The position numbers were made by a program, and so were the translations under genes. The notes under the pieces were generated by a model that ran no database searches, was not told the DNA's origin, and saw only the letters and a program-made list of their open reading frames with translations. A DNA stretch of 64,000 nt from Candidatus Omnitrophota bacterium. GTDB taxonomy: Bacteria > Omnitrophota > Gorgyraeia > Gygaellales > Profunditerraquicolaceae. This document shows, piece after piece, positions 1 through 64,000 of this stretch. Location: positions 14,955 to 78,954 of the forward strand of contig JACQXK010000038.1 in assembly GCA_016208765.1 (NCBI GenBank), given 5' to 3'. How positions within the stretch are numbered: the first letter of the stretch is position 1; every line of letters begins with the position of its first letter.

Positions 1-3000
1 CATTTTTACATTATTCTCCACCTCAAGCTGGGAGAGTTGTTTATATACATCAGGGATCAGGATTGTTTCGTATTGATCAATAATACCTGTGTAATAGTTA
101 ACTAAAAACTGATTATGAGCCTGTTCTGCCTGCGTGCGTAATGCCTTATACTGATTTACCTCGGACTGATAAGTAGCAATTTGTGCTAAGAGCGCCGGCC
201 TCCATGAATTTCTGTCATCTATTTCTTTTTGCAGATCAACCATGGTTTTGTCCAGATTCTGGTCTAAATCAGCAAGGCTTACTGTCCTTTTTCCGCCCAT
301 TTCAATTTCTATCTGCCTTCTCCAAAACTCAAGGCCGTCAACTAAATCAGAATAAAATCTCAACCTATCCTCAGTAACAGCATCGGCAGCAATGGCCTGA
401 TAAATATCGCTAAACCCGCGCAGCTCGCGGCGCATCTGCATCAGCTTAAACACCTCATCCCAATACATATTAGTTAATCTTGTCAGATGATCTGCTTTTG
501 CATTTGGATCCCTTCTTGCCGCATCTTCAAACGGCTTATCTCCCTCTAAGACAGGAAGCATTTCTCCTTCTTTTACCCCAAAAGGCTGGGTGGCAAGCCT
601 GCTGAAATCATTTTCCACCACAGCTTCATTGCTTAAATAATCCTGGTCTTTGGCGAATTCTATAATACCGGCTCCCAAAGGACTGGCTTTTTCATCATAA
701 TACCAGCGCAGCGCTGTTCCTGTGGTAAGCTCAATCTTTAAACCGTTATCAAATCTGATTTCTTCCGGCTCGCCGACAATTTCAATATTAACCAATTCTT
801 TTTTATCATAAATAAACTGTGTGGGAATTCTTGGGCTGGTGCTGTAAACTATAGCTATAGGAACATTGATCTCTTTCTCAGCAATAACCAAAACTTTTTC
901 TCCGTCTATCTCAACATACCTTGTTCCGGCGGAAAACACAATTTCCCTTCTTCCTGACTTAAACTTAAATTCCTTACCGGCAACCTTAACCTGCAAGCCC
1001 TGATCCCCTGTCCTGATATCAACATTATCCCCGTCAAAAAGCACCGCGAATTTCTGCTTGCCGGTTTCTCCCATTTCCATCGCCCAGCGTATCAATGCCA
1101 AGTTAAGTGACGGCATCTTCACATTACCTGCATAAGGATCAAGCGGCAGGCCCTTGGCATCATAAACAACAGGAGGAATATCTTGTTCCCTTCTTACCTC
1201 GTAAACTTCTCCGGTGACCGGATTGACTTCCGCGCCAAACTTGCCTTCCTGTATGGAGTTAACGTAGTTACGCGCATAATTAAGCCTTAATATGGAAGGC
1301 AGGACAATTGCCTCACCGTCGTGCATATACCAGCCCACATCCTGAAGGAATTTCCTGGTTTCCTCTTCAAACATCAGGGTTTCGCTAATGATCTCATATT
1401 CCCTGGAGGAAAGATTGTGTTTAACAATATACTGATACTTGCCCTGACGGATGGCGAAATAAACGTCATCTGCGTTTTTATTAAAAAATGCCTGGCGATA
1501 CGCCAAAAGCTGCTGCGTCCCCAGGAAAACAATGGCTTTATAGTCCTTGCGTTCAAAAGGAGATTTTAAATGAAGCAGCCTGGATATTACATTGGTTACC
1601 TTTTCCCACGGGAAATCCACTTTTACAGGCGTAACTGTTTCTTCTTCTGAACCCTTGATTACCCTGCCTGTTTTAGGATCATAGCGCATATTCAGCAGTG
1701 CTTTTGGCCAGGCAGCGCTTAAAATACCCGCATTAAATTCCCTGCCGTCTAAATACATGATCCCGCCGCGCTCTTCAAGCTTTTCCATTTTTGGCGCTGA
1801 ATAAAGATCAATTATTGCATCTGCCGCAGCCAAAGTCCCGATAATGCTGATTCCATTCTTGCTTAACCCATAAACATTATTTAAAAGTGAAGGTATTGCC
1901 CCGTATTTACCGCCCAATTGCAGGCCTATGCCAAGGTTACAATCATCGCCAAAAAGCGGGAAGGAGCCAAAGTTAAAGGAAAACAGCGAATTAAATAATC
2001 CGCCCGGGCCGATCTTTATGATCGGAGCCAGATTTATAAGATCTTCTCTTTCTTTCTCAGTCATGGCCAATCTTTCCTGGATTTCTTTCACCCACGATTG
2101 AGCGCCATAAAGCGACCTGACCATATCAAATACCGCATATTCAGCCTGCTTTAAACGGTAGGTCTCCTCGCTAAAGCTAAAATTCTTAAGCATTGAATCT
2201 AAATTCCCTGCATTGATCTTCGCCCCGGAACAATGCGGGTCAAAAATGTTTGCGCCAGACTGCGCAAGCAAATTCCAAAGGCTTGAAACTAACGCTCTGC
2301 CTCTTGAGGTGCTCCAGCCAAAATATGTAGAAACATCCGGCTCAGTAGCATACTCCAACATACCATTTACTGCAGCCCTGTTTTGTGAATCAAGCAAGCG
2401 GCGGGAAAGTTTTACTCTGCCTGTTTTAGCTGCTGCCAATGCCGCAAAACTTGTCCATTCAAAAGTTACTACCTGTTTTTGATCTAACCTTGCCCTGCCA
2501 AAAGGAAGTCCTTCAACCTTAATTTTTTCCCCTTGTTTCCTATAGTCAACTTTAATTACCTGCCCCTCAACAAAATCCAGCATCTGTTCTTGAGCAGGCC
2601 CGGCAATACCCGCAAGTATCGCCCATGAATTAAGATCGTTGGCATAATCCGTGTCCCAAGTGTTAGTGTCAATACGATAGCCAACTTTGAAATAACCTTC
2701 CTGTGTAATATAAGCCGCAGTCAAGTAATCTTGCAGGCTGTTGCGCACAAGCTTATAATCAACATCGCCGGTTAAAGCATATAATTGATTAAATGCCGCA
2801 TAAGAGGAAATTTGATGCTCGGTAGAAACCACATTATAAAGATCAAGATAATCTTCTTTATTATTGGTGAATCTGAACATCGTCATTCCATTTGCGCTTG
2901 TTAATAAATTCTTCTGCATAAACCTTGCGATATTTTCTGCCACATGGCGGTATGTGCCGTCTCCGCTTGTTCTTTCATAATTACACAAAGCAATGATCAT

Positions 3001-6000
3001 ATGCGCAAGCGGGCCGGCACTCTTATTTTCTATGTGGCGCAGGTCGGAAAGGATATAGGCATTGTAAAAACCATTTTTCCCATCACCAAAGAAACGAGTA
3101 AAAAGCCTTAATAACTCTGCAGCTTTTTTATTCTCTCCGGCAAATGTCAGGGCATCAATCAGCACTGCAAAATCATACAGGTATGTTTTGCCGAATTCCG
3201 CCGGGTCGTCTGCAAATGAAACAGGCATTAACTCAAGAAATGCCTTGCGCTGCGCGTCATATCTGGAAATCTTCAGGTATTTCTCGTATTTGGCTGTTTT
3301 CTTCTTAAGTTCAAACTCGCCTTTTTCAACGCGGATATAAGAAGCTTTTCTGGCAATTGTGGTTTCTAAGCCCCTGATTTGCTCTAATACCTGTTCCTTT
3401 GCTGCTTCAAAAGCGCGGAAAGCCTTAATATAATCCCAAAAACCATTATATTTTTTGTCCCATGACTTCGGGCTTTTTAACAGATGGACCCTTGCCTTTA
3501 AAGCTTCAAGGTCTGTTGAGATTGTTTGTAATGGAATCAGGAGATCGTCTGCTTTCTTGGTAAGATCAAGCTCTCTTGGGATCCTGCGCCCTAAAGCAGC
3601 TAATGCCTGCGGCACGCTTCCTAAATCCCTGATACCTGAATAATCAAGAGGCTTATAAGGCGCTGGTTTTGGCTTTGGCGTAACTGCCGGTTCTGGGGAA
3701 GCTTTAGCGCCTGTTGTTGGCCCGGATTTAACAGCTTGGTCTGCTGGTTGAGGCTGAGCTGTCTGCGCAGGAGCTGCTGTCCTTGCTGATACAGGTATTT
3801 TAATTTGCCTTTCCGGGAATATACGATTAGGATTCGCTCCAATTACGCCCTTATTATAATCATACAAATCCTGCCACTTGATCCCATATCTTATGGCGAT
3901 TTTGGAAACAGTATCACCGGATTTAATTGTATAGATAATATCTGCGGGTGCGGCTGGTGCTTGACGAGGAACAGCTACTGGGTCAGGCCTTCTTGCTACC
4001 GGAGCAGGCGCAGGAACTGCCGCGGGAACTGCTGCGGCAAAAGCCTCGGTGGCGCCTAAAGAATTGAGGAATAATGCTGAAGCTAAAACAACTGCTTTAG
4101 CTTTCTGTCCAAAGGTATTGTTGGCTTGTTTTGCAGGTGGAGCGCGCGACATAGTGGTTTCTACCGGAACCTGTCCTGGAACTTTTACACCTTTATTTAT
4201 TACAACCTGGGCTGGAGCCTTAGGCGCAGCAACAATTTGCCTGTCTTGCGCCTTTGTGCCCTGCTCTTCTTGCTGCCTGATCTGATCGCGAATGTCAATG
4301 CTGTTTGCAGGCTCAGTTACAGGCACTGCAGGTTTCTTATCCTTAAGCTCTGCTAATTCATCATAAGCCTGCTGCAAAGCTGTTTCTCTGAACATCTCCG
4401 CTTCCTGCCCAGATACTCCGCCAAAACCCTGCGCGCTTAATTCTGCCATAAATTCTTCTGTAGTTGCTCTTTCCAATCTATAAACTTTTCTCTGCGCCAA
4501 AAACAACTCTAATGCATGCTTTTGTTTTCTTAACCCTTCAAGCTTAACTGCGCCTTTTTCATTATTTATTTCCAGCTCTAATAAAGCAATCCTGCGGCTG
4601 AGCTGATTATCTTCTGATTTTTCTTTTGCGCTATTATTCTCCCTGAGAACCTCATCCTGCAAGTCCAGATCTACAATGCGCGCCAAGATCATAAATCTCT
4701 CTTTTTGCACATCGTCTGCCTGGGCCAAAGCCTTAAATTTATACTCAACGCTCATAAGCATAAGCCGGCGCGCTCTTTCACTTATCCCCTCCTGAGCTTT
4801 AACTGCTCTCACAGAAAATGCATGACGGATATTTAATAAATTTTTAGAATCTTTACCCACCATGCCAAAACCAGAAATTATCTCATCTAAATTCGCGCTT
4901 CTTAACAGCCTTCTTAAATCATCTGCGGAATTAATACGCACGCGATAAACCCTATCAATTACCCTGATAATATTCGCCCGGCGAGAATGAGAGAAAATTC
5001 TGTCAAAATTAAACCTGCCTTTAAAAGACTCTAATAACTTAGCTGTTTCATTCCTGTCTAATTCTTTACTAAGAGGTTTTCTTCCCACATACAAAGCGTG
5101 GAAATCATCCAGATTTAAACCGCCGGGTAAAATATGGCCGTCTTTATTTTTTAATATTTGGCCATTCTGATACAAAGGATAAAAATTATACGCAGTAGCA
5201 AATATGCCGGGCTCTTTATTGCCGCTAACCAAAGAATATGCAAATTCTGTCAAATCTGCTCCGACAAACTGATTCACCGAATTTAAAGCGTGGCTGCCCC
5301 AGCTAATTGCGCCATTCTCGCCTTCAAGGCTTCTGCCGATAATATCCAGCTCCGTGCCGCCGAAATGCTTTAACACCGGATGTTCTGCCAAGAACCCGCC
5401 TGACGCAATTACAGCATTAATTTCTGCGCCAATGGTCCACATATAAAGCATGCTGGAGAAAAATTCCCCTGATAAGCTTACCCACAAATTCTTATAAGGA
5501 TCAGCAAAGAAAGCTTTTTTACGAATAGATTGGGCAACATACAACCCCAAACCTAATAATCCAAGCGGCAACAATACCGGGAATTTTAACATTAATACAA
5601 TCGGCGTAACTACTGCCAAGATAACTGCCAAAGCAACTATATCAGCCTTAAGATAAAGCCATTGCCTGCTGGAAATCCTGGCTACTTTTTTACCCAGCCC
5701 GTTCATTACTACCTTCTCAAATAAACTATTTCCCATTGCGCCCCGGGAAATTATATACTCTAGATCGGCCTTAGCCTTTTCACGTACCTGTTCTTTATCG
5801 CTGTTTAATGCCTGGTAATAACTCATCACATTAATGCTTCTTCCAAGCCAAAACTCAATAATCCTGTTACGGATATGTCCTAAATTAATTACCTTGAGCC
5901 CAAAAACAATGGCAAGAGTACCGAAAATATCTCCCGTATGATAACTTAAATGCAAGGCGCTAAGATACGGCTCAAGGAATTTGATTCCGTAAACTGCAGG

Positions 6001-9000
6001 CAATGAATTAATTACTGCATCACCCAGGATAACCGGTGCAAAAATATGTCCTAACAAAGAACTCAACAATATCAATTGTAACCTGCCAAAGAAGAACATT
6101 GTAGTTGCAGACAAAACAGGGAAAGCAACGTTTAACCTGACAAAGAAAAATGCAATATGTAATACGGCCTTGGCCGGCCAACTCAAGTTTGCATATTCAG
6201 CAGCCAATTTCTTTTCAAGATTATTAATAAATTCGGTTTGCGCTGCCTCAAGCTGGTTGTCATGATGCTTAAAAATTAAACCTGTTCTTTCCGCGTTATA
6301 CAACGCGCGGTCAAAAAAGAAGTTGCGTAAAACATTCCAAAGATAAGGCATGGTATACCCCAGCACAGCCGCGATGATGATAAGTTTTACGCTGGCTATT
6401 CCTGAGGTTAATACCACTGCCAAAGATAAACCGATATAAGCTGCGCGGGTCTTTAATGTAAAATGGCGGATACTAAACAGGTCGCGGAAAGAGTGCCTTT
6501 CACCTAAGGTCTTCTGAGTGTGGACAGCCTGATGTGCCAAGCGTAAAGCAATAAGCCTGGTTAATAGCATGCCGAATGCAAGTTTTAGAAATTTAACACC
6601 GCTATACTCTACACCGTGCTTGGTTAAGAAACTTGCAGTTAAAAGCATGCTTATGCCAAGCATAATAACTACTGAAGGCAGTAATTTGGCAAGTAAACCA
6701 GCGCTGATGATTAACGGTGTAATCTTGAGCCCGCCGATAATAAGCAAGGTACCGGCTGCCACATACAATGCCGCAGGCATGGCTTTTTTAAGTGCGGCGG
6801 CAGGAGTGATCTGGGTTTGCGGATTTAGCCGGATATTTTTGCGCGCAGTAAAAGAAGCATACAACAATCCAAAAGAGGCTGCCGATAAGACAACCGGCAA
6901 TAGCGGCAAAAATCCTTTTATGTTGACAAGCAAACCAAACAGAATAATTATAGTTGCAACTGATGCGATCTTTACCGTTTTAACAACTAAATTTCTGACA
7001 CTACTGGACGAACAAATAGTAACCAAACTCCCCACCGGCCCTGCGCGGATAAGGCCCTTGTTTGCAACATCGCTAAGATATTTTCCTGCTCCAAAATTAT
7101 TAAATAACGCCGATGAGCTCTTTGCCGCTTCCTGTGAAGCAATCGCCCCAACCACAGCGCCCACGGGTGAAGACGTGCCCGTCTTTGTCACCATCAGCGC
7201 TCCAACCGGAGAAGAAGACTTAACTATTGCATCAAATGGTTTAGAAAATACATTGCCATTTTTAGAGAAATTAAATGCTTTAAAGAATGCCCCGTCACCA
7301 ATCCTTGGATCCACTACGATGCTTACAGTAGGATTAAAATCTGTGCCATGATATTTTGCTATTTCTTTTTCTTGTTTCCAATCAACTAATATCAAGCTCA
7401 GGAATTTCAGTAATAAAATCGGAGAAAGATACTCATTACGCCTGCTATTTATAACTCCGAAGCAAAAAACAACTATATTATTATTGTTTTCGTCATATCT
7501 ATACACAACGGCTCCTATAGGATGGTCGCCATTGGATTCCTTCTTTCCAAAATCTCTTTCATGCGCAAAGAATACCTTTAATCCGCGCTTAGCCAATACA
7601 GCATGGATATAACTCCTCTCATATCCGATATCTAACAGGATTTTGAATAATACACTGTCTTCTACTATCTTAATATCTCTCTCTCCGGATATGCCATATG
7701 AGCCGCTATATTCTTTTAGCAGCATATGTGCGGAAAATATAGAAGTAAGGACTAAACCGGGTATCTCCACCATATCCCGATATTTATTTTCAAATTCCGC
7801 AACAGCATACCGCATTGTTTCTCCTGCTGTTCCAACAGTATTTCTTGCTTCATTATCTCCATCTATGGTATCAACGAAATTCAAGATGTACTTAACCTGG
7901 TTTTTGAGAAAATTCAGCCTTGGCAAAAGTATCTCTTTTTTAATCTCATCCCATGTGTTATCAGTTAATTTCACCGAAGCTGGAGCACCGGTGATATTCT
8001 TGATAGATTCAACAAATAGAACAGGATCCGGATCAAGATTAGAAGCAATTTCAGCAACAGAAGGTTGTTCCATGCTTAAAACCTCTTCAATAAATTTAAG
8101 CATACTCTGACACCCATCTATTATTTCGCTCTTTATCACATCGGGAGAAGCCAGATACGAAGCATAAGCCGGATCTTGCATAAGTTTAATATTACCAACA
8201 ATCGGCCCTATGGAATTGCCCATAAAATGGTTCAATGTCTTAAAAAATGCCCTAAACAATTCGCTCCAGCCCATCTCAACAACAGCCGAACTGGCTTGCG
8301 TGGTGTTAATTGCCACTACCGCCCCTACTGCAGATGAAGCGGTGACGGCTTTTTTCATCAGGTCAATTATAAAGGCTTCATTATCAGCAAATCTCTTTGT
8401 GAACATCTCAATAAACAAAATGCCTCTTTCTCTGAAAGTAGTCTGTTCCGGATCAACATTCTGATCCCTGGTAATAACCATTATGTAATCTTTCATAAAC
8501 TCCCGGACTACTTCTTCGGCTTTTCTTAGGTTGCGCCCGCGTAAAGTTTCTAAATTCAACAAGAATGTTCCTTTTATATCAATTAAAAGTTCGTTATTAT
8601 CCCTATGGGCCTTAACAAAGTTTGCACCAGCATTAATACTTGCTAACACAAACTCCATTTTCCCGATTTCGCTCTCTATCCAAGCAAAGGCCTCTTTTCT
8701 TTTCTCCGGCTCTGATACTTTTTTAAGACGATATAAAGCCCCATTGATCACGAACATCGCGGCGTTAAGGTCATACTCAGAAATCTTGGTTATTGTCTGG
8801 CACAACATACCAAAAATATCCTGCGCGTCTGTTTTTGTTCTCTTGCGTCCGCCCTCTATACTCTTGCTGAACCCTATGATCAGTTGCTCCAACGCGGTTA
8901 AACCCTTCTTATTATTTTTCTTATATTTAGACAAAGCATCCTTAAATTTATCAAGGGTAACGGTAAATTCGCTCAGGAACACTTTGATCATTTCTTTTGA

Positions 9001-12000
9001 TTCCTCTGAAACGGGCAATTCTCTTGTAACTTCGTCAACACTGGAAGAGGCAACCACCACAGCTCCTACGTTATTGGTTAACGCAGAAGAAGCATGCCCG
9101 GCGGTAACAGCTTCAATAGCCTGATTCCTTAAATTGTTTCTCTGTTTTTTAGTTGCGTTGATAAACCGGGCGTCAAACATCCTTTCAAATAACTCATTAA
9201 GGAATTTCTTTGTTATCTTTGCTCCGGTTTCTCGGGCTAACTTTACAACCTCTTCAAATTCATCTACAAACACATTAAACAACTCTACAACGCCGTCTGA
9301 TTCCTTAAACAATGTGTCACTTAAATCAATTACCGCGCTTGATGAGCCTTCTGTCCTTGCCACAGCTCCGAGATCATTATTCAGGGCGCTTGAGGCCGCT
9401 TTACCGGAGACAGGAGACAGGTGACTGGTGACTGGTGACACGTGACCGGCGACACGATTAGAGCGGCCTTTCTGCGTTGATCTTGTAGACCGGGATCTTG
9501 CCGCGGCAGGCAATGATGAGTCGTTTAAGGACCATATCACGGTCATTATCTGTGAGTATTTCCCAGGAATCTGCCCGGCCATTACGGCTATAGACATTAC
9601 CCGTGCGGTCGTTAATAAGGAAAAGCCGCAAATGACTGTTGTCTCTACCCGCGGCAAAGATAGTTGAGTCTTTAGTGAATTCCACCATGTGGTCAAAATC
9701 AATTTCTGAATAGTTAGGTCTACACATTTTGCACCTCCTGTTAATTTAAAATATGTGGTTAAATTTGATTGTGGCTCTACTGCCACGCTATAGTTTAATA
9801 TTTTAGTAACTGCGTTGGATGCAGATTTAGTTGTCACGCAGGCGCCGAAGGAGGTCAGTCCTTGGAGGGAGGCCTTCTGGCGGCCTGCGTAAACAACAAT
9901 AGCCTTAACTATCGTTCCTGCCACGGAAGGGATAGAATAAGGCTTGGTTAAATTTGTAATCGGGCTGGAAGTTGAACGAGAACGATTTCTTCTAACTGGC
10001 TTTTGATTTCTTAATAAACCCTGCAAACCAACATCTCTTTTACCCATGCTTTCTTTAGGCTCGGCAGTCCAGCGATTATAAAGAACCAAAAGTAACGTGC
10101 CTGCTGCATATGCCAAAATATCATATGGATCATAGGTAAGATTTTTCCAATAAAAGGCGTGAATAAAATTACGGGTAGATTCGTATTTAGTGAGAATCTC
10201 CTGCGCGCTAAGCAAGCTGAAGAAAACCGCCGCCGCAATATTTGCTCCTATAACGCTAATTTGGGTGATCGGTTTAGCCGCCAAACCATTTTCTAACTCG
10301 CTGTTATTTTCTTTAATATACCTTGATAACTCCACAAGCCCCAAAGCAAAACCCATATAAACTGACACATCAAGGAAATTATAGAACCAATTGTGGAAAA
10401 ACCAGTTAAGATTGGCAAAATTAAAAGCAAAATTAAATATTACTATGCTGGATGATAAAGCCGCAAAACGCATATTCTTCCTGATAAAACCATAGAAAGC
10501 TGCGGCAGAGAAACTCACACAGGTTAACGTCCAGAGAATTCCTGATAATGAAAAATCAGCAACAAAAATACTGGAAAGCCCTGAAGAAGCAGTTGTTTTA
10601 GTTGTCACGCAGGCGCCGAAGGAGGTCAGTCCTTGGAGGGAGGCCTTCTGGCGGCCTGCGTAAACAACAATAGCCTCATCTACCATTCCTGCCACGGAAG
10701 GAGTAAAATGAGGCTCGTTAGAAATAAAAGCCGAAATAATCTCTTTTAAATAGTATTTTAATAATTGGTAAATAGAAGACAGGGAAACAGAACTTGAACC
10801 AATCCTGACAACTGCTCCATAATTTACAGGTATTGCGGATGATACAGTTTGATTTAATGGATAATCTGCGGGCGGACCACGGGCACCATACTTTTCAACG
10901 AGAATTTGATTTCTTGTATGAATAGATGAAGACGCACTTTCTCCGATTAACGGAAGTTTATCATCTTCTCGCCTTAAACCAATAATTGCACTACTGGAAC
11001 CTCTGGATTTACCTACAGTTCTTGCTACTGCGCCAACATTTGCTGCAACAGGTAAGCCTGTTTCATTGCTCCTGCTTTCAGCTGCACCTCTGGCACCTAC
11101 GATTGCACCTACTGCACTGCTACCAACTAAAGCTCCTAATTTTCTGCCCGCTTGTCTGTTACCACGACCTGACATTGGGCTAATGCCAGTCGCCACGTTG
11201 ACACCGCCAGCTTGGCCAAACAGCTGCGTACCCGCGACTGTTGACATTATTGCTGACGAAGATACTACCAGTCCTTCCGTGGCGGGTTTAATTACTAAAG
11301 GTAAAGCCGGTGATGATCCAAGCATTTCCGCAAAAGTTCCTAATCCTCCCACTACCGCCCCAATGCTTGTCGGAACAGGCACTCGTGCCGGCGCAACTGG
11401 CAGATTTGCCGGTAATTGATTTTCTGCAGGGCTTTGAACTGGAGAAGAAGCCTGATCCAAAACAGCATCCACATCAATAACTTCTCGCGCAAGATAGCCA
11501 TCAGTAAAAGCAACTATGCGTAGAGGTAACTTAGGGTTATTATTATTGAATAAAGACAGGTCTAAAGACATTCTGCCTTCTAAATCAGACGCAGATTCAA
11601 ATATCATTTCAAGAACTTCTTTTTTCTCATTTTCCGAAGAACCGTTAAACAACTCCACATAACTTTGCAATCCGAATGCAGCGCTATACGAATCAAATGC
11701 GCTAAATTGTCTGCCGCCTTCTCTGCCATAATTATCACCGCTAGTCTTAAAGCTCAATCCTATTATAGCTAAAACAGGATCTGCATCTTTCTTCGCGATA
11801 GCTTCATTAATCCATTTCATCACTTCATTAGAGACGCTATCTAAAACACCTGCTAATTCACGTATTTTATCAACCGAAGCGCCCTCTGCCATCGCCTTAC
11901 CTATATTAGCCCTTGCCTCAACCAACTGCTCTTTTATCGCGGCAAATTTGGCAATTTCTGTTCTATGCTCTGGGGCAAGTTCAATAAACCTCTGGCCGTT

Positions 12001-15000
12001 CTCCACAACCACCGGCGACGCTGCAGCATTACCCTGCCTCTTCGCCGCTACCATTGCCTGGGCAAGGCTAGCGATAGCCTTAACTTCTTCATTTTCAACC
12101 AAAACACTACTGGCTGAAACATCTACCACAACAGGCTGTCTTGATTGTTGCGCCAATGTTTGCCAAGCCAAAGAAGCAACAGGTTTGCTGGAAAATTCTC
12201 CAGCAAAATAAGTTCTTCTGACGGCCGGATCTCGAAAAGAAAAATGTTGTTTATACTCAAGTTCTGAAGCTCTTGAGCTATAAAGAGGGTTGATTTTCTC
12301 AAAACGACGAGCTGATAATAATTCCCCTGCTTTAGAATAATAATCTATTCCATAGCTATACAAAAATTTGTTTATAAGCTTTACTTCAAACTTATTCCCG
12401 CCAGCTACCACTAGTGCACCTTCAGGTTTTAATGCTTGAGTCATTGCCCAAATAGCTGTTTTTTGTTGTTCTGGTTCCCAGTAGTGTCCAAGCACGTTAG
12501 CAGTTAAAATTAAATCTACACCATCTCTCAATGCTCTTATTCCTCTACCAGCAAAACTTCTAACATCAGGGAAAAGAAGAAAATTATCATTAATCCCAAA
12601 ATCCATTCTTATCCCAACAGGAACTTCTTCTCTTTCCAATCTATCCCGAGCCGATACAAGATGTTTAACAGTATTATCCACACCAATCAGGTCAACATTA
12701 CGATATCCAGCGTCAGATAAAACACGCGCAAATTCAAACACAGTCGGTGCTCCGCTATGGCCAATACCCAAATCAACAATTGTCAAATGCTGTTCAGGAG
12801 CCTTACCGGCGCTCTGTAAATATCCAACTACATCCTGATGCACTAGTCCAAGCCGGCCCGGATAAGTTACACTCTGTGTACGCTTGTTAAGAGTAAACCT
12901 TGTAGCTTGAGCAGTTGGCGAGGAAACTATTGCTGAAGAGGCACTGGCTTTTTTCTGAATATCCACAGCTACTGGCACAGCTTTAACTACTGCATGGTCA
13001 ACTTTAATAGTTCTTACTATATGATTATTTTCACCCCTTACAACAAGGTTGGATGGGTTGCCAACCTTCACAACTTCGCTTACTGCCTTAGGAGAAGCGC
13101 TTTTAACATTATCTGCTAGCGCTCCGGTAACAAGGCCAAATTTTACCCCGCCCGAAATTAAAGCAGCCACTACCACAGGAATAAGGAACTTCACCGGATT
13201 AAATTTAATCTTACCAACGGCATCGCGAGAAATCATTTCATCAACTGTTTCAGAAATAACACCACCGCTATCAATTCCTGACTTAGCGGGCCTTTCCAGA
13301 GTATGCCCTTGAACAATATCAAAAGCGTCAAACCCGATACCAATAACGTTTGCCCAACGAGCAAGTCCTTTTTCCTTAACAACAGAATAACTTGCTCCAG
13401 CAATCTGCATGGCGTTTCCTACCTGACTCACTGCTCCACCGAAGAAAACATCAAGCGGAGTGCCAAGAGTAATCGCCAACTGCGATAACCAAGCGCCTTT
13501 TGAGCTGTTATTTCCAGAAACTAAATCTATAGTTCTTACTGCAGTTCCCAAGCCGGCAACTGTTGTTAATAAACCACCCTGTACATACGAGAGAATTTCA
13601 ATAGATGGAGCATGATCAATAGCAAACATACTACCTAATACACCGACGGAAGTTAAAGATAAACCTGCAGCAGTCCATCTTAATCCCTTACGCAAATCAT
13701 TAGAATTAATTGCTGAAGAAGACTGGTTAATTATATTTCTTGGAGAGACATAAGCGGCAACAATAGATGTTACAACTGGTGTTGCAATAGGAGCCGATAA
13801 AACAACTTCTTTTTTACCAGTAAGTGCTGTTAATACAGCTGAGGAAACGATAATTTTCTTATCTACGGCCTGATTATTTTCTGGAGGCTGAACAAAGAAT
13901 GCTGCGCGTTTTAACAAATTAATTAAGCTTGAATCTTTAACCTCTTGCAGAGATCTTATTAATGGCACCAAAGGAGCATTGTCTTTTTGCTTGGTAAATT
14001 GGGTTGCTTTAACAACTGCCGGGCTGGCCTTAACAACTCTTTCTATCTGCTGATTTTCGTCATTTAAAATAAAGTTTGAAGGTCTGCTCACCTGCACAAC
14101 CCTGCTTACTGCTTTTGGAGTAGCACCAGAAACATTATTTGCCAATGTTCCGGTAACAGGACTTAATTTTACTCCACCAAAAATTATTACTGCTAATGCC
14201 AAAGGAATAAATAACTTTGCCAGATAAGACTTCATTCTTCCAACAGATGAAAAAGTTGCTCTTTGTGCGCTTGCAGGAGTTACTGATGGGATTACCACAG
14301 GGGTTACTACTGGAACAGTAATTGCTTGTTCCGGCGGGCTGCGTCCGCGGGAAGCTTCTATTGCTGCGCTAACTACCTTTTGTGCTTCAGGAATTCCCAC
14401 TTTGTCGGTGGCTGATAAAGGCACATCGGAAGACGCATTTTCTTTTGAATCAGAAAGCGCCGCTAATACAGATGAGGAAGCGATAATCTTTTTATCTTTA
14501 GCACTCTCTACTTCCGGAGGAAGGCCATAAACTGGCTTGCGTTTTAAATTCATAATAATAGGAGAACTTGTATCATCATCTTCCTCTGGCTGCTGGCCAT
14601 TAGTTTGAGCTGTTGGCGTAACAAACTTAATCTTATTTCCATTGGTACACTGCACAAAATCAATAATATAATCCATTGCTTCACCAGTATTTTCCATTTC
14701 AAGCATTCTTTCAGATAAGCTTAATAATGAATTCCCTCCCTGATTAATGGTTCGCTGGATTAAATCCTGAATATTATAGCTTCCCGGGCAGAATTTAGCT
14801 AAGTGCAAATTTTTATCTTGATCTAAAAAGTGCAATAAATCAACCATGCTATAATATTGAACCAAAGCTTCATTTAAACCCCACTCTGTAATACCTAAAT
14901 CTACACGTTGAAATTCTTCATTATCTAACCCCAATCTATTCTGAAATTGGTTTAAAAAGCCTTCGTATTGTAATCTGGTATTATTATCTATTATACGCCT

Positions 15001-18000
15001 CGTATCGTGCTGCACATAATCAATTACACTGTGATGCAACTCATGAGCTCCTCCGCCAACGTTATACTCGCCTACAACATTAGTCGTAACAGAAAGTCTT
15101 CCTCCTGAGGAAACCTTATAATTAAAATTCATTGCAGCATCAAGTCTAAAATCGCCAGTTTCCTTATCCACCTGTGCCGGGGTAACCGCATTAGTTTCTT
15201 CATTTCTGATACTATTTGCCGGCATCAAGTTTACCCTGCCTCTTTTACCCCTCATTGCTGCCTGCCACATTCCAACCCCCCATCTTTCATCAACTGCCGC
15301 CTGACCTCTTGCTATCAGAATCTCTGCTTTTCTCTGAAGAGATGGACGCATTGCCGCTGAAACTTCTTCTGGAGTAGAGGTAAAAAGTGCTAAACCGCGG
15401 ACATTATTTAAAGCTGCTCGATACTGAGTTATCATATCATTTAATGCTGCTTGTCTTGTTTGAACCATTTCTGTAGTTAATGCAATAGGTCTCCCATTTC
15501 GTAACCGATTTTCCGATCCCCTAGCATTAGAACCTTCTGTCAACCTCTTGTTTAGAACATTTTTTGCATTTTCAGCGTTGTATATTTTCTTCTTTAAATA
15601 ATCAATCGCTTGTCCCCTGCTAAACACATTCACCCTGCCTGCCATTCCATTAGGCGAAAGTATTTCCTGCAAAATTTCGCTTAATTGCGATGCTTTAGAT
15701 GGGGATAAAAATGCCCCAAATGGCAAGAAATTTAAAGCCGCCTGAATAAACTGTTCAGTTACTGTCTCTTCAACAGTTCCAGTTACCACCATGCTATAAA
15801 GCCGCTGCCCAATAATCTTTCCTGCTCCCAAAGAGCTTTCTCTTGGAGAAGATTTTAACAACATCCCGGCACCCAAAGTTTCTTCTACTCCTTTACCTAT
15901 TGCCTGAAATTTATATCCGAAGTTGCGCCACTTAATCGCCCCAAAAGCTGATTCTGCAAAAGGCTGTAACCCCGCTAAAGTTGCCGAGAAAATTAAATTA
16001 GTTCTATCTACCTTCTTAAAGAAACCGCTTAGTGTCTTTGGTGCCTGGTCAAATGAATCTACTTTTATATCACCAATCTTCTTCTTATTATCTTGAATAT
16101 TGTCACCCTCTGCGTAAGAACCAAATAACCCGGCAAAATATGCTCTCTCAGCAATCCTACCAGCAACCCTTAGCTTGCTTTCGAAACTCCCTGCTTTATC
16201 AAACGCACCCAACAAAACTGCATATTTATCTCTGCTTGCCGGGCCTTTGCCCTGTTTTGATTCTTCAGGCGTAATCCAGAAAGCTCCGTAAGTAAAATTC
16301 AACAGCGATTTTTCCCAATCTCCATATGCTGCAGGAGAAATGTATGTTTTAGTAAAAGCTGATAAAGACTCCACTACTCCTTGTAACGGAGCAATTACAG
16401 TAAACAAATTAATCATCGTTCCTCTTAAAGCAAAATCCCAAGCTATACCTTTAGTTCCTGCTAAACTAAGTCCGGCCACTTGCCGCGAAGTTTTATCAAG
16501 AAATGAATCCCTTAATCCCGGTATACGGGAAGCTACAGATGCAACCAAATTAACTGTTCCTAGCCATTTCATACCAGTACCAATTCGCCCAACAATTAAT
16601 CCTAAATCCGCTCCATTTTCACCAATTGTTGCACCTTTTAAACCGAATGTACCCTCTACAGCCCCCCAATGCTCTAATCCATAACCTGCGCCAATCATAA
16701 GGGTAGAAGAAATTATCGGATGCTCTACACCAAATAAATGTATATCACTTAATTTAAATTTACCAACCTTAGAAACAAAATAAAGAGCCGGCAAAATCAT
16801 CATTGCCTTGCCAATATTTTCCCCATATTTTGTACCAGAGAAGCCGTATGTCGCTAAACCAGTCAATGCTGTAGCAACAGGAATAACAAATTGCGGGCTA
16901 CTAACAGATTTCCAGAAAGTTGTGGCTCCGGCATTAACTCCTCCTACCGCGCTACTGGCATGTCCTTCTCCCGGAGGAACGCCGCCTTTTCTCCTCGAAC
17001 TAAATACCCAATCCCACATTTTTTCCCCGCCATTAATTACATTTTCTCTAATACCTTTTGCTGCGCCGCGTCCAAAACCTATCTGAGGCTCTAACGGGCC
17101 TTTAATATAAGTTTCGCGCGCAATAAGGCCAATTTTAGTTGCACCCAGCATATTAGCGCCTAAAAATAAAGCGTAGCGCCAATGATTCAACTTACCAGCT
17201 TCTTTATATTTATATGGGTAAACTTCTAATTTCTTACCATCTCTTTCTACCAATACTTTCTCTTTTGTTGTATCTAACTTTTTCTGGCCATATTCATCTT
17301 CCTCAATCATAAAAACTTTCTGCTCTTCAAAAAGATACGGCCGGGTTGCCTCAGCAAAGTCAGGTTTTCTTTTCTGTGGATCAAGCTTCCAAGCCCATTC
17401 CTCAAGCTTGCCATCAACCATTTTCTTTGTTCCATAAAATAGCGCAGCACCAGAAGCTAAATTGCCAGCTAATAATCCTGCTTGGCCAGCTAATCTTAAT
17501 ATTGGGAATACATTGCGCAAACCAACTCCAAATGCTGCACCAGCAATAACATCTGTTTTCCAACCATCGCCAAACAATTCTCCTGTAAGTTTATAATTCG
17601 CATAAATTCCACTTGCTACACCAAGAGATATATAAGGAGCATAATATGCTACACTGTGACCTAAAGCCTTCCATCCTTCTAATCCATTAGCCACAGTACC
17701 AAAATATTTTGCTTCAGTCCTCCCCAACAACGACCTCTCTAAAGCAGATTCAGTGGTACCAGGAAGACGTTCCTTCCTAGCAACAAAAGCTCTTGAGCTC
17801 AACACACCAGACAAACTTTTCATCATTAATAATCCACCGATACCAGCAAGCACTAATCCGGCGTCTGCCACATAATTCCATGACTCTGAGGGCTTATCTT
17901 TAGGACTATTACTCATTCCCCATCTATATAAACCATATCCTCCGACAATCATCCCAACTGAAGTACCAATAGCCCAGCCTCTTCTGCTGTTATATTTCGC

Positions 18001-21000
18001 TTCCTTTTCCCCTAAACTATTCCAGAATTTACCTGCCCTGGTTTTTCCTAATTCCCCGGAAACTAAACCTAAAGAATTAAATACCGCGCTCAACCCAAAA
18101 GCACCTTTAGCTACAGTATCCATACTATAAGCCATAGCAGTTACCTGACGGGAAACATCCTCCAGGCTAAACTGCCCGCCGCTCATAGCATTACCTACAA
18201 AAGTAGAAAATACCGTATTCCAGACTACTAAATTTGCTGCATCACTATGAGTCTTTACAAAAACAGCTCCTAACCGCTGCGTAAACTTATAGTTTGTTAT
18301 TCTTAGGCCGGTATCGGTACCAATAAGTTTATATGTCTGGCCTTTTAATAGTCCCTTTGGAATATTAAAATACTCCGATTCGCTTATTCTAGTAGCCATT
18401 GTTTTATATCCCTTAGTAGCCCCTATTAAACCACCCAAGAACATACCCCACTCTGCACCAGTTGCAGTAGGCACTTCGCCTGTTTGGTCAATCAACATCT
18501 GTTTTGCATGGTCCGCAAAAGAAATTAAACCATGTAAAGTATCCAAAGGATGTGCTGCTGCAGAAATAGAATAACTTCCGCTTGCTGCCTGCGCAAAAGT
18601 ATCTGCAAAAGAATAAAGATAAGCGCCTACAGCCGCGCGCATCCAGCCAAAACTGCTATTCTGCTGCACATCTCTTAAATAATCAGTTACCTGCTTTCTT
18701 TCTTGCATTTTCAATTGGTCAATTACTGCATTAGTTTTGCTGTAACTACGTTGCCCGGAAAATACGCCTATAAAATTTCTACCAGAATTAACTAATACAC
18801 CCCTTAATACTGGTCCCAAGAAATCCAAATTCCCGCCCTTAACAGACTCAGCAACTACCCTGCCGTTTGCATCCAAATCATATTTTACGCCGGCAAGATC
18901 ATATTTTGCAAGAGCAGTAGAAACAGTTAGAGGATGAGTAAGAAGACGCACCGCACCATTGCCAAACAAACGAAGCTTAGAAATCTCATTAGTTTTTTCA
19001 CTTACTTTTAAGAAAATGTTCCCTGTGGCAAAAGATGGCTTAAGCAATGCCACTCCGCCCCAGCGCGCAACTAAACCTAACCCTGCGCCTTTAAGCGCGT
19101 TAGACCAAGTGTGGCCTTCTTTTGTGAAAAACGGGTAAATCCCAGCGCCGGCAGCAGACCAACCAGCACTATAAATTAAATTACCTCTTAGAGGCGTTTT
19201 CCAAATCCATTGGAATGTCGCACTTTTTTCCGCCTCATTCAAACCTAAACCAAAAAGTCTTGCTGAAGACACATAAGATAAATACGCAATATTGCGCGCA
19301 ACGAAGCCAACAGCAGCGCCCTCAAGAAAGTTTCTTCCACTCCAGCCATTAACAGCGCTATTAATCAACCCGCCCGCACCTGCCCAACCTAAAGAATAAC
19401 CAATATGTGCAGCGCGGCTTGCTTTCTGCGCTCCAATAAGATAGCTCATTCCCTTGCCTAAAGCCCCAACTCCTCTTAATTGCCCAACCGCAGACGGAAT
19501 ATATCCCGAAGCTAAAGATACAGCTCCCTCACCAAAAGTCAGCGGTCTACCGGAGCTGGCAATACTTCCGGCATTACCAAGGGCGTATGAAGCATACGCA
19601 AAAGTTGCTCCACTTTCTAGCGTCCTGCCAGATGCAGCAATAATTTGTGTGGCAACTCCTGCCACTCTTGCAAGACGACTTGCCTGAACAACATTTACCG
19701 CTGCCTCAGTAAAATCCATTGCCCCAGCTCCAACACCAGCGCCACTAACAACCGAAGCAGATGCTCTGGCAAATTGAGCTGCTTTTCCTAAAGCAGCCGG
19801 AGCAGCACCCAAAACACCAGCAGTAACTCTTTCAGACCAAGTTAACGTTTCACCAGTAAGCCCGTATTTTAATATTTCCGCTCCGGCAATAGAATATGCT
19901 GCGGCTCCGGCAATCATAATTAAAGATACACCTGTAGGAGCGCCTACGCCAGTTGCAGACAAAACTGTCCCAGCGACATAAGCTGCTGCTGCTCCACCGT
20001 ATATTGCCGCAGATCTTGTTGTTACCGCATCATCCACTACCGCGATCGGTATATAACCGTGTTTTAATGCCCTTTCAGCAAATGCTCCCATAAATACCCG
20101 CTGCGCCTGCGCATAGGATGTCCTTAAAGCATAATTATTGAATACCCTAACTTCACCTGAGCTTACATCAATATCACTAAAACTTATATATTCCATTATC
20201 CCGGTTTGTGGGTTTATCACCAATAACTTGCGGCTTCTCTCAGAATCACTCCTCCAAAAAGCCATTTGGCCACGCCAGGAATCAGTAGTATTAAACAAAG
20301 CTACCATATTCTCTGCTGCCCTTGGATTATTAGATAACATTTCACGCAGAACTTTTCCCCGCGTCTGTACACTTAATGCCTCAGTAGACGCCAAAAGCGT
20401 GCCGCTATTAGCTTCTTTTCTTGTCTTTCTTTCAAGCCATTTCATTTTTCCGTCGGCAGAACGATAACAATCATAGGCAAAACCAAGCTGCTGAAGCCAC
20501 GGCTGCAGAGTATAACGAGTATCGCCTATCTGAATATACTGCTCAAATACACCTCTATTAAGACTACGAACCCATCGCCCTTTTTCTCCGGAAGCAAAAG
20601 CAACATCTTCTGACAACTGAGTGCCACTCGCATTTGCCAGGCTAACATAAAACAACTTATTTGAATATTGCGCGCCAGATAAACAAAGATACCTAACGCC
20701 GTCAATTTCTGTCTCTCCTTTTACATATACCCGCGCGCCATTAAACATATAAGCCATTTCGCCTTGCGGAGTTTTTACCTGCCTTAAACCAGTGCCCGGA
20801 AGCACTTCCAAGCCGTAAGGCATATAATCGGTCAAAAGCGGAGCGCCAACCTCTGTTTTCTTTCTTGTCTTGCCCTCTTGATAAGAAATGCTTAATTGAT
20901 TACCATCCTGAGTTACGATCACCTTATCTAAATCTCCAGCAGCTTGGGCTTTAACTACAATATTCATTATGCTGGTTAACCCTGCGCCTAATTGAATATT

Positions 21001-24000
21001 AAATTTATTTGCTATATTGGCATACTGTATTGCCCTAGCTTTGTTATCCACTCCGCCGGCAGCAAGATAACGCGAGACTAACATACAGGCAAGATCTGGG
21101 AATATATTGGTTGGGCCAAATTGCTCTGCTTTAGCAAGGTAAGCACTTCTTGTAACCGGATCAACTGTGCGTTTTGCCATTTCTGTGTAATACATCTGCA
21201 TTACATGAAATCCAGATAAGCTTTTTCCATTAGCCGCGTTAAACTCAGAGGTAGTCAAATGCAATAATTTTCCATCTTTATATACCACAATTCTCACAGT
21301 ACCCTTGTTACCCGGAAGCCCGTCGTACGCTTCAGGCCTCGTGATTAATTCTCGCACATCAACAATTCTACCCTTACTATCTACTGTAGTTTCTCTATGA
21401 GTTAAATCCACTGGTATCAATTTACCGTCTTTATTTCTAAACAATCCCGCCACATGCGGCTCTTCCAGGCCATCTATAATCCCCGAGGTAACCCTGCCTT
21501 TAAGCCCGGTTAACTCAGCCAATTGATAAAAAAGAGTAGTTGCAGCAACACAATTGACTTTTCCAGTACTTGGATCTTTGAGCTCTTTTGTTAAAGCAGT
21601 GTTAAGCAAAATAAATGCTTTTATAAAAGCGACCTTGTCTTCTTCTGTTTTCTTTAAACCTCTTAGAACACCATCAAGATCTTGCCAGCTTGCTTTAGCG
21701 CCATTCGTATCCAACCATTTCAACGTCAACATAACTAATCTATCAGCGCCTTCTTCTTTAGGGATCGGCCTCCCTCTATTTGCCTTTATAAAATTCCTTA
21801 GCCACTGATCAAGATTCTGTTCCTTTCCTAAAGCACCTAAAGCAGCTAACGGATCAAAAGCCCCCTGCTCAAATTCAGGCATGACTAATTGGCCGTCTCT
21901 AACTTTAAAAACTGCTCCACCTTGGCTAATCGCTCCACTTGATATTTGACCATTGGAATCAAAGGAAACTTTACTAGAACCATCAAAAACTAAATCATTA
22001 CTTCCAACTACCTTGCCATCTTTATCAAGAATTGCCTGATATTTCAAATTACCCTTAAAGCCATTACTAACAATTTCATAATTTCTTAAGTCTTGAGATA
22101 TTGATCCGCTAAAATTATAATTAAGACGAGTTAAGAAATTAGAGGAGGCTCCAGAGACCTTGCCATCAACACCTAAACTTAAAGTATTCAACCCCCTGTT
22201 TGCTGCAACAGGCTTTTCTACTTTGTCTTCACCCACACCAGTTTCCTGCTGACCACCAGTTGTTTGAGCATAAAGAGCCTGTTTTCCATTAGCTAAGGTC
22301 ACGCTTACCTGCTTAGTGCCATCTCCTTCAACTCCAGTAACCGCTCTCCATTTACCAGGTTCAGTCATGAATCTGGCTGATGTATCTATTCCTTTAATAT
22401 TACCTGCTGCATCCCAACTTACTCTCTTGGCAAATTCACCTAAAGCTCTTTTCTCATAAACATCAGTAAATAATGCTGTGTATTTCTTACCATCTAATGG
22501 CTGCCAGTAACCTGCATGTCCGCCTTTTATCTGCCCCTTTGCATCAAAAGATACTTGTTCTCCTTTTGTTCCAGTAAAGGTTAGACCGCCGTCGGCAGCA
22601 GCATAAGAAACAGCATCTTTATCTCTAAATTGTCTAACAAGATTTTTATCTCCTTTATACCCTTGATTAACTACTGTATAATTCCTTAAATCTTGGCTGA
22701 TAGAACCACCAAAGTTATAGCTTAATCCTGCGATATAGTTTGAAGATACACCGGATAGATTACCATCAACACCTAAATGCATTGTCTGCGCATGGCGGGC
22801 TGTAGCAGTAGCAGAACTCTCTTTATCTTGAGGAGAAGCGTTGGTTTCCTGGCCCTGAGATCTTTCGCCAAACCAGGCCTGTTTTCCATTAGCTAAGGTC
22901 ACGCTTACCTGCTTAGTGCCATCTCCTTCAACTCCAGTAACCGCTCTCCATTTACCAGGTTCAGTCATGAATCTGGCTGATGTATCTATTCCTTTAATCT
23001 TACCATCTAATGGCTGCCAGTAACCGCCAAGCTTGGTTTCAAGGGTACCATCTGCATTAAAAACAGCTTTATCTCCTGCCCTCACAAAAGCTAAGCCACC
23101 TTTTGCCAAAGAATCATTATTTCTGCTCAGCTGAACTGTCAAAGATGCATCCCCAGAAAAAGTTGAATGCAAAGTTGAATTTCTGAAATCTCCAGACAAA
23201 TTCATAGAGGCAGAATTAAGCTGAGACACAGAAATGTCTGCTATCTGCACACCAGAAGATCGAAGAACGCCAGAACGTTTGGATAATGTTAGCTCCCTAT
23301 GGCTATAACTTACCTTATTATTATCATTACCTGATTCGTCTTTCCTGAGTTCCGGCTGAGGTGTCTGTGCCAAAACCAATTCATTATCTCCGCCAAATTG
23401 CAAATATGGTTTCCCTGCGGCATTAACTCCAGCCACCAAATCCTGCACCGAACCACCAGGCATAGTTAAACTTCTTACTTTAAAATCAAGCCATTTCTTA
23501 CCACCATCCTCTACCCAGAAACTTACACCTTTAAGTGTTACATGCCTTAATGCCACATTATTTCTATCAGTCAAATCCACATAATAATTTCCCGACGCAT
23601 TAATTCCTCTCCACCCTGACTGGAATCCTCTATCTTTAACAAATCCATTTTCATTTAACGTAAATGTCTGCCCCTTTAAAGAACCGCCGTCTTTACGCGC
23701 GGCGGCAATAATTGTTCCTGTCCTACCTTGTTCTCCGGAAACAAACTCTCTAATATCACTTCCAATTGCATGCCTCGTATTCTCAAACATCGGCGAGAAG
23801 TTGATGTTGGTGCCGAGGTTAGCAGAATTAACTTCAAAGATTGCTGCACGCTGCAAGCCGCCAGAAGCGCCCTTTGAATGATATCTTTCTGTATCGCTCT
23901 TTGGATTAATTTCTTTGGTGGACCAAGATGTAATAGGTAAAGTTTTAATGTCGGCTTGCTTATTCTGCGCGCTGTCTTTTTCATCAAATTTAATTTCTTC

Positions 24001-26769
24001 AGGAATAACCATAGCTCCATAGCGCACTTCTTTAAAACGAAGATAATCTTTGCCCTGCTCGGTAACTAAATCTCCGACTTCAACTTCTTTCTTAACACCT
24101 GTCTGCCCATATTTATAAAAAGTAACGGTAGCCTTCTGGTTCTGCTTGGCAACACCGTTTCTTTTCCACTCACTACCTTGATAAGAATACGGAGTTCCAA
24201 CAGCAAGCTCGGTTAACCTCTGAGTACCGTCATTTGCCGAGACCAAATCCGCAAATACCATTGCACTTGCAGAACAACCGGCAGCAGGAGTTACTTTATC
24301 TTTACCAACGATAACTGCAGGATTCGCGCCTTTAACTGTATACTCAGCGCCATTCCAATTAAATTTTTCTCCTAAAATACGCGAATTAGAAAAATACGGA
24401 TTTAAATTTGCACCTTGGCCGGTAAGGCCCAAAATAATATTCCCAGTTGCCCGCATAGTGTAGCGGTCAAGAGTATGATTATTAAAAACAGACTGCACGC
24501 CATAAGCCGTGCTTGATTCGCTTCCTGTAGCAGGCTTAGGAGTTATCGTCGGCAGTGTTCCGGCGTTAATTCCCACTGCATCCACATAGCCATTTTTATC
24601 AGCGTAATAACCAATAACTCTTCCAACAGTATCCCAATCTTTTTTGTCGGCGACTCCGGAATAAGCAACTCCAGCGCCGCTTAGCGCTTTATCTAAAGCT
24701 ACCTTATTCGGCAAGCCAAACTCATTATGTCCAATATCCCATTTTGCACCAGATAACGGCGAATAAAAAGACTGCCAATAAGTTCTGTCGGCAATAGTCT
24801 GCGCGCCTTGGCCATTAAAACGCAAATCCGTCCGGCCCCCGCTATTTTCCATATTTAAACCCATCACCTGCCATGGCAAAGTGCCTCCGTCCCTAATCGG
24901 CTCAGGAAGAAAGTTTACCACCCTTTTATATTCCGGCACGGAATTTCCTTCGGGCGAATAAAATATAATCTCAGGTAAAATTTCTACTCTTTGTCCTGGC
25001 TTAAAACCAATTTGATTGAATCCCGGATTCCAACCAGCACGATTACAATAAAGAGTAAAGCCCGTGTCTCTACCATATTCATCAAGTACTCCCGAAACTT
25101 TAACCAACCCACTCTCCACAGAAAATCCATCATATTCTGAAAGCCTTACACGCGTCGGCGCAGTTACAGGCACATCACGCGGAGCGCTATCTCTATCTAA
25201 CGCATTTACTCCAGACGGATTCATTACCGCATTAGCCATAGTCCACAATGGAACAATTACCGACATCTTCCCATCTCTACCCTTATCAAAAGACTGCTCA
25301 TTTAAACTCACCCTAAAATCCAGTTCACTTCTCTGCTTGCTGATCCATACGTAACCAGTATCCTTGGCAGACCTGCTGCGGAAAGCGCTCTCAGCATGCG
25401 CCACTTGCCCATTAGCCTTTGTTTCAAAACCTTCAAATTTACCTTCCATAGGAGTGGCAAAAAACTGTCCAGTCTGCCCTTTTGCCGCCGGAACAATAGT
25501 CTTATTATTAAAACGCGCTTCCACTAATCTACTGTTGCTGTCAAAACGCTCCTGAATAGCCACAGGCTTTGCAGCAGCGGTGGTATCGCTAATAAATCCG
25601 TAAGTCGCCCTCCACTCAGCGGTCTTTGCCGGATTTGTAGAAGCCTGCGCAAAACCATAGGTGCTGCGCACGGTGTTTGCCGGCCTCTGATTAGGATCAT
25701 AAAAAGTAACGCTCATAGACATTGGCGAGCTGACTTGGCGGGTAATATTGACATTTGCATTGTTAGACCTGGCATCGTAGGCAACAAAACCTGAATTATA
25801 ATTATTTGTCGCCGGACTGCTATAACCTTGATAAGAATTGCTGAATATCTCATCTCTCTCACGCAGCCAATCTCCGGCCCCTCTTATTTCCTTAGCCTCT
25901 TTTTCAGATAAAATTATATCCGTGCCTTGCGGCTGGGCAATTAAAGCATAGCCGCTAAATTTTTCTGCGAATTTTTCGGTCGGCAGAAATTCTTCTTTAT
26001 GCTCGTCACTATAATAGATCTTATCCGGGGTAATCCGGGTTACTAAAACGAAATGGTCTTTTTTAAAATGCGCAATGAATGGCGCTGCATTTGCTGCATT
26101 AGCCGAATTGGTTGAACTAAAATCTAACTTAACCGGATAAAGCTTGTCCCCAAAAAATTCTGCTGATTTTGAAAGGGCAAATAAAGAATTCTTAATTTCA
26201 GTTGGATTTCCTTCAGGCTTAACAATGTCATTTAAAATATCAAAGGTTAAAGCCATAACCGCCACATCCTGCTCCTGAGCGCTTATTCCTTTGTAAACTA
26301 AATAATCAAATAATGCCTTTGCGCCGCAAGGCTTGCCAATTAACCAATTGTAAATTTCTTCAATGCGGCCCTTAGATAATTTTAATGGCTTGGCTAATTC
26401 AATACTCTGTGTGGGAGAAATCTTAATGCTTGTAACCGGCTTACCTGAAAGGTCAATAAGGACATTTTTAACTGCTGTGGGGACATTCAAATCTTGAGGA
26501 TTCCTGACAATTGAGGCAGGGCCCATATTAACTGAAGGAGCATAAGGTTTGTTCCAGAGTACACGCCAATCATATTCAATGGCGTGGGCAACCTGCTCCG
26601 GTAGAAAAACCGCTACCAGGATAAAAGCAACAACTCTGATCCAGCCTTTGAAATTTGAATGAAATGGTGTTTGTTCGGTTTGGATTGTAGGATTTGTAGA
26701 TTGTTCAGATGAGATTACAGTTTGTGGGACAGGCCTGCGCAATACTATATAAAAAATAATTGAGAGCAT
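1..26769 (-). CDS. Giant multidomain membrane-anchored/secreted protein A, partial (>8,900 codons in window; 3' end beyond window position 1)
   Basis: I translated minus frame 0 by hand at 1-60, 3900-3960, 6361-6480, 9400-9780, 12750-12780, 15018-15060, 17281-17340, 25920-26400 and 26581-26769. All are open and in the same frame. The ORF track shows no stop-delimited minus-strand ORF in this frame, consistent with an ORF running off the window edge. ATG at 26769 is preceded by AAGGGGAGG (SD) 4 nt upstream. N-terminus MLSIIFYIVLRRP...GWIRVVAFILVAVFLPEQVAHA is a signal anchor. Plus-strand ORFs here are antisense shadows. Confidence 0.8.
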   Translation of the reverse strand, partial: MLSIIFYIVLRRPVPQTVISSEQSTNPTIQTEQTPFHSNFKGWIRVVAFILVAVFLPEQVAHAIEYDWRVLWNKPYAPSVNMGPASIVRNPQDLNVPTAVKNVLIDLSGKPVTSIKISPTQSIELAKPLKLSKGRIEEIYNWLIGKPCGAKALFDYLVYKGISAQEQDVAVMALTFDILNDIVKPEGNPTEIKNSLFALSKSAEFFGDKLYPVKLDFSSTNSANAANAAPFIAHFKKDHFVLVTRITPDKIYYSDEHKEEFLPTEKFAEKFSGYALIAQPQGTDIILSEKEAKEIRGAGDWLRERDEIFSNSYQGYSSPATNNYNSGFVAYDARSNNANVNITRQVSSPMSMSVTFYDPNQRPANTVRSTYGFAQASTNPAKTAEWRATYGFISDTTAAAKPVAIQERFDSNSRLVEARFNNKTIVPAAKGQTGQFFATPMEGKFEGFETKANGQVAHAESAFRSRSAKDTGYVWISKQRSELDFRVSLNEQSFDKGRDGKMSVIVPLWTMANAVMNPSGVNALDRDSAPRDVPVTAPTRVRLSEYDGFSVESGLVKVSGVLDEYGRDTGFTLYCNRAGWNPGFNQIGFKPGQRVEILPEIIFYSPEGNSVPEYKRVVNFLPEPIRDGGTLPWQVMGLNMENSGGRTDLRFNGQGAQTIADRTYWQSFYSPLSGAKWDIGHNEFGLPNKVALDKALSGAGVAYSGVADKKDWDTVGRVIGYYADKNGYVDAVGINAGTLPTITPKPATGSESSTAYGVQSVFNNHTLDRYTMRATGNIILGLTGQGANLNPYFSNSRILGEKFNWNGAEYTVKGANPAVIVGKDKVTPAAGCSASAMVFADLVSANDGTQRLTELAVGTPYSYQGSEWKRNGVAKQNQKATVTFYKYGQTGVKKEVEVGDLVTEQGKDYLRFKEVRYGAMVIPEEIKFDEKDSAQNKQADIKTLPITSWSTKEINPKSDTERYHSKGASGGLQRAAIFEVNSANLGTNINFSPMFENTRHAIGSDIREFVSGEQGRTGTIIAAARKDGGSLKGQTFTLNENGFVKDRGFQSGWRGINASGNYYVDLTDRNNVALRHVTLKGVSFWVEDGGKKWLDFKVRSLTMPGGSVQDLVAGVNAAGKPYLQFGGDNELVLAQTPQPELRKDESGNDNNKVSYSHRELTLSKRSGVLRSSGVQIADISVSQLNSASMNLSGDFRNSTLHSTFSGDASLTVQLSRNNDSLAKGGLAFVRAGDKAVFNADGTLETKLGGYWQPLDGKIKGIDTSARFMTEPGKWRAVTGVEGDGTKQVSVTLANGKQAWFGERSQGQETNASPQDKESSATATARHAQTMHLGVDGNLSGVSSNYIAGLSYNFGGSISQDLRNYTVVNQGYKGDKNLVRQFRDKDAVSYAAADGGLTFTGTKGEQVSFDAKGQIKGGHAGYWQPLDGKKYTALFTDVYEKRALGEFAKRVSWDAAGNIKGIDTSARFMTEPGKWRAVTGVEGDGTKQVSVTLANGKQALYAQTTGGQQETGVGEDKVEKPVAANRGLNTLSLGVDGKVSGASSNFLTRLNYNFSGSISQDLRNYEIVSNGFKGNLKYQAILDKDGKVVGSNDLVFDGSSKVSFDSNGQISSGAISQGGAVFKVRDGQLVMPEFEQGAFDPLAALGALGKEQNLDQWLRNFIKANRGRPIPKEEGADRLVMLTLKWLDTNGAKASWQDLDGVLRGLKKTEEDKVAFIKAFILLNTALTKELKDPSTGKVNCVAATTLFYQLAELTGLKGRVTSGIIDGLEEPHVAGLFRNKDGKLIPVDLTHRETTVDSKGRIVDVRELITRPEAYDGLPGNKGTVRIVVYKDGKLLHLTTSEFNAANGKSLSGFHVMQMYYTEMAKRTVDPVTRSAYLAKAEQFGPTNIFPDLACMLVSRYLAAGGVDNKARAIQYANIANKFNIQLGAGLTSIMNIVVKAQAAGDLDKVIVTQDGNQLSISYQEGKTRKKTEVGAPLLTDYMPYGLEVLPGTGLRQVKTPQGEMAYMFNGARVYVKGETEIDGVRYLCLSGAQYSNKLFYVSLANASGTQLSEDVAFASGEKGRWVRSLNRGVFEQYIQIGDTRYTLQPWLQQLGFAYDCYRSADGKMKWLERKTRKEANSGTLLASTEALSVQTRGKVLREMLSNNPRAAENMVALFNTTDSWRGQMAFWRSDSERSRKLLVINPQTGIMEYISFSDIDVSSGEVRVFNNYALRTSYAQAQRVFMGAFAERALKHGYIPIAVVDDAVTTRSAAIYGGAAAAYVAGTVLSATGVGAPTGVSLIMIAGAAAYSIAGAEILKYGLTGETLTWSERVTAGVLGAAPAALGKAAQFARASASVVSGAGVGAGAMDFTEAAVNVVQASRLARVAGVATQIIAASGRTLESGATFAYASYALGNAGSIASSGRPLTFGEGAVSLASGYIPSAVGQLRGVGALGKGMSYLIGAQKASRAAHIGYSLGWAGAGGLINSAVNGWSGRNFLEGAAVGFVARNIAYLSYVSSARLFGLGLNEAEKSATFQWIWKTPLRGNLIYSAGWSAAGAGIYPFFTKEGHTWSNALKGAGLGLVARWGGVALLKPSFATGNIFLKVSEKTNEISKLRLFGNGAVRLLTHPLTVSTALAKYDLAGVKYDLDANGRVVAESVKGGNLDFLGPVLRGVLVNSGRNFIGVFSGQRSYSKTNAVIDQLKMQERKQVTDYLRDVQQNSSFGWMRAAVGAYLYSFADTFAQAASGSYSISAAAHPLDTLHGLISFADHAKQMLIDQTGEVPTATGAEWGMFLGGLIGATKGYKTMATRISESEYFNIPKGLLKGQTYKLIGTDTGLRITNYKFTQRLGAVFVKTHSDAANLVVWNTVFSTFVGNAMSGGQFSLEDVSRQVTAMAYSMDTVAKGAFGLSAVFNSLGLVSGELGKTRAGKFWNSLGEKEAKYNSRRGWAIGTSVGMIVGGYGLYRWGMSNSPKDKPSESWNYVADAGLVLAGIGGLLMMKSLSGVLSSRAFVARKERLPGTTESALERSLLGRTEAKYFGTVANGLEGWKALGHSVAYYAPYISLGVASGIYANYKLTGELFGDGWKTDVIAGAAFGVGLRNVFPILRLAGQAGLLAGNLASGAALFYGTKKMVDGKLEEWAWKLDPQKRKPDFAEATRPYLFEEQKVFMIEEDEYGQKKLDTTKEKVLVERDGKKLEVYPYKYKEAGKLNHWRYALFLGANMLGATKIGLIARETYIKGPLEPQIGFGRGAAKGIRENVINGGEKMWDWVFSSRRKGGVPPGEGHASSAVGGVNAGATTFWKSVSSPQFVIPVATALTGLATYGFSGTKYGENIGKAMMILPALYFVSKVGKFKLSDIHLFGVEHPIISSTLMIGAGYGLEHWGAVEGTFGLKGATIGENGADLGLIVGRIGTGMKWLGTVNLVASVASRIPGLRDSFLDKTSRQVAGLSLAGTKGIAWDFALRGTMINLFTVIAPLQGVVESLSAFTKTYISPAAYGDWEKSLLNFTYGAFWITPEESKQGKGPASRDKYAVLLGAFDKAGSFESKLRVAGRIAERAYFAGLFGSYAEGDNIQDNKKKIGDIKVDSFDQAPKTLSGFFKKVDRTNLIFSATLAGLQPFAESAFGAIKWRNFGYKFQAIGKGVEETLGAGMLLKSSPRESSLGAGKIIGQRLYSMVVTGTVEETVTEQFIQAALNFLPFGAFLSPSKASQLSEILQEILSPNGMAGRVNVFSRGQAIDYLKKKIYNAENAKNVLNKRLTEGSNARGSENRLRNGRPIALTTEMVQTRQAALNDMITQYRAALNNVRGLALFTSTPEEVSAAMRPSLQRKAEILIARGQAAVDERWGVGMWQAAMRGKRGRVNLMPANSIRNEETNAVTPAQVDKETGDFRLDAAMNFNYKVSSGGRLSVTTNVVGEYNVGGGAHELHHSVIDYVQHDTRRIIDNNTRLQYEGFLNQFQNRLGLDNEEFQRVDLGITEWGLNEALVQYYSMVDLLHFLDQDKNLHLAKFCPGSYNIQDLIQRTINQGGNSLLSLSERMLEMENTGEAMDYIIDFVQCTNGNKIKFVTPTAQTNGQQPEEDDDTSSPIIMNLKRKPVYGLPPEVESAKDKKIIASSSVLAALSDSKENASSDVPLSATDKVGIPEAQKVVSAAIEASRGRSPPEQAITVPVVTPVVIPSVTPASAQRATFSSVGRMKSYLAKLFIPLALAVIIFGGVKLSPVTGTLANNVSGATPKAVSRVVQVSRPSNFILNDENQQIERVVKASPAVVKATQFTKQKDNAPLVPLIRSLQEVKDSSLINLLKRAAFFVQPPENNQAVDKKIIVSSAVLTALTGKKEVVLSAPIATPVVTSIVAAYVSPRNIINQSSSAINSNDLRKGLRWTAAGLSLTSVGVLGSMFAIDHAPSIEILSYVQGGLLTTVAGLGTAVRTIDLVSGNNSSKGAWLSQLAITLGTPLDVFFGGAVSQVGNAMQIAGASYSVVKEKGLARWANVIGIGFDAFDIVQGHTLERPAKSGIDSGGVISETVDEMISRDAVGKIKFNPVKFLIPVVVAALISGGVKFGLVTGALADNVKSASPKAVSEVVKVGNPSNLVVRGENNHIVRTIKVDHAVVKAVPVAVDIQKKASASSAIVSSPTAQATRFTLNKRTQSVTYPGRLGLVHQDVVGYLQSAGKAPEQHLTIVDLGIGHSGAPTVFEFARVLSDAGYRNVDLIGVDNTVKHLVSARDRLEREEVPVGIRMDFGINDNFLLFPDVRSFAGRGIRALRDGVDLILTANVLGHYWEPEQQKTAIWAMTQALKPEGALVVAGGNKFEVKLINKFLYSYGIDYYSKAGELLSARRFEKINPLYSSRASELEYKQHFSFRDPAVRRTYFAGEFSSKPVASLAWQTLAQQSRQPVVVDVSASSVLVENEEVKAIASLAQAMVAAKRQGNAAASPVVVENGQRFIELAPEHRTEIAKFAAIKEQLVEARANIGKAMAEGASVDKIRELAGVLDSVSNEVMKWINEAIAKKDADPVLAIIGLSFKTSGDNYGREGGRQFSAFDSYSAAFGLQSYVELFNGSSENEKKEVLEMIFESASDLEGRMSLDLSLFNNNNPKLPLRIVAFTDGYLAREVIDVDAVLDQASSPVQSPAENQLPANLPVAPARVPVPTSIGAVVGGLGTFAEMLGSSPALPLVIKPATEGLVVSSSAIMSTVAGTQLFGQAGGVNVATGISPMSGRGNRQAGRKLGALVGSSAVGAIVGARGAAESRSNETGLPVAANVGAVARTVGKSRGSSSAIIGLRREDDKLPLIGESASSSIHTRNQILVEKYGARGPPADYPLNQTVSSAIPVNYGAVVRIGSSSVSLSSIYQLLKYYLKEIISAFISNEPHFTPSVAGMVDEAIVVYAGRQKASLQGLTSFGACVTTKTTASSGLSSIFVADFSLSGILWTLTCVSFSAAAFYGFIRKNMRFAALSSSIVIFNFAFNFANLNWFFHNWFYNFLDVSVYMGFALGLVELSRYIKENNSELENGLAAKPITQISVIGANIAAAVFFSLLSAQEILTKYESTRNFIHAFYWKNLTYDPYDILAYAAGTLLLVLYNRWTAEPKESMGKRDVGLQGLLRNQKPVRRNRSRSTSSPITNLTKPYSIPSVAGTIVKAIVVYAGRQKASLQGLTSFGACVTTKSASNAVTKILNYSVAVEPQSNLTTYFKLTGGAKCVDLTIQKLILTTWWNSLKTQLSLPRVETTVICGFSLLTTARVMSIAVMAGQIPGKYSQIMTVIWSLNDSSLPAAARSRSTRSTQKGRSNRVAGHVSPVTSHLSPVSGKAASSALNNDLGAVARTEGSSSAVIDLSDTLFKESDGVVELFNVFVDEFEEVVKLARETGAKITKKFLNELFERMFDARFINATKKQRNNLRNQAIEAVTAGHASSALTNNVGAVVVASSSVDEVTRELPVSEESKEMIKVFLSEFTVTLDKFKDALSKYKKNNKKGLTALEQLIIGFSKSIEGGRKRTKTDAQDIFGMLCQTITKISEYDLNAAMFVINGALYRLKKVSEPEKRKEAFAWIESEIGKMEFVLASINAGANFVKAHRDNNELLIDIKGTFLLNLETLRGRNLRKAEEVVREFMKDYIMVITRDQNVDPEQTTFRERGILFIEMFTKRFADNEAFIIDLMKKAVTASSAVGAVVAINTTQASSAVVEMGWSELFRAFFKTLNHFMGNSIGPIVGNIKLMQDPAYASYLASPDVIKSEIIDGCQSMLKFIEEVLSMEQPSVAEIASNLDPDPVLFVESIKNITGAPASVKLTDNTWDEIKKEILLPRLNFLKNQVKYILNFVDTIDGDNEARNTVGTAGETMRYAVAEFENKYRDMVEIPGLVLTSIFSAHMLLKEYSGSYGISGERDIKIVEDSVLFKILLDIGYERSYIHAVLAKRGLKVFFAHERDFGKKESNGDHPIGAVVYRYDENNNNIVVFCFGVINSRRNEYLSPILLLKFLSLILVDWKQEKEIAKYHGTDFNPTVSIVVDPRIGDGAFFKAFNFSKNGNVFSKPFDAIVKSSSPVGALMVTKTGTSSPVGAVVGAIASQEAAKSSSALFNNFGAGKYLSDVANKGLIRAGPVGSLVTICSSSSVRNLVVKTVKIASVATIIILFGLLVNIKGFLPLLPVVLSAASFGLLYASFTARKNIRLNPQTQITPAAALKKAMPAALYVAAGTLLIIGGLKITPLIISAGLLAKLLPSVVIMLGISMLLTASFLTKHGVEYSGVKFLKLAFGMLLTRLIALRLAHQAVHTQKTLGERHSFRDLFSIRHFTLKTRAAYIGLSLAVVLTSGIASVKLIIIAAVLGYTMPYLWNVLRNFFFDRALYNAERTGLIFKHHDNQLEAAQTEFINNLEKKLAAEYANLSWPAKAVLHIAFFFVRLNVAFPVLSATTMFFFGRLQLILLSSLLGHIFAPVILGDAVINSLPAVYGIKFLEPYLSALHLSYHTGDIFGTLAIVFGLKVINLGHIRNRIIEFWLGRSINVMSYYQALNSDKEQVREKAKADLEYIISRGAMGNSLFEKVVMNGLGKKVARISSRQWLYLKADIVALAVILAVVTPIVLMLKFPVLLPLGLLGLGLYVAQSIRKKAFFADPYKNLWVSLSGEFFSSMLYMWTIGAEINAVIASGGFLAEHPVLKHFGGTELDIIGRSLEGENGAISWGSHALNSVNQFVGADLTEFAYSLVSGNKEPGIFATAYNFYPLYQNGQILKNKDGHILPGGLNLDDFHALYVGRKPLSKELDRNETAKLLESFKGRFNFDRIFSHSRRANIIRVIDRVYRVRINSADDLRRLLRSANLDEIISGFGMVGKDSKNLLNIRHAFSVRAVKAQEGISERARRLMLMSVEYKFKALAQADDVQKERFMILARIVDLDLQDEVLRENNSAKEKSEDNQLSRRIALLELEINNEKGAVKLEGLRKQKHALELFLAQRKVYRLERATTEEFMAELSAQGFGGVSGQEAEMFRETALQQAYDELAELKDKKPAVPVTEPANSIDIRDQIRQQEEQGTKAQDRQIVAAPKAPAQVVINKGVKVPGQVPVETTMSRAPPAKQANNTFGQKAKAVVLASALFLNSLGATEAFAAAVPAAVPAPAPVARRPDPVAVPRQAPAAPADIIYTIKSGDTVSKIAIRYGIKWQDLYDYNKGVIGANPNRIFPERQIKIPVSARTAAPAQTAQPQPADQAVKSGPTTGAKASPEPAVTPKPKPAPYKPLDYSGIRDLGSVPQALAALGRRIPRELDLTKKADDLLIPLQTISTDLEALKARVHLLKSPKSWDKKYNGFWDYIKAFRAFEAAKEQVLEQIRGLETTIARKASYIRVEKGEFELKKKTAKYEKYLKISRYDAQRKAFLELMPVSFADDPAEFGKTYLYDFAVLIDALTFAGENKKAAELLRLFTRFFGDGKNGFYNAYILSDLRHIENKSAGPLAHMIIALCNYERTSGDGTYRHVAENIARFMQKNLLTSANGMTMFRFTNNKEDYLDLYNVVSTEHQISSYAAFNQLYALTGDVDYKLVRNSLQDYLTAAYITQEGYFKVGYRIDTNTWDTDYANDLNSWAILAGIAGPAQEQMLDFVEGQVIKVDYRKQGEKIKVEGLPFGRARLDQKQVVTFEWTSFAALAAAKTGRVKLSRRLLDSQNRAAVNGMLEYATEPDVSTYFGWSTSRGRALVSSLWNLLAQSGANIFDPHCSGAKINAGNLDSMLKNFSFSEETYRLKQAEYAVFDMVRSLYGAQSWVKEIQERLAMTEKEREDLINLAPIIKIGPGGLFNSLFSFNFGSFPLFGDDCNLGIGLQLGGKYGAIPSLLNNVYGLSKNGISIIGTLAAADAIIDLYSAPKMEKLEERGGIMYLDGREFNAGILSAAWPKALLNMRYDPKTGRVIKGSEEETVTPVKVDFPWEKVTNVISRLLHLKSPFERKDYKAIVFLGTQQLLAYRQAFFNKNADDVYFAIRQGKYQYIVKHNLSSREYEIISETLMFEEETRKFLQDVGWYMHDGEAIVLPSILRLNYARNYVNSIQEGKFGAEVNPVTGEVYEVRREQDIPPVVYDAKGLPLDPYAGNVKMPSLNLALIRWAMEMGETGKQKFAVLFDGDNVDIRTGDQGLQVKVAGKEFKFKSGRREIVFSAGTRYVEIDGEKVLVIAEKEINVPIAIVYSTSPRIPTQFIYDKKELVNIEIVGEPEEIRFDNGLKIELTTGTALRWYYDEKASPLGAGIIEFAKDQDYLSNEAVVENDFSRLATQPFGVKEGEMLPVLEGDKPFEDAARRDPNAKADHLTRLTNMYWDEVFKLMQMRRELRGFSDIYQAIAADAVTEDRLRFYSDLVDGLEFWRRQIEIEMGGKRTVSLADLDQNLDKTMVDLQKEIDDRNSWRPALLAQIATYQSEVNQYKALRTQAEQAHNQFLVNYYTGIIDQYETILIPDVYKQLSQLEVENNVKM
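3820..3960 (-). other. LysM domain in giant protein A, flanked by Pro/Ala-rich linkers
   Basis: Verified translation APAAPADIIYTIKSGDTVSKIAIRYGIKWQDLYDYNKGVIGANPNRIFPERQIKIP. Canonical LysM pattern YxVkxGDTlxxIAxxYgv...L...N.l....i.pGq.l.iP. Confidence 0.75.
5400..6480 (-). other. Polytopic membrane segment (8 or more predicted hydrophobic helices) embedded in giant protein A
   Basis: Translation of 6361-6480 verified (AAYIGLSLAVVLTSGIASVKLIIIAAVL). The adjacent stretch continues with several about 20-aa hydrophobic runs (approximate read). Confidence 0.4.
9403..9451. repeat. Heptanucleotide array (GGAGACA GGAGACA GGTGACT GGTGACT GGTGACA CGTGACC GGCGACA) inside gene A
   Basis: Seven imperfect 7-nt units. 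Verified to encode ...VAGHVSPVTSHLSPVSGK in frame. Confidence 0.85.
9826..9930. repeat. Internal direct repeat copy 1 in gene A (80-nt perfect identity with 10596-10675)
   Basis: ttagttgtcacgcaggcgccgaaggaggtcagtccttggagggaggccttctggcggcctgcgtaaacaacaatagcct is identical at both sites. It contains an imperfect internal palindrome (gcaggcgccgaagg...ccttctggcggcctgc). In frame; encodes VVYAGRQKASLQGLTSFGACVTTK. Confidence 0.9.
10596..10700. repeat. Internal direct repeat copy 2 in gene A
   Basis: See copy 1 at 9826-9930; 770 nt apart. Confidence 0.9.
12400..12900 (-). other. Class I SAM-dependent methyltransferase-like motif set within giant protein A
   Basis: Verified translation PEQHLTIVDLGIGHSGAPT (motif I hh(D/E)hGxGxG), followed by DLIGVD (post-I acidic), VDLILTANVLGHY (motif II) and KPEGALVVAG (motif III). 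Confidence 0.45.
15031..15045 (-). other. HExxH zinc-metallopeptidase-type motif (GGGAHELHHSVIDY) in giant protein A
   Basis: Verified codon by codon. The motif alone is not proof of a peptidase. Confidence 0.35.
22277..22398. repeat. 122-nt perfect direct repeat copy 1 in gene A (tandem ~200-aa domain repeats)
   Basis: gcctgttttccattagctaaggtcacgcttacctgcttagtgccatctcc...cctttaat is identical at 22877-22998. The surrounding about 600-nt units (21900-23100) are diverged copies of the same unit; copy 2 lacks an about 85-nt segment. Confidence 0.9.
22877..22998. repeat. 122-nt perfect direct repeat copy 2 in gene A
   Basis: See 22277-22398. Confidence 0.9.
25920..26340 (-). other. Peptidase C39-like (papain-fold Cys/His) domain within giant protein A
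   Basis: Hand-translated: IGKPCGAKALFDYLVYKGISAQEQDVAVMALTFDIL...NAAPFIAHFKKDHFVLVTRITPDKIYYSDEHKEEFLPTEKFAEKFSGYALIA. The Cys, His and Asp/Glu spacing and the HFVL...D..E..F..W/F.G motif match the C39 bacteriocin-processing peptidase pattern. Confidence 0.5.
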
Positions 26770-26885
26770 GCGCCTCCCCTTACCCCAAATTTCTTTAATC
26801 ATCGCGTTTATCTTCGCGCTCGTCATAATTTAATTAAAGAGAATTAAAATCTGTTTGTGAAACTGTTTAATAAGCAATTAAATAA

Positions 26886-27070
26886 AAAACCGGATTGTCA
26901 AAACCTTGTCTCGGTTCGGCAACCCGGCCATCCTTTGATAATACTCAATTTATCTTTTAGGACCCGTGGCTTTGCGCCCCCCGATTACTCGTCCCGTTCA
27001 ATAATCTTTCTAACGGGATCCCGCTTTTTTTGCGGGAGGGTTTGCCCTTCTCGTTCCAACCTCTAATTGC
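26886..27070 (-). promoter_or_regulatory. Conserved 5' leader L1 of giant gene A (structured RNA candidate ending in hairpin + U-tract)
   Basis: Homologous to 35088-35296 and partly to 45303-45489. Shared blocks: GCGGGAGGGTTT, CCCGTGGCTTTG(C/T)GCCCC, CGG(C/T)AACCCGGC, a hairpin, then AAAAATAAAA(A)CCG (U-tract on the sense strand). Confidence 0.5.
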
Positions 27071-27076
27071 ATATTA

Positions 27077-27105
27077 AGTATATATGATGCTTACAAGTGT
27101 GTCAA
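27077..27105 (-). promoter_or_regulatory. Sigma70-like promoter of giant gene A (TTGACA, 17 nt spacer, TATACT)
   Basis: Sense strand reads TTGACAcacttgtaagcatcataTATACT. An AT-rich UP-like region lies upstream. Confidence 0.5.
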
Positions 27106-27212
27106 GTATATTTTTAGTACTTTTTGAAAGTGTTTTCTTTCTACTCTTTTCTGCGGTTACCGCCCTATTTGCAAAGGGTTTAGTTGCTGATTAATTTTTG
27201 TTTCCTCTTTGT

Positions 27213-27279
27213 TGTCATTCCCGCGGACACGGGCATCCAGGCATTTAAACGGTTGGATTCCCGCTTTCGCGGGAATGAC
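27213..27279. repeat. Palindromic intergenic repeat, GTCATTCCCGCG...CGCGGGAATGAC family, copy A
   Basis: gtcattcccgcggacacgggcatccaggcatttaaacggttggattcccgctttcgcgggaatgac. The outer 12-nt arms are inverted repeats, and the inner gggcatccagg/ctggattccc arms are also inverted. ORF-track ORFs here (WIPAFAGMT / VIPAKAGIQ) are translation artefacts of the repeat. Confidence 0.85.
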
Positions 27280-27327
27280 AAACCTCCCCTACGATTTTCG
27301 TAGAGAGGTGTCCAATACTTCTCTATT

Positions 27328-27417
27328 GTCATGCCCGCGGACTCCAGCGGCCTTGCCGCTAGGCAGGCGGGCATCCAGGCGTTCCAATAGCTGGATTCCC
27401 GCTTTCGCGGGAATGAC
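27328..27417. repeat. Palindromic intergenic repeat copy B (with extra inner hairpin insertion)
   Basis: gtcatgcccgcggactccagcggccttgccgctaggcaggcgggcatccaggcgttccaatagctggattcccgctttcgcgggaatgac. Confidence 0.85.
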
Positions 27418-27423
27418 GAGCAT

Positions 27424-27460
27424 GACGTCATCCTGAACGAGCCACGCGAGTGAAGGATCC
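27424..27460. repeat. S-element short repeat (GACGTCATCCTGAACGAGC...GAAGGATCC), copy 1
   Basis: Related copies at 35532-35567 and, in reverse orientation, 47798-47823. Confidence 0.7.
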
Positions 27461-27469
27461 AATAAGCTC

Positions 27470-27536
27470 AGATTGGACAATTATATTGGACTTTATTTCA
27501 CTTTGGACATTTTACAGGCATTTAATAATGTCCAAA
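27470..27536. promoter_or_regulatory. Cluster of TTGGACA(T) motif sites just downstream of the gene B stop, including the inverted pair TTTGGACAT(17 nt)ATGTCCAAA
   Basis: cagattggacaa (27470-27480), attggac (27485-27491), tttggacattt (27503-27513), aatgtccaaa (27527-27536). Confidence 0.6.
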
Positions 27537-27545
27537 CTGAAACCT

Positions 27546-30500
27546 TTAAAATTCTTCACGGGTTTCTCCTGAAGTTGAGAAAGTAACAGACTTATTTGTT
27601 TCAGTTGAGCTGCTTAAATCAGGATCATTGGATGGCTTTGCTTTAATATAATCCCACCTATAACCAACAGTGTCATCTCCCATTAAAGGCTTAACAAAAG
27701 CCTGCGGCATACCGTTAGCATTCCATGCCGGAGGCAGCATAATTGAAGCACGGCCTTCATAGGCAGCTCCAAGAGTAAGATCCTCAGGATTATCCTGCAC
27801 CAAAGTAATACCATTGCCCATATCCACCAGTTGGATCTTAAGTAATCCATCTCGTGCCTCTTCCAAGCTGATAATAGATTGTGCGGGATCCTGCCAGCGG
27901 CCCAATTCTTCACTAAGTTTCTTTATTTCTTCCTGCACTTCCTTTAATTTCTTTTCAGCTTCTTTTTTCTGCTGGCTATCATCACTCATCGCTTCCAAAC
28001 CTTTATTAATATTTTCTTCTTGTAGAACTAACTCTTCAACACTGCTTTTCTTATCCCTCAGATAATTTATGTCTTGAGTATAAATATTATATGCTGTGCG
28101 AATATTTGCCTCAATAGAATCTCTATTGTACGCTCCGTTACGGGGCAGGGTAAATGCCGGCGCCAACTGCAGATTATTTTCTGCCCGATAACCGGAAGTA
28201 ACGCCCCATTGCAATAACGGCGCATTTTCTTCGGTATTAAAACGGGTATACTTATAAACACCCGACTGCCAAACCACATTTGCCGGAGCGCTAAGCTGCC
28301 CTATCTGTTTCACATATTCAGTCCTCTCAAATAATTCTCCCGAGGTATGCTTATCTGCCTTGGCTCTTTCAGCATTGAACCTGTCAAACACAACGCGCTT
28401 TGTAAGCGGCAGATCTTTCTGCTCTTGGGCATCATCACCTTGGATAGCCTCAAACTGTTTAAAGTCAAATACAACACTCTGCGCAATTTGCCATATCTGG
28501 TCGGTTAAGCTGCTTGGAATTGCTGAATCAAATTGAGGTTTATTGCCACCGGCGTAAGCCGCATTCAATGCCTCTTCAAACATACGCTTCCCCTTGTCTC
28601 TTAAAAATGCTGCTTCTCTGCCTGTGTTTAAATACATATAAGGCTGCAGTGCCGGGCCTGAGCGGGTTTCAGAAAGGCGCCATGAGTAAGACGGATTTCC
28701 ATAAGGGCTGTGCCCTTGGCCGATAGAATAGAAGTTATAATTGTAGTCTGTATTTGCCCCGACGGAAACTGGAGCGTAGCCAGATGGCTGTATTTCAACT
28801 GTAGGAACAACTTCCGGCTTCTTAGGCTCCGGATCCCTCATCATTACCTCAAGGCTGCGCGGCAACCATATCACGCTGGCAGCAAGCATGTTAGCAACAT
28901 GGTGGCGAGGAGCTTTGTCTGGATCATAATCCTGGATAACCGCAGTTGTTGCAGCATCTCTTTTCATATTATTGCTCGGATAATCTGAATTGGATTGCAT
29001 ATTCCAATCTTCTAAGACAGTTGCCCAGCCAACAAATTTAACGGTAAATCTTTCTTTGTCTTTAGCAGACATTTCATTCCAAGCATCATGATTATTGGCA
29101 ATATACCACAAAAGCATTGTATTATGCGAAGTTGGCTTGTCGCTCTTAAACCCGCGTCCAACCCTTCCTTGTTTTTTATACCAACGCCTCACAATGCCAT
29201 CAAGTTCTTTCACCAAATCCGGATTATCAGCAAACAATTTCTCTGCATCCCGGTAAGAAACTTTCACCACTTCCACATCTTTGTTTTCAACTGCAGCTAT
29301 AAGCCTTTTTGTGGCCACAGCTTTAGCGGCCCTTTGCACCGGATCATCCCTGCTAAACAGCTGTTCCGTCGCTGTAGGCAGTTTTGGAAAACGAATAACT
29401 ACCCGAGCCTCAACAGGAACAGGGCTCTGCCCTTGAGGAGCAGCTGCTTGATCTTGCTTGCCAACTACGCTTTGCTCTTGCACATACTCCGGAGGAGTAA
29501 TCGCGGTGTAATCCGTTGTCCTGGTCAATGCAGAACCAAACGGGCCGTAATAATATTCGGTTGTCTTGGGCAATTGCACCAAATTCCAATTACCATTGGC
29601 AAAATCCTGGCCATCCTCACTAACAAAATCCTGCCCGAAATATTCTGTGCTTCTTGCCCTGCCCCATAAATCAACTCTGGTGCGCGATAAAAGGCTGGTA
29701 ACCGGCGAGAAAAATACCGGCCGCGCAGAAGAAAATTTGCGGATAATTTCTTTTTTATCTTCAAGTGACAAAGCCAATAATTTTTCTTTTTCGGCATTAA
29801 ATTCCTGCACTGCTTTTTCATCCTGAGCATCAGGCAATTGCATACGTTTTACAAATTTATCAAACTGCTCTTGCATAAACTGATCCTGAGTAACAAGGTC
29901 ACTCTTTTGAGCCTTAAGCATATCTTGTGTCAACGCCTGCATTACCGGCTGGGCGATAACAGAACGCCCATAGGTCAACTGATCCAGAGGCAATCCGCCG
30001 GCAACTGACAAAGAATAAGTGCTGTTTACTACTCCGTCGCCAATATTAGGTAAAGATAAATATTTACCCAAAATACCTCTTTCCTGCGGCTTAAGCATTG
30101 TTGAACTGCTGGCGCTAAAATGCCGCATAAATAATGCTTCATTAGTATTTAGGGATGCGTCCATACCTGCGGCCTCATCTCTGCGCTGGTAATGATAAAT
30201 ACCGCCGATTTGCCCATGGCCAAGGCTTGAATCATACACGGAATATTCCATTTGCCTTGCCTCTGCCATCTGCCTTGCCACAGGCAGAGCTTGCTGCATC
30301 CAATTATCTTCACCTTCTCCGCCTTTCTTGCTAAAGAAATAAACCGACTTATCTCTAAGCGCCCAACCTTGAGTAATTTCTGCAGTAGTAACAGGAGCAG
30401 AATCAGGTAACTTAGCGCTATACACAGGTGTTAACCCTTGTGCCGCAACCACCCACTGGAATATTTCCTGGCGCGGAATTGATAAATCTTGAAGTTGTCT

Positions 30501-33500
30501 ATTTATTTCTGGTAAAGGCGCTTTTATTGCATCCATTTCATCTCTCAATCCATTAATGCGTGTCTCCTGGATACTAACAAAATCCTTAACCTTACCTTCA
30601 AAAACACTGATTTCTTCTGCACCAAGCGCATCACGATTCATAGATTGTCCAGCAAGCTTATTAATATTTTCTACTTGCTCTTCTTCCCCAGCAAAAACAC
30701 CAAACTGAGCATTTGTGGCAACCACAAGCGAAATTGTATTAACATCCGGATTTAAACCTTGCTCTTTTGCCTTCTGCAAATCTTGATATGCTGCGTAAAT
30801 CGGATCTGCTTCCAGCTCTTTTTTCTTTTTCTCTTTTTTATTCACTTGCTCTGCAATTTCAGTTTTCTTTACTTCTAAGCCAACTATTTGCTCAGCTGTA
30901 TCAGGCTTATATCTCTTCGCAGTATCAATAAATCTTTCTGCCTGCTCTCTTAAGGCCTTTCTTCTTTGCGTTTCCTCTTTTACTAACTCGCTTGTAGGCT
31001 TAAAACTTGCGTAGGTGCGGGAAGAGCGAGGCAATATTGGATTTGTAAAAACAGCAGAAACAGATGAAGCCAGCCTTGAATTTGCCTGCTGGCTCAATGA
31101 TTCAAGCATTAATGCCCTATTAGCTTGTAACGGGCTGTAACCCTTTGCCCGCATTTTCATATATTCAATAAAACGATCCTGCTCATTAAATCTTGCCTGC
31201 AAACCATTCATTCCGTTAATCGGCGTCCTTAAATTAACCGGGAACAATGTGGCATTAACCGTTGACAGGAATAAATTATCCCCTATATTTTCCAAGGTAG
31301 CAGGAATAAACCTGCCCAACACATCACGCATGCTGAAATTAATTCTTCCTTTGCTGATTGGATCCTCGCCCAGAGAAGGCATTCTCCTGGTTTCTCCGGA
31401 GTAATCAAACCCAGCTATATTTAATCCATAAACAGTCCTGGTAATTTCGCGTGTGCGCACGCGGAAATCCTCCGGAGCAAGCTCTACTTCTTTTCTTTCT
31501 TTGGAAGATAAAACAATTATACCGGTTTCTTTCTTACCAACAACAACACCTTTCTCATTTACTACATCCATTATCTTACGGGTATCTTGTGCTACCGAAT
31601 ACACCGTAGTAGTATCTGCATCCAATTCAAATTCTCCGGTGGATTCACTTCTTGCTGTCCCGCCTTGCGCTCTTATCTGGCTGACTGAAGCATAATGCAC
31701 ATCGCCAGTGGCAGACTTTAAAGAAATAAGCGGATCAGCGGTATTTTCTGTCCAAAATTTAGTCCCGTTAATCTCATATCCGGGGAGAGTAATCATTTTT
31801 AATGGAGAACGCTGAGACGGGCCGGCAAAAATAAATTCACCTTCTCCTAAAATATTATACACATCAACTATCTCAGTTTTCTGAACCGATTTGTTAAATT
31901 CTTCTCCGCTCATCTCTAAAATATTGCCATCGGTAGAGATAAAAGTGTGTTCCGGAGAAGCATTGCCTTCTTGGTCAGTAGCTCTAATATAAGTCCGTCC
32001 ATCTCCGGCAAACCGATAGTATTCTACGCTCCGTCTTGGACCCGACTGGGCAATCGCAGCCCACTGCTCTGAAGAAACTTCTTTATTTTGTCCATCACCT
32101 AATGAATGCAAAATAACACCAGCTGGCTTAGCCTGCTGGCTAAATTTCTCCGGCGTCATAAAAGTCCTCTGGCCACCTGGAGTTGATGCTCCCAAAAGCA
32201 CTCCAGTAACTGTACTCACGCCCTTTAATGCCTGTCCACTGCCATATTGGACAACATTTGCGGATAAATCTTCCAACGACACTGAGATCTTCTTTTTAGT
32301 CGTTCCTTCGCTTTCCAATTCAACACTATTGCTATCCTGGCTATAGCCAACAATATGATAATATTGTATCTCACCTGAACCAGAACTAAGGCCTACTCGC
32401 ATAGGAGCATTATTTGATGCTGAAGTTTCTGATGATTTCTGCTGCAAACTTACCGCCAACTCTCTGCCGAAGTCATTTTGAAATTCATCCATTGTCTTAA
32501 GTTTTTCACTGCCGGCAACTATGATCGGCTGTTGATCACTTTTTTTCTCGTCTTTGTTTTCTTCCGGTTTATTCGCCACAAAATCAACAACCATTATATT
32601 TCCAGTAGCTATTACTTGGCTGATATTACCATCTCTGACATAAACCTGAATATCTGTTTTCTTTGCTCCTTGCTTTTCTTTTACCTCATCCAATGTTTCA
32701 GAAGAAAAATCTATATACTGGCCATCGGGGGCATGAGCCCTTGTTATATCTTTTGCCGGTGCGCGCAAGACCAAAGCATCAACCACTGAACCAGCCACTA
32801 CACCACTGGCAAGATGTAATAATTCCTGCAATGCCTGCGGTTGGCGAATTTCATTCACCCGGCAATACTGCCCCCAGGCAATTTGCAAGCCGGCATCCAC
32901 AGCATTATCAATTAGCGACTTTGCTATATATTTAGAAAGAGATAAACTTCCTCTTGTTCGCCAATAATTATCCTGGACTTTATTACCTGTTTTATCATCT
33001 GTCCAAGTCGTTCCGGAATACCATGTGTTTAAAACATCTATATTAGAAAACACACCGCTAGAAAAACCGGCAATTGCTCCAGCACCTACGCGCTTAACCA
33101 AATTATCAAAAATCTTATCATCATCGTCGCCGTAATGAGTCTTATACCCCATTGCTGATAAGACTGCAAGCTTAACCCCCAAATTAACAAAGGGTGCCAG
33201 CCCCATATTCTGCACCGCCTTAAAAGACTGATTCAATATGCCAAAATCACTCATTGTGTTTCCTTGCACATCAGTCATCAATCCACCGGTTGCATTTAAC
33301 AAAGCAGCTGTGTTAACATGCGCTTGTGTTAATAAATTCAACGTACTCAGTTGTGCCTGAGCAAGCTCTCTTCCTGAAACCTGGAGCAAAACATTTTCCT
33401 TTTCACCTGTTGGAATAATAAGAATTACTTTTTCGGCAGATTGTAAAATACCAGCGAGCGCTTTATTTTGCGCAACATCAGAAAGGGCGATACTCCCAGC

Positions 33501-35045
33501 ATTATCTATGGACGCTGTTGCCCCATTTAACTGCGCAGCTGTAAAAGAATATTCTTTACCGCTAATATCTCTGATAGACACCGCAGCCTGCTGCGCCTGA
33601 TTAACCGCATTTAACATAATAGCATCTGCCTGATCCAACGCTCCACCTACTGCACTTAAGCTATACCCTCCCACATACTGCATTAACGACCTATAAACAG
33701 AACCCTTGTTCATATCAATATCAAGCGTATATGTGTCTTCACCAATTTTTAAAACTAGCGCCTTCTGCAACTCTCCAATTTCTCCCGTATTAATTCCTTC
33801 CTGCAATGATGTACCTTTAGTAGTTTTGCCTTGAGATAATTCCTGGATACTAATTTCTACAGTTTCAACCTTACCGTCTTTTGTTTGCCGCGTAACTTTA
33901 ACTTTGTCATTTGACGTAGCCTGATCAGAAACTGCATCTAATGCAGAAAATGCCAAGTTTGAAACAAATTGGTTTACAAAAATCCCGGAAACGCTGGCTC
34001 CAAACTGCGACACTAAATCAGCCAGCAACTCATCCCACCCGGCTTCTTCAAGCTTATCCTTTATTCCCTGCTGTGTCCAAAGCTTAAATGTGCCGACAAT
34101 CATATCGCTTGCCAAATGCACCAATGGCTTCTTTACAGATAATTCAATCCCATATTGAAAATAAGGGCTGCGCATACCGTAGCTTGGTGAGAACTTTTGC
34201 AGCAAAGCTTCAATCTTACCCATAACAACATCAAAGGTAGATAAATTACCTAACACACCCTTAATAATATTTTCTTTAATGAGCGCTAAACTTTCTTCAG
34301 TAACCTGCGCTGTTATCTCTTTTGGAAGAATTTTTACTGCCTCACTTGCTGCCTTTTCCAATGCCTCTGCTGTAGGCTTTCCGCCTGCCTTGGCTACACT
34401 GGCTACTGCCGTTACCACAGCATTTTTTATTGCAGCCTCACAAACAGAGCTTATTACTTCCTCAACTATCTGATCCACGCCTTCTTTGCCAAGCGTTTTC
34501 AATACTTCTTGAGGCAACTGTTCAATTGCTTCCCTTGCAGCGCTCTCCATCATTGCCAGCGAGGCTCCTTTTGGCAATTCTTCTATTGCCTTTTTAGCAG
34601 CGCTTTTAGCTGTTTCCTTTGCCATTTCTTTTGCTGACTGCGCCACGCCGGCACCATAAGCCACGCCTACAGAAACTACCATACCGGCAACCATAGAATA
34701 AAACTGCCCCTTAGTAACCGTAACCCCAGCCACCTCAAACATCGGCTTTGCATACTGATTATAATTGTAATAGTAAAGCGCGTAACCAGTTACATCAGAA
34801 GCAGCAGAGCCCGCCGCTGCTGCAGCAGCTCCCCATGGGCCCAGAGCGTAAGCTCCCAAAAGTATTCCCGCATCAGTTACTGCACCTGCCAAAGCGCCTC
34901 CGGCAAAAGACTCCAGAGAAGTAGTGTTGCCATAATTGCCTTCTCTTGCCCAAGCCGGAGAAAGGCTGCTAAATAGAAAAACACCCGCCAGAATTAAGTA
35001 TGGGATTTTAAATCTTTTTAGGTTAGAGAAAAAGTTACTTTTCAT
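27546..35045 (-). CDS. Giant secreted protein B (about 2,499 aa), function unknown
   Basis: ORF track 27546..35060. I prefer the ATG at 35045 (MKSNFFSNLKRFKIPYLILAGVFLFSSLSPAWA, signal peptide with AWA cleavage site). The N-terminus has Gly/Ala-rich hydrophobic stretches. Long coiled-coil and charged segments; contains LASSVSAV and SPVTS-like motifs. Confidence 0.85.
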   Translation of the reverse strand: MKSNFFSNLKRFKIPYLILAGVFLFSSLSPAWAREGNYGNTTSLESFAGGALAGAVTDAGILLGAYALGPWGAAAAAAGSAASDVTGYALYYYNYNQYAKPMFEVAGVTVTKGQFYSMVAGMVVSVGVAYGAGVAQSAKEMAKETAKSAAKKAIEELPKGASLAMMESAAREAIEQLPQEVLKTLGKEGVDQIVEEVISSVCEAAIKNAVVTAVASVAKAGGKPTAEALEKAASEAVKILPKEITAQVTEESLALIKENIIKGVLGNLSTFDVVMGKIEALLQKFSPSYGMRSPYFQYGIELSVKKPLVHLASDMIVGTFKLWTQQGIKDKLEEAGWDELLADLVSQFGASVSGIFVNQFVSNLAFSALDAVSDQATSNDKVKVTRQTKDGKVETVEISIQELSQGKTTKGTSLQEGINTGEIGELQKALVLKIGEDTYTLDIDMNKGSVYRSLMQYVGGYSLSAVGGALDQADAIMLNAVNQAQQAAVSIRDISGKEYSFTAAQLNGATASIDNAGSIALSDVAQNKALAGILQSAEKVILIIPTGEKENVLLQVSGRELAQAQLSTLNLLTQAHVNTAALLNATGGLMTDVQGNTMSDFGILNQSFKAVQNMGLAPFVNLGVKLAVLSAMGYKTHYGDDDDKIFDNLVKRVGAGAIAGFSSGVFSNIDVLNTWYSGTTWTDDKTGNKVQDNYWRTRGSLSLSKYIAKSLIDNAVDAGLQIAWGQYCRVNEIRQPQALQELLHLASGVVAGSVVDALVLRAPAKDITRAHAPDGQYIDFSSETLDEVKEKQGAKKTDIQVYVRDGNISQVIATGNIMVVDFVANKPEENKDEKKSDQQPIIVAGSEKLKTMDEFQNDFGRELAVSLQQKSSETSASNNAPMRVGLSSGSGEIQYYHIVGYSQDSNSVELESEGTTKKKISVSLEDLSANVVQYGSGQALKGVSTVTGVLLGASTPGGQRTFMTPEKFSQQAKPAGVILHSLGDGQNKEVSSEQWAAIAQSGPRRSVEYYRFAGDGRTYIRATDQEGNASPEHTFISTDGNILEMSGEEFNKSVQKTEIVDVYNILGEGEFIFAGPSQRSPLKMITLPGYEINGTKFWTENTADPLISLKSATGDVHYASVSQIRAQGGTARSESTGEFELDADTTTVYSVAQDTRKIMDVVNEKGVVVGKKETGIIVLSSKERKEVELAPEDFRVRTREITRTVYGLNIAGFDYSGETRRMPSLGEDPISKGRINFSMRDVLGRFIPATLENIGDNLFLSTVNATLFPVNLRTPINGMNGLQARFNEQDRFIEYMKMRAKGYSPLQANRALMLESLSQQANSRLASSVSAVFTNPILPRSSRTYASFKPTSELVKEETQRRKALREQAERFIDTAKRYKPDTAEQIVGLEVKKTEIAEQVNKKEKKKKELEADPIYAAYQDLQKAKEQGLNPDVNTISLVVATNAQFGVFAGEEEQVENINKLAGQSMNRDALGAEEISVFEGKVKDFVSIQETRINGLRDEMDAIKAPLPEINRQLQDLSIPRQEIFQWVVAAQGLTPVYSAKLPDSAPVTTAEITQGWALRDKSVYFFSKKGGEGEDNWMQQALPVARQMAEARQMEYSVYDSSLGHGQIGGIYHYQRRDEAAGMDASLNTNEALFMRHFSASSSTMLKPQERGILGKYLSLPNIGDGVVNSTYSLSVAGGLPLDQLTYGRSVIAQPVMQALTQDMLKAQKSDLVTQDQFMQEQFDKFVKRMQLPDAQDEKAVQEFNAEKEKLLALSLEDKKEIIRKFSSARPVFFSPVTSLLSRTRVDLWGRARSTEYFGQDFVSEDGQDFANGNWNLVQLPKTTEYYYGPFGSALTRTTDYTAITPPEYVQEQSVVGKQDQAAAPQGQSPVPVEARVVIRFPKLPTATEQLFSRDDPVQRAAKAVATKRLIAAVENKDVEVVKVSYRDAEKLFADNPDLVKELDGIVRRWYKKQGRVGRGFKSDKPTSHNTMLLWYIANNHDAWNEMSAKDKERFTVKFVGWATVLEDWNMQSNSDYPSNNMKRDAATTAVIQDYDPDKAPRHHVANMLAASVIWLPRSLEVMMRDPEPKKPEVVPTVEIQPSGYAPVSVGANTDYNYNFYSIGQGHSPYGNPSYSWRLSETRSGPALQPYMYLNTGREAAFLRDKGKRMFEEALNAAYAGGNKPQFDSAIPSSLTDQIWQIAQSVVFDFKQFEAIQGDDAQEQKDLPLTKRVVFDRFNAERAKADKHTSGELFERTEYVKQIGQLSAPANVVWQSGVYKYTRFNTEENAPLLQWGVTSGYRAENNLQLAPAFTLPRNGAYNRDSIEANIRTAYNIYTQDINYLRDKKSSVEELVLQEENINKGLEAMSDDSQQKKEAEKKLKEVQEEIKKLSEELGRWQDPAQSIISLEEARDGLLKIQLVDMGNGITLVQDNPEDLTLGAAYEGRASIMLPPAWNANGMPQAFVKPLMGDDTVGYRWDYIKAKPSNDPDLSSSTETNKSVTFSTSGETREEF

Positions 35046-35087
35046 ATTTTTAAGTGGCAAATACTTTTTGAAACTGTTTAGGATTTA

Positions 35088-35296
35088 AGCAAAAATAAAA
35101 CCGAGCTGCCTTTATTCAAACTCGGCAACCCGGCTACCCAAAAAATGATTCCAAATAAACTCGGTAAACTACATTTCTCCGAGGGGCCCGTGGCTTTGTG
35201 CCCCCTGATTACTCATCCCGCTCAATAATCTTTTTAACGGGATCCCGCTTTGCGGGAGGGTTTACTCTTATCGAACTGACCTTTATTATTTACTAC
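35088..35296 (-). promoter_or_regulatory. Conserved 5' leader L2 of giant gene B (paralog of L1) ending in hairpin CCGAG...CTCGG + UUUUAUUUUU, 45 nt before the ATG
   Basis: About 85-90% identical to L1 over the core cccgtggctttgtgccccctgattactcatcccgctcaataatctttttaacgggatcccgctttgcgggagggttt. Confidence 0.5.
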
Positions 35297-35302
35297 AATG
35301 CA

Positions 35303-35332
35303 AGTATAGCATTCATATATATATATTTCAAG
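35303..35332 (-). promoter_or_regulatory. Sigma70-like promoter of giant gene B (TTGAAA, 17 nt spacer, TATACT)
   Basis: Sense strand reads TTGAAAtatatatatatgaatgcTATACT. Confidence 0.5.
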
Positions 35333-35419
35333 GGTGTTTTTAACTCTTTTTGAAAACGCTTTCTTATGCATTAAGATTCTTCAGCCCCTTCGCGGTGAGG
35401 CATTCAACACTTTTCTATT

Positions 35420-35509
35420 GTCATGCCCGCGGACGCCAGCGACCTTGCCGCTAGGCAGACGGGCATCCAGGCGTTCCAACGGCTGGATTCCCGCTTTCGC
35501 GGGAATGAC
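35420..35509. repeat. Palindromic intergenic repeat copy C
   Basis: gtcatgcccgcggacgccagcgaccttgccgctaggcagacgggcatccaggcgttccaacggctggattcccgctttcgcgggaatgac. Nearly identical to copy B. Confidence 0.85.
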
Positions 35510-35531
35510 ACGAGCGCCAAGGAAGACCAAC

Positions 35532-35567
35532 CAAATGAATACGTCATCCTAAAGGAGCGCAAGCGAC
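35532..35567. repeat. S-element copy 2
   Basis: acgtcatcctaaaggagcgcaagcgactgaaggatc. Confidence 0.6.
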
Positions 35568-35586
35568 TGAAGGATCTAAGATACCC

Positions 35587-35622
35587 AGATTGGACATTAT
35601 CACAGCTATTAATGTCCAATCT
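35587..35622. promoter_or_regulatory. Near-perfect palindrome AGATTGGACATTA(9 nt)TAATGTCCAATCT, 6 nt after the lipoprotein gene stop; operator-like and/or terminator hairpin
   Basis: 13/14-bp arms. There is no U-tract afterwards on the sense strand. Confidence 0.55.
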
Positions 35623-35628
35623 GACAGA

Positions 35629-36135
35629 TTATTTAGCTCTAAAACTGGTGATTATTTTATTAAAGATAGGCTCATATTTCTTATCCTTACCTACCTCATA
35701 AGCATAGGTTAAGACATAAAAATACTTTCCCTTGCGGAAAACAACGCTGGTCATTCTTAAAGTAAATTCTTTTATCTTGGTGACAAATGAAAATTTCTTA
35801 CCTGGCAAAAAACCTGCGAATGCGCTTCCTTCCTGTTGATCATACGCTCCCGGCAAATTGCGTAAAAGTTCTTCACGATTTAACTCGTAAAATGTCCCCA
35901 AAGAAACCTGTTCCGGCAATTCTGTTACTACCACGTTAATATTTTCCGGATACACATCCCCTTTACCTTCAAGCGGCGCCTTGGCAATCAAAGCCACCTT
36001 ATCCATTCCTTCTTTACTCCAGGAATTTGGCAGTAGTAAAGAAAATTTATATTCTTCATTACTATATTTCTGCCAGAATAAATTACACCCTGCCAGAAAA
36101 AATGTGATCAAAAATATAATAAATAACTTACGCAT
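35629..36135 (-). CDS. Lipoprotein, unknown function (about 168 aa; lipobox FFLAGC)
   Basis: Track ORF 35629..36174. The internal ATG at 36135 gives MRKLFIIFLITFFLAGC. The N-terminal extension in the track overlaps a degenerate repeat copy. Confidence 0.7.
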   Translation of the reverse strand: MRKLFIIFLITFFLAGCNLFWQKYSNEEYKFSLLLPNSWSKEGMDKVALIAKAPLEGKGDVYPENINVVVTELPEQVSLGTFYELNREELLRNLPGAYDQQEGSAFAGFLPGKKFSFVTKIKEFTLRMTSVVFRKGKYFYVLTYAYEVGKDKKYEPIFNKIITSFRAK

Positions 36136-36143
36136 AGTATTGC

Positions 36144-36180
36144 GTCGTCCCCGCGCAAGCGGGGATCCAGGCATAATGAC
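36144..36180. repeat. Degenerate half-copy of the palindromic repeat family (reverse orientation)
   Basis: gtcgtccccgcgcaagcggggatccaggcataatgac versus the reverse complement of gtcattcccgcgaaagcgggaatccagc. Confidence 0.5.
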
Positions 36181-36186
36181 ATTTGT

Positions 36187-37074
36187 TTAGAACGCCCCCT
36201 TGGGAATTAATTCCCCCTCGGTAAATTTAATAATGATCGGCCCGGCAACCACAATCATAACCGCCGGCAAAATACAAAAAATCAAAGGAAAAAGTATTTT
36301 TAGGGATGCCTTGATTGCGTATCTTTCACCAGCCTCAAAACGCATAGTGCGCGTATCTTCAGAAAGGTTCTTAAATGTTTCCTCAATGGGAGTACCCATT
36401 CTTTCAGACTGCACTACCGAGCGCACAAAACTATTTACCTCGGGGATATTTAATCTTCTTGCCATATCCTTTAATGCCTCAGCGCGGGTTTTACCCACCT
36501 GGACCTCGCTTAACACCACGCCAAGCTGTTCAATAAAGGGATTATATTTACTTTTCTCAACCACCCATTTTATAGCCGAGAGAAAATCAGCTCCGGCGCT
36601 CACACACATATCCAAAAGGTCAATCGTCTCCGGGAAAATACGCACAATATCCTGTTTTTTCTTTTTGAATTTATTAAGCATGATCGCATCCGGCACAAAA
36701 AAACCAAAGAAAACCCCCAATAAGCCGTACAACACAGAAATAAACGTAGTGGCAATAACACCGCAAAGGATCGCTAATGCCAATTTAAAAAAAACTAATG
36801 CATACACGTTCATATCAATACGCAAAACCTCAGACTGCTGTTTTAATTTTTTAATGTACTGCAGATGAGAAAGCGGCTCAATAATAAAGTTAAGCGGCTT
36901 TAAGAAATTATCAAGCGAACCAGCCATGCTAAACGGCTTCTTCATGGCAGCTGCCATAGAATTCGGCTCGGTAATAAAATATGTGCGGCGCCTGCCCATA
37001 CCGGAAACAATGGATATAAGCAGGTAAAAAACTATAGCCAAAACCATAAAAATCACCACTAAATATATTGTCAT
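36187..37074 (-). CDS. tadC: Tad pilus inner-membrane platform protein TadC (GspF/T2SSF family)
   Basis: 295 aa, polytopic, T2SSF-like. Adjacent to tadB. Confidence 0.75.
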   Translation of the reverse strand: MTIYLVVIFMVLAIVFYLLISIVSGMGRRRTYFITEPNSMAAAMKKPFSMAGSLDNFLKPLNFIIEPLSHLQYIKKLKQQSEVLRIDMNVYALVFFKLALAILCGVIATTFISVLYGLLGVFFGFFVPDAIMLNKFKKKKQDIVRIFPETIDLLDMCVSAGADFLSAIKWVVEKSKYNPFIEQLGVVLSEVQVGKTRAEALKDMARRLNIPEVNSFVRSVVQSERMGTPIEETFKNLSEDTRTMRFEAGERYAIKASLKILFPLIFCILPAVMIVVAGPIIIKFTEGELIPKGAF

Positions 37075-37135
37075 ATCCTTCTTTCTATTGATCCTTAAGT
37101 CGGCCGAAGGCCTCCTTCAGATGACGGTAGCGCAA

Positions 37136-37993
37136 CTACATCTTAATCGTACTGATCTTTTTAATTAAGAACATTCCCACTATCTGCAGCCCAACCGCAG
37201 TCATCAAAAGTTTTTTCCCGGTTACAGTAGAAAGCATCACGTCAAAATGCTCAGGATTCTGCCGGTAAATAATGTAAGTAAAGACAAATGGCAAGAACAT
37301 CATGATTATACCCTGAAGCTTTCCCTGCAGCGTAAGGGTAGCGATTTTTTCCTTTAATTTAATATTGCTGCGGATAGTATCCACCAAGCGCGCTAAAACA
37401 TGAGGCAATTCTCCTCCTGATTCGCGAGCGATCAAAATTGAGGTTACCAGAAGATTGACTTCGTCTATCGGGACCCTCTCCCTGAGATTTTTTAAAGATT
37501 CCTCAAGGCTGACGCCGAGGCGGTTTTCTTTAAGGATCAGGTTAAATTCCTGCGAAACAGGCGCGGGCATTTCTTCGCACAATACTTCAATTGCCTGCAC
37601 AAAGCTTAATCCTGCGCGGATAGACGAGGAAAGTATGCGCAGGGTATCAATGAGTTGGCCGCGGAATTTCTTCAGTCGCTGTGCGCGGGCGATCCTTAAA
37701 ATTACCTGCGGAGCAATCAACCCTGCGACAAACCCTGCGGAAAGCACAATGGGGTTCCTGGCAATCAAAACAAAGGCAGCCCCGGCAAAAACCAAAGGCA
37801 GGAAAGAAATCAGGAAAATCTTGCGCTTCTCCCAAAAAAGAAATGATTCTTCAAGCTGGGCGGAGAATTGCTGGGTCCTGCGCTCATGCATTTTTTGGTA
37901 AAAGTCAAGCAGCATCGGGACGATGCTTTCAGATATAATATATGTGATGATAAAAACAGCGAAGAAAATAAACAGAAAAAGAAAAATTTCCAT
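37136..37993 (-). CDS. tadB: Tad pilus inner-membrane platform protein TadB (GspF/T2SSF family)
   Basis: 285 aa, T2SSF-like. Operon context with flp and tadC. Confidence 0.75.
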   Translation of the reverse strand: MEIFLFLFIFFAVFIITYIISESIVPMLLDFYQKMHERRTQQFSAQLEESFLFWEKRKIFLISFLPLVFAGAAFVLIARNPIVLSAGFVAGLIAPQVILRIARAQRLKKFRGQLIDTLRILSSSIRAGLSFVQAIEVLCEEMPAPVSQEFNLILKENRLGVSLEESLKNLRERVPIDEVNLLVTSILIARESGGELPHVLARLVDTIRSNIKLKEKIATLTLQGKLQGIIMMFLPFVFTYIIYRQNPEHFDVMLSTVTGKKLLMTAVGLQIVGMFLIKKISTIKM

Positions 37994-38002
37994 AACTATA
38001 GT

Positions 38003-38203
38003 TTATTCGTTTCCGACCTGCGAGTCAACTGTTGTTTTTTCCGGCTCATAAACTTCTCCCTGCCCGAAGGTATCGGCAGTATCGCGGATCTTTGAGGTAA
38101 GGGCGTTCTTGATATATTGCCCCATAATGATAATTGCCGCGATAATTACCGCGAAGACAACGGCAAACTCAATAATGGACTGGGCTTTATTTTTCCTGGA
38201 CAT
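38003..38203 (-). CDS. flp: Flp-family type IVb pilin (flp7), about 66 aa
   Basis: ATG at 38203 preceded by AGGTG. MSRKNKAQSIIEFAVVFAVIIAAIII carries the Flp motif (G/A)QS(I/V)(I/V)E(Y/F) plus a hydrophobic helix. The track ORF is extended N-terminally. Confidence 0.75.
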   Translation of the reverse strand: MSRKNKAQSIIEFAVVFAVIIAAIIIMGQYIKNALTSKIRDTADTFGQGEVYEPEKTTVDSQVGNE

Positions 38204-39029
38204 AAGACACCTGCACAAAAGAACCCTGGCCTTCCTGGCCATAGTTGTTATTAAACACAGAAACTTCCGCCTTACCGGAAGAAGATTTAAATTTTAATAT
38301 ATATCCTCCTTCTACCAATTGAGGAATTGTTATCCCGCTTAACGGCAGTTGCGGGGCATTCTTCATCGCAGGCAGCCTTTCTGCTTCACGATATGCTTCC
38401 TGCATATCTATAGGCTCTTCAGCTTCCCAACCCAAGGCCAGCATTTTATGCCGGTAAAAGTTCATCAAATCCTTGCTGGATTCTTTACTGGAATAAAATA
38501 TAAAGGTAAGCTGGTTGTTCTTATTGTAAAGAACCCTTATGCTTTCCGGAGGGCGGGGTATAAAATCAAGGTCCTCTCCGGCAACGTCTTCTTTGGGCAA
38601 ATACCCCTGCGCATTTTTCCAGTTGCGCAGCAATTCTTCCGGGCCGGGGGCGTTTTGCGGCTGGAGGTATTGCGCGATTACCACCTGATTTTTACCCTGC
38701 TTTGGGGTAATCACAATATTTACCACTAAATCTTCTTTTCTAAAACGCAGTAACCTGCCGATTTTTCCCGCCCTATCCTGCACAGGTTCAAATTTACTTT
38801 TCTTAAAATAATCTTCATAAAATTTATTAATGGTTTCTTCTTCAGCCTGCGACTCAAACAAGAATGACATGATTTTCATTCCCTCAAGCTGTGTTTGATG
38901 CGTATCCAACATAACACTTTGAGGAGGAACAGGAACAGACAGCTCATCCTGAGAAAAAACAGGGTCTGTAGCTGTAAATAATAAAAATAAACACACAGCT
39001 AAAAATCTAAAGACAGTTTTAATACGCAT
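38187..39029 (-). CDS. Secreted protein of unknown function (signal peptide MRIKTVFRFLAVCLFLLFTATDPVFSQ)
   Basis: ORF track entry. Lies in Tad locus context. Confidence 0.6.
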   Translation of the reverse strand: MRIKTVFRFLAVCLFLLFTATDPVFSQDELSVPVPPQSVMLDTHQTQLEGMKIMSFLFESQAEEETINKFYEDYFKKSKFEPVQDRAGKIGRLLRFRKEDLVVNIVITPKQGKNQVVIAQYLQPQNAPGPEELLRNWKNAQGYLPKEDVAGEDLDFIPRPPESIRVLYNKNNQLTFIFYSSKESSKDLMNFYRHKMLALGWEAEEPIDMQEAYREAERLPAMKNAPQLPLSGITIPQLVEGGYILKFKSSSGKAEVSVFNNNYGQEGQGSFVQVSYVQEK

Positions 39030-40293
39030 GTGTCAATTTAGTCTCAAACAGGTGGCGCTCCGTATCAAAGAAGCTCCAGTCACTGCCCTTGCAGCCGAAA
39101 ATATTAGTGATCAACTGCCCGGGATTGAACTGCGGCCTGATTGTTTCTTCATCATCTAAATCCGTATGCTCCCTGAAGGCAACGCCAACCCCCGAAGCTG
39201 AAACTTCTCCGTACCTTAATTTCCAAACTCCCAGGTCTTTTGGCTTTTTGTAACGAGTAACCTTGACCACCAGCGGATTATCATCTGTCTGCGCTTTGGT
39301 GCGGTCTTTTAACTCCAGCCCGGCAAAGTCTATACCGGTAGGCATAAACTCTGTCATACCCTTTACAATTGCCTTAGTAGTCTCAATAATAAATCCAAAC
39401 CCAAGCCATTCTAAATACCAGGGAATACTTAAATTTCCTGTTATGAAATTTAAAAGGCAATTCAAGATTTCTGCTATCCAACTATAGAAATTAATCGCAT
39501 AAGTACCGGCGCCTGTAACCTGCACTTCTATCCAATTTTCATAATTCTTATAACTGTCTCCATTACTATAACTATTTCCTCCTCCTGATGACTTATCATT
39601 CCATCCATAACCGGAATTAACCTCAGCCTCGCTATAATCACCCGGCTCTACCTTGCCAAAGCTATCGCGCCAATAACCATTATGTATATCTTGCATAAAA
39701 TTAGAAAACCCGCTTCTGGCATACCTGACTGCGCTTCCTGTTTCACCTTTCATATATTCATCATAATATATGCGCAATTGATCGTTAGTCAACTTTTCAG
39801 GCGTTGTTTTGTACGCGTTGGATAAAAAGCTTTCAAAAGTAGGCTGAGGCTCTTCAACACTAATATTATTAAATGCGTATTGAACTGCGGTTTTCTTGGC
39901 ATTAGTCCAGCCCATATTTGAATCACCCATCGCATGTAACAATTCAATGAACATGTTAATAAAAAACGCTACGGCCAATATAATTACTATTACCCATCCT
40001 AAAACAGGTATGCATGCGGAAATAATTATTGGGATAATTACCTCTGTTGCCCTACCGGACATCATGTCGCTTTTTAAGCCAAGCCCAAGGAGCGTACTGC
40101 TTAACACGCTCGCGCCTGAAAGCGCACCCGCATCAGCGGCATTTGATACCTCAGTCTTAAATATGCCTAACTGCCCCAGATTAAGCGTGATCATTGCCAT
40201 TACCAAAAACACCGCGATGACGGCCACAAGAAAAGGAAACACCTGCCCCTTTTCATAATGGTTTTTATTCTGGGAGAATTCCTTAAATATCAT
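39019..40293 (-). CDS. tadG: TadG-like Tad pilus assembly / minor pilin protein
   Basis: N-terminus ...GQVFPFLVAVIAVFLVMAMITLNLGQLGIFKTEVSNAADAGALSGASVL resembles the TadE/G N-terminal helix plus the NAADAAALAGA motif. Confidence 0.55.
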   Translation of the reverse strand: MIFKEFSQNKNHYEKGQVFPFLVAVIAVFLVMAMITLNLGQLGIFKTEVSNAADAGALSGASVLSSTLLGLGLKSDMMSGRATEVIIPIIISACIPVLGWVIVIILAVAFFINMFIELLHAMGDSNMGWTNAKKTAVQYAFNNISVEEPQPTFESFLSNAYKTTPEKLTNDQLRIYYDEYMKGETGSAVRYARSGFSNFMQDIHNGYWRDSFGKVEPGDYSEAEVNSGYGWNDKSSGGGNSYSNGDSYKNYENWIEVQVTGAGTYAINFYSWIAEILNCLLNFITGNLSIPWYLEWLGFGFIIETTKAIVKGMTEFMPTGIDFAGLELKDRTKAQTDDNPLVVKVTRYKKPKDLGVWKLRYGEVSASGVGVAFREHTDLDDEETIRPQFNPGQLITNIFGCKGSDWSFFDTERHLFETKLTHAY

Positions 40294-40329
40294 TTCAAGA
40301 CCTCTTCTTAGGCACTTAACCTATAGCGC

Positions 40330-42084
40330 TTATTGAGCAATAGGAGTTAAAGCCTGAATACACGCTGCGCGCTCAGCCTGTGTCGGCTTCAGGCAACATT
40401 TTCTATATTCTTCTTTTTGGTTAACAACTTTCTTGCCGGCCTCTTCAATTATATTTGCGCTTCTATACGACAAAAGGTATCCTAACATATAGTCTGCACC
40501 GACGAAAAATGGGTCTCCGGGGGGACAGGGTTGATACAGCCATTGCCAATCGCACCATTGATGGCATTGTGCTTCTGAATTAAATATGGGAGATGCGCCA
40601 AGAGCGGCGAAACACCACCGAAAACCAAACCAAGGATCTTCTATCCAGATTTTGCACCATTGATACCTGCCCCCGCCAACTTCTTTACAATTTTGTTTCG
40701 GATGATTTGCCCTCCACGGGATTGCGCATTGCGCTTCGGTAAAATTCTCATCTTGCCTGCCATCATTACAAAAGTCACAGGCCATGCCGCTGTTTTCTGC
40801 TGCGCAATTCAGGCATTTAGCCCTGTTTCCCGCGGCGAGCGCCCCGCATCTTTGACAGGAAACAATGTAAGCATTACAAGCTGCTGCATTACATCCGGCT
40901 TCAAATCCGGAAAAACAAGTTTTACAAGATACGGGGCTATTTGCACAAGTTTTACAATCATTATTCAACTGAACCTTGTTACAGTTTAAATCACTGCCGC
41001 AGTAAGTTGAAATCGCCCCGTCAAACGCAGCTGAAGATTGGGCGCCGCAAACACATTGGCCAAAGCACCCGCAATTAACGTTAAAAGTATTAACAGTTAA
41101 ACCGCATCCTTCTTTGCCCAAACAAGATTGTTTACAATCTTCACCGGGCTCAAAAGGAGTAATGCTATAAATCCTTTTATTTATGGAATCCTCGCATGCC
41201 TGTCGCAGCCCCTGATCAACAATGTGTGAGCACATACATTGGGCCTGTTCTTCAACCGACCGATAGCTGCTGCAACGGCACTCAAGCTGCTTCTGCGGGT
41301 TATCCTCTTTCACATTACAAAAACATCTTTGCTGATCCGCAAAAGTTGCCTGGCTGCAACAACCGACCATGCCGTCTCTTTTCTGTTTAAGTTTGGCGCC
41401 TTCAGTTTCAAACTTAGAGGCCAGATCCCAAAGCTTGTGTGCTGCCTTTTTCAATTCACTGGCGGTTTTACCCCAATTACCCCACCAACAGATTTCCCAC
41501 GGGTCATCGCATTGGCTTGCCTTATCCCACATACTATTGGCGTTTCGCCAAAAATTACAGGCCATCCCGTCTCCGCAGCGATTTCCCCCGATTTTTCCGC
41601 AATCCTCATTCTGCCCGCAATATTGTTTCACCTGATTAGTCAGGGCATTTACCATCGGCTGAACCCTTGACAGACAGATACAACGGGTATAACAAGGACA
41701 CTCCTTATTAAATTTTCCATCTTTATCAAAACAGGCTTGATCATTATTACATTGCTCAAGGCACTCTGAGGGGCTGAACCCGCCGCCCTCAAATAAACCT
41801 TTACTCCAGGCATCAACCTGTTGCCCGGGTTCTCCCTTAAAGACCCACTCCTCGGTTAATTCCAAAGGCCTAAAAGGCACAACACTAACAAGATCTGTTT
41901 TTTGTTCCTGAACGGCAGGTGTCCCTGCCTGAAGGCGGGTTTTTTGATAGATGACATCGCGCGCGGCATAATTGGCATTAAACCAAACCATGACCCTCGC
42001 TATGCCGATTACCAAAATAAGAATGCCGACAAAAGTAAAAACAAAATCCAGTATTGACTGGGATTTCTTTTTATTCATTGGCAT
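40330..42084 (-). CDS. Cysteine-rich (about 75 Cys) pseudopilin-like protein with a Flp/TadE-type N-terminus; candidate pilus tip adhesin
   Basis: N-terminus MPMNKKKSQSILDFVFTFVGILILVIGIARVMVW (pilin-like KSQSILDF + TM), followed by about 520 aa with dense C-x-x-C / C-x(3-6)-C spacing. Confidence 0.6.
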   Translation of the reverse strand: MPMNKKKSQSILDFVFTFVGILILVIGIARVMVWFNANYAARDVIYQKTRLQAGTPAVQEQKTDLVSVVPFRPLELTEEWVFKGEPGQQVDAWSKGLFEGGGFSPSECLEQCNNDQACFDKDGKFNKECPCYTRCICLSRVQPMVNALTNQVKQYCGQNEDCGKIGGNRCGDGMACNFWRNANSMWDKASQCDDPWEICWWGNWGKTASELKKAAHKLWDLASKFETEGAKLKQKRDGMVGCCSQATFADQQRCFCNVKEDNPQKQLECRCSSYRSVEEQAQCMCSHIVDQGLRQACEDSINKRIYSITPFEPGEDCKQSCLGKEGCGLTVNTFNVNCGCFGQCVCGAQSSAAFDGAISTYCGSDLNCNKVQLNNDCKTCANSPVSCKTCFSGFEAGCNAAACNAYIVSCQRCGALAAGNRAKCLNCAAENSGMACDFCNDGRQDENFTEAQCAIPWRANHPKQNCKEVGGGRYQWCKIWIEDPWFGFRWCFAALGASPIFNSEAQCHQWCDWQWLYQPCPPGDPFFVGADYMLGYLLSYRSANIIEEAGKKVVNQKEEYRKCCLKPTQAERAACIQALTPIAQ

Positions 42085-42110
42085 GAAAACATTATGAACA
42101 TGAAGTTGTT

Positions 42111-42176
42111 GTCATGCCCGCGGACGCGGGCATCCAGACGTTCCAATGGCTGGATTCCCGCATTCGCGGGAATGAC
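42111..42176. repeat. Palindromic intergenic repeat copy D (between the tadE-like gene and the Cys-rich pseudopilin gene)
   Basis: gtcatgcccgcggacgcgggcatccagacgttccaatggctggattcccgcattcgcgggaatgac. Confidence 0.85.
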
Positions 42177-42183
42177 GGTTAAG

Positions 42184-43008
42184 TTATTCCAAAGATGTTT
42201 CCCAAGTCTTCTGCCTGACAATTTTATTATCTACTTTGTCTTTGCTGTATTCCGCGGTAGTGCGGACCAAACGCCCGGTATCCGGGTCTCTCTCTTCTTT
42301 GCTGGATACGCCAAAACTATAAGCTGCAGGCTGAGCATTATATTCATACTCAGGAAGCTTTCCTTGCTCCCATGGTTGCTTATCATCCCACGGCTCTTCA
42401 TCTACAGCCTTATCAAAACGGGTATAAATCTTAGTTTCAATATTACTTGTCAGCTCGGATTTTTTACTGGTTCTAATCCCGTTACCAGCAGGAAGATTTT
42501 CCTCCCGCTTGGCATACGAATCATATTTCTCAACAACGCGTCTTTCTTCCTTCCAAATACTCTCCGGAGCTGTAATCTCGCGTTTGCTGCCGTCAAATCC
42601 TACAACTTCTTTCTTCTTACGGGCAAGGCCGGTATCAGCATTACCGAGCGGCTGGCCGTTGATTTCATAAAACGCGTAGGAAGCATCATTGTCAACACCC
42701 TGCGGCCCCGGCATTCCCTTTTGCCACATCAGGCTTGCTGATGCTCCTATTGTTGAAGGCTGCCCCTGGCCAAAACCACCTAAAAGATTAAAAAAACGTG
42801 CGTCCTTTTTTATTGTATATGAAACCGTGCCGTTTTTTTCGTAGGCTTTTTGCATTGCTATGCGAAAGGCGTCCATTTTAAGCTTCTGCTGCATTTCAAG
42901 CCTCTGGCCGAAACTTAATAAAAGCGAAGCGCCTAACAGCATCATGCTGCTAAGCACCGCTAATTCCACTACTGACTGTGCCTTCGCATTGCGAGAATAT
43001 ATTTTCAT
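42184..43008 (-). CDS. tadE: TadE-like pseudopilin
   Basis: MKIYSRNAKAQSVVELAVLSSMMLLGASLLLSF has the prepilin-like motif plus a hydrophobic helix. Confidence 0.6.
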   Translation of the reverse strand: MKIYSRNAKAQSVVELAVLSSMMLLGASLLLSFGQRLEMQQKLKMDAFRIAMQKAYEKNGTVSYTIKKDARFFNLLGGFGQGQPSTIGASASLMWQKGMPGPQGVDNDASYAFYEINGQPLGNADTGLARKKKEVVGFDGSKREITAPESIWKEERRVVEKYDSYAKREENLPAGNGIRTSKKSELTSNIETKIYTRFDKAVDEEPWDDKQPWEQGKLPEYEYNAQPAAYSFGVSSKEERDPDTGRLVRTTAEYSKDKVDNKIVRQKTWETSLE

Positions 43009-43050
43009 TTTAATTTATATCTCTTGCCGGGTCAACTATTATTTAAATAC

Positions 43051-43551
43051 TTACCCTCCTAATTTGTCATTAACATCGCTGCTTAAATTATTGCGCAGAG
43101 CGTCTACCTCATCCCCAAGATCTTTCTTCGCAGGAAGAGCGTGATTATCTACAGAATATGCTCTGAGCGCTGAACGAAAATCTTCTCCAACAGCAACGCT
43201 CAGGCTATGCTCAGTGTTTCCGACTGAGGAAGAAAAGCTGATATTCCGAGGAGAAGATGTCTCGGTTAATTGCGTATCCTGCTTATTCTGGCTCACAGAT
43301 TTAGTTACCACAGAATCATCGCCTTTATACTGCTGAGTGTCCTGCCCCCACCTGCCCCAGAAACAATAATCCGCGCTTGCTGCGACTTTTGCGCGCAGAG
43401 AGCGGGAAACTATCTTCTGGGTAAAAAGCCAACCCATTGACAATACCGCCAAAACCGCTACCCACATACTAAGGCTTTGGCCGCAACGGCTGTTAAATAA
43501 CTTATTTTTCGTCAGCAAAGGCATCCACCCCCTCTGTCTTACTAAAAGCAT
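43051..43551 (-). CDS. Minor pilin-like protein (weak prepilin motif RCGQSLSMWVAVLAVL); start uncertain (43551 or 43524)
   Basis: ORF track entry. Overlaps the 3' end of flp6 in another frame. Confidence 0.4.
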   Translation of the reverse strand: MLLVRQRGWMPLLTKNKLFNSRCGQSLSMWVAVLAVLSMGWLFTQKIVSRSLRAKVAASADYCFWGRWGQDTQQYKGDDSVVTKSVSQNKQDTQLTETSSPRNISFSSSVGNTEHSLSVAVGEDFRSALRAYSVDNHALPAKKDLGDEVDALRNNLSSDVNDKLGG

Positions 43552-43834
43552 TGGTGGTTTGGCTCTGAGTTACAGTCATCCCAAGAGGAATATTATCGCT
43601 CTCAACACCGGTCCTGGAATCAGAATAGGTAGAGGTTTTTGTAATTGTGGTAGAGGCAGTATGCCCGGGGGAATATTGCATCCCGACTTCATCTACCTCT
43701 CTTTTGATCCTGCCCTCATAACACCTCTTTACATAAAACTGCATGATCATCAGTGCGCTGAGGATCAGGCAGAACAATACCGTATATTCTACAATGCTCT
43801 GCCCGATCTTAGACTTTTTCAATGCGCGAAACAT
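43502..43834 (-). CDS. flp: Flp-family pilin with C-terminal extension (flp6, 110 aa)
   Basis: MFRALKKSKIGQSIVEYTVLFCLILSALMI. RBS TCAGGAGGC. Confidence 0.8.
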   Translation of the reverse strand: MFRALKKSKIGQSIVEYTVLFCLILSALMIMQFYVKRCYEGRIKREVDEVGMQYSPGHTASTTITKTSTYSDSRTGVESDNIPLGMTVTQSQTTNAFSKTEGVDAFADEK

Positions 43835-43860
43835 AACTCAGCCTCCTGATAAAAACGATA

Positions 43861-44298
43861 TTACTTGGCGTATTCGCCCGATAAATCTTCTGCGTTTTCC
43901 GCAGTATATTCAGACCAACGAGTCTTTTCCTGGTTAGCTGAATCAGTTGAAGACTTCGTAGCCATTGTCATTTCTCCGCCTGTCCTCTGATTAACAGAAT
44001 AAGTATCCTTCTCCAAAGTATTGACTGACGCATCTATTCCTTCGGGAAGAAAATCTCCGATCGCACCAGTTGTAGCAGAAGCATCAACTATTTCCTGAGG
44101 GCTATTCATTGTCCTTTTATTAAGGACAGTGGTCCCTCCTGCAGAAAACTGCTCGCCCATTTTATCCGCAGATTCCTTAAGGTTACCCTGGAACCCTCTT
44201 TTTACAAACACCTGCATGATCAAAACTGCAGCCACGACCACACCCAACAAAACTGCATATTCAAGTATTGACTGACCTCTATTACGTTTATTAAACAT
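43861..44298 (-). CDS. flp: Flp-family pilin with C-terminal extension (flp5, about 145 aa)
   Basis: MFNKRNRGQSILEYAVLLGVVVAAVLIM. GGGAGGTG lies upstream of the ATG at 44298. Confidence 0.8.
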   Translation of the reverse strand: MFNKRNRGQSILEYAVLLGVVVAAVLIMQVFVKRGFQGNLKESADKMGEQFSAGGTTVLNKRTMNSPQEIVDASATTGAIGDFLPEGIDASVNTLEKDTYSVNQRTGGEMTMATKSSTDSANQEKTRWSEYTAENAEDLSGEYAK

Positions 44299-44326
44299 CT
44301 TACCAATCACCTCCCTTTAAATAAAG

Positions 44327-44704
44327 TTATTCTGCCGCATCCAGAGTTTCAATGCTGACTGCGCTGGTTGTAGTAGTCTGGCTCTGTTCACGATCTTCCT
44401 TGCCGCCTTTATGCAGAATGCTCTTGTCTACAAAAGTCTTATCATCAACGGTTGTTTTACGCAAATCCTGGGTATACAAAGATTGATCGCTACCTGAAGT
44501 GCTGTAGCTGGACAAATCAAAATCTGAATCGTTCGCCTTATCTTCTTTTCCCCCGGCTTGCTGCAAGAAATTCAATGACTGCGTGCTCTTATCGCGTATG
44601 CCGCCTTTTAAGGCCACAGACAAAAATCCTGCCGCAACTGCCACCACCAATCCTAATGTAATCGCGTATTCTGCTGTTGATTGCGCTCTTTTACTTAAAA
44701 ACAT
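44327..44704 (-). CDS. flp: Flp-family pilin (flp4, 125 aa)
   Basis: MFLSKRAQSTAEYAITLGLVVAVAAGFL. RBS GAGGAGGTGAGC. Confidence 0.8.
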   Translation of the reverse strand: MFLSKRAQSTAEYAITLGLVVAVAAGFLSVALKGGIRDKSTQSLNFLQQAGGKEDKANDSDFDLSSYSTSGSDQSLYTQDLRKTTVDDKTFVDKSILHKGGKEDREQSQTTTTSAVSIETLDAAE

Positions 44705-44727
44705 TTTTGCTCACCTCCTCTTAAATT

Positions 44728-44916
44728 TTATTCTTTAAATATACCTGTTGTTAAATCATTGGTCGTGTTTTGAATGGCATCTCCCGCCTTATCATATGCG
44801 CCCTTTATTTTCGTTTTAACTCCTCCGAACAACGCCACAACAATTACAGTGATCACCGCGCCCAATAACAGAGTGTATTCCAAGATGCTCTGGCCTTTCT
44901 TAAAATCACGTCTCAT
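44728..44916 (-). CDS. flp: Flp-family pilin (flp3, about 62 aa)
   Basis: ATG at 44916 preceded by GAAGGAGGTGA. MRRDFKKGQSILEYTLLLGAVITVIVVALF. Confidence 0.8.
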   Translation of the reverse strand: MRRDFKKGQSILEYTLLLGAVITVIVVALFGGVKTKIKGAYDKAGDAIQNTTNDLTTGIFKE

Positions 44917-44975
44917 TTTCTCACCTCCTTCACAATAAGTGAACACTTGCCTATCCAATAAGGCAAGGTGCCTTT

Positions 44976-45119
44976 TTATTTTAATTCGTCCTGAATCTGT
45001 TTAATTCTTGCGTTCATTGAACGATATACATAACGCTGCGTAATTAACAGTGCCCCGGCCACTACGGTAAACAATAAAACAAACTCAATAATACTTTGTG
45101 CTCTTTTATTCCTAATCAA
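44976..45119 (-). CDS. flp: Flp-family pilin missing from the ORF track (flp2, 47 aa, TTG start)
   Basis: Hand translation: (M)IRNKRAQSIIEFVLLFTVVAGALLITQRYVYRSMNARIKQIQDELK*. GGGGGTG lies 5 nt upstream of the TTG. An upstream in-frame TAG rules out a longer ORF. Confidence 0.6.
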   Translation of the reverse strand: MIRNKRAQSIIEFVLLFTVVAGALLITQRYVYRSMNARIKQIQDELK

Positions 45120-45291
45120 CTTGCACCCCCATAAATGCTGCTATGGTCTGAAAATGATTCTCAAACACATTATTCTTTGTTTTTAGAAGAAAATCAGTGC
45201 TTACTAAGGCAATCACAGCTACTGCTGCCAAAAGCAGATATTCTACGAAAGATTGTCCAATCTGGTTTCTTAAAGACTTTTTAAATTTCAT
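45112..45291 (-). CDS. flp: Flp-family pilin (flp1, about 59 aa), first gene of the pilin array, under promoter/leader L3
   Basis: ATG at 45291 preceded by AAGGAG. MKFKKSLRNQIGQSFVEYLLLAAVAVIALV. The track ORF 45112..45444 reads through the leader. Confidence 0.75.
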   Translation of the reverse strand: MKFKKSLRNQIGQSFVEYLLLAAVAVIALVSTDFLLKTKNNVFENHFQTIAAFMGVQVD

Positions 45292-45302
45292 TAGTATCTC
45301 CT

Positions 45303-45489
45303 TAAATAAAAAACCGACGTCTCTTTTACTTTCAAAGAAACCTCGGCTTTCGGTAACCCGGCTAATGCTCTCGCTCTTGACCTTAAAGCTTAAAGCAATG
45401 AAGACAAATCTTGCGAGCGTCATCCCGTGGCTTTGCGCATCCACCCCTCCAAGAGTGGAATTGCCTTTTCGTTGCCGCCCTTCAACTAC
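45303..45489 (-). promoter_or_regulatory. Leader L3 upstream of the flp array, sharing the 3' half of the L1/L2 leader
   Basis: Sense strand: ...GCGCAAAGCCACGGG...GCCGGGTTACCGAAAGCCGAGG...GACGTCGGTTTTTTATTTAAGGAGatactaATG. aaataaaaaaccg matches L1 exactly over 13 nt. Confidence 0.45.
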
Positions 45490-45495
45490 ATCATA

Positions 45496-45524
45496 AATAT
45501 AACATGCACAAACATGGGTGTCAA
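45496..45524 (-). promoter_or_regulatory. Sigma70-like promoter of the flp array (TTGACA, 17 nt spacer, TATATT)
   Basis: Sense strand: TTGACAcccatgtttgtgcatgtTATATT. An ATGTCC half-site abuts the -35. Confidence 0.5.
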
Positions 45525-45555
45525 GGACATTTCAGCTCAAACAGGAAAGCGCTTT

Positions 45556-47370
45556 CTAAACCTGAAACCAAATTGACTTGTTGTCACAAGACTTAATCTC
45601 ACGCTCATTTAACCTCAGGCAGGCGTATTTGAGCTCCCTTAAATAGCGAAAACCCTGCGCAGGCTTAAAAATATAAATTAAATCATTGCCTTTGTGCTCA
45701 ACATGCACTTCCATGGAGTAAAACTGCTCTTTTACCGTCGGAAAATCAATATTTTCCGCGCCGGCAGGAAAAAAATACCTTTTAAAATATGCGTCTAATG
45801 CCAAAAGATACTGATTAAACAAGGTTAATGTGTCACTCTTCACATATTGCTGCAGGCTTAATGATTCTGCAGAAAAACCCTGCTGCGAACTTGCCGTGTA
45901 AGTAAAAAATTCTATTTTACGCTGAAAGTCCTGCAGGCCTTCTTCAAAATTTGGCCAATGCTCCAGATAAAGCACAGCCAGATCTTCAATTTTAATCTCT
46001 TCCGGAGCAATATTTGAAAGAATAAAAAGGCGAGGCTTATCCGAGAGGGAGTTTTGTAAAACGCACCCTCTTAATGTAACATTATGCGTTGCATGTGGTT
46101 GCGATAGGCTGACTTCAATTGGAGCAAGAAAATATTCCTTATTTAGGGTGCTAAAATAATATGGCCTAAATTCCCCTGTTTTCTTTATCTTTCTATAACC
46201 ACTGTATTGCCAAGGCCATAGCGCAAGAATAAGCCTTCTTTTTTGCGGTTTCATGGTGAAGATCTCCAGCTCATCCAAACGGTTGCCATAAAAAGTTAAT
46301 GAGCGGATTTGCTTTTGCTGGTTTTCTAAAGCCAAAAGAAAATTCAAGAATTCAACTGGTAAATCTTCCCCTCCAGGGCAAGAATAAAAAACAAGCGGCT
46401 CATTTTCAAAGAAATGCCTGTTTATGTAATTCTTTGCAGCCAAAAGAGTTGTGCCAAAATCATAAGGCACATATGCTGCCGACCAAACTGTGCGTAACTG
46501 CCCGTCTAAATACAGGCTCTGCCCGTCTGAAAGCACAACCTTGATACAACGCACAGGCTCAAAGGTATTAACGATCGTACGAAACACATCTATATTAATT
46601 TCTTTAACCGTTTGGATACTATCAAGATATGCGTTAATTTCCTCCTGGGAGAATTGCTTTCCGGTTAGATTTGCTGCTAAAGAAAGCCTTTCATAAGATA
46701 AATTTGCCAAACCTTCTAATTGCAAGTAAATTACGCTTTCAGTAATTAGCGAAAAATCACCTGAGACAAGTTTTATCCTGCGCTTGATCACCTCGGCAAT
46801 ATGTTTAGAGCCTTGCAGGAGATAATCCATGGCTTTCAACAAGATCAAACCATTCAACAGGATTTCTTTTTGCGGTTTTATTTCAGGCAGCACCTCTGGT
46901 ATTTCTGCCACGGGGGTTTGCTCAGTAACAGATTCTCCGACGGGAATCTTTTCTTTTTCACCGGTTATCTCTATGGGCAGGTTTATTTCTTCAACAGGCT
47001 TTAAAGGTACAGCTGCTTCGGGCATAATTACTGTTTCTTCTGGTTTTGCCTGCGCAGCAACCGGCATGATTTCTATTGCCGGCTCGGCTTTTACTTCATC
47101 GGGCTGTTTCAAAATGCCTTTTAAGTCATCCTGAGAGAGGGCATTGGCCGGCCGAAGGATCTTAACTCTGCGGCGCTTACAAGGCCTTCCTACCGGCATG
47201 CTTAAGCTGGCATTCTTAATGATAAAATTAATACTTGATTTGGAAAGCTTAATATTAAATTTGTGCTGAACCAAAGAGGTGAGGCCACGGCAGCTCAGAG
47301 AATGATCATTCTTTTTTTCCTCTAAGACGAAGCTGATTACCTCTGATTTAATTTTGTAGATTACGCCCAT
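45556..47370 (-). CDS. 604-aa protein with N-terminal helix-turn-helix (transposase-like HTH, ...SMPVGRPCKRRRVK), Pro/Glu-rich linker and a large C-terminal domain; candidate locus regulator
   Basis: ORF track entry. RBS GGAGAGAG. Its promoter is bracketed by AGATTGGACATTT sites. Confidence 0.5.
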   Translation of the reverse strand: MGVIYKIKSEVISFVLEEKKNDHSLSCRGLTSLVQHKFNIKLSKSSINFIIKNASLSMPVGRPCKRRRVKILRPANALSQDDLKGILKQPDEVKAEPAIEIMPVAAQAKPEETVIMPEAAVPLKPVEEINLPIEITGEKEKIPVGESVTEQTPVAEIPEVLPEIKPQKEILLNGLILLKAMDYLLQGSKHIAEVIKRRIKLVSGDFSLITESVIYLQLEGLANLSYERLSLAANLTGKQFSQEEINAYLDSIQTVKEINIDVFRTIVNTFEPVRCIKVVLSDGQSLYLDGQLRTVWSAAYVPYDFGTTLLAAKNYINRHFFENEPLVFYSCPGGEDLPVEFLNFLLALENQQKQIRSLTFYGNRLDELEIFTMKPQKRRLILALWPWQYSGYRKIKKTGEFRPYYFSTLNKEYFLAPIEVSLSQPHATHNVTLRGCVLQNSLSDKPRLFILSNIAPEEIKIEDLAVLYLEHWPNFEEGLQDFQRKIEFFTYTASSQQGFSAESLSLQQYVKSDTLTLFNQYLLALDAYFKRYFFPAGAENIDFPTVKEQFYSMEVHVEHKGNDLIYIFKPAQGFRYLRELKYACLRLNEREIKSCDNKSIWFQV

Positions 47371-47379
47371 GCTCTCTCC

Positions 47380-47450
47380 AGATTGGACATTTCCTCTACA
47401 ATATTACCATTTTTATGCGGCGTGTCAAGCTCTTTATAGATTGGACATTT
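47380..47450 (-). promoter_or_regulatory. Promoter of the HTH-protein gene (TTGACA, 16 nt spacer, TAATAT) flanked by two direct AGATTGGACATTT sites
   Basis: Sites at 47380-47392 and 47438-47450. -35 at 47423-47428, -10 at 47401-47406. Confidence 0.5.
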
Positions 47451-47793
47451 ATTCTTGAACAGCTAAGATATCACCAACTTGGGCTTGAGATGCGGAAATA
47501 CTGCCTGCGGAAAATTCTACAACATAGCGCGCCTGCCAGAAAATCGAGCTAAACTTAAACGGCTTAAGCGCAAAAAGCATAGCAACAACTTTGTAATTTT
47601 TGTCTAAAAAGAGCGCATCAATAGAGAAGCGCATAAAAAAGGTGTGAATTGAATTGCAGGGTTTAATTAATAACGCTGTATCTTGCGCCAAACTGCTTCT
47701 ACCCAGCAATCCCCTGGTCCTTGACCAAAAATTATCTGCAATAATCAGCTTCTGGGCAAGCACAATATTCTTAGTTTGATTTAGTAAGCGCAT
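47449..47793 (-). CDS. DUF192 (COG1430) family protein
   Basis: ...LIKPCNSIHTFFMRFSIDALFLDKNYKVVAM... matches the DUF192 core. Confidence 0.55.
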   Translation of the reverse strand: MRLLNQTKNIVLAQKLIIADNFWSRTRGLLGRSSLAQDTALLIKPCNSIHTFFMRFSIDALFLDKNYKVVAMLFALKPFKFSSIFWQARYVVEFSAGSISASQAQVGDILAVQE

Positions 47794-47797
47794 TTAG

Positions 47798-47823
47798 ATC
47801 CTTCGCTCGTTCAGGATGACGTC
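47798..47823. repeat. S-element copy 3 (reverse orientation) spanning the tadZ-tadA stop codon
   Basis: gatccttcgctcgttcaggatgacgtc. Confidence 0.6.
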
Positions 47824-49967
47824 TTAAAGACATCATCGGACAAAGCAATGCCTTTAATTTTAAGCTCTTGCACAAATGGAGGGATGTAACCGGTAGCCGT
47901 AAAATTTCCTAAAACCTTGCCCTGATTGTCAACGCCGGTCTGACGAAAATTAAAAACGTCTTTTAAGCCGATATGTACTTCGTCTTTCATGCCGCTCAAC
48001 TCTGATATTTGTATTATTTTACGCGTCCCGTCGCTAAGGCGGGCAGTGTGCACAATAATATGCAATGCAGAAGCAATCATCTCACGAATAGCCCTGATCG
48101 GAAGCTCTACTCCTGACATAAGGATCATAGAATCAAGCCTGACTAAAACATCCTGCGTAGAATTAGCATGCACAGTCGTCATAGAGCCGTCGTGGCCTGT
48201 GTTCATTGCCTGAAGCATGTCCAGGGTTTCTGCGCCGCGGCACTCTCCTATAACAATTCTATCGGGGCGCATACGCAGAGTGTTACGAAAGAGTTCACGG
48301 ATAGAAATCATCCCTTTCCCTTCAATGTTAGGCGGACGCGACTCTAACCTGATCCAATGCTCCTGGCTTAATTTAAGTTCAGCCGCATCTTCAATAGTAA
48401 CAATTCGCTCGGTATTTGGGATAAAAGCTGAGAGGATATTTAAAACCGTAGTCTTACCCGAACCCGTCCCACCGGAAACAATAACATTCTTTCTGGCGAC
48501 AACACACGCCCTGATAAAATCTGCCATTGCCTTACTAACAGAGTTCATGGCGATTAATTCTTCTATCTTAAATTTTTCTTTTCTAAATTTACGGATCGTC
48601 AGCGTCGGCCCGGTAAGCGCCAAAGGCGGGATAATCGCGTTTACGCGCGAGCCGTCGGCAAGGCGGCTATCCACCATCGGCACAGATTCATCAATGCGCC
48701 GGCCGGTAGGAGCAATGATACGCTCAATAATCGTTTTTACCTGATCATTAGAAATAAACTTTTTGCTGGTCAGCTCTATTTTTCCATGACGCTCAATATA
48801 CACTTCATCTTTGTTATTAACCATGATGTCGGTAATGCCGGGGTCTGCCAAAAGGTCTTCTAAAGGGCCCAACCCAAGCGCCTCATCAACTATTTCCTTG
48901 ATAAATTTGTTGCGCACCTCCATAGAAGAAATAAAACTGCCGGCCTCATCGGTGAGTAAGTTAGAAACAATTACTTCTGCTTTCTTCCTAAGCTCATGTT
49001 TTTTCACCGCGTCGCTAAAGATCTTGACGTCTAGCCTTTTAATATTCATTTCATCAATCAGGCGGTTATGGATCCGGCGTTTGATCAAAAGCACCTGATC
49101 GGTTTCTGCTGCCACCTCTTCCTCTTGCCCGGCAACGCTAACACCGAATTCTTTCCAAAATGCCGCAGGCTTCTCCAACTGCTCCTTACCTGCCTCAAGA
49201 GCCCCGATCTCTCTGTGAGAAGTATATAATCTTTCTTCAACGATAAGTTTGTGCGCGAATTTCTTGATTGCCTGAGAGATGCCGGATTTAGGCACATCTA
49301 CCACTACCGGAACGCGGCGGTTAATAGAAAGCCCGACGATTTTACCCTCTGAGGGCAGTGCCGCAATAATCTCGCTGGACAAATTAACCTGCAACTCTTC
49401 AAGGCTGATACTTGAAACAGATTCTGAACGGTTAATCACCACCTTGATCATCGTCAAAGGAAAATGCATTGACTGCAAAGTATCCACAACCCACTTCGTC
49501 TGGTATACAGATAAAATATCCGGAGTTACCAAAAGAAGGATCAAGTTTGACTGATTAATTGAACGCATAAATATTTCATTAAAACTCTTACCGGCATCAA
49601 TTACAACATAATCATAATCGCTGGCATATAATTTAAAAATTGTATCAATGCACTCAGGAGGCAAAATCGCGGCCTGTTGCGGTTTTAAAACCGCAGGAAG
49701 GAAATCAAAACCAAAAGCAGTATGCGTAATAAATGCCTGCTTTTCCGCATCAGCCTTTTGTCTTTTAATGGCTCCGGAGATATCAATCATTGATTTTTGC
49801 GGGCCAAGATTAAGCATCCTTGACAGATCCCCTACACCCTGCAAATCAAAATCCATTAACAAGACGCGTTTTTTCTCGTCGCGGGAAAGGCTCGCGGCAA
49901 GATTAGAGGCGACAAAGGTTTTACCCACTCCACCTTTTGTGCTGAATATTGATATTACCTTAGACAT
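47811..49967 (-). CDS. tadA: Fused TadZ/CpaE-like (MinD/ParA-type) N-terminal domain + TadA/CpaF secretion ATPase
   Basis: N-terminus MSKVISIFSTKGGVGKTFVASNLA (deviant Walker A). C-terminal part VSGGTGSGKTT...DRIVIGECRG...TGHDGSMTTVHANS (VirB11/CpaF Walker A, Walker B, His box). Confidence 0.8.
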   Translation of the reverse strand: MSKVISIFSTKGGVGKTFVASNLAASLSRDEKKRVLLMDFDLQGVGDLSRMLNLGPQKSMIDISGAIKRQKADAEKQAFITHTAFGFDFLPAVLKPQQAAILPPECIDTIFKLYASDYDYVVIDAGKSFNEIFMRSINQSNLILLLVTPDILSVYQTKWVVDTLQSMHFPLTMIKVVINRSESVSSISLEELQVNLSSEIIAALPSEGKIVGLSINRRVPVVVDVPKSGISQAIKKFAHKLIVEERLYTSHREIGALEAGKEQLEKPAAFWKEFGVSVAGQEEEVAAETDQVLLIKRRIHNRLIDEMNIKRLDVKIFSDAVKKHELRKKAEVIVSNLLTDEAGSFISSMEVRNKFIKEIVDEALGLGPLEDLLADPGITDIMVNNKDEVYIERHGKIELTSKKFISNDQVKTIIERIIAPTGRRIDESVPMVDSRLADGSRVNAIIPPLALTGPTLTIRKFRKEKFKIEELIAMNSVSKAMADFIRACVVARKNVIVSGGTGSGKTTVLNILSAFIPNTERIVTIEDAAELKLSQEHWIRLESRPPNIEGKGMISIRELFRNTLRMRPDRIVIGECRGAETLDMLQAMNTGHDGSMTTVHANSTQDVLVRLDSMILMSGVELPIRAIREMIASALHIIVHTARLSDGTRKIIQISELSGMKDEVHIGLKDVFNFRQTGVDNQGKVLGNFTATGYIPPFVQELKIKGIALSDDVFKTSS

Positions 49968-49970
49968 AAT

Positions 49971-51647
49971 TTACTCTAACTGATAGGAAATCGGGATATC
50001 CACCCATAATTCTTTAGTGCCGATTGTCGTAGGAAACGGAGGATACTGAGAAATCTGTTTTGCAACTTTTAAAGCGTTATCGTCAAGTATTTTATAGTTT
50101 GAGGAATTCTTAACCACGGCATCCAGCAAATCACCTTTGTAAGAAATAAGCAGGCTCAGTTGCACTGTCCCTTCAAACCCGGATTGCTTTGCTTGGGCAG
50201 GATAGGCTAAATTCTTCATAATCTTTTGTTTGATTATGCCTGTGTATTTTGCAACAGGGTCTAACGCATACTCGTCTGCAACTTCAACTGTAGAAGCAGC
50301 TTTTTTTGCCTGCTCCATGCTAATATCCATTTGTTTTGCATCTGGGGTTAACGGTTGTTGAGGTTTTTCGGCATCTGCAGGCTGCTCCTCGGTTTTCTTT
50401 TCCAAATAAGGAGTTTCCCTGCTGACAATCGTCGGGGTAATGATAATATATAATTCGGTATCTGCTTTCTGCCCTGTGCCGCCGCCGGTCTTGGTTACTC
50501 TTTTTCTAAAAGCTCCCCCAACCAAAGGAAGGTCCCCGAACCAGGGAACCTTGGTTACCTGTTCCTCGGTTTTCCTGCGCATCAGGCCGCCGATGGATAA
50601 TGTCTGCCCGTTCAACAGGAATAGCTCTGTTGAGGCATTGCGCTTGGTTAATGGGAATGCCTTTGCAGTAATGTTGGTCGCTGTGCCAAGAGTTTCCGCC
50701 TCGCCGTAATCGCTAACCTCCATTTTCACTCCCAACTTAATACGGTCATCGGGCATTACTGTTGGTTTCATCTTAAGCTTAATCCCAAATTCTTTATACT
50801 CAACTTCTGTGCCGGAAGAACCTGCTGTCGCCGCCACAGAAGTAGTGAGCACGGGCTTTTCTCCTCCGACGAGCAATTCAGCTTCTTTGCCGCTTTGACA
50901 GGCAAGCCGCGGACGGGAAAGAATCTTTGCCTTACCCTCCTCTATTAAAGCATCCAGCTTTAAGGTAAATGCGCTGTCTCGCTTAACATTTAAAAGCCTG
51001 AATACATTAGAAAATGCCGTACCACCAGCAGCCAAACCCGGAGAGCCTACTTCAGTAAGACTGACAGAACTCGGCCAGGTAACTCCGAGAGTTTTGCTTG
51101 CATCCTGATCAAGTTCTAAAACCTGCACATCAATTTCTACCACAGATTCTTCTTCGCGGACAGTAGTCAAATTTATTGTTTTTGCCATTAAAGGGCCGAG
51201 CGCCAAAGAAATTTTTTTAATGTCATCGTCGCTTTTTACCCTGCCTAAAAGCATTACCTTGCCTTCCTCATCAGAATCCTTTGTATATACCTCGGGAAGA
51301 TCTAAAGTTTCGAGCATGCTGTCTATTCTACGTTTAATATCCTTCATATCTTCTGTATAGACCCTTATTTCCTGTGACTTTTCTCCGGAAGCATCCCAAT
51401 AAAAAAGAGTAGTTGTGCCTCGGCCTTTGGCAGCAACAATGATAGTATCTTTGCTGACCTCTACCACATCAATTACCTGAGGGTTAGAAATTACTATTCT
51501 CGTCGGGTTAGAAGCAGAAATAGGCCGCGTGTCTCCGACATACATAACAAATTCCTCGCCTGATTTATCCGCAGCGCCCAAAACGCCAAAACAACATAAA
51601 ATTGCAAACCCCGACACAATAAAACTCTGCAAGATTCTTTTTGTCAT
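49971..51647 (-). CDS. cpaC: Tad secretin (RcpA/CpaC family) with C-terminal TonB-C-like domain
   Basis: Secretin core ...TLSIGGLMRRKTEEQVTKVPWFGDLPLVGGAFR...ELYIIITPTIV. C-terminus YPAQAKQSGFEGTVQLSLLISYKGDLLDAVVKNSS...LDDNALKVAKQISQYPPFP matches the TonB_C pattern. Confidence 0.75.
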   Translation of the reverse strand: MTKRILQSFIVSGFAILCCFGVLGAADKSGEEFVMYVGDTRPISASNPTRIVISNPQVIDVVEVSKDTIIVAAKGRGTTTLFYWDASGEKSQEIRVYTEDMKDIKRRIDSMLETLDLPEVYTKDSDEEGKVMLLGRVKSDDDIKKISLALGPLMAKTINLTTVREEESVVEIDVQVLELDQDASKTLGVTWPSSVSLTEVGSPGLAAGGTAFSNVFRLLNVKRDSAFTLKLDALIEEGKAKILSRPRLACQSGKEAELLVGGEKPVLTTSVAATAGSSGTEVEYKEFGIKLKMKPTVMPDDRIKLGVKMEVSDYGEAETLGTATNITAKAFPLTKRNASTELFLLNGQTLSIGGLMRRKTEEQVTKVPWFGDLPLVGGAFRKRVTKTGGGTGQKADTELYIIITPTIVSRETPYLEKKTEEQPADAEKPQQPLTPDAKQMDISMEQAKKAASTVEVADEYALDPVAKYTGIIKQKIMKNLAYPAQAKQSGFEGTVQLSLLISYKGDLLDAVVKNSSNYKILDDNALKVAKQISQYPPFPTTIGTKELWVDIPISYQLE

Positions 51648-51657
51648 TATTTTTCCT

Positions 51658-52611
51658 CTATTTATTGGATAAAGGCATTCTTTCTTTGTTTAAGCCCCGA
51701 TAAATCTCTACGAAACCTTTTTCTTCCCGCGGCTTTTCAGCTTCCACGTTAGAAGGAGTTATATAATTTAACAAGGTATCCCAATCAGCCGGCTTGGTTT
51801 TGTCAATCTGGGTATCTCCCGGAGAGCGCAGCACCAGCCTGATTTTTCCTTGTTCGTTAACAAACGATATTAAGTTCGCCTCTTCCGGAGAAAGCGCCAA
51901 TGTAATTAAAGGTGAAATGTCTTTCTTTTTGTCGCTGCCTTTGGATTTAAAAATCATTCCTGCTTGCGGAGATAAAATTTCATCTCCAACTGCCAGCACT
52001 AAAACGTTTTGAAATAAAGGCACAGTGCTTTTATCTTTTTGCTTTTCATTATCTTTTACGCCCATTGGCCCGCTGTTAGGCAGGGCAATAATAGCAATCA
52101 AATCCACAAAATCACCCGGCTTAATCATTCCTGCCAAAGAAGAGATATTGTCTACCGAAATCGTGATCGCCCTTTTCCCTGCGGGAGTAACTTCGGCTAA
52201 TCCGCTTTCTTTTTGGGTATATTTTTGCTTTCCGCCACCTTCTATCTGCGTGACCTTATTTGCAGTGATCTGTTCCCCTTTTAAAATATCTTCAATAACA
52301 CCCATTCCCGCTACTGCATCCATAGCTGTTGCCGCATTAGGACGGACATATTTTTCAGGGATTACTTGCGCAACAACCATAGAAGGATCTATAACTGTGC
52401 CGCGCGGAAGATCCTTATTTGCCACCAACACTGCCACCATAGAAGATTGTAAACGCTTAAATTCTTCTTTAGCGTTCTCTGTAACTTTTTTCTTTTCAGT
52501 CTCTATTAGATACTTGACCGTAAAGACAGTAACCACTGCCAAGACGATACTGATCAACACCATCGGGATTTTTTTCTGCATATTCTGCATATTATTTAAT
52601 TTCTCCCTCAA
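51658..52611 (-). CDS. cpaB: Flp pilus assembly protein CpaB/RcpC
   Basis: N-terminal TM followed by ...DLPRGTVIDPSMV... (SAF/CpaB). Operon position. Confidence 0.65.
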   Translation of the reverse strand: MREKLNNMQNMQKKIPMVLISIVLAVVTVFTVKYLIETEKKKVTENAKEEFKRLQSSMVAVLVANKDLPRGTVIDPSMVVAQVIPEKYVRPNAATAMDAVAGMGVIEDILKGEQITANKVTQIEGGGKQKYTQKESGLAEVTPAGKRAITISVDNISSLAGMIKPGDFVDLIAIIALPNSGPMGVKDNEKQKDKSTVPLFQNVLVLAVGDEILSPQAGMIFKSKGSDKKKDISPLITLALSPEEANLISFVNEQGKIRLVLRSPGDTQIDKTKPADWDTLLNYITPSNVEAEKPREEKGFVEIYRGLNKERMPLSNK

Positions 52612-53509
52612 TAATTTCTATTTTTGCTCCGCGGTTTAGCTGATCAATCATATTTTCCATTTTCTGCTGCTGCTTTAAAAATACGAGCGCGCGCTTAATA
52701 TCATCCCACATTTCAGACAATGTCTTTTGCTTACCCCCACGCTTACCTTCTAATTTAACAATATAATAACCGTCGGGGCCTTTAAATATGCTGCTGACCT
52801 TGCCGACTTCCAGCGAATCGGAGAAAGCCACTGTATCAAACTGTTCCGACTTTTTACCTCTCTGCAAATATCCAAGGTCGCCTCCGGATGCCGCGCTCTT
52901 TGCCCTTGAGCGATCTTTTGCAATAGTGGCAAAATCTGCTCCCTGCAAAAGCTGGATCATAATATCTTTTGCATCCTGCTCGCTGGGAACCATAATCTCC
53001 CTGATCTGCCGCTCTTCGGGTTCCTTCAGCTTATCTTTATACAAGTTATAATATTCTTCAATTTCTCCTGAAGTAACATCCACATTTTCGGTTTCTTTAC
53101 GCACAAGCTCTAAGACAAGCAGATTCTGTTTTGTTTTTTCAAGCGCCAAAAGAATGTCTTCTTTTTTATCAAGCCCTTGCTTTAATGCCTCCTGATATAA
53201 AAGTATCTGGCGGACCTTGTCATTTTTCAAATACTCAATTTTTTTATCACGGGTGGTGATTTTTAATTCCGGCTTATCTGCCGGGACGGAAGCATTGTAG
53301 GCCTCTATATCCTGATTCAGATCTTCAAGTGTAACCGCTGTGCCGTTAACCTTAGCTACTATCGGCCCCTTTCCCACAAAAGCCGTAGAAACAGAAGCAG
53401 ATTTTTTCGCCGGGCTCTTTTTTTGCTGCAACATCGGGAGCTTATCGCAACCTATTATTACCATGATAGCACAAAATAAAACTAAAAGGATCCTTCTGTT
53501 CATCTTCAT
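52592..53509 (-). CDS. PpiC-type peptidyl-prolyl isomerase lipoprotein (SurA/PrsA-like)
   Basis: Lipobox VIIGC. Parvulin motif ...QGADFATIAKDRSRAKSAASGGDLGYLQRGK...SSIFKGPDGYYIVKLEG. Confidence 0.65.
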   Translation of the reverse strand: MKMNRRILLVLFCAIMVIIGCDKLPMLQQKKSPAKKSASVSTAFVGKGPIVAKVNGTAVTLEDLNQDIEAYNASVPADKPELKITTRDKKIEYLKNDKVRQILLYQEALKQGLDKKEDILLALEKTKQNLLVLELVRKETENVDVTSGEIEEYYNLYKDKLKEPEERQIREIMVPSEQDAKDIMIQLLQGADFATIAKDRSRAKSAASGGDLGYLQRGKKSEQFDTVAFSDSLEVGKVSSIFKGPDGYYIVKLEGKRGGKQKTLSEMWDDIKRALVFLKQQQKMENMIDQLNRGAKIEIIEGEIK

Positions 53510-53521
53510 CCTCCTTTAAAA

Positions 53522-53764
53522 CTACTCTTTTTTTATCTCGTTAATAATCTTGATCAACAATTCCGCAATCTTGGCGATAATATATAGGAAAAAGAACAGG
53601 AACCCGTATACAGCCAAAACCACAAGGCCCATCCAGCGCGGATACGTGCTGGCAAAACCCAGCATGATCGCAGCTCCCCCTACCGCTCCAAAAAACAAAA
53701 AAATCCAGGCAGCAGCTTTCACCACCACACTGGCAAATTTAAGAAACTCTAAATGTTCGCGCAT
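53522..53764 (-). CDS. Small membrane protein (about 80 aa), unknown function
   Basis: ATG at 53764 preceded by AAGGAGG. Two hydrophobic helices. Confidence 0.5.
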   Translation of the reverse strand: MREHLEFLKFASVVVKAAAWIFLFFGAVGGAAIMLGFASTYPRWMGLVVLAVYGFLFFFLYIIAKIAELLIKIINEIKKE

Positions 53765-53799
53765 CAAACCTCCTTGTTCAATATATTACTTGATTATTA

Positions 53800-53860
53800 T
53801 CATAAAGAAATTAAGAATGCAAGATATTTTTTAAATATTCTAATTTCAATGGGGAAAACT
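53800..53860 (-). promoter_or_regulatory. Possible promoter of the Tad operon (TTGCAT, 17 nt spacer, TAATAA, or TTGAAA, 17 nt spacer, TATCTT)
   Basis: AT-rich region upstream of the 53764 start; weak hexamer matches only. Confidence 0.2.
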
Positions 53861-54007
53861 GCTGCTATCTTAGTATTTTTACGTAGATTTTTTCGTTACG
53901 GACATGCTCTTGGTGGCAAGAGTTATATTGTGCCTATACTCTGAGATTTACAACTATTCGGTGGTGCAATCTCACCCAGCTATTTATTTGGTAACGGGAG
54001 AATTTAG

Positions 54008-54082
54008 TAGCCCCAACCGGATTTGAACCGGTGTTTAGTGGCTGAGAACCACGCGTCCTAGACCAGGCTAGACGATGGGGCC
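54008..54082 (-). tRNA. tRNA-Glu (anticodon CUC), 75 nt, no encoded CCA
   Basis: I folded it by hand. Acceptor GGCCCCA/TGGGGCT (7 bp, one G-U); D-stem GTCT/GGAC with an 11-nt D-loop containing GG; anticodon stem 4 bp plus one mismatch; loop TTCTCAG; T-stem ACCGG/CCGGT; T-loop TTCAAAT; discriminator A. Confidence 0.7.
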
Positions 54083-54137
54083 AAAAGCAGAATTCTTATT
54101 TTAGTTTAACAACATCATCTCGTCAATTAGTTTCTCC

Positions 54138-54210
54138 AATGAAAAGGGGGCACTGGCGTTCGGCATGATCATTTCGGCTGATAAGCCTACAGGCGGGCAG
54201 CGCCCCCTAA
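54138..54210 (-). terminator. Intrinsic-terminator-like structure after gene C (10-bp GC-rich stem GGGGGCGCUG/CAGUGCCCCC with structured loop, then UUUUCAUU)
   Basis: Lies immediately downstream of the gene C stop codon at 54216-54218. Confidence 0.5.
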
Positions 54211-54215
54211 TTTAT

Positions 54216-57200
54216 TTATTTAGATACAAAGTTTATACCGGCTAAACTTGATTGAAATTCTTCTCCTGTTTTTTCCGACTCAAGCGCAACTAAAAATTGT
54301 TTTAAACCGGTGTCTGTCGCGCAACATTCTTCTTCCTGCTTTCTTAATATATCTGCCATCAGGCTGATTACTTTATCTATTTCCTGATCAAAATTATTTA
54401 CAGCGCAACAATTAGATAAATACTCTTTAATTCTTTGCGCTGAAGGAGTAATTCCTCCATTGAACATCCTCTCAATTGCTTGCCATTCTTTGGCTAAAGA
54501 GCCATCCGTAGAGTAGAGGAGGTTTAAACCTCCTCTACTAACTGGTGACTGGTGACTGGTGACTGGTGACAGCATCCCCGGCTGTGTCACAATCGGCAAA
54601 ACGCGCATATCAATACCACCTTTTTTGTCCGCTGATGATGAAACAGGATACTCAGTATTAACCATCGCAATATTTTCAGCTTCCTTCTTTTTTCTAGCGT
54701 CAACTAAACTAACTACCTTAGGCGGACTTTGTAATGTCAAATTAACACCTAATATCTTTGCTGATTTTTCCCTGATAAGATTAATCTCATCTGTAATAAG
54801 CCCATAATCGGATTGAGAAATAATCTCTTCACCTCTAACCTCTTTTGCATATTTTGATATTATCGTAATAAAACGGTTTACTGCATTCCAAGCATCTTCA
54901 TTGCTTCCGGAAATATTAATCTCGTAGCGCGGTTGTCCAAAAATCTCGTTAAGCTCATCACGAAGCTCTTTAACATTATCCGAACTCAAAGTCGTGTTCT
55001 GCAATATATAATCCCCCAGATGCATTCTTAAAAGCAACAGCAAATCTTTTACCTGTTTTTTATCTACGTTCAATCTGACATCTTCTTGTCCCGCGCTTAA
55101 CGAATAATCCCGGTTTATATTTATCACAGGAGGATATTTTTCCACCGCCGAGGAGGCTGTCGCACCGGCTCCCGCATTAACGTTATCTCTTTCGGTTTTT
55201 ATATTACCTCTCGTGGCATTGAGAATCTGTGATAACAATAATACTGCAGAAGTATCCGCTGCCTGCTGATTATATTTATTCTTAAAACCTATATATGTAT
55301 TAAACGCTCTTGCACCAGCTGCCGCAGGGTCAGCCATGAGTTTCTTAAAATTTTGAAGACTAAATTTCAAAGCTCCTTTTCTTCTGGAAATAAAATCCTT
55401 AGCCGATAAATTAAACAACCAATCCCCAGGAAAATATAAAATTGGTTTTACAAGGCCTGCCGGCTCAAATATATTTCTATCTTCACCGACAATACACAAA
55501 TCTGCGATTGCAAACATTTTTAACAATTCTCCTGTTGTATAGAGAATCAAAACATCCTTTTCCGACATGTCTACAAACTTTTCCGTAGTTGTTCCCCGGA
55601 TTTCAACGATTTTGCTTGCGACCGTTTCAGGTAAACCACCGGGCCATTTTTCTCTTGGCGCAAAAATTAATAGCGGCCTATCCTGACGGGGTAGATTACC
55701 ATATAATTCATCAAATGCCTTAGCCACAGCATTTGCTTCGTGATAATAAGGAGAGCCCACAACAATAATTTTTCTCTTACCGACATTTAATTCTTTTTTT
55801 ATCCGGGCTGCTTCCTCAGAAGCCACAAATTCCTGCATACTGTGTTTAAAAGGAAAGTAGGGCAATGAAACAGAGGCGCCCACCTCTTTATCAACTCCGC
55901 GATGATCATGAAATTCTATCCAGATATACCTCCCATCATCCTGAACCTTGTTGGGCGCAACGAGCTTTTCTGCACGATAACCTGGAAATTCTTTTTCTAC
56001 AACTTCTTTTTCTTGGATATCCCCAAGAAAACTAAATTCGGCTGTGCCGCTATCCAAACCTAATGCTTCAATAAAACCTCTGGCGGCACGAAGCGAAGCA
56101 AACTCATAGGCGACAAACTTAATTTTTTTTCCGCTTAATTTTAAAGCATTTTTAAAAATACGGCCGATTGCGATGATTTGATCGCGGCCGACAGCCTCAT
56201 CTGGCCTGCCCAATTTATCAACTAACTTATTAAATAAAATTAACGCGAGATTCTCAAGTTCTGCCTGAGCATTTTCTTTGCCTATTCTTTCAGCGCCAAA
56301 AAAGACATTGCTGATTCGTAACAAATTTGCTTTGGTTTGCACAGAATTACCGACAACAACTATTTCATCTTTTAAGACAGGAAAGGCAGTCTCAAATAAA
56401 TCCACTGCGTTTTCTTTCGCCAATACACCGGCTTCTACAAGGGTCTCAAAATACCTATCAAAAAACTCCATCCCAAACTCTTTAACAAAAACCTGTAGGC
56501 TATCAATAAACAAGTTATTAGATTCTCTGCCGCTAGCCATAAGCAGAGAAACAAGGCCATTGCCAATTCTTTGCAGATTCTTGGTAGTTTTTTCTGCATC
56601 ATCTTTTACGACAATTAACTCTTTAAATATTACCAAACCCAACTCACACAGAACCCATGCTTCCTCGCCTGAAGATTTAAAAAGCTCAACAAGAACATTC
56701 CAATTTGTTTCCATAAAATGCTCTCCGTATGCTTTATAGAAAACTGGCAGGCTATTTGCAAATAAGAGAATGGCGTTTTCTCCGGAGCTCTGGGCAATCT
56801 CTACCAAGCTATCCCAATGTTTAGTGACAAAGGCCATGCCGACTTCTTTTGTTAACCTGGGTAAAGCAATACGGAATAGAGGGCTTGCTATTTTTTTATT
56901 AGCCCCACAGAACTCAACCAGTCTTTCAGAAATTCCTGTCAAAGAAAGAATTTGCTGAGTCTCTTCAGGAAGGTCATTAAATGAAATTTTTGTAAAAGTA
57001 AAGATTTCTTTATTATAATCTTCCCTGATTGAGCCTCCCACCGCCGATGAGGAAACGTTGGATAACTTAGGCTTAAATGCGATCGCCGCAGGAGAATTGT
57101 CTTTTTCATTTTCAAAAATAATTCTCTCAACTTCTTTCTTTCTATTTTTATAAATGTCAGCTATCAGTTCATCAACATAGGGAACCCTTTTTTCAATCCT

Positions 57201-60200
57201 CGCGCCAATATCGGGAAGCATAAAATCCACAAATAATATATAGCCGTTATCACCCAAAATTTCTTGCGCTTGGGCAATGTATTGCCATACATTCCAATTT
57301 TCATTCCCTATGCCAAGATTAACAGGAGCATATAAATTCATAAATTGCCACATGTTATAAAACACTACCACTACAGGGCCTTTTTGCAGTCCGAATCTTT
57401 CTTTTAAACTATCCTGAAAGTCATCTTCAAAAAAATCTTTTTTGAATATTTCACAGCCTTCTACAGCAGGAAGCGATGCGTTAGCGTCCACATTAATTAC
57501 CCGCCAACCTTTCGTAATAAGCGGGTTCCGGCCACTTCCAATATTTAAAATCACGCTACCCTTAGGAATCTTTAATTTCTCAAGAAATATTTCCAGGTTT
57601 TTTGAAGCCGCTTCCCTGTAATGGCCATTTAAATCATTGAGATGGGGCATTAGAGATACGCGTACGCACGAAGACACATCCTCCACCGCAGAGGAAGCGA
57701 CAGTATCTATATCCTTAGGAGCGAGCGAAGAATCAAGAGGCAGCTCAATAATCTTAGGCTCAACAGAAAGAACTTGGTTATTCAAAATATTAATCATTCT
57801 CCGGCATTCTTTTGTAAGAGCACCCTGAGCGTCATAATATGGCCTCAAACAATAAAGCTCGTCTCCTTTTTGCGAAATCGCTACCTGCCCACCAAGAGGT
57901 TCAAGATAATTTACCAGGGTATCTTCCTTATCTCTAAACCAAGCGGCAAATTCTCTTATTAACAAGTCTTCATTACCCGTATCATAATAAAGACTGAAAA
58001 ATGTTTTAATAAATTCTCTATTGGCTTCTGAAAGACTTAACCATAATTTTTTTAATTCAAGGCGGTAATCAGGATTAATAAAGTATTCCGCGTGATTTAA
58101 TTCATGTTCAACTGTAGCTTTTCCTGCGCCTTGATAGTAAGTTACAATAGCTATGTCAGGAGCGCCAATATATGTATGGCCTGTTCTCACAAGCAACCCC
58201 AGCTTTATTAATTCTTCTTTCATTCTTTCCTCTATGACGTTTAAAGACATGCCCTGTTGCGCTGCCAATGTAAAGAAATTTGCCATATCCTCCAACTTGA
58301 AATCATGGCCCAATGCTCCTTCACACCCAGTTTCTGCCAACTCTTGGTCAAGCCGGCTATCCGAAAGCAAGCCATTTTTCTGTTCTACAAAAAAACTAAG
58401 CCGGTCAAAGGCTAATCCTTGAAACGTAGACTTGTTAAATACGAAAAAGAATACCGGCTTAGAACCATACTTTAATAATCTGTAAAACTCACTTTCCCGC
58501 AGGTTAACATTCAAAATATCCTCTGCTTGCATAAAACTGGATAATACTTCAGAGGCCTGAAGAGGATATCCAGACAAAGATGTTTTTAACTCTTCCAATC
58601 TCCCCTCTTTAAAATACCTGTACCGGAAAGCTGGATCATATTTCAAACTCCTTGCCATCATGTCTCTGTAATAAATACTAGATTCCATGTTTTCTTTTAT
58701 AATTAATCTAAATTCTTTTGAATCAAGAAAATGTTTCAAAATATCTGCTACGGGTTTTACACTACCGTCTCCCTGTAGGATAGCCGGTGCAATAACGAGC
58801 ATTGCCCATAAAAGAATTCTTTTAATAACCCTATTAAAATTAATCATCTTATGATTTCCTGAAAGAATATTGGTTATTGTTGCCGATTCTGTTCCTTCCG
58901 CTACTGAAGAGTTAGCAGATTGCTTAATCGCCGAGGAGGCGACAGTGCTTTTGGCATGAGGCGTAAGCGAAGAATCAAGAGGCAGCTCAATAATTCTTTC
59001 TTCAACAGCAGGCGGGTTAACTTGCGGGCCTGGAAAAACACTTTCTTCCTCTTGCGGTTTTTTTGTTCCGCTAATCATGCCTTCAACGACATTCACCGAA
59101 ATTTTCTTTTCTTTGCCTTTGCCGTCGCCAAGAGTAGCCACCACTAAAACAATCGTATTCCCTTGGTGGATGAGAACAGTATTAGAGCAAGTTACATCTT
59201 TAAAATCATCCTCGGCAATGCCTAAACGCCTGCAGACCTCTTCTTTGCTCTTGATTAAAATATCTAAAGCATCAACTACGGCTTTTTGGGAAACTATATC
59301 CAAATTGCTATTATTCGTGCTCTTGAGCAATTCTAAACTTAGATTATGCGCCTGATATTCCACCTCAAGACGCGGTTTGCTATCAGGGCTTCCTGAATAG
59401 ATAACCATATAGGCAATATGCTGAGCCAGGGCCATAGCTCTTTCTTTCCTTCCCCCTTGCAGCCGGCTGAACCATTCCCACCCAACCACTATAATTGTAG
59501 TAAAAGAAGTTTTGCCGGAATTATACGTAGTTTTCGTCTGAAGAAAAGCCGTGCCATCCCCCATGCCTATTCCTTTCATAAAAAGAACCTGAAAATGATT
59601 ATTTTCATTTCTTAAAAAAGGTTCTTCCGGTAACTTATCCGCCAAATATTTGATGCTTTCCTCAACTAGCCCTGCGTGCTCATTAGATATTCTTATGGAT
59701 TGTTGCAGCCGTTCTTTTGTAACTCTGCCCGGGGCATACCTTTGCACAAAACCTAACAGCCTGTCTGAATAAACAATATCCTCTTGCTCATTGTTGTCAA
59801 AATCTTGCTGGCCTACCACTTCTCCCACTGTCTTTTTTATGCCCTCCAATGCCGTTGCGTTCATAGGCATAATGCCCAAGGCTGCTACAAAAGCAACCAA
59901 AGAAAGCAAGCCCGTCGCTGCTAACTTTTTCTTCACCGCCGAGGAGGCGAAGGATCCAGAGTAAGTAGCCCGATAGGCTTTTTCAAAAGAGCGCAATGCA
60001 ATATCAGAATACTTACCGAGAGACCTATACAGCTCAAAATACTCAGTCTCAATATTATCCTCTGAGACTTCGTTCAAGCTGTATACATTATTAAGATCAA
60101 CTCTCAACACTTCAGAGACCTTGTCATTTTCAACCCTGACAACAAATTGGCCAAGATGGGTATCCCCGGCGATTATTTCTTGATTATGAAGCGTGGCTAA

Positions 60201-63200
60201 AGTTATACCCAAAAACGCTCCCATCTCGCGCAGGAGATTCTCGCTATGCTGATGAACGGATATAAATTCTTTTACGTTTGGCCCGACCCAGTCAGAAACA
60301 AAAATAATCTTGCTTGATTGTGTCATCACTTCAAAAAACTGCTCTTTGTTTAATCCTAATTCACCTGCTACAGCATTATATTCATCCTCAGTACGCATCT
60401 CTACTAATTGCAACATATTTTCTTGTTGGGCGTTGCGTAAAATAGATAGCGTTTCAGAAGGCAAAAGTTGCTCATTCTTTTCTGAGAATGTAATTTTCTT
60501 CTGGGCTATCGTTGCTTCAACATCTAATCTTATCATCGGCAGGTAAACACGCAAAACCCGCGGCACAACCCTTTTACCTCCCGGAGTCCGTATTTGCAAA
60601 CTTAAACAATAGTTCTTAATACTTCTTGGATCAGGCGTTATGCCTCGCACATGCGCCTGTTTGTTATCCACAACCGCCTTAAAACCACTTTCTAATAACA
60701 ACGAATCAACTACTCTGCCTTTTGTTTCATTCACCGCCGAAGAAGCAAAATTTCTTTCACCTATAATTATCTTATCTCCCGGCCGTATATCGGGTATTTT
60801 TGAAAAAAGATTGAATCTGCCCTCGTCATTAACAACGGCATTTAATGCTCTTATTTTACCCGTACTTATTCTATACCTACGCCCAATCCCCCAAAGAGTG
60901 TCTCCTTTTCTCACCACGTGCCGAATCTCGAGAGGCAATCTCAGTTGCTGGCCTGCTTTAATTCTATGCATGCTGCGTAAACGGTTAATCCGGGCTAACT
61001 GCCCTGCAAGTTTTGCATTGCCATAATATTTAATTGCGATATGTCCCAAAGTATCGCGCGGCTTAACATCAATATATACATCTCCACGCTGCGGAGGTGG
61101 CTGAGCAAACTCTGGCGGCGGAATTTCAATGAACTTTTTAATCTCCATATCTAACAATCCCGGGAACCCGGCTGTGATAATTCCGAAAATTAAACCGGCT
61201 GCGATAATTCTAAAAATAGAGACAAGCCCTGATGTTTTTTCTTTATTCAAATGCTTTATCAAATTTATTCTTGGCGTTAAAAATAATTGGCTTGTAGGAA
61301 CCCTGTTATAATTAATAGGTTGAATATTATCTGATTCATCAAATTCAGGTACATTAAATTCAGGCCCATCATTATACGGCCCAGTAATTTCCTGATCCGT
61401 GATAGCTTCCACTGGCTGAGGCATCTTTGCATTGTAATAACCTAATTTTTGTAAAACTTTTTCTAAATCCCTGCGAACCGCCTCAGGTTTGCGGGTAACC
61501 CCCGATTCCCTATTTTCTAATGCTAATGCGCGCAATACTGCGTTAATTGTTTGTTGGTCTCTAAACAGCACCGGCAAGGTTAATTCCCTAAAAGCAGCAG
61601 AACGCACAGAATAGTCCTTATCTCTAATTAAGATTTCAACTAAAATTGGAGTTGAAAAACGATAATCAATCTTAGTAATTATTTTAATTATATCCTTTCG
61701 GACAGGAGATTTCTGGTCTTTTAGTCTATCGCGAAGCAGCTCTAAAGCAGGGTTACCTATGCGAATTAAAACATTTCCTATATTTTCATACCCAGAATCC
61801 CTATTCTCTAAAGCTGAAATAAGCTCAGGCACAGCAGCCTCTCCAATGCTGACCAAAATTTCAGCTGCGTCTTCCTTAATCGGACTGGACACTCCTTTTA
61901 GTAACGCGTCAATCAACGGCTTAACCGCCGGCTTACCAAAATTGGTTAAATCTTTGACAATAACTGTTCTTTCCTGAAAACCAAGTTTTTGGTTTAATCT
62001 GTCAATAAGCAACGAAATTACATAATCAACCCCGCCGTACTTAATTAAACCTTCAAGCGCGGCTTGGTGAACTCCCGGGTCATCATCTCTTAATAAGTTA
62101 AGTAAAATTAACACCGCAGGCTGAGGTACAATGTTTTTTAAAATATTATTACCGGCAAAAAATCCGTTCTTTTCTGAATATTCACGGACAGACCTGTCCC
62201 GCATAGCATTTTCTCTCAATGCCTGGCGCAAACCTTTGATTGAATATGGAGAACGCACCCAGCCAATCTGAACTGCTGCCCGGGCGACCTCCTCCCGGAC
62301 ACTCTTGTTTTCATCCCCGCTTAAATCAATTAAAACAGGAAATGCGGCAGGGTCTTTCATTTGAGCTAATGTTTGGACAACCTTTACGCGAATATCGGGA
62401 TTGGGATCATCGGCTAATCTCAGCAATGAATGTACTGCAATCCTGATTATTCCATCACGAAGAGGGGGGTCAGCCAGTTGAAGCAAAATATTCGTTATTG
62501 CTGAATAAACAGTTAAGCCGTGGTCAGGAAAATATTCTTCTGGAAACATTCTTTCTAAATCACGCAGTATCGTCAACAGATAATCTGTATTATTTCTTCC
62601 TCGCACAATTAATTCAATACGCGCAGACTCACGAGGAAGCAAACCTGCATATAAATCTTTAAGCAAAGGCCCGATGCTTGGATCGTCCGTTGCTGATAAT
62701 ATTGGAGAAGAGGAATTTACATAATTTCCAACCGCCGAGGAGGCGCTGGTACCTTTGACAGGTGCAATCGCGGAGCTTGCATTTTGTTTAGTTAGGGACG
62801 GTTCTGAAACATGCTTAAAAGTATCCCCCAGCGATGGCGCGGCTGCCGAAGAAGCACTATTTCTTCCCGCAAAAATAATTCCGCTATGTGCTTCAGCCTC
62901 TTTTGAACCTTCTCCATAGGCCTTAATAAACTCGTCCATCTCAGCAATGACTTCGTTTTCTAACGGAACCCCCTGAGAAAATAACCTTGCTTTAATTTTC
63001 TCTTTCTCTTGATAGGCTAAATTAAAATCAAAATGCGATAGTGCATCTGCAAAACTATCTATCAACGAAAGGTATTCTTTTCTTGAAGACGCCGCGTCAA
63101 AACTCCTTAACAAGAGAATCAGTTCATTAAAAATGTGCTCTCTAATCCTCTCCTTTTTAACAAATAATTCCACATAACCCTTGTCTTTTTCCTCCAGGCA

Positions 63201-64000
63201 AGCTTTTAAGTCCGGACGTTCATTTATAGCTATAAAAATACACCGTTTAAATTGACGTTTTAATTCTTCCAAAGATTTATCTAAGGTATCAACAGATTCC
63301 ATACGCCCATATTTATTTCCAAATTCAAGTTTATAATGGTCGGGGTATCCAGTAATAAGAACTTCTCGTCCTGCAAAAGCTATCGTTTCAAGTTCTTTAT
63401 CCACTGATGGCGAAGGCATTGTCGCAAGATCAAGATGAGTCTTGTTTCCTCGTTTCTTCATTAGCCAATCTATCTCGGATAATACAGAAGGGTCATTTTT
63501 ATAAGCCACTCTTAACGATAAGAGCGCTTCTTTGTCTCCTTCGTTTTGCAAAGTCTCCAAAGTTTTAGTCCAGTGATCAGAATGAGGATTAAAACAATTG
63601 ATTCCTTTCTTTCTCAGGGCTTCTTTATAGGCAATTTGCATATGCGGATTGTTTTCCCACCCCCAAAATTTATAATCAGGCAAATTATTTAACCCTGTTA
63701 AAGCCTTAAGATAGTCTTCAATGCTTGTTAAATCATTGTTCTCAACATAAAAAATTCTAGCTGTATCTGGTAGCGTAACATCGCCTAAGAAAAATGTATC
63801 GGTTTCATTAGCGCTTAAAAGATTGTTTTCTGTATTAGCCAAAACATCCCCAGCTGGAACAACAATAACATAGTTCATACCTGTCCAATCTCCTCCCATA
63901 GACAAAGTATTAACGTAATTATTAACTGAAAAATGTATTGTTTCTCTCCCCGGCTCACGATTAGGTATTAATTTCCCATTCTTTGGAAGCGCCTCGGCAT
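54216..64000 (-). CDS. Giant multidomain protein C, N-terminally partial (at least 3,260 aa; ORF is open to the window end)
   Basis: Track ORF 54216..63905 starts at an internal TTG. I translated 63906-64000 in frame (…EALPKNGKLIPNREPGRETIHFSVNNYVNTLSMGGDW) and found no stop, so the N-terminus lies beyond the window. Confidence 0.85.
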   Translation of the reverse strand, partial: AEALPKNGKLIPNREPGRETIHFSVNNYVNTLSMGGDWTGMNYVIVVPAGDVLANTENNLLSANETDTFFLGDVTLPDTARIFYVENNDLTSIEDYLKALTGLNNLPDYKFWGWENNPHMQIAYKEALRKKGINCFNPHSDHWTKTLETLQNEGDKEALLSLRVAYKNDPSVLSEIDWLMKKRGNKTHLDLATMPSPSVDKELETIAFAGREVLITGYPDHYKLEFGNKYGRMESVDTLDKSLEELKRQFKRCIFIAINERPDLKACLEEKDKGYVELFVKKERIREHIFNELILLLRSFDAASSRKEYLSLIDSFADALSHFDFNLAYQEKEKIKARLFSQGVPLENEVIAEMDEFIKAYGEGSKEAEAHSGIIFAGRNSASSAAAPSLGDTFKHVSEPSLTKQNASSAIAPVKGTSASSAVGNYVNSSSPILSATDDPSIGPLLKDLYAGLLPRESARIELIVRGRNNTDYLLTILRDLERMFPEEYFPDHGLTVYSAITNILLQLADPPLRDGIIRIAVHSLLRLADDPNPDIRVKVVQTLAQMKDPAAFPVLIDLSGDENKSVREEVARAAVQIGWVRSPYSIKGLRQALRENAMRDRSVREYSEKNGFFAGNNILKNIVPQPAVLILLNLLRDDDPGVHQAALEGLIKYGGVDYVISLLIDRLNQKLGFQERTVIVKDLTNFGKPAVKPLIDALLKGVSSPIKEDAAEILVSIGEAAVPELISALENRDSGYENIGNVLIRIGNPALELLRDRLKDQKSPVRKDIIKIITKIDYRFSTPILVEILIRDKDYSVRSAAFRELTLPVLFRDQQTINAVLRALALENRESGVTRKPEAVRRDLEKVLQKLGYYNAKMPQPVEAITDQEITGPYNDGPEFNVPEFDESDNIQPINYNRVPTSQLFLTPRINLIKHLNKEKTSGLVSIFRIIAAGLIFGIITAGFPGLLDMEIKKFIEIPPPEFAQPPPQRGDVYIDVKPRDTLGHIAIKYYGNAKLAGQLARINRLRSMHRIKAGQQLRLPLEIRHVVRKGDTLWGIGRRYRISTGKIRALNAVVNDEGRFNLFSKIPDIRPGDKIIIGERNFASSAVNETKGRVVDSLLLESGFKAVVDNKQAHVRGITPDPRSIKNYCLSLQIRTPGGKRVVPRVLRVYLPMIRLDVEATIAQKKITFSEKNEQLLPSETLSILRNAQQENMLQLVEMRTEDEYNAVAGELGLNKEQFFEVMTQSSKIIFVSDWVGPNVKEFISVHQHSENLLREMGAFLGITLATLHNQEIIAGDTHLGQFVVRVENDKVSEVLRVDLNNVYSLNEVSEDNIETEYFELYRSLGKYSDIALRSFEKAYRATYSGSFASSAVKKKLAATGLLSLVAFVAALGIMPMNATALEGIKKTVGEVVGQQDFDNNEQEDIVYSDRLLGFVQRYAPGRVTKERLQQSIRISNEHAGLVEESIKYLADKLPEEPFLRNENNHFQVLFMKGIGMGDGTAFLQTKTTYNSGKTSFTTIIVVGWEWFSRLQGGRKERAMALAQHIAYMVIYSGSPDSKPRLEVEYQAHNLSLELLKSTNNSNLDIVSQKAVVDALDILIKSKEEVCRRLGIAEDDFKDVTCSNTVLIHQGNTIVLVVATLGDGKGKEKKISVNVVEGMISGTKKPQEEESVFPGPQVNPPAVEERIIELPLDSSLTPHAKSTVASSAIKQSANSSVAEGTESATITNILSGNHKMINFNRVIKRILLWAMLVIAPAILQGDGSVKPVADILKHFLDSKEFRLIIKENMESSIYYRDMMARSLKYDPAFRYRYFKEGRLEELKTSLSGYPLQASEVLSSFMQAEDILNVNLRESEFYRLLKYGSKPVFFFVFNKSTFQGLAFDRLSFFVEQKNGLLSDSRLDQELAETGCEGALGHDFKLEDMANFFTLAAQQGMSLNVIEERMKEELIKLGLLVRTGHTYIGAPDIAIVTYYQGAGKATVEHELNHAEYFINPDYRLELKKLWLSLSEANREFIKTFFSLYYDTGNEDLLIREFAAWFRDKEDTLVNYLEPLGGQVAISQKGDELYCLRPYYDAQGALTKECRRMINILNNQVLSVEPKIIELPLDSSLAPKDIDTVASSAVEDVSSCVRVSLMPHLNDLNGHYREAASKNLEIFLEKLKIPKGSVILNIGSGRNPLITKGWRVINVDANASLPAVEGCEIFKKDFFEDDFQDSLKERFGLQKGPVVVVFYNMWQFMNLYAPVNLGIGNENWNVWQYIAQAQEILGDNGYILFVDFMLPDIGARIEKRVPYVDELIADIYKNRKKEVERIIFENEKDNSPAAIAFKPKLSNVSSSAVGGSIREDYNKEIFTFTKISFNDLPEETQQILSLTGISERLVEFCGANKKIASPLFRIALPRLTKEVGMAFVTKHWDSLVEIAQSSGENAILLFANSLPVFYKAYGEHFMETNWNVLVELFKSSGEEAWVLCELGLVIFKELIVVKDDAEKTTKNLQRIGNGLVSLLMASGRESNNLFIDSLQVFVKEFGMEFFDRYFETLVEAGVLAKENAVDLFETAFPVLKDEIVVVGNSVQTKANLLRISNVFFGAERIGKENAQAELENLALILFNKLVDKLGRPDEAVGRDQIIAIGRIFKNALKLSGKKIKFVAYEFASLRAARGFIEALGLDSGTAEFSFLGDIQEKEVVEKEFPGYRAEKLVAPNKVQDDGRYIWIEFHDHRGVDKEVGASVSLPYFPFKHSMQEFVASEEAARIKKELNVGKRKIIVVGSPYYHEANAVAKAFDELYGNLPRQDRPLLIFAPREKWPGGLPETVASKIVEIRGTTTEKFVDMSEKDVLILYTTGELLKMFAIADLCIVGEDRNIFEPAGLVKPILYFPGDWLFNLSAKDFISRRKGALKFSLQNFKKLMADPAAAGARAFNTYIGFKNKYNQQAADTSAVLLLSQILNATRGNIKTERDNVNAGAGATASSAVEKYPPVININRDYSLSAGQEDVRLNVDKKQVKDLLLLLRMHLGDYILQNTTLSSDNVKELRDELNEIFGQPRYEINISGSNEDAWNAVNRFITIISKYAKEVRGEEIISQSDYGLITDEINLIREKSAKILGVNLTLQSPPKVVSLVDARKKKEAENIAMVNTEYPVSSSADKKGGIDMRVLPIVTQPGMLSPVTSHQSPVSRGGLNLLYSTDGSLAKEWQAIERMFNGGITPSAQRIKEYLSNCCAVNNFDQEIDKVISLMADILRKQEEECCATDTGLKQFLVALESEKTGEEFQSSLAGINFVSK
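54540..54568. repeat. (ACTGGTG)x4 perfect heptanucleotide tandem repeat inside gene C
   Basis: Encodes LSPVTSHQSPVS; paralogous to the array at 9403-9451 in gene A. Confidence 0.85.
55500..56000 (-). other. KdtA/WaaA-like (GT30) glycosyltransferase domain in protein C
   Basis: KRKIIVVGSPYYHEANAV...LPRQDRPLLIFAPREKWP (compare THEGEE...LILVPRHPERF) and ...IVGEDRNIFEPAGLVKPILYFP (compare GGHNPLEPAALGKPVIFGPH). First segment verified from nucleotides. Confidence 0.45.
57480..57580 (-). other. Methyltransferase-like motif I in protein C (KGSVILNIGSGRNPL...VINVD)
   Basis: Verified PKGSVILNIGS from nucleotides. Weaker than the motif set in protein A. Confidence 0.3.
58082..58140 (-). other. HExxH motif in protein C (KATVEHELNHAEYF)
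   Basis: Verified from nucleotides. Confidence 0.35.
60750..61080 (-). other. Two tandem LysM domains in protein C
   Basis: Verified YIDVKPRDTLGHIAIKYYG...AGQQLRLP and HVVRKGDTLWGIGRRYRISTGKIRALN...PGDKIIIG. Confidence 0.7.
61600..62500 (-). other. HEAT / PBS-lyase-like repeats in protein C
   Basis: ...DPNPDIRVKVVQTLAQMKDPAAFPVLIDLSGDENKSVREEVARAAVQIG... and further similar repeats. Confidence 0.5.

Follow-up and report, generated by a model that had tools for sequence, protein, structure and literature searches.

Omnitrophota are tiny bacteria, probably predatory, in which giant genes fill a large share of very small genomes. Giants of the C39 type have been described as carrying an N-terminal C39 domain near the signal peptide and many transmembrane (TM) helices (West-Roberts 2023, bioRxiv 10.1101/2023.11.21.568195), and the PF03412 architecture cluster comprises 24 proteins (Nielsen & Lui 2026, bioRxiv 10.64898/2026.06.07.730766). 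The published upstream locus of giants contains homologues of gspD/E/F, rcpC, a Rotamase_2 PPIase and class III signal peptides, with PilZ and sugar-uptake genes lying downstream; a SecA_DEAD/SecA preprotein-binding domain is present in 'most' giants, and the 'Archaeovorin' subtype has recognizable GT, methyltransferase, GH, NUDIX, and HEAT domains. Velamenicoccus archaeovorus LiM encodes a 39,678-aa giant with an adjacent, expressed Tad locus (Seymour et al. 2023, PMC10066038), and a role in attachment and cell-wall attack has been proposed for this protein (PMC10066038).

The window analyzed here, meaning the whole stretch of 64,000 nucleotides from a Candidatus Omnitrophota contig, holds a giant open reading frame, G1, and the following large neighbors:

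1..26769, minus strand: G1, giant ORF of more than 8,923 aa, with ATG 26769 as the most plausible start; exits the window at position 1
27546..35045, minus strand: G2, a 2,499-aa secreted protein adjoining G1
35629..53509, minus strand: Tad/type-II-secretion-like pilus locus
54216..63998, minus strand: G3, a third giant ORF of more than 3,260 aa, exiting at the right window edge

G1 is a real single gene for a giant membrane protein. Its frame runs through 8,943 codons with no stop from 26829 to the window edge at position 1, whereas each of the remaining five frames accumulates 292 to 855 stops over the same 26.8 kb, which excludes chance as its origin. Codon-usage log-odds, trained on the neighboring Tad genes, rank this frame best in 17 of 17 consecutive 500-codon segments, so that a chance ORF is ruled out by stop counts and codon usage together, and recoded stop codons were rejected because the frame is already open with the standard bacterial code and recoding explains nothing. 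The six-frame scan thus bears out the preliminary description, which had reported a single open frame of more than 26.7 kb; the size, which it had called far above that of normal bacterial genes, is not without precedent, as the gene belongs to the already described giant genes of Omnitrophota. In-frame start candidates are ATG 26826, ATG 26802, ATG 26769, and TTG 26742. A Shine-Dalgarno-like run, GGGGAGG, precedes ATG 26769, and this start is plausible because the N termini of the homologues align from about aa 30 to 42 (residue numbers of G1 are counted from the codon at 26829).

Homology searches returned 25 homologues (E values of 1e-51 to 4e-288), nearly all from Candidatus Omnitrophica/Omnitrophota and mostly named 'C39 domain-containing, partial', with N-terminal identities of 50 to 61%; beyond the last aligned point, homologous fragments go on for a minimum of 460 and up to about 2,850 aa. 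On the basis of these alignments, G1 is assigned to the described C39-type giants of Omnitrophota, and its host lineage probably has no close representative in public genomes.

The neighborhood is of the kind published for giants. The pilus locus encodes a PPIase (Rotamase_2), RcpC, a secretin with TonB_C, a TadZ-TadA fusion ATPase, and DUF192, and further about 10 Flp-type pilin or pseudopilin genes, a TadG-like gene, two T2SSF genes, and a PsbP-like lipoprotein. The TadZ-TadA ATPase has its best relatives in Omnitrophota MAGs (52 to 54%), and the same T2SSF pair stands upstream of giants in six other loci (L084, L085, L087, L091, L092, and L093). G2, for which a Pfam search returned no domain, shows weak collinear similarity to large genes ahead of C39 giants in L086 and L088; proteins identical to G2 and to the ATPase occur in the independent Logan assemblies SRR12113402 and SRR12113406, on contigs of 4 to 8 kb; a search for a longer public contig that would reach the stop codon of G1 turned up these short ones only. 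G3 contains HEAT repeats and two LysM domains.

Within G1, the following elements were located, listed from the N terminus:

26578..26658, minus strand (aa 58-84): N-terminal signal anchor (FKGWIRVVAFILVAVFLPEQVAHA), from hydropathy, near-invariant in 26 homologues
25927..26382, minus strand: peptidase C39 domain, Pfam PF03412 (E = 1.2e-8), with Cys168 (KPCGAKAL) and His259 (DHFVLV)
21880..23202, minus strand (aa 1210-1650): tandem repeats of about 200 aa, repeat identity 44 to 47%
16030..20532, minus strand (aa ~2100-3600): Gly/Ala-rich zone with scattered hydrophobic segments, from composition and hydropathy
7105..16959, minus strand (aa 3291-6575): zone of 14 copies of a pentapeptide, from a motif count
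14626..15216, minus strand: zincin-like segment, HELHH at aa 3929 (15031-15045) with EWGLNEALVQYYSM about 60 aa downstream
12340..12792, minus strand: class-I methyltransferase-like segment, IVDLGIGHSG ... LIGVD ... DLILTANVL, by inspection
5515..6975, minus strand (aa 6619-7105): polytopic membrane block of about 10 hydrophobic helices, from hydropathy
3793..3933, minus strand (aa 7633-7679): LysM domain, Pfam PF01476 (E = 5.7e-10, 39.4 bits versus 20.9), with PDB LysM matches
2221..3228, minus strand (aa 7868-8203): (alpha/alpha)6-barrel, six-hairpin-glycosidase-like domain, from AF2 and Foldseek
460..2217, minus strand (aa 8205-8790): conserved module common to P0026-P0033

The preliminary description had taken this ORF for a membrane-anchored mega-protein of mosaic content. 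That reading holds, and nearly every module that it listed, including the signal anchor, the C39-like peptidase, the tandem repeats, the Gly/Ala-rich region, the polytopic block, and the Pro/Ala linker with LysM, was recovered at the place it had given. C39 and LysM are the sole above-threshold Pfam domains in the 8.9 kaa of G1 within the window; NCBIfam and PDB sequence searches of G1 returned nothing beyond these two, and over 90% of the sequence is free of detectable domains. The C39 domain also matches the LahT protease 6mpz weakly; of 26 sequences compared, 92% or more retain its catalytic pair Cys168 (KPCG[AS]KAL) and His259 (DH[FY][VI]L). The repeat of about 200 aa is present at least four times in P0001. 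The polytopic block is homologous to aa 1108-1622 of P0031 (26% identity) and is included in the roughly 19 to 20 distinct hydrophobic segments counted in G1 by a crude Kyte-Doolittle scan, a count to be read with the published warning that topology predictions for Omnitrophota giant proteins are unreliable. The LysM domain is preceded by a signal-peptide-like segment at 4024-4104 and flanked by Pro/Ala linkers (aa 7603-7740; Pro 11.7%, Ala 16%), the exact boundaries of which were set by eye.

Two of the enzyme-like elements proposed earlier do not go beyond the level of motifs. HExxH occurs once in G1, as HELHH, against 0.06 occurrences expected by chance, and P0002, the sole homologue aligned across the motif (the alignment of P0003 stays N-terminal), keeps HELVH ... 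EWGPNEMLTQYFSM, including the downstream NEAL-type Glu; the motif is thus present and kept in one relative, whereas its reading as a peptidase gained neither an HMM match in Pfam nor a PDB sequence match. Likewise, the methyltransferase-like segment has its motif I-like IVDLGIGHSG at aa 4684, while the Pfam Methyltransf_25/CheR match (E = 0.03) lies below threshold and a PDB sequence search gave no match.

The C-terminal region, which had been described as alpha-helical and glycosidase-like, is supported as such at the level of the fold. The AF2 model of the barrel has a pLDDT of 86.9 and a pTM of 0.89, and Foldseek returned 291 PDB fold matches at E <= 1e-3, among them sugar 2-epimerases, GH76, and dextran dextrinase with TM scores of 0.55 to 0.68; the best 50 of the 291 we take to be (alpha/alpha)6 folds throughout. 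When aa 6600-8943 were searched by word index, no match reached E <= 1e-5. The orphan status that this would imply is refuted by an exhaustive HMMER search, which found 151 relatives of the barrel, and the empty word-index result is therefore a limit of sensitivity. Residues E8004, H8005, D8065, and E8124 are conserved in the alignment of this family. The barrel region of G1 itself matches no GH Pfam model, and some of its homologues match Glyco_hydro_76 weakly. The adjoining module at aa 8205-8790 gave an AF2 pLDDT of only 59.6 and no PDB fold match (best Foldseek TM score below 0.1, which is meaningless).

Taken together, we consider it likely that G1, with its 8.9 kaa or more, forms the 5' portion of a giant envelope-protein gene of Omnitrophota, riboswitch-gated and with a membrane-threaded product, for which we infer membrane topology, enzymatic activity, and a role in adhesion or predation along these lines: (i) the conserved signal anchor would insert the protein and so bring the C39 cysteine peptidase, which appears to be active, to the membrane; (ii) about 20 more hydrophobic segments, the 10-helix block among them, would thread the chain to and fro, so that some modules, such as the methyltransferase-like segment, would stay cytoplasmic; (iii) LysM and the (alpha/alpha)6 barrel would be turned towards the cell wall and could there bind, and probably act on, glycan, the linkage of the barrel to LysM pointing to a cell-wall glycan substrate, either of the cell's own sacculus or of that of a host or prey cell; and (iv) the pentapeptide, recurrent in linker-like regions, may mark places at which the chain is processed or modified.

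The 5' leader of G1 and two further leaders in the window contain elements of expression control:

27077..27105, minus strand: sigma-70-like promoter TTGACA-17-TATACT, 11/12 matches, by consensus only, just upstream of the aptamer
26915..27056, minus strand: c-di-GMP-I (GEMM-I) aptamer in the G1 5' leader, RF01051 at 46.6 bits versus 35 (E = 1.7e-6)
26881..26929, minus strand: G1 expression platform, a terminator-like hairpin with U-run, GCCGGGUUGCC (dG -21 kcal/mol, z -3.3)
26770..26880, minus strand: conserved leader that holds TTGGGGTAAGGGGA and a short ORF resembling a leader peptide, from alignment with L084, L085, and L087
35121..35276, minus strand: second c-di-GMP-I aptamer, in the G2 leader, RF01051 at 35.6 bits versus 35; terminator hairpin at about 35095-35140
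45300..45475, minus strand: third c-di-GMP-I aptamer (45349-45475; RF01051 at 40.2 bits) with terminator (dG -26.2, z -3.85)

The match in the G1 leader covers the full RF01051 model, whereas the aptamer before G2 clears the gathering score by only 0.6 bits; the latter and the G1 aptamer share 91% identity across 68 nt. The third aptamer precedes the first Flp pilin gene (ATG 45290). Terminator hairpins behind all three aptamers reuse the aptamer 3' strand (z -3.3 to -3.85), which in G1 is the 5' arm of the hairpin, and the leader-peptide-like ORF is here in frame with G1. Promoter-like sites in the region upstream of G1 are no more numerous than in its shuffles. A riboswitch leader before the giant gene is common to G1 and most of the relatives checked: RF03167 was found in 7 of 10 homologous loci, 160 to 270 nt upstream of the giant start (61 to 67 bits versus 59), and the same terminator platform appeared in all four relatives' leaders that were folded. 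The aptamers of the relatives fit this 'GGC' variant model best, and their ligand may differ from c-di-GMP.

For G1, we infer c-di-GMP as the ligand and an ON-switch polarity. Transcription from the promoter-like site would yield an aptamer of the c-di-GMP-I family, the 3' strand of which can instead pair into an intrinsic terminator; binding of the ligand would prevent termination and allow transcription of the gene of 27+ kb, with G1 as its own transcription unit. As the same type of switch precedes G1, G2, and the Flp pilin operon, we propose their joint activation, in which pilus and giants would be switched on together.

The pentapeptide [A/S/G]-S-S-[A/P]-[V/I/L] occurs 14 times in G1 against 0.42 copies expected and 9 times in G3 against 0.09, and it is absent from 5.9 kaa of neighboring non-giant proteins and nearly so from the other frames. 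The order of its residues is specific, ranking first among 60 class permutations, a control that rules out a compositional origin, and an origin at the DNA level is ruled out as well, since the copies use different codons, which points to selection at the level of the peptide. It is also the top over-represented word in the other giants P0002, P0006, P0023, P0030, and P0031, and it may mark processing or modification sites in giants. Neither the pentapeptide nor the riboswitch leader is mentioned in the giant-gene papers (West-Roberts 2023; Seymour 2023; Nielsen & Lui 2026).

These observations can also be explained by G1 being a polyprotein or fused operon, the modules of which are separated after translation at the pentapeptide sites, possibly by the N-terminal C39 domain, or are, in a variant of this reading, partly made by internal initiation. 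Its enrichment in G1 and G3, absence from the non-giant neighbors, fixed order, peptide-level selection, and recurrence as top word in five other giants would all fit such a role, as would the layout of G3, where one site lies directly behind LysM and two bracket a methyltransferase-like piece of 210 aa, a domain-sized unit; signal-peptide-like segments come after some of the sites, in relatives, the corresponding region is split among large ORFs that abut or overlap, and published work suspects cleavage of giants at points that have not been located. On the other hand, many homologous giants have 0 or 1 copies, and P0002 aa 4284, the sole site that falls where the sequences can be aligned, has no conserved counterpart in G1. 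C39 peptidases normally cleave after Gly-Gly. This specificity differs from Ser-Ser-Ala/Pro, and no double-glycine substrate was found for G1; the pentapeptide could equally be a sequon for glycosylation or another modification, or a binding motif. We regard the polyprotein or fused-operon reading as unlikely for G1, and likewise its broader form, in which Omnitrophota giants in general are polyproteins while pilus, G2, and giant are gated by cyclic-dinucleotide riboswitches. If true, the pentapeptide, maintained by selection in linker regions of several giants that otherwise evolve fast, would be the site of processing or modification that has long been sought, possibly cut by the C39 peptidase of the same protein, and the whole attack apparatus would stand under one riboswitch family.

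Quite improbable, in our view, is a purely structural role of G1 as surface coat or adhesin, in which C39, the barrel, and the motif-level enzymes would be inactive relics. A coat or adhesin role has been proposed in the literature, and the large domain-free share of G1, its repeats, its coiled-coil-like stretches, and its Gly/Ala-rich regions are in keeping with it; however, the Cys/His pair of C39 and the Glu/His/Asp/Glu set of the barrel are conserved across distant relatives, which argues for retained activity. An assembly artefact, that is, a chimeric join or a repeat collapse that hides shorter true genes, is extremely unlikely: the perfect internal repeats that the preliminary description had taken as a possible sign of it come down to one 128-nt pair of 99% identity (22277-22404 and 22877-23004, spaced exactly 600 nt apart) among otherwise diverged repeats of about 200 aa, which is weak ground for suspicion, and the public assemblies with identical neighboring proteins are the short contigs mentioned above, but a chimera would have held a stop-free frame of uniform codon usage only by luck, a change in copy number with a period of 600 nt would leave the frame intact and could not create the ORF, a TRF scan found just two trivial tandem arrays, and the order of distant modules, from pentapeptide zone through TM block to barrel, is reproduced in P0030 and P0031.

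This locus adds a divergent member to the giant genes of Omnitrophota. The cyclic-dinucleotide riboswitch leader, conserved here and in 7 of 10 loci, gives a new handle on the regulation of giant genes, which it makes testable in vitro with no need to culture the organism; the recurrent pentapeptide gives proteomics a set of candidate sites at which giants may be processed or modified; and an uncharacterized, LysM-linked family of (alpha/alpha)6 barrels with about 150 detectable relatives has been delimited.

In comparison with the described C39-type giants, G1 shares the signal anchor followed by C39, the long domain-poor N-terminal region, and the many TM helices, as well as the PPIase, RcpC, secretin, ATPase, GspF-like, and class III signal-peptide genes upstream. 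It differs from them in that even the best-conserved 280 aa are only 50 to 61% identical and the remainder is mostly unalignable. Its length in the window, where the gene is cut, is 8.9 kaa, against cut-offs of at least 10 kaa (Nielsen & Lui) and more than 30 kaa (West-Roberts), and in the 8.9 kaa within the window, Pfam searches found neither SecA_DEAD nor a glycosyltransferase nor any other domain of the 'Archaeovorin' set, of which SecA_DEAD could lie beyond the window. As in V. archaeovorus, likewise a member of the Omnitrophota, a giant multi-TM ORF stands beside a Tad pilus system, whereas the giant of that organism, compared here by its published description only, is rich in recognizable enzyme domains and G1 is not.

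With the C39 domains of bacteriocin-exporting ABC transporters (PCAT, LahT), that of G1 has the Cys/His pair and the Pfam match in common. Unlike them, it is not fused to an ABC transporter, no ABC domain being found in G1 or elsewhere in the window, and it sits behind the signal anchor, a position that probably places it on the outer face of the membrane. The barrel shares its predicted fold and conserved acidic residues with the six-hairpin glycosidase/sugar-epimerase superfamily (GH76, cellobiose 2-epimerase, and GH15-like proteins), from which it differs in being just 8 to 16% identical; it matches epimerases as well as hydrolases. Finally, the aptamers of this locus pass the Rfam thresholds and are followed by a terminator-type platform, as in the c-di-GMP-I riboswitches of other bacteria (RF01051/RF03167), and the genes downstream are here, as elsewhere, surface, adhesion, and pilus genes, c-di-GMP-I riboswitches being known to control pili and large adhesins in other bacteria (for example, those of Bacillus thuringiensis, PMC4759541); unlike in the known cases, a gene of more than 27 kb lies downstream, and the switch is used three times in one locus.

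All large ORFs of the window (G+C, 42%) lie on the minus strand. The frame of the giant gene G1 runs from 26829 to position 1 (-), reaching the window edge after 8,943 codons and no stop, while the other five frames hold 292 to 855 stops over the same 26.8 kb. Codon-usage log-odds, trained on the neighbouring Tad genes, were highest in the G1 frame for 17 of 17 consecutive 500-codon segments. For these two reasons, G1 is a genuine coding sequence along the whole ORF, with a chance opening excluded and no obvious chimera, and the single uninterrupted ORF of more than 26.7 kb claimed in the preliminary description is confirmed. The genes are ordered along the minus strand as follows.

Gene order along the minus strand
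54216-63998 (-): G3, a third giant (HEAT, LysM) that runs off the right edge after more than 3,260 aa
tRNA-Glu, between G3 and the next gene
Rotamase_2 PPIase
RcpC
49971-51647 (-): secretin (RcpA/CpaC-like) with a TonB_C tail
TadZ-TadA ATPase, fused
DUF192
about 10 genes with Flp-type class III signal peptides, based on G/xS..E[YF] motifs
TadG-like protein
two T2SSF proteins
PsbP-like lipoprotein
27546-35045 (-): G2, a secreted protein of 2,499 aa
G1, last in order

G2, which lacks any Pfam domain, is weakly similar and collinear (24-36% identity) to the large genes directly preceding homologous C39 giants in two relatives (loci L086, 1-5999, and L088, 1-6004), which suggests that a G2-like gene and a C39 giant form a conserved pair. 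The C-terminal TonB_C of the secretin is an unusual fusion, and the Tad locus includes a 584-aa protein (40330-42084, -) that combines a pilin-like, class III signal peptide with a body very rich in Cys and for which no family match was found. G3 holds two LysM domains, HEAT repeats, an HExxH (VEHELNHAEYF) and a weak methyltransferase-like piece, as well as an 80-nt duplication (57687-57766 and 58929-59008, -) encoding IIELPLDSSL...TVASSA[IV]; its residues 1801-2035 are similar to a portion of the gene that follows the C39 giant in L088. A REP-like palindromic element (GTCATTCCCGCGAAAGCGGGAATCC...), from which spurious small ORFs such as '...IPAFAGMT...' arise, has four intergenic copies: 27209-27279, 27297-27417 and 35389-35509, just upstream of the leaders of G1 (two) and G2 (one), and 42106-42176, between the Cys-rich gene and a gene for a 274-aa pseudopilin, with about 3 kb separating it from the nearest aptamer. 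In three relatives (L084, 4730-5422; L085, 3488-4165; L092, 1340-1894), the T2SSF genes are separated from the riboswitch-led giant by a Y1_Tnp (IS200-like transposase) gene.

Three full-length c-di-GMP-I riboswitch aptamers, each scoring over the gathering threshold, were found on the coding strand in an Rfam scan.

Aptamers of the window
27056-26915 (-): G1 leader, 46.6 bits
35276-35121 (-): G2 leader, 35.6 bits
45475-45349 (-): ahead of the first Flp pilin gene, 40.2 bits

A promoter-like TTGACA-17-TATACT stands just upstream of the G1 aptamer, and downstream of every aptamer comes a stable hairpin with a U-run (dG -21 to -26 kcal/mol, z -3.3 to -3.85). In the G1 and G2 leaders, the 3' strand of the aptamer, GCCGGGUUGCC, doubles as the 5' arm of this hairpin, so that the terminator and the ligand-stabilised aptamer would exclude each other, at least in these two cases, which predicts ON switches; in the pilin riboswitch, the hairpin is largely separate, with overlap confined to the aptamer 3' tail. 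The generality of this arrangement was tested on ten loci of homologous C39 giants, seven of which have, 160-270 nt upstream of the giant start, an aptamer belonging to the same clan, with the 'GGC' variant RF03167 as the best-fitting model (61-67 bits versus 59).

Aptamers of the relatives
L084: 5747-5838
L085: 5731-5828
L087: 5744-5832
L089: 5832-5913
L091: 2229-2329
L092: 2250-2340
L093: 2250-2333

The hairpin design was the same in all four leaders folded (L084, L085, L087 and L089), and in two of the three aptamer-less loci a large gene abuts the giant, which therefore has no leader. The stretch from terminator to start (26770-26880, -) is conserved relative to the segments upstream of position 6001 in L084, L085 and L087 and contains TTGGGGTAAGGGGA and a short leader ORF (in L084, MKRMIKNLEDLGARGSIYFLLNLIR, stop), which in the window happens to be in frame with, and fused to, G1, making the true start codon uncertain. 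The in-frame candidates are ATG 26826, ATG 26802, ATG 26769 and TTG 26742; since GGGGAGG precedes ATG 26769 and the N termini of homologues begin aligning at about residue 30-42 (counted from 26829), the start probably lies near 26769, as proposed earlier, although the exact codon is not fixed. The riboswitch is not mentioned in the Omnitrophota papers of West-Roberts et al. (2023, bioRxiv 10.1101/2023.11.21.568195), who describe only downstream PilZ genes and GGDEF domains inside some giants, Nielsen & Lui (2026, bioRxiv 10.64898/2026.06.07.730766) or Seymour et al. (2023, PMC10066038), and a full-text literature search for riboswitch, Omnitrophota and di-GMP returned nothing relevant. We report the conserved leader, with its putative cyclic-dinucleotide ligand, as new and as a directly testable handle on the regulation of giant genes.

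The encoded protein was previously read as a membrane-anchored mosaic mega-protein, which proved largely right, with most of the listed modules located.

Modules of G1, numbered from the 26829 codon
aa 58-84: membrane anchor by hydropathy (FKGWIRVVAFILVAVFLPEQVAHA), almost invariant among 26 sequences
aa ~150-301: C39 domain (Pfam E 1e-8)
aa 1210-1650: pair of ~200-aa repeats, 44-47% identity
aa ~2100-3600: Gly/Ala-rich zone with scattered hydrophobic segments
aa 3929: HExxH, sole copy in G1 (0.06 expected)
aa ~4680-4830: methyltransferase-like pattern, IVDLGIGHSG ... LIGVD ... DLILTANVL
aa 6619-7105: polytopic block, ~10 hydrophobic helices, 26% identity to a block in giant P0031
aa 7576-7602: signal-peptide-like segment, after a coiled-coil-like stretch and before Pro/Ala linkers
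aa 7633-7679: LysM (Pfam)
aa 7868-8203: helical domain
aa 8205-8790: conserved module common to the homologues P0026-P0033

The anchor, peptidase, Gly/Ala-rich region, polytopic block and Pro/Ala linker with LysM were all recovered as described. The C39 domain is probably active, since Cys168 (KPCGAKAL) and His259 (DHFVLV) are kept in at least 92% of relatives. Other modules stood in part: (i) the tandem repeats exist as a pair, but the 'perfect' repeats reduce to a single 128-nt patch at 99% identity, its copies exactly 600 nt apart, in addition to three further, smaller internal similarities; (ii) the HExxH aligns with HELVH of the homologous giant P0002, and EWGxNExLxQYxSM about 60 aa downstream is also conserved, making the segment zincin-like at the motif level, but no HMM or PDB match backs a peptidase; (iii) the methyltransferase-like pattern is present, but with a Pfam E of just 0.03; (iv) the C-terminal 'glycosidase-like' reading holds only at the level of the fold. 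Regarding the latter, a word-index search found no relatives of the helical domain and an exhaustive HMMER scan found 151, some of which match Pfam GH76 weakly. An AlphaFold2 model (24-sequence alignment; pLDDT 86.9, pTM 0.89) resembled, at TM 0.55-0.68 among the PDB matches listed by Foldseek, sugar 2-epimerases, GH76 mannanases and a dextran dextrinase, and the other listed matches are what we take to be (alpha/alpha)6 barrels. The domain is accordingly modelled as an (alpha/alpha)6 barrel, and the family-conserved Glu8004/His8005, Asp8065 and Glu8124 are present in G1. The module at aa 8205-8790 folded poorly (pLDDT 59.6) and its predicted fold had no PDB match. The final 150 aa are coiled-coil-like and the ORF goes on beyond the window; because homologous fragments extend from at least 460 to about 2,850 aa past this point, the complete protein is probably well above 10 kaa. 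Some C39 giants end at 3.9-4.9 kaa and are overlapped by the next large ORF by 17-70 nt (L087, 17792-17808; L088, 20696-20766; L092, 16404-16426), the G1 equivalent there being either consecutive split genes or broken by frameshifts in those MAGs.

We also observed a recurrent PENTAPEPTIDE, of the pattern [A/S/G]-S-S-[A/P]-[V/I/L], new here and unexplained. It occurs 14 times in G1 (0.42 expected), always within aa 3291-6575 (window 7105-16959), just before the polytopic block, and nine times in G3 (54219-63998; 0.09 expected); G2 and 5.9 kaa of other window proteins have no copies and the other reading frames 0-1. Serine and alanine codons vary among copies, so the constraint acts on the peptide and a DNA-level constraint was rejected; a purely compositional origin was rejected because the real order ranked first among 60 orderings of the same residue classes (23 versus a median of 1 in the window giants, 34 versus 3 in five other giants). 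In several giants that look unrelated, no tetrapeptide is more over-represented than this word (SSPV, 10 copies, in P0002; SSPL, six, in P0023; also P0006, P0030 and P0031); in P0030 and P0031 it again stands ahead of the TM block and barrel. Within the collected set, proteins below 2 kaa hold 2 copies per 102 kaa versus 44 per 160 kaa in long ones, and the flanks show no conservation.

The pentapeptide may mark processing or modification sites, providing a directly testable handle on maturation. If it is a cleavage site, G1 would be a polyprotein or fused operon, a reading compatible with the main one that we consider unlikely overall. In its favour, G3 sites bracket domain-sized pieces (one directly follows LysM, two flank a 210-aa methyltransferase-like piece), the region equivalent to G1's is sometimes divided into abutting or overlapping large ORFs in relatives, and the giant-protein literature suspects cleavage at unknown points; on the other hand, the data suit a modification sequon or a motif for binding just as well, and copies are few or absent in many giants.

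In the main reading, a cyclic dinucleotide would switch on transcription of the pilin operon, G2 and G1 together; the anchor, given the basic residues before its helix, would put C39 on the membrane's outer face; the chain would alternate between compartments, with the methyltransferase-like part kept inside and the LysM-barrel module placed at the wall, where it could bind and act on wall glycan, whether its own cell's or a host's. G1 would then serve attachment or cell-wall attack, as proposed for giants in the literature. A purely structural coat whose enzyme domains are dead relics appears rather improbable, because the catalytic residues are conserved in both families (C39 Cys/His; barrel Glu/His/Asp/Glu).

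The first 4,999 aa of G1, searched against 5.8 billion proteins, gave 25 matches, almost all of 3-7.6 kaa from Candidatus Omnitrophica/Omnitrophota MAGs and mostly annotated 'cysteine peptidase family C39 domain-containing protein, partial'. Only residues ~42-320 (anchor and C39 domain) are well conserved (50-61% identity); elsewhere, identity of 25-40% is confined to islands, namely the repeats and aa 2170-2587, 2678-3167 and 3388-4068. Misassembly of shorter true genes is very unlikely, given the stop-free frame, the codon usage of all segments and the same module order in other giants. Since the best relatives of the TadZ-TadA ATPase among 185,579 species genomes are two Omnitrophota MAGs with only 52-54% identity, the window comes from a lineage of Omnitrophota that has no close public genome; the only identical copies of G2 and the ATPase are on short Logan contigs (runs SRR12113402 and SRR12113406).

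To conclude, the giant gene itself will not surprise a specialist. ORFs above 20 kb occur in most Omnitrophota classes (Seymour et al. 2023), the giants carry numerous TM helices (West-Roberts et al. 2023), their published descriptions also include a C39 domain at the N terminus close to a signal peptide and an upstream secretion locus (gspD/E/F homologues, rcpC, a Rotamase_2 PPIase and class III signal peptides), and a PF03412 architecture cluster of 24 proteins has been described, as have secretion or pilus genes flanking 13 of 14 giants (Nielsen & Lui 2026). As both its homology and its genomic context match those of the published giants, whose surroundings are the same as those of G1, this gene is a divergent new addition to the already known Omnitrophota giant genes.

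Follow-up and report, generated by a model that had tools for sequence, protein, structure and literature searches.

Methyltransferases are among the recurrent domains of the giant proteins of Omnitrophota, most domains of such proteins are predicted to be extracellular, and a conserved T2SS/Tad-like locus encoding GspD, GspE, GspF, RcpC and a Rotamase_2 PPIase lies upstream of the giant genes (West-Roberts et al., 2023, bioRxiv 10.1101/2023.11.21.568195). According to the same study, the cleavage points of these proteins are missing. A second preprint likewise describes this locus and reports PF08241 from 137 long proteins (bioRxiv 10.64898/2026.06.07.730766). The DNA analysed here, referred to as the window, is a 64,000-nt stretch of contig JACQXK010000038.1 from a Candidatus Omnitrophota bacterium, and its large features are as follows:

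1..26829, minus strand: giant ORF A, a stop-free frame of at least 8,943 aa that runs past the left window edge
26826, 26802 and 26769, minus strand: candidate ATG starts of ORF A
25927..26352, minus strand: C39-like (double-glycine) cysteine peptidase domain at the N-terminus of A (Peptidase_C39 match at aa 215-301, E=1e-8)
3793..3933, minus strand: LysM of A (aa 7633-7679; Pfam E=4.9e-10)
27546..35060, minus strand: large ORF B, 2,504 aa, with neither Pfam domains nor delimiter motifs
35629..53509, minus strand: Tad/type II secretion-like locus between C and B (Pfam)
54219..63998, minus strand: giant ORF C, ~3,230-3,260 aa, with HEAT repeats, two LysM and eight ASSA[VI] peptides

ORF A was delimited by a stop-to-stop scan, and the gene extends beyond the window. 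Pfam analysis of A revealed only Peptidase_C39 and LysM above threshold, and ~15-22 hydrophobic segments were counted by the crude Kyte-Doolittle method. The C39-like domain contains Cys168 (GKPCGAKAL) and a histidine (DHFVLV) and showed a weak PDB match to 6mpz. The secretion locus comprises, in order, a PPIase (Rotamase_2), RcpC/CpaB, a secretin with TonB_C and a ParA-like + T2SSE ATPase fusion, followed by unannotated ORFs, a TadE/G-like protein, two T2SSF proteins and a PsbP-like lipoprotein; a regex search found no Flp-type pilins in the window. The initial annotation had regarded a methyltransferase within a giant protein as unusual, a view that was not upheld, as such domains are already catalogued in Omnitrophota giants and the window has the matching upstream secretion locus.

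The methyltransferase domain of ORF A

The candidate domain lies in a module that consists of a core and a conserved C-terminal extension of ~60 amino acids. The module, its motifs and its immediate surroundings are:

12112..12927, minus strand: whole predicted methyltransferase module, aa 4635-4906 of A, between delimiters ASASSAI and SASSVL
12286..12918, minus strand: predicted class I SAM-dependent methyltransferase core, aa 4638-4848 of A (family-profile hmmsearch E=1.5e-60)
12928..12939, minus strand: delimiter SSAI (in ASASSAIVSSP), directly N-terminal of the module
12850..12867, minus strand: TYPGRL, a family-specific N-terminal signature; T22 and R26 at least 90% conserved, nearly invariant
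12742..12783, minus strand: motif I, beta1 and glycine-rich SAM loop (TIVDLGIGHSGAPT); G57 invariant, G55, I56, P62 and T63 at least 90% conserved
12673..12690, minus strand: post-I, end of beta2 with acidic residue (LIGVDN); D85 at least 90% conserved, predicted strand 79-85
12490..12519, minus strand: motif II, beta4 (VDLILTANVL); N145 invariant, aligned to D-L-I-x-C-R-N-V-x-I-Y-F of CheR
12400..12429, minus strand: motif III, beta5 (KPEGALVVAG); G171 invariant, aligned to LkPgGvLv of CheR and CmoA
13138..13209, minus strand: predicted hydrophobic segment (Kyte-Doolittle) and candidate membrane anchor, aa 4541-4564, ~75 aa upstream of the domain

The initial annotation had listed motif I, a beta2-terminal acidic residue and motifs II and III in canonical order, and all of these were indeed present in a single frame of the minus strand, with motifs I-III spanning aa 4683-4810 of ORF A. 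The family signature of motif I is (V/I)D-x-G-I-G-x-x-G-A-P-T, and the A copy reads V-D-L-G-I-G-H-S-G-A-P-T, a variant form in which the third glycine is shifted by one position as compared to G-x-G-x-G. In this region the alignment-based AF2 model predicted a strand at 49-54 and then a helix at 62-73. The 22-sequence alignment of the family revealed G55, I56, G57, P62, T63, D85, N145 and G171 as invariant or near-invariant, and conservation was also found beyond the cofactor loop, in T22, R26 and the Y/H-Y after beta4.

The A-domain sequence alone scored below every Pfam and NCBIfam cut-off, reaching 20.0 bits for Methyltransf_25 (cut-off 27), 19.7 for Methyltransf_12 (30) and 17.5 for Methyltransf_31 (27), and a Pfam scan of the two halves of full-length ORF A did not report a methyltransferase. 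Likewise, a phmmer search of PDB with this one sequence returned phosphoribosyltransferases only, none of them significant (E ~0.3), and a word-indexed homologue search retrieved nothing with the domain and only two small proteins with the profile. A HMMER scan of 1.84 billion representatives yielded 36 matches, of which ~22 were true domain homologues, the distant ones down to E=1e-25. The profile of these 22 domains matched CheR (5.5e-9), YecO/CmoA (4-5e-8) and dozens of other solved methyltransferases in PDB, and Methyltransf_25 was matched by 20 of the 22 family members, the best with E=1.6e-12. The HMMER check against Pfam methyltransferase families that accompanied the initial annotation therefore had a divided outcome: the single sequence stayed below the cut-offs, while the homologues P0022 (41.2 / 35.3 / 32.9 / 28.7 bits) and L013 (28.8 bits) of the same family passed them.

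Structure prediction from the 22-sequence alignment resulted in a model with alternating beta-alpha elements (pLDDT 85.2, pTM 0.84), for which Foldseek against PDB returned 419 chains with E<1e-3, the best with E=1e-9 and the top 50 all SAM methyltransferases. With TM-scores of only 0.41-0.50, the model departs from the solved enzymes at its periphery. Taken together, the profile matches, the confident AF2 model and the Foldseek results identify the stretch as a Rossmann-fold class I SAM-methyltransferase domain, and the fold prediction proposed beforehand returned a methyltransferase fold rather than chance motifs without a fold. Two lines of evidence were discarded along the way: a single-sequence AlphaFold model (pLDDT 52.7), whose TIM-barrel matches in Foldseek (TM ~0.3) were a false lead, and matches between query residues 181-234 and repeats of ~48 aa (P0017 and similar), which turned out to be Kelch repeats that add up to a spurious match.

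The closest relative (P0001/L010), recorded under the title "Nitrospirae bacterium NC_groundwater_1963", showed 91-97% amino acid identity across the module and 94% nucleotide identity over the domain. In comparison with L010, dN/dS was 0.057 in the core (23 synonymous and 5 non-synonymous differences) and 0.23 in the flank; judged by these ratios, the methyltransferase domain is under strong purifying selection. The position of the A domain is collinear with that in a 7,357-aa homologue (P0007). A search with a manually built, degenerate DNA version of the motif I signature gave seven true matches out of eight in genomes and 10 out of 16 in metagenomes. For all seven true matches in GTDB genomes, the frame stayed open over the full 8-kb locus, and six of these matches came from Omnitrophota MAGs; seven of the 10 in metagenomes belonged to ORFs of 1,475 aa or more. 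The compact signature (V/I)D-x-G-I-G-x-x-G-A-P-T-x-F retrieves the genes of Omnitrophota-type giants from raw contigs at a low rate of false matches. Free-standing homologues of 214-250 aa also occur, which indicates that the module is self-sufficient. Family relatives adjoin GNAT, HATPase_c and Metallophos domains, and the small and mid-size homologues had no consistent neighbourhood, one adjoining Tad genes and two being in unrelated contexts.

The best explanation of nt 12286-12918 (minus strand) is very probably a genuine, divergent class I Rossmann-fold SAM methyltransferase domain, forming a self-contained module of ~270 aa in a multi-pass, Omnitrophota-type multi-enzyme giant membrane protein whose gene is downstream of the Tad/T2SS-like secretion locus. 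A chance match of motifs in a long alanine/glycine-rich protein devoid of such a domain could be suspected, since 8,943 aa should contain many short motif-like strings and Pfam on the full-length halves gave no methyltransferase; this reading was refuted by the family profile, which placed the domain at one site only in ORF A with E=1.5e-60, by the PDB profile matches at 1e-8 to 1e-9, by the confident fold in AF2 and Foldseek and by the dN/dS of 0.057, and its probability is negligible. Another kind of Rossmann-like nucleotide-binding enzyme mimicking methyltransferase motifs, either NAD/FAD-dependent or of phosphoribosyltransferase type, is suggested by the hypoxanthine phosphoribosyltransferases that headed the non-significant phmmer matches in PDB and by the likeness of the single-sequence AF2 model to TIM-barrel-like alpha/beta proteins. 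However, these hints come from a low-confidence model and from E-values >0.1, whereas profile and fold searches with the family alignment yielded almost exclusively methyltransferases, and such an enzyme is very unlikely.

A pseudo-enzyme or SAM sensor, having the methyltransferase fold and perhaps binding SAM/SAH in a structural, regulatory or ligand-sensing role without catalysis, is also improbable, though to a lesser degree. Catalytic residues could not be assigned, the family is divergent with the A copy under the Pfam cut-offs, purifying selection suits a binding role equally well, and domains of signalling type accompany the family (HATPase_c in P0006; "Module 1", bioRxiv 10.64898/2026.06.07.730766). 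On the other hand, all canonical elements of the SAM site are present, the conservation of T22, R26 and the Y/H-Y following beta4 is as expected of a substrate site, and the free-standing homologues resemble ordinary enzymes.

The domain retains the G-I-G-x-x-G loop after beta1, the Asp that closes beta2, the invariant Asn of beta4 and L-x-P-x-G of beta5, and as a catalytic methyltransferase it would bind SAM and transfer a methyl group to some acceptor. With low confidence, our best guess at this acceptor is some small molecule, sugar amine or peptide, as opposed to nucleic acid; neither substrate-defining residues nor conserved gene neighbours were found as clues. Since SAM is cytoplasmic, the domain is most likely on the cytoplasmic face, where it would be tethered by the neighbouring hydrophobic helices as one independent enzyme bead. 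The "surface protein" label of the initial annotation is thus doubtful for the part of A that bears the methyltransferase. The prediction that most domains of such proteins are extracellular counts against the methyltransferase reading, because an extracellular SAM enzyme would be deprived of its cofactor, and the crude hydrophobicity-parity topology (Kyte-Doolittle) flips with a single doubtful helix.

Protein C and the relationship between the giants

Weaker methyltransferase motifs had also been noted in protein C, where the motif stretch SVILNIGSGRNPLITKGWRVINVDAN is indeed present at nt 57480-57557. It belongs to the following unit:

57024..57695, minus strand: module of protein C with methyltransferase-like motifs, aa 2102-2325, bracketed by ASSAVEDVSS and SSSAVGGS

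The motifs of this module are SVILNIGSGRNP...VINVDAN, VVVVFYNMWQFM and GYILFVDF. As a methyltransferase the module is putative, its only support being a Methyltransf_23 match with E=0.024. The chances are evenly balanced that it represents a second, unrelated class I methyltransferase module. In favour of this are the canonical order of V-I-L-N-I-G-S-G (motif I), V-I-N-V-D (beta2 acid), V-V-V-V-F-Y-N-M (beta4) and G-Y-I-L-F-V-D-F (beta5), the two best Pfam matches, both to methyltransferase families (Methyltransf_23 over positions 4-121 of 164, and CMAS at 0.13), and the extent of exactly one ASSAV-to-SSSAV unit, whose ~215 aa correspond to the size of such a domain. Against it, the module was non-significant in the Pfam scan of whole protein C, hhalign with the A family gave a probability of 0.6%, and the spacing from the G-loop to the beta2 Asp, as read from the sequence, is ~4-5 residues under the typical one. 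Moreover, nothing was found in NCBIfam, PDB sequences (phmmer), the homologue search, metagenome contigs and plasmids (tblastn) or the collected giants (phmmer).

The initial annotation had further proposed that A and C, which have HExxH and LysM in common, are paralogous giants. Both shared features were confirmed, with one HExxH per protein (A, HELHH at nt 15031-15045; C, HELNH at nt 58092-58106). The paralogy was not supported: BLASTP among A, B and C gave nothing at E<=0.01, neither B nor C was matched by the A methyltransferase profile at E<=100 (--max), and the HExxH contexts of A and C had no significant similarity (E=1.7). The direct comparison of A and C thus showed no detectable paralogy, and the LysM common to both is domain sharing.

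Delimiter peptides

A separate observation concerned the peptide ASSA[VI], which is over-represented and punctuates both giants A and C. In A, SSA[IVL] was observed 14 times against 1.3 expected. Upstream of the methyltransferase module, homology to P0001 breaks exactly at SSAI, which marks a whole-module indel as compared to this relative. Other giants have their own motifs, namely ASSP[VLI], GARL[SA], GAMHE and RSEMR (Omnitrophota). Since ASSA[VI] is encoded by varying codons, an origin at the DNA level, either as a repeat or as an uptake sequence, was dismissed. Delimiter peptides are described in neither preprint (bioRxiv 10.1101/2023.11.21.568195; bioRxiv 10.64898/2026.06.07.730766).

The delimiter peptides are possible processing sites, and they could equally be linkers or modification sites. 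The module of A may remain attached, or processing at the ASSA[VI] peptides on either side, if it takes place, may set it free. Viral and other polyproteins carry protease-specific cleavage-site motifs between their enzyme modules. A bacterial "polyprotein", in which autonomous enzyme modules would be split by lineage-specific delimiters that are recognised or cut by a co-evolving protease and also serve as junctions for the gain, loss and exchange of modules, is a tentative and rather unlikely reading of these giants. Under it, ASSA[VI], which the otherwise unrelated giants A and C have in common, would be the delimiter of this genome, the N-terminal C39-like domain would be the candidate delimiter protease, and processing would free a cytoplasmic methyltransferase of ~30 kDa. 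As in viral polyproteins, there is one long ORF whose modules are split by a short, lineage-varying peptide, with a protease in the same ORF; in contrast to them, cleavage of A and C is putative, and the delimiters are unlike the Gly-Gly sites of C39 peptidases.

If true, the polyprotein reading would supply the cleavage points missing in the 2023 preprint, and whether giants act whole or cleaved would become directly testable by N-terminomics. Delimiters acting as processing or junction sites would tell how giant ORFs of 10,000-100,000 aa are to be divided into functional units, and cassette exchange would explain the evolution of such giant genes. This side observation has a larger potential than the methyltransferase finding, the main value of which is in annotation: HMM-based domain censuses of giant proteins overlook divergent modules, which can be recovered by a family profile and alignment-based structure prediction.

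Comparison with known methyltransferases and giant proteins

The A family shares the fold with generic class I SAM methyltransferases (Methyltransf_25 / _12 / _31 / _11), and its motif I, post-I acid and motifs II and III follow one another as in these enzymes. Members of the A family reach the gathering cut-offs of these models, whereas the A copy remained sub-threshold at 19-20 bits. The family differs from the generic enzymes by T-x-x-G-R-L ~25 aa before beta1, by G-I-G-x-x-G-A-P-T in place of G-x-G-x-G, by G-V-D-N and (A/S)-N-V-x-x-(H/Y)-Y, and by long C-terminal beta-hairpins, with a TM to solved enzymes of ~0.45.

Among solved structures, CheR (PDB 5ftw, 1af7; PF01739) was the best match to the family profile (E=5.5e-9). 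Both have D-L-I-x-x-x-N-V-x-x-Y and L-k-p-G-G-x-L in common, and the CheR model was matched by 14 of the 22 family members. Only the C-terminal half of the SAM domain aligns, however: the A sequence covers positions 134-179 of the 195 in the profile with 16-17.5 bits (cut-off 27), and the PDB alignment with the family begins at beta2. The A module yielded no CheR_N match and revealed neither the N-terminal helical domain of CheR nor its receptor-binding beta-subdomain, and there was no chemotaxis context. The assignment of the domain as CheR was rejected on the basis of this partial, sub-threshold match and of the N-terminal domain and insertion not being found, and the resemblance gives at most a weak hint, drawn from sequence similarity, at protein substrates.

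Regarding the giants themselves, A resembles the Archaeovorin-type proteins (West-Roberts et al., 2023) in being a multi-TM ORF of giant size that has a C39 peptidase near its N-terminus; the upstream PPIase, RcpC, secretin, GspE and GspF are also in the window, and HEAT repeats occur in the neighbouring giant C. Glycosyltransferase, NUDIX and SecA-like (divergent DEAD-like) domains were not found in the 8,943 aa of A within the window, its C-terminal part being outside. The company of GNAT, HATPase_c and Metallophos reported for "Module 1" (bioRxiv 10.64898/2026.06.07.730766) is the same as that of the relatives of the A domain. In contrast to the methyltransferase domains of Omnitrophota giants on record, the A copy escapes HMM-based annotation, and its closest relative is labelled Nitrospirae. 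The window itself contains no phylogenetic marker. The A domain is thus a new divergent member among the methyltransferases already known from Omnitrophota giants.

Identity and predicted fold of the methyltransferase domain of protein A

Protein A is encoded by one stop-free minus-strand frame (1-26829) of at least 8,943 aa, whose C-terminus lies beyond the left window edge. Three plus-strand ORFs that face this giant gene on the opposite strand (6569-7351, 7643-8110 and 8531-9124; 155-260 aa) are in all likelihood spurious ORFs shadowing the long frame. The initial annotation had noted methyltransferase motifs in canonical order within A, and all three peptides were found in its single frame, in the order described, together with the peptide supplying the acidic residue that follows strand two:

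12742-12783, minus strand: motif TIVDLGIGHSGAPT (A residues 4683-4696)
12673-12690, minus strand: L-I-G-V-D-N, source of the acidic residue
12490-12519, minus strand: motif VDLILTANVL
12400-12429, minus strand: motif KPEGALVVAG

Comparison of the A domain alone with Pfam returned Methyltransf_25, Methyltransf_12, Methyltransf_31, Methyltransf_11 and CheR at E-values of 1e-3 to 2e-2, with scores (16-20 bits) below the cut-offs of 21-30, and NCBIfam returned CmoA only (1e-3). No significant match was obtained by phmmer against PDB sequences, and none by a word-indexed homologue search. HMMER was then run exhaustively over 1.84 billion representatives and yielded 36 matches. About 22 of them span query residues ~37-205 without interruption (E 1e-164 to 1e-4); the others, Kelch-repeat proteins with a cumulative match to a 50-aa stretch, were discarded as spurious. 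Alignment of 22 family sequences (A1) revealed that G57, N145 and G171 are invariant and that T22, R26, G55, I56, P62, T63, G83, D85 and A94 are conserved in at least 90%. These positions comprise the glycine loop, beta2 Asp, beta4 Asn and beta5 Gly of the canonical SAM site and a family-specific T-x-x-G-R-L element. The A1 profile matched the solved structures of CheR (5ftw, 5.5e-9), YecO/CmoA (4-7e-8) and dozens more methyltransferases, as well as two non-methyltransferase chains (BurrH) over a short 28-residue stretch. Individually, 20 of the 22 members matched Methyltransf_25, the best single-member Pfam match being 1.6e-12 (Methyltransf_31). The proposed Pfam comparison supports the domain at the level of the family: the A sequence alone stays sub-threshold, while the giant P0022 and the mid-size member L013 pass the curated cut-offs. 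The A copy is a divergent methyltransferase-family member that HMM annotation would miss. An assignment of the domain as CheR was rejected, since that model aligns over the C-terminal half only and its accessory domains are missing.

The AlphaFold model built on A1 (pLDDT 85.2, pTM 0.84) has a beta-alpha-beta core, after which come long C-terminal hairpins. Foldseek of this model against PDB gave 419 matches at E<1e-3 (best 1e-9), and every one of the best 50 was a SAM-dependent methyltransferase, including 1wzn, CypM, CcbJ, NmbA, TylM1, GSMT, ToxA and CmoA. The TM-scores were modest (0.41-0.50), and the periphery of the domain is therefore divergent. A single-sequence model (pLDDT 52.7) was set aside, its Foldseek matches to TIM-barrel enzymes (TM ~0.3) being meaningless. 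The methyltransferase domain proposed for A is borne out by the profile, the model and the structural matches; the A domain is predicted to adopt a class I methyltransferase fold, and the motifs are not chance matches.

Conservation and distribution of the domain family

The closest relative of the module (12112-12927) is found in protein P0001 of contig JACROO010000117.1 (locus L010), which shares 94% nucleotide identity with the window over exactly 906 nt covering the module; blastn detected no other similarity between the two outside it. The core domain (12286-12918) differs by 23 synonymous and 5 non-synonymous changes, with a dN/dS of 0.057 compared to 0.23 just downstream, and outside the module A and P0001 are 37-83% identical or unalignable, so that the methyltransferase is the best-conserved piece of the protein. 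Its GC content matches that of the gene (0.40 vs 0.42), and the family also has free-standing homologues of 214-250 aa. Judging from these sequences, it is quite likely that the A domain is a SAM-binding and probably active module. As to the acceptor, sequence comparison points first to CheR, a protein methyltransferase, and fold comparison to small-molecule, sugar and peptide N-methyltransferases; neither hint is decisive.

Family members were retrieved from raw DNA with a degenerate DNA pattern of the motif I signature. Among 185,579 GTDB genomes, the pattern occurred at 8 places, 7 of them true family members. Each of the 7 lies in a frame without a stop over the entire 8-kb locus, and six are in Omnitrophota MAGs. 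In metagenomes, 10 of 16 matches were true, seven of these in ORFs 1,475 aa or more in length. P0007, a protein of 7,357 aa, is collinear with A, and its copy of the domain occupies the corresponding place. Locus L010 was deposited as "Nitrospirae bacterium", all other genomic matches being Omnitrophota; this label may be a taxonomic error in a groundwater MAG or may reflect a real occurrence outside the phylum. A free-standing 250-aa member, P0034, lies at 10001-10753 of JAUIIO010000042.1 (locus L011, GCA_030431715.1) and has as neighbours TadE/Tad-like genes and an unannotated protein of 1,119 aa. Mid-size members at L022 and L013 occur in unrelated neighbourhoods, and the Tad link of the family is thus anecdotal.

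Protein C and the giant-protein context

A and C had been suggested to be paralogous giants. This was not sustained: BLASTP among A, B and C detected nothing at E<=0.01, and the copy in A was the only one that the family HMM located in the three proteins (E<=100, filters off). HExxH and LysM are indeed common to A and C (one LysM domain in A, two in C beside HEAT repeats), but the HExxH contexts are not significantly alike (E=1.7). Each protein has one such site, mildly above the ~0.05 expected from composition:

15031-15045, minus strand: HELHH of A
58092-58106, minus strand: HELNH of C

Metalloprotease models gave no match at either site, and the homologues found do not cover them. The methyltransferase-like stretch of C (57024-57695, minus strand) has motifs in canonical order, and its top two Pfam matches are methyltransferase families, namely Methyltransf_23 (E=0.024, profile positions 4-121 of 164) and CMAS (0.13). 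No support came from whole-protein Pfam, homologue search, PDB phmmer, metagenomes, NCBIfam, plasmids or the collected giants, nor from hhalign against the A family, and the chances that this candidate is a methyltransferase module are about even. The last ~136 aa of C (aa ~3121-3256) form a conserved C-terminal domain common to C-like giants: they share homology with the C-terminal ends of P0006 (E=1.7e-26) and P0022 (E=1e-20), two proteins that carry an A-type methyltransferase domain.

54219-54640, minus strand: C-terminal domain of C (homology)
35629-53509, minus strand: complete-looking Tad/T2SS-like locus between C and B (Pfam)
25927-26352, minus strand: N-terminal C39-like peptidase of A, aa 160-301 (Pfam)

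The locus encodes a PPIase (Rotamase_2), RcpC/CpaB, a secretin fused to TonB_C, a ParA-like and T2SSE fusion ATPase, a TadE/G-like protein, two T2SSF proteins and a PsbP-like lipoprotein. Its ORFs 38187-39029, 42184-43551 and 45556-47370 and the small ORFs at 43502-45444 had no Pfam match, and no Flp-type pilin was recognised in the window. The ATPase fusion protein was 100% identical on short contigs in the Logan assemblies of two sequencing runs (L001 and L002; SRR12113402 and SRR12113406), indicating that these samples contain the same organism. The C39-like domain of A keeps its His (DHFVLV) and the catalytic Cys168 (GKPCGAKAL), A having just 21 Cys over 8,943 aa, and hence could be an active protease. 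Kyte-Doolittle-type hydrophobicity scans of A gave 15-22 candidate helices, one ~75 aa upstream of the methyltransferase domain. A parity argument, assuming the N-terminus inside and LysM outside, would put the domain in the cytoplasm only if the weak segment aa 4342-4360 is ignored, and is fragile.

Delimiter peptides and comparison with described giants

The peptide SSA[IVL], in its longer form (A/S)SSA[IVL] and usually ASSA[VI], occurs in 14 copies in A against 1.3 expected (maximum of 6 in 200 shuffles) and in 8 copies in C against 0.2 expected; B has none.

16945-16956, 13834-13845, 13708-13719, 12928-12939, 11248-11259, 11110-11121, 10984-10995, minus strand: A, first seven
10831-10842, 9382-9393, 9331-9342, 9079-9090, 8326-8337, 8281-8292, 7105-7116, minus strand: A, last seven
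62766-62777, 62730-62741, 60732-60743, 59934-59945, minus strand: C, first four
58926-58937, 57684-57695, 57039-57050, 55143-55154, minus strand: C, last four

Codons vary among the copies, indicating a constraint on the peptide and not on the DNA. The peptide brackets the methyltransferase module of A, with an SSAI copy immediately preceding it (ASASSAI|VSSPT), and the methyltransferase-like stretch of C is enclosed by two copies. Relative to A, P0001 has an extra ~270-aa module between two SSAI copies (aa 2951 and 3222; ...KASASSAI-[module]-QQSSSAI-VSSPT...), and A joins the same flanks by a single copy (12916-12948). The homology breakpoint falls on the SSAI motif, and the difference is a signature of whole-module gain or loss at a delimiter.

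Other giants with this methyltransferase family each have their own over-represented peptide, which tends to flank the domain: ASSP[VLI] in P0022, P0002 and P0007 (10-11 copies each) and L023 (9), GARL[SA] in P0032 (12), GAMHE in P0011 (7) and RSEMR in P0019 (11). In 8 of 13 domain instances a motif is found no more than 60 aa upstream (2.4 expected), and in 11 of 13 no more than 90 aa downstream (3.7 expected). This enrichment is indicative only, given the post hoc choice of motifs and the incomplete independence of the instances. In P0032, motifs at aa 1721 and 1927 exactly bracket the domain (aa 1722-1917), and in P0022 GNAT, methyltransferase and Metallophos each occupy their own ASSPV-delimited segment. 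The motifs clearly mark module junctions; they may act as protease sites, linkers, modification sites or secretion signals, and are unlike Gly-Gly sites.

This lead is of more interest than the methyltransferase itself. Delimiter motifs are mentioned neither by West-Roberts et al. (10.1101/2023.11.21.568195), who state the cleavage points of giants as unknown, nor in a 2026 preprint (10.64898/2026.06.07.730766). A methyltransferase within a giant had been regarded as unusual; this reading is not supported for the present class, both preprints already describing such domains in Omnitrophota giants. West-Roberts et al. mention SAM-dependent methylases and report N-terminal C39 peptidases and a preceding secretion locus with gspD, gspE, gspF, rcpC and a Rotamase_2 PPIase, exactly the gene set of this window. 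According to the 2026 preprint, PF08241 is present in 137 of the long proteins of Omnitrophota. That preprint groups PF08241 with HATPase_c, GNAT and HAD domains and favours a reading as cytoplasmic and anchored in the membrane; relatives of the A domain likewise adjoin GNAT, Metallophos and HATPase_c domains.

Follow-up and report, generated by a model that had tools for sequence, protein, structure and literature searches.

The question raised by this locus, part of a 64,000-nucleotide stretch of Candidatus Omnitrophota DNA (the window), is whether the giant protein it encodes begins with a genuine C39 protease, and what such a protease would cut. An earlier note had proposed a C39-like Cys/His peptidase domain at the N-terminus of a 'mega-protein', to be checked by a Pfam search and structure prediction. 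The label 'mega-protein' is correct, as the minus strand carries an open frame that follows a stop at ~26830, continues for 8,943 stop-free codons and leaves the window at position 1. With the ATG at 26769 taken as the start, the ORF comprises at least 8,923 codons, and since there is no stop by position 1 the window covers only part of the gene. The host protein is an Omnitrophota giant of more than 8,900 amino acids. The peptides quoted as C39-like are real and all fall within this single uninterrupted reading frame; they are listed here together with a leader-like motif.

26334..26299, minus strand: peptide KPCGAKALFDYL, encoded in the giant ORF
26067..26041, minus strand: peptide FKKDHFVLV, encoded in the giant ORF
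25953..25936, minus strand: peptide GYALIA, encoded in the giant ORF
25911-25876, minus strand: leader-like motif LSEKEAKEIRGA followed by G, the window copy of a conserved family motif

At its N-terminus the giant protein bears a true cysteine protease domain of the bacteriocin (C39) type. The Pfam family Peptidase_C39 (PF03412) matches residues 90-281 with 37.7 bits (E = 2.2e-9) against a curated gathering cut-off of 22 bits, and the resemblance therefore exceeds chance; it is also the sole Pfam family detected within residues 1-6,000. The AlphaFold model (pLDDT 72-96 over residues 90-300) finds its best structural match in LahT150 (6mpz, E = 7e-6, TM ~0.7 over the entire 140-residue target), followed by PCAT1, ComA and 3b79, so that both proposed checks bear out the assignment and the predicted fold is closest to solved C39 double-glycine peptidases (LahT150, PCAT1, ComA). 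His239 and Asp255 align with the His/Asp-Pro pair of LahT150. Among 185 relatives, all named ones of which belong to Candidatus Omnitrophota, Cys148 is invariant in 180 of 180 aligned sequences and His239 in 171 of 171, and these are the very residues originally picked as catalytic. Cys148 is the only cysteine within residues 1-310.

The note's placement of the domain just behind the signal anchor holds approximately, with a hydrophobic segment at residues 43-57 and Cys148 lying ~90 residues beyond it; a spacer of variable sequence and a conserved helix/hairpin extension lie in between. The domain is preceded by a Sec-type signal whose AXA site is conserved, and is on this basis probably exported. 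No ABC transporter is attached to the C39 domain of the giant protein.

Two candidate sites can be weighed for the suggestion that the protease processes its own giant precursor. The ASSAVGG-type repeats were said to contain Gly-Gly in some copies, which is weakly true, as the 8,923 residues contain five copies of SS[AP]VG, of which a single one includes Gly-Gly; the dipeptide itself is not enriched in the giant protein (49 observed versus 67 expected). A role of these repeats as cleavage sites is unsupported; a motif matrix derived from the family gives them background scores. Autoprocessing itself is plausible, but at a different site, directly after the domain. The relatives share a conserved motif, L-S-x-x-E-A-K-x-[IV]-x-G-[A/S/G], 8-24 residues past the C39 domain; it occurs once in the window, and sequence homology among the relatives stops at it. 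The double-glycine leader-like motif is probably the point at which the C39 protease separates itself from the rest of the giant protein. The domain would cleave itself once, after Gly297-Ala298, and this single cut would free the giant cargo.

A C39 domain on Omnitrophota giants is already known, given that NCBI names the relatives as C39 proteins and that N-terminal C39 domains in such proteins have been described (West-Roberts et al. 2023). The new point is the conserved leader-like motif that follows the domain, which agrees position by position with the double-glycine leader consensus.

The giant protein is encoded on the minus strand by a frame that is free of stop codons from approximately position 26830 down to window position 1 and that counts 8,923 codons from the ATG at 26769, the gene being truncated by the window edge. 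This frame holds the peptides KPCGAKALFDYL (26334..26299), FKKDHFVLV (26067..26041) and GYALIA (25953..25936), all read from the minus strand. The ATG at 26769 is a putative and unproven start that was chosen for the ribosome-binding-like AAGGGGAGG in front of it and for the positions at which homologues begin; ATG 26826, ATG 26802 and TTG 26742 are other possible starts. A near-consensus sigma-70-type element (TTGACA-17-TATACT) about 300 nt 5′ of the gene is a candidate promoter judging from its match to the consensus, and together with a 16-bp hairpin directly 3′ of the stop codon of the upstream 2,504-aa ORF (27496-27542, minus strand) it suggests that the giant gene is transcribed alone. 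The intergenic stretch 5′ of the giant gene also contains two direct copies of a palindromic repeat of about 70 nt (27206-27417), which are 88% identical, each form an inverted repeat and translate to peptides of the 'VIPAKAGIQ...' type; they look like a small interspersed repeat or a MITE.

The first 300 or so residues of the giant protein constitute a self-contained, putative maturation module, composed of an export signal, a C39 domain and a leader-like motif, that occurs at the N-terminus of many Omnitrophota proteins. Positions of the motif are numbered P12 to P1 towards the predicted scissile bond, and LahT150 (6mpz), to which the catalytic residues are compared, is a solved double-glycine C39 peptidase.

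Features of the giant gene, with window coordinates, strand and basis
27077..27105, minus strand: candidate sigma-70-type promoter, 11 of 12 matches in a pattern scan
26767..26769, minus strand: putative ATG start codon, used for numbering
26581..26664, minus strand: putative export signal, residues 36-63, from family conservation and a Kyte-Doolittle peak at residue 43
25927..26502, minus strand: N-terminal extension of residues 90-145 (helix, hairpin, helix) and C39 papain-like core of about residues 146-281, from Pfam, AlphaFold and Foldseek
26326..26328, minus strand: Cys148 in KPCG, predicted nucleophile, C in 180/180 members covering the position
26053..26055, minus strand: His239 in DHFVLV, predicted general base, H in 171/171, aligned with the histidine of LahT150 NHFVVL
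26005..26007, minus strand: Asp255, predicted third residue of the triad, aligned with the Asp-Pro of LahT150
25912..25926, minus strand: variable tether, residues 282-286, between the last domain strand and the motif, compared across 134 relatives
25876..25911, minus strand: double-glycine-leader-like motif in cis, L287-S-E-K-E-A-K-E-I-R-G297-A298 (P12-P1), from family profile, matrix and pattern scan
1..25875, minus strand: predicted giant cargo, from residue 299 to residue 8,923 or beyond, an open frame whose gene continues past the window

The C39 domain is identified both by profile and by fold. Pfam PF03412 (Peptidase_C39) matches residues 195-281 with 37.7 bits against a gathering cut-off of 22 (E = 2.2e-9, profile positions 46-131 of 133), and 36 of the 48 close homologues carry a precomputed PF03412 match; the NCBIfam PCAT model gives a weak match of 21.7 bits vs a cut-off of 500. 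Direct sequence searches of the PDB yielded weak matches (6mpz at E = 0.31 with the single sequence and 0.009 with a profile), so that a fold search was needed. The AlphaFold model of the window protein, built on 30 homologues, has pLDDT values of 72-96 over residues 90-300, and its best Foldseek match in the PDB is the 'double glycine motif protease' LahT150 (E = 7e-6, TM ~0.7 over the whole 140-residue chain), followed by 3b79, the peptidase domain of PCAT1 (7n87, 4ry2, 6v9z) and ComA (5xe8/9). A second AlphaFold model, made for a subfamily that is 31% identical, retrieves the same matches with LahT150, PCAT1 and ComA as the best. The modelled domain adopts a papain-like alpha+beta fold that can be superposed onto solved C39 domains. 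Profile and predicted fold thereby bear out the earlier note, which from the sequence alone had placed a C39-like Cys/His peptidase at the N-terminus of the giant protein.

Conservation of the catalytic residues was surveyed in 185 sequences, comprising 48 close homologues, 136 cluster representatives and the window protein itself. Cys148, the sole cysteine in residues 1-310, is located in the AlphaFold model just before or at the start of the helix 150-159, as is the nucleophile of LahT150. This cysteine and His239, both without exception in the family, are the very Cys and His that the earlier note had picked. The spacing of 16 residues between His239 and Asp255 equals that between His101 and Asp117 of LahT150 (PMC6363468). 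The Asp255 position is less strict in the family, with D in 120, E in 24 and other residues in about 24 of approximately 170 sequences. The Pfam alignment omits the Cys-bearing third of the profile, a region in which the family has about 10 extra residues, and the family also has a conserved 55-residue N-terminal extension; because the HMM left the Cys segment unaligned, the equivalence of Cys148 rests on the whole-target fold alignment and on the C-G motif. The Gln that lines the oxyanion hole of C39 peptidases at Cys −6 is absent and is replaced by a near-invariant Trp142, with a variable residue (N/A/S/Q/E/H) at −7, although the contribution of such a Gln is in question even for LahT150, where it lies 4.3 Å from the oxyanion (PMC6363468). 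Overall, fold and residues are those of a catalytically intact C39 peptidase built around Cys148, His239 and Asp255, and the domain is predicted to be active.

Upstream of the peptidase, residues 36-63 resemble a long Sec signal. In the window protein a basic n-region (FHSNFKGWIR) is followed by a hydrophobic core of 11 residues (VVAFILVAVFL) and then by A61-H62-A63, the AXA site, after which comes I64-E-Y-D-W. The family version has an n-region FKSSFKxWIR, a core followed by PEQVA-x-A and then a conserved V/I-E-Y-D-W; among 176 sequences the −3 position of the AXA site is A or S in 168 and the −1 position is A in 172, while the +3 position is Y in 155. The charge distribution around the signal favours an N-in/C-out topology. 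Judging from the von Heijne −3/−1 rule and the positive-inside rule, the module would be exported in the N-in/C-out orientation and cut by signal peptidase I, and the peptidase would therefore reside outside the cytoplasm. Both the n-region F-K-S-S-F-K-x-W-I-R and the V-E-Y-D-W-R-V-L-W that follows the AXA site (window 26578-26664 and family alignment) are conserved far beyond the needs of an ordinary signal peptide, which may point to a specialised recognition step.

The last strand of the C39 domain ends in GYAL and is connected to the leader-like motif by a tether that is not conserved and spans 8-24 residues from GYAL to P12 (median 10 in 134 relatives). The predicted scissile bond lies between A298 and G299, that is between bases 25876 and 25875. 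All relatives that have this region keep the motif, apart from subfamily variants, and its individual positions are conserved to the following extent.

Conservation of the leader-like motif among the relatives
P12: L/I/V in 147/148
P11: S/T, common
P8: E/Q in 120/142
P7: A/S in 127/141
P4: I/V in 140/140
P2: G in 139/139
P1: A in 104, S in 13 and G in 12 (129/134)
P1′: variable

The published consensus of double-glycine leaders reads Leu(−12)-x3-Glu(−8)-Leu(−7), with a hydrophobic residue at −4 and Gly-Gly/Ala/Ser at −2/−1 (PMC6363468), and the motif fits it in register except at −7, where Ala or Ser is found and not Leu. Homology among the relatives ends with the motif: the mean pairwise identity, 0.64 over the final 45 residues of the domain and 0.53 over the motif, drops to 0.19 in the 45 residues after P1. 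Likewise, when three homologous contigs were searched by tblastn with the window protein, no similarity past residue 299 was detected. A position matrix derived from 133 relatives, with the window sequence excluded, assigns 28.3 bits to the window motif, compared with a maximum of 16.3 bits in a background of 200 shuffles of the whole giant protein, and the strict motif pattern has a single occurrence in all six frames of the 64 kb window.

In the model of the window protein the motif has pLDDT values of 84-92 and is predicted to form a helix from P10 to P5 and a beta-bridge at P3. Both AlphaFold models agree in this respect, with motif pLDDT values of 84-94, a short helix at about P10-P5, an extended or bridged stretch at P3-P2 and a collapse of confidence directly after P1. 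The leader bound to LahT150 is linear from P1 to P3 and forms a two-turn helix from P4 to P11 that lies in a hydrophobic groove (PMC6363468), and the predicted conformation of the motif is the same. It is the pLDDT and the secondary structure of the models that suggest a contact between the motif and Cys148.

The motif takes a different form in a distant subfamily (P0130-P0182, 31% identical), which has the variant V-[PS]-D-x-x-x-A-F-[VI]-W-G-[S/N/D] and in which conservation runs past the glycine as x-W-x-D-x-S-x-x-L-P-G-L. Alignment of the two subfamilies with hhalign gives homology at a probability of 100% and leaves the motif variants out of register, and the AFVWG-S/N/D variant is for this reason treated separately. 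In three other relatives P1 is Lys (LSDQEALQISGK). Subfamilies may follow different cleavage rules. The homologous contig L002 encodes two paralogous modules (2601-3497 and 10001-11449) that are 29% identical to the window module; both keep the Cys, the His and the motif, which reads ISDAESKTILGA followed by G in one and VPEEEAKSILGA followed by G in the other, and they share a short Gly-rich hydrophobic tail after it (RSYSGRSVNISGLFKKPST..VIGIG.AIGGAF). In several other homologues the cargo begins with a glycine-zipper-like sequence that is reminiscent of the cargo of double-glycine bacteriocins.

It is proposed that the module cuts the giant protein once, after Ala298, and thereby frees the cargo from the pro-module, a reading to which slightly better than an even chance is given. 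The signal would carry the N-terminus across the inner membrane and the C39 domain would fold, after which the peptidase would take up the leader-like helix (P12-P4) of its own chain in its hydrophobic groove, so that Gly297-Ala298 would span the active site. Cys148 would then cut once after Ala298, either in cis or between neighbouring copies, and the giant cargo, from residue 299 on, would be detached from a signal/peptidase pro-module of about 235-300 residues. In effect the leader/peptidase pair of a PCAT would be fused into one exported chain, in the order peptidase, leader and cargo, and would dispense with the ABC transporter. As the tether is short (median 10 residues), the cis geometry is unproven and the cut might be made in trans. 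It may be speculated that the release step passes the cargo to the envelope or the surface, since the gene and its relatives adjoin a Tad/Flp pilus-secretin cluster. The points that count against the proposed mechanism are the missing Gln at Cys −6, the Cys segment left unaligned by Pfam, the Ala/Ser at P7, the Lys at P1 of a few relatives and the variant motif of the distant subfamily.

A single cut after Ala298 has to be weighed against a C39 peptidase that cuts the giant protein into many smaller polypeptides at scattered Gly-Gly sites. Cleavage of Omnitrophota giants into many pieces is raised as a speculation in passages of West-Roberts et al. (2023, bioRxiv 10.1101/2023.11.21.568195), according to which information on cleavage points is lacking, and the earlier note, which considered autoprocessing of the giant precursor, had pointed to Gly-Gly in some copies of ASSAVGG-type motifs. 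The giant protein does contain a few SS[AP]VG[AG] motifs (residues 3272, 5217, 6145, 6519 and 6533), but the SSAVG sites score at most 6 bits with the family matrix, Gly-Gly is under-represented (49 vs 67 expected) and C39 peptidases require a helical leader besides Gly-Gly (PMC6363468). Repeated Gly-Gly or ASSAVGG sequences were accordingly rejected as substrates, with counts that do not exceed expectation and matrix scores at background. The second-best real site in the 8,923 residues, ITPEESKQGKGP, scores 12.8 bits, which is inside the shuffled range, and has no hydrophobic residue at P4 and a Pro at P1; the strict leader pattern is single in a count that covers the part of the gene within the window. 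Processing at many sites is thus distinctly improbable. The invariant catalytic residues would also suit an exported protease that acts in trans, on the envelope or pilus proteins of its own cell or on prey proteins, and whose motif is a pseudo-substrate latch that is never cut. Such a latch would be in keeping with the confident packing of the motif in both AlphaFold models and with the distant subfamily, which is conserved past the glycine and can have Asn or Asp at P1; passages of West-Roberts et al. (2023) suggest that Omnitrophota giants act on prey surfaces, and the C39 domain of StbD has both self and foreign substrates (bioRxiv 10.64898/2026.05.07.723447). Against this, a search of all six frames of the window, which included the neighbouring giant ORFs at 27546-35060 and 54216-63905 as well as the five pilin-like ORFs, turned up no other leader-like motif. 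An uncut latch moreover needs neither an unbroken P2 Gly (139/139) nor the Ala/Ser/Gly spectrum at P1 that is typical of cleaved leaders, and it leaves unexplained why homology stops exactly at P1, so that this reading is considered rather unlikely.

Two further readings concern the chemistry of the domain itself. The fold also matches the C39-like domains (CLDs) of HlyB-type ABC transporters (3b79, 3zua, HlyB), and passages of West-Roberts et al. (2023) raise the possibility that the domain has no catalytic function and binds or chaperones the unfolded giant protein during secretion as a CLD does. CLDs are, however, defined by the loss of the catalytic Cys (PMC6363468), whereas here Cys and His are invariant in more than 170 relatives, Cys148 is the only Cys of the module and the domain is not part of an ABC transporter, all of which makes a CLD-like role highly improbable. 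Papain-like folds also host transglutaminases, amidases or cell-wall hydrolases, acyltransferases and glycosidases; Foldseek lists the papain-like toxin 9l5u and CtaG among its matches, a C39-like archaeal protein with glycosidase activity is reported in a passage of PMC13642728, Tox-PL-C39 toxins are known and the LysM domains of the cargo point to a peptidoglycan context. Yet by sequence and by fold the domain is most similar to genuine double-glycine peptidases and not to NlpC/P60 proteins or transglutaminases, and the adjoining leader-like motif fits the specificity of a peptidase. Polymorphic toxin domains are C-terminal and accompanied by an immunity gene, whereas the domain of the giant protein is N-terminal and directly behind a signal. 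It is consequently very doubtful that the module has another papain-type chemistry or is a delivered C39-type toxin. The domain also differs from Tox-PL-C39/StbD-type toxins in its setting, as it occupies residues 90-281 of at least 8,923, with a 2,504-residue secreted protein as the upstream neighbour and the same ORF continuing downstream.

The family comprises 624 cluster representatives at E <= 1e-3, of which 175 remain at E <= 1e-30, and the module is N-terminal in all of them. Homologues are 50-60% identical, and the longest relative with the N-terminal module has 7,821 residues. Of the 134 sequences in which the motif is complete, 48 continue for 1,000 residues or more after P1 and 20 for 3,000 or more. 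Named members are nearly all Candidatus Omnitrophota, including Gygaella and Gorgyraea, and two close matches are labelled as Ignavibacteriae and Portnoybacteria MAGs. Gene calls on homologous contigs would make the module a stand-alone protein of 400-480 residues, a reading that was rejected in view of the split genes on the contigs L001 and L003 and of the many fused giants among the representatives. On L001 (11441-11570) one stop codon separates the 480-aa 'C39 gene' from a 14,858-aa gene that follows it in the same frame, and on L003 (10990-11530) the C39 gene ends in a duplicated and frame-shifted stretch. Many of the seemingly stand-alone homologues are therefore probably giant genes that have been split, through an assembly error, a pseudogene or read-through. 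The exception is formed by the L002 paralogues, which with their short Gly-rich tails look genuinely short. An IS200-type Y1_Tnp gene is located just 5′ of the module in both L001 and L003.

Within the visible 8,923 residues of the giant protein Pfam recognises only the C39 domain and a LysM domain, the latter situated in the cargo at residues 7613-7659 (window 3793-3933, minus strand). The hydrophobic segments of the cargo are clustered at about residues 4179-7043, with a cluster at residues 6599-7043.

Upstream of the giant gene lies a Tad/Flp pilus cluster (window 35629-53509) that encodes a SurA-like PPIase, RcpC/CpaB, a secretin with a TonB C-terminal domain, a TadZ-like ParA fused to a TadA ATPase, DUF192, five Flp/TadE-type pilin-like ORFs, a TadE/G-like protein, two T2SS-F proteins and a PsbP-like lipoprotein. 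The order of Tad genes, C39 module and giant gene is also found in L001 and L003. The five pilin-like ORFs are small and consecutive (43861-45444, minus strand; 149, 125, 76, 47 and 110 aa), carry the Flp/TadE-type class III signal [KR]-[GA]-Q-S-x-x-E-[YF] followed by a hydrophobic stretch and are probably Tad pilins and pseudopilins. An A24 prepilin peptidase (TadV/CpaA) is missing from the Pfam matches of the whole window. Two fusions in the cluster are unusual, namely the secretin (T2SS-T3SS_pil_N and Secretin) with its C-terminal TonB_C domain (49971-51647, minus strand) and the ParA/TadZ-like ATPase joined to a TadA-type T2SSE ATPase (47811-49967, minus strand). The 2,504-aa ORF at 27546-35060 (minus strand) is Ala/Gly-rich and begins with a classical signal peptide (...SLSPAWA followed by REG); it has no Pfam match, no C39 module and no leader-like motif. 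Beyond the Tad cluster, a 3,229-aa ORF (54216-63905, minus strand) contains HEAT repeats at about residues 493-567 and LysM at about 996-1027.

Omnitrophota giants extend to tens of thousands of residues and may act as a single chain or be cut up. The wider claim, that the module is an unrecognised self-excising export pro-domain made of a Sec signal, a C39 peptidase and a cis double-glycine leader and carried by hundreds of Omnitrophota proteins including the largest known, is evenly poised between right and wrong. If it holds, the module would provide the first concrete cleavage point for these giants, a PCAT-like leader system would operate outside the cytoplasm and without an ABC transporter, and C39/double-glycine processing would not be confined to small peptides exported by ABC transporters. 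If it fails, the outcome is an ordinary annotation of a known domain. The motif sharpens the vague notion that the C39 domain might have some substrate to a definite prediction that can be tested cheaply, namely one cut by Cys148 after Gly-Ala at residue 298.

The C39 domain on giant proteins is already present in the literature and in NCBI annotation, where PGAP names the relatives 'cysteine peptidase family C39 domain-containing protein', and the window instance is another member of a described class. Passages of West-Roberts et al. (2023) describe Omnitrophota giants with an N-terminal C39 near signal peptides that may cleave the giants or other substrates, and the window protein shares this feature: its giant Omnitrophota ORF carries an N-terminal C39 domain close to a predicted signal peptide and is located next to T2SS/Tad-like genes. 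Part of a second preprint contains a 24-protein PF03412 architecture cluster (bioRxiv 10.64898/2026.06.07.730766). Neither glycine nor leader motifs are mentioned in the searched passages of these two preprints; what is added here is a census of the catalytic residues, the AXA site and the leader-like motif in cis.

The CLDs of HlyB-type T1SS transporters (3zua, 3b79) have the same fold and are tied to the secretion of very large proteins, but they lack the catalytic Cys and do not cleave, whereas the giant protein keeps an invariant Cys and His and has no ABC transporter. StbD offers a precedent for a cut in cis, and its C39 domain also resides inside a very large secreted protein. StbD-CT is the C39 peptidase toxin of a CdiA-like protein and has been shown experimentally to cut itself in cis at a di-glycine in the flexible linker that adjoins the domain (bioRxiv 10.64898/2026.05.07.723447), a cut that frees the domain from the membrane-tethered part. 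Its site is N-terminal to the peptidase, whereas the predicted site of the giant protein is C-terminal to it and the part released would be the giant cargo. The StbD peptidase is furthermore a C-terminal toxin with an immunity protein that cleaves GyrB and ParE in target cells, unlike the peptidase of the giant protein, which is N-terminal and has no evident immunity gene.

The PCAT/AMS exporters (LahT150 6mpz, PCAT1 4ry2/6v9z, ComA 5xe8) share the fold (TM ~0.7, with PF03412 above the cut-off), the Cys at the N-terminus of a helix in a C-G motif, the His in an HF-V-L strand and the acid 16 residues further on. Their leaders resemble the motif in L−12, S−11, E−8, the hydrophobic residue at −4, G−2 and G/A/S at −1, as well as in the predicted conformation of a helix plus an extended stretch. 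Unlike these exporters, the giant protein has no ABC transporter, as Pfam finds neither ABC_membrane nor ABC_tran in its 8,923 visible residues, and its C39 domain is longer by about 55 residues at the N-terminus, with an additional helix ahead of the Cys and no Gln at Cys −6; P7 of its motif is Ala/Ser and not Leu. The peptidase domains of PCATs are cytoplasmic, whereas the C39 domain of the giant protein follows a Sec-type signal and is therefore probably extracytoplasmic. Finally, the 'leader' is in the same chain, C-terminal to the protease and ahead of a cargo of thousands of residues in place of a small peptide. The architecture with a cis leader is a variant of the C39/double-glycine system that is predicted to be exported, has no ABC transporter, joins peptidase and leader in one chain and bears a cargo thousands of residues long.
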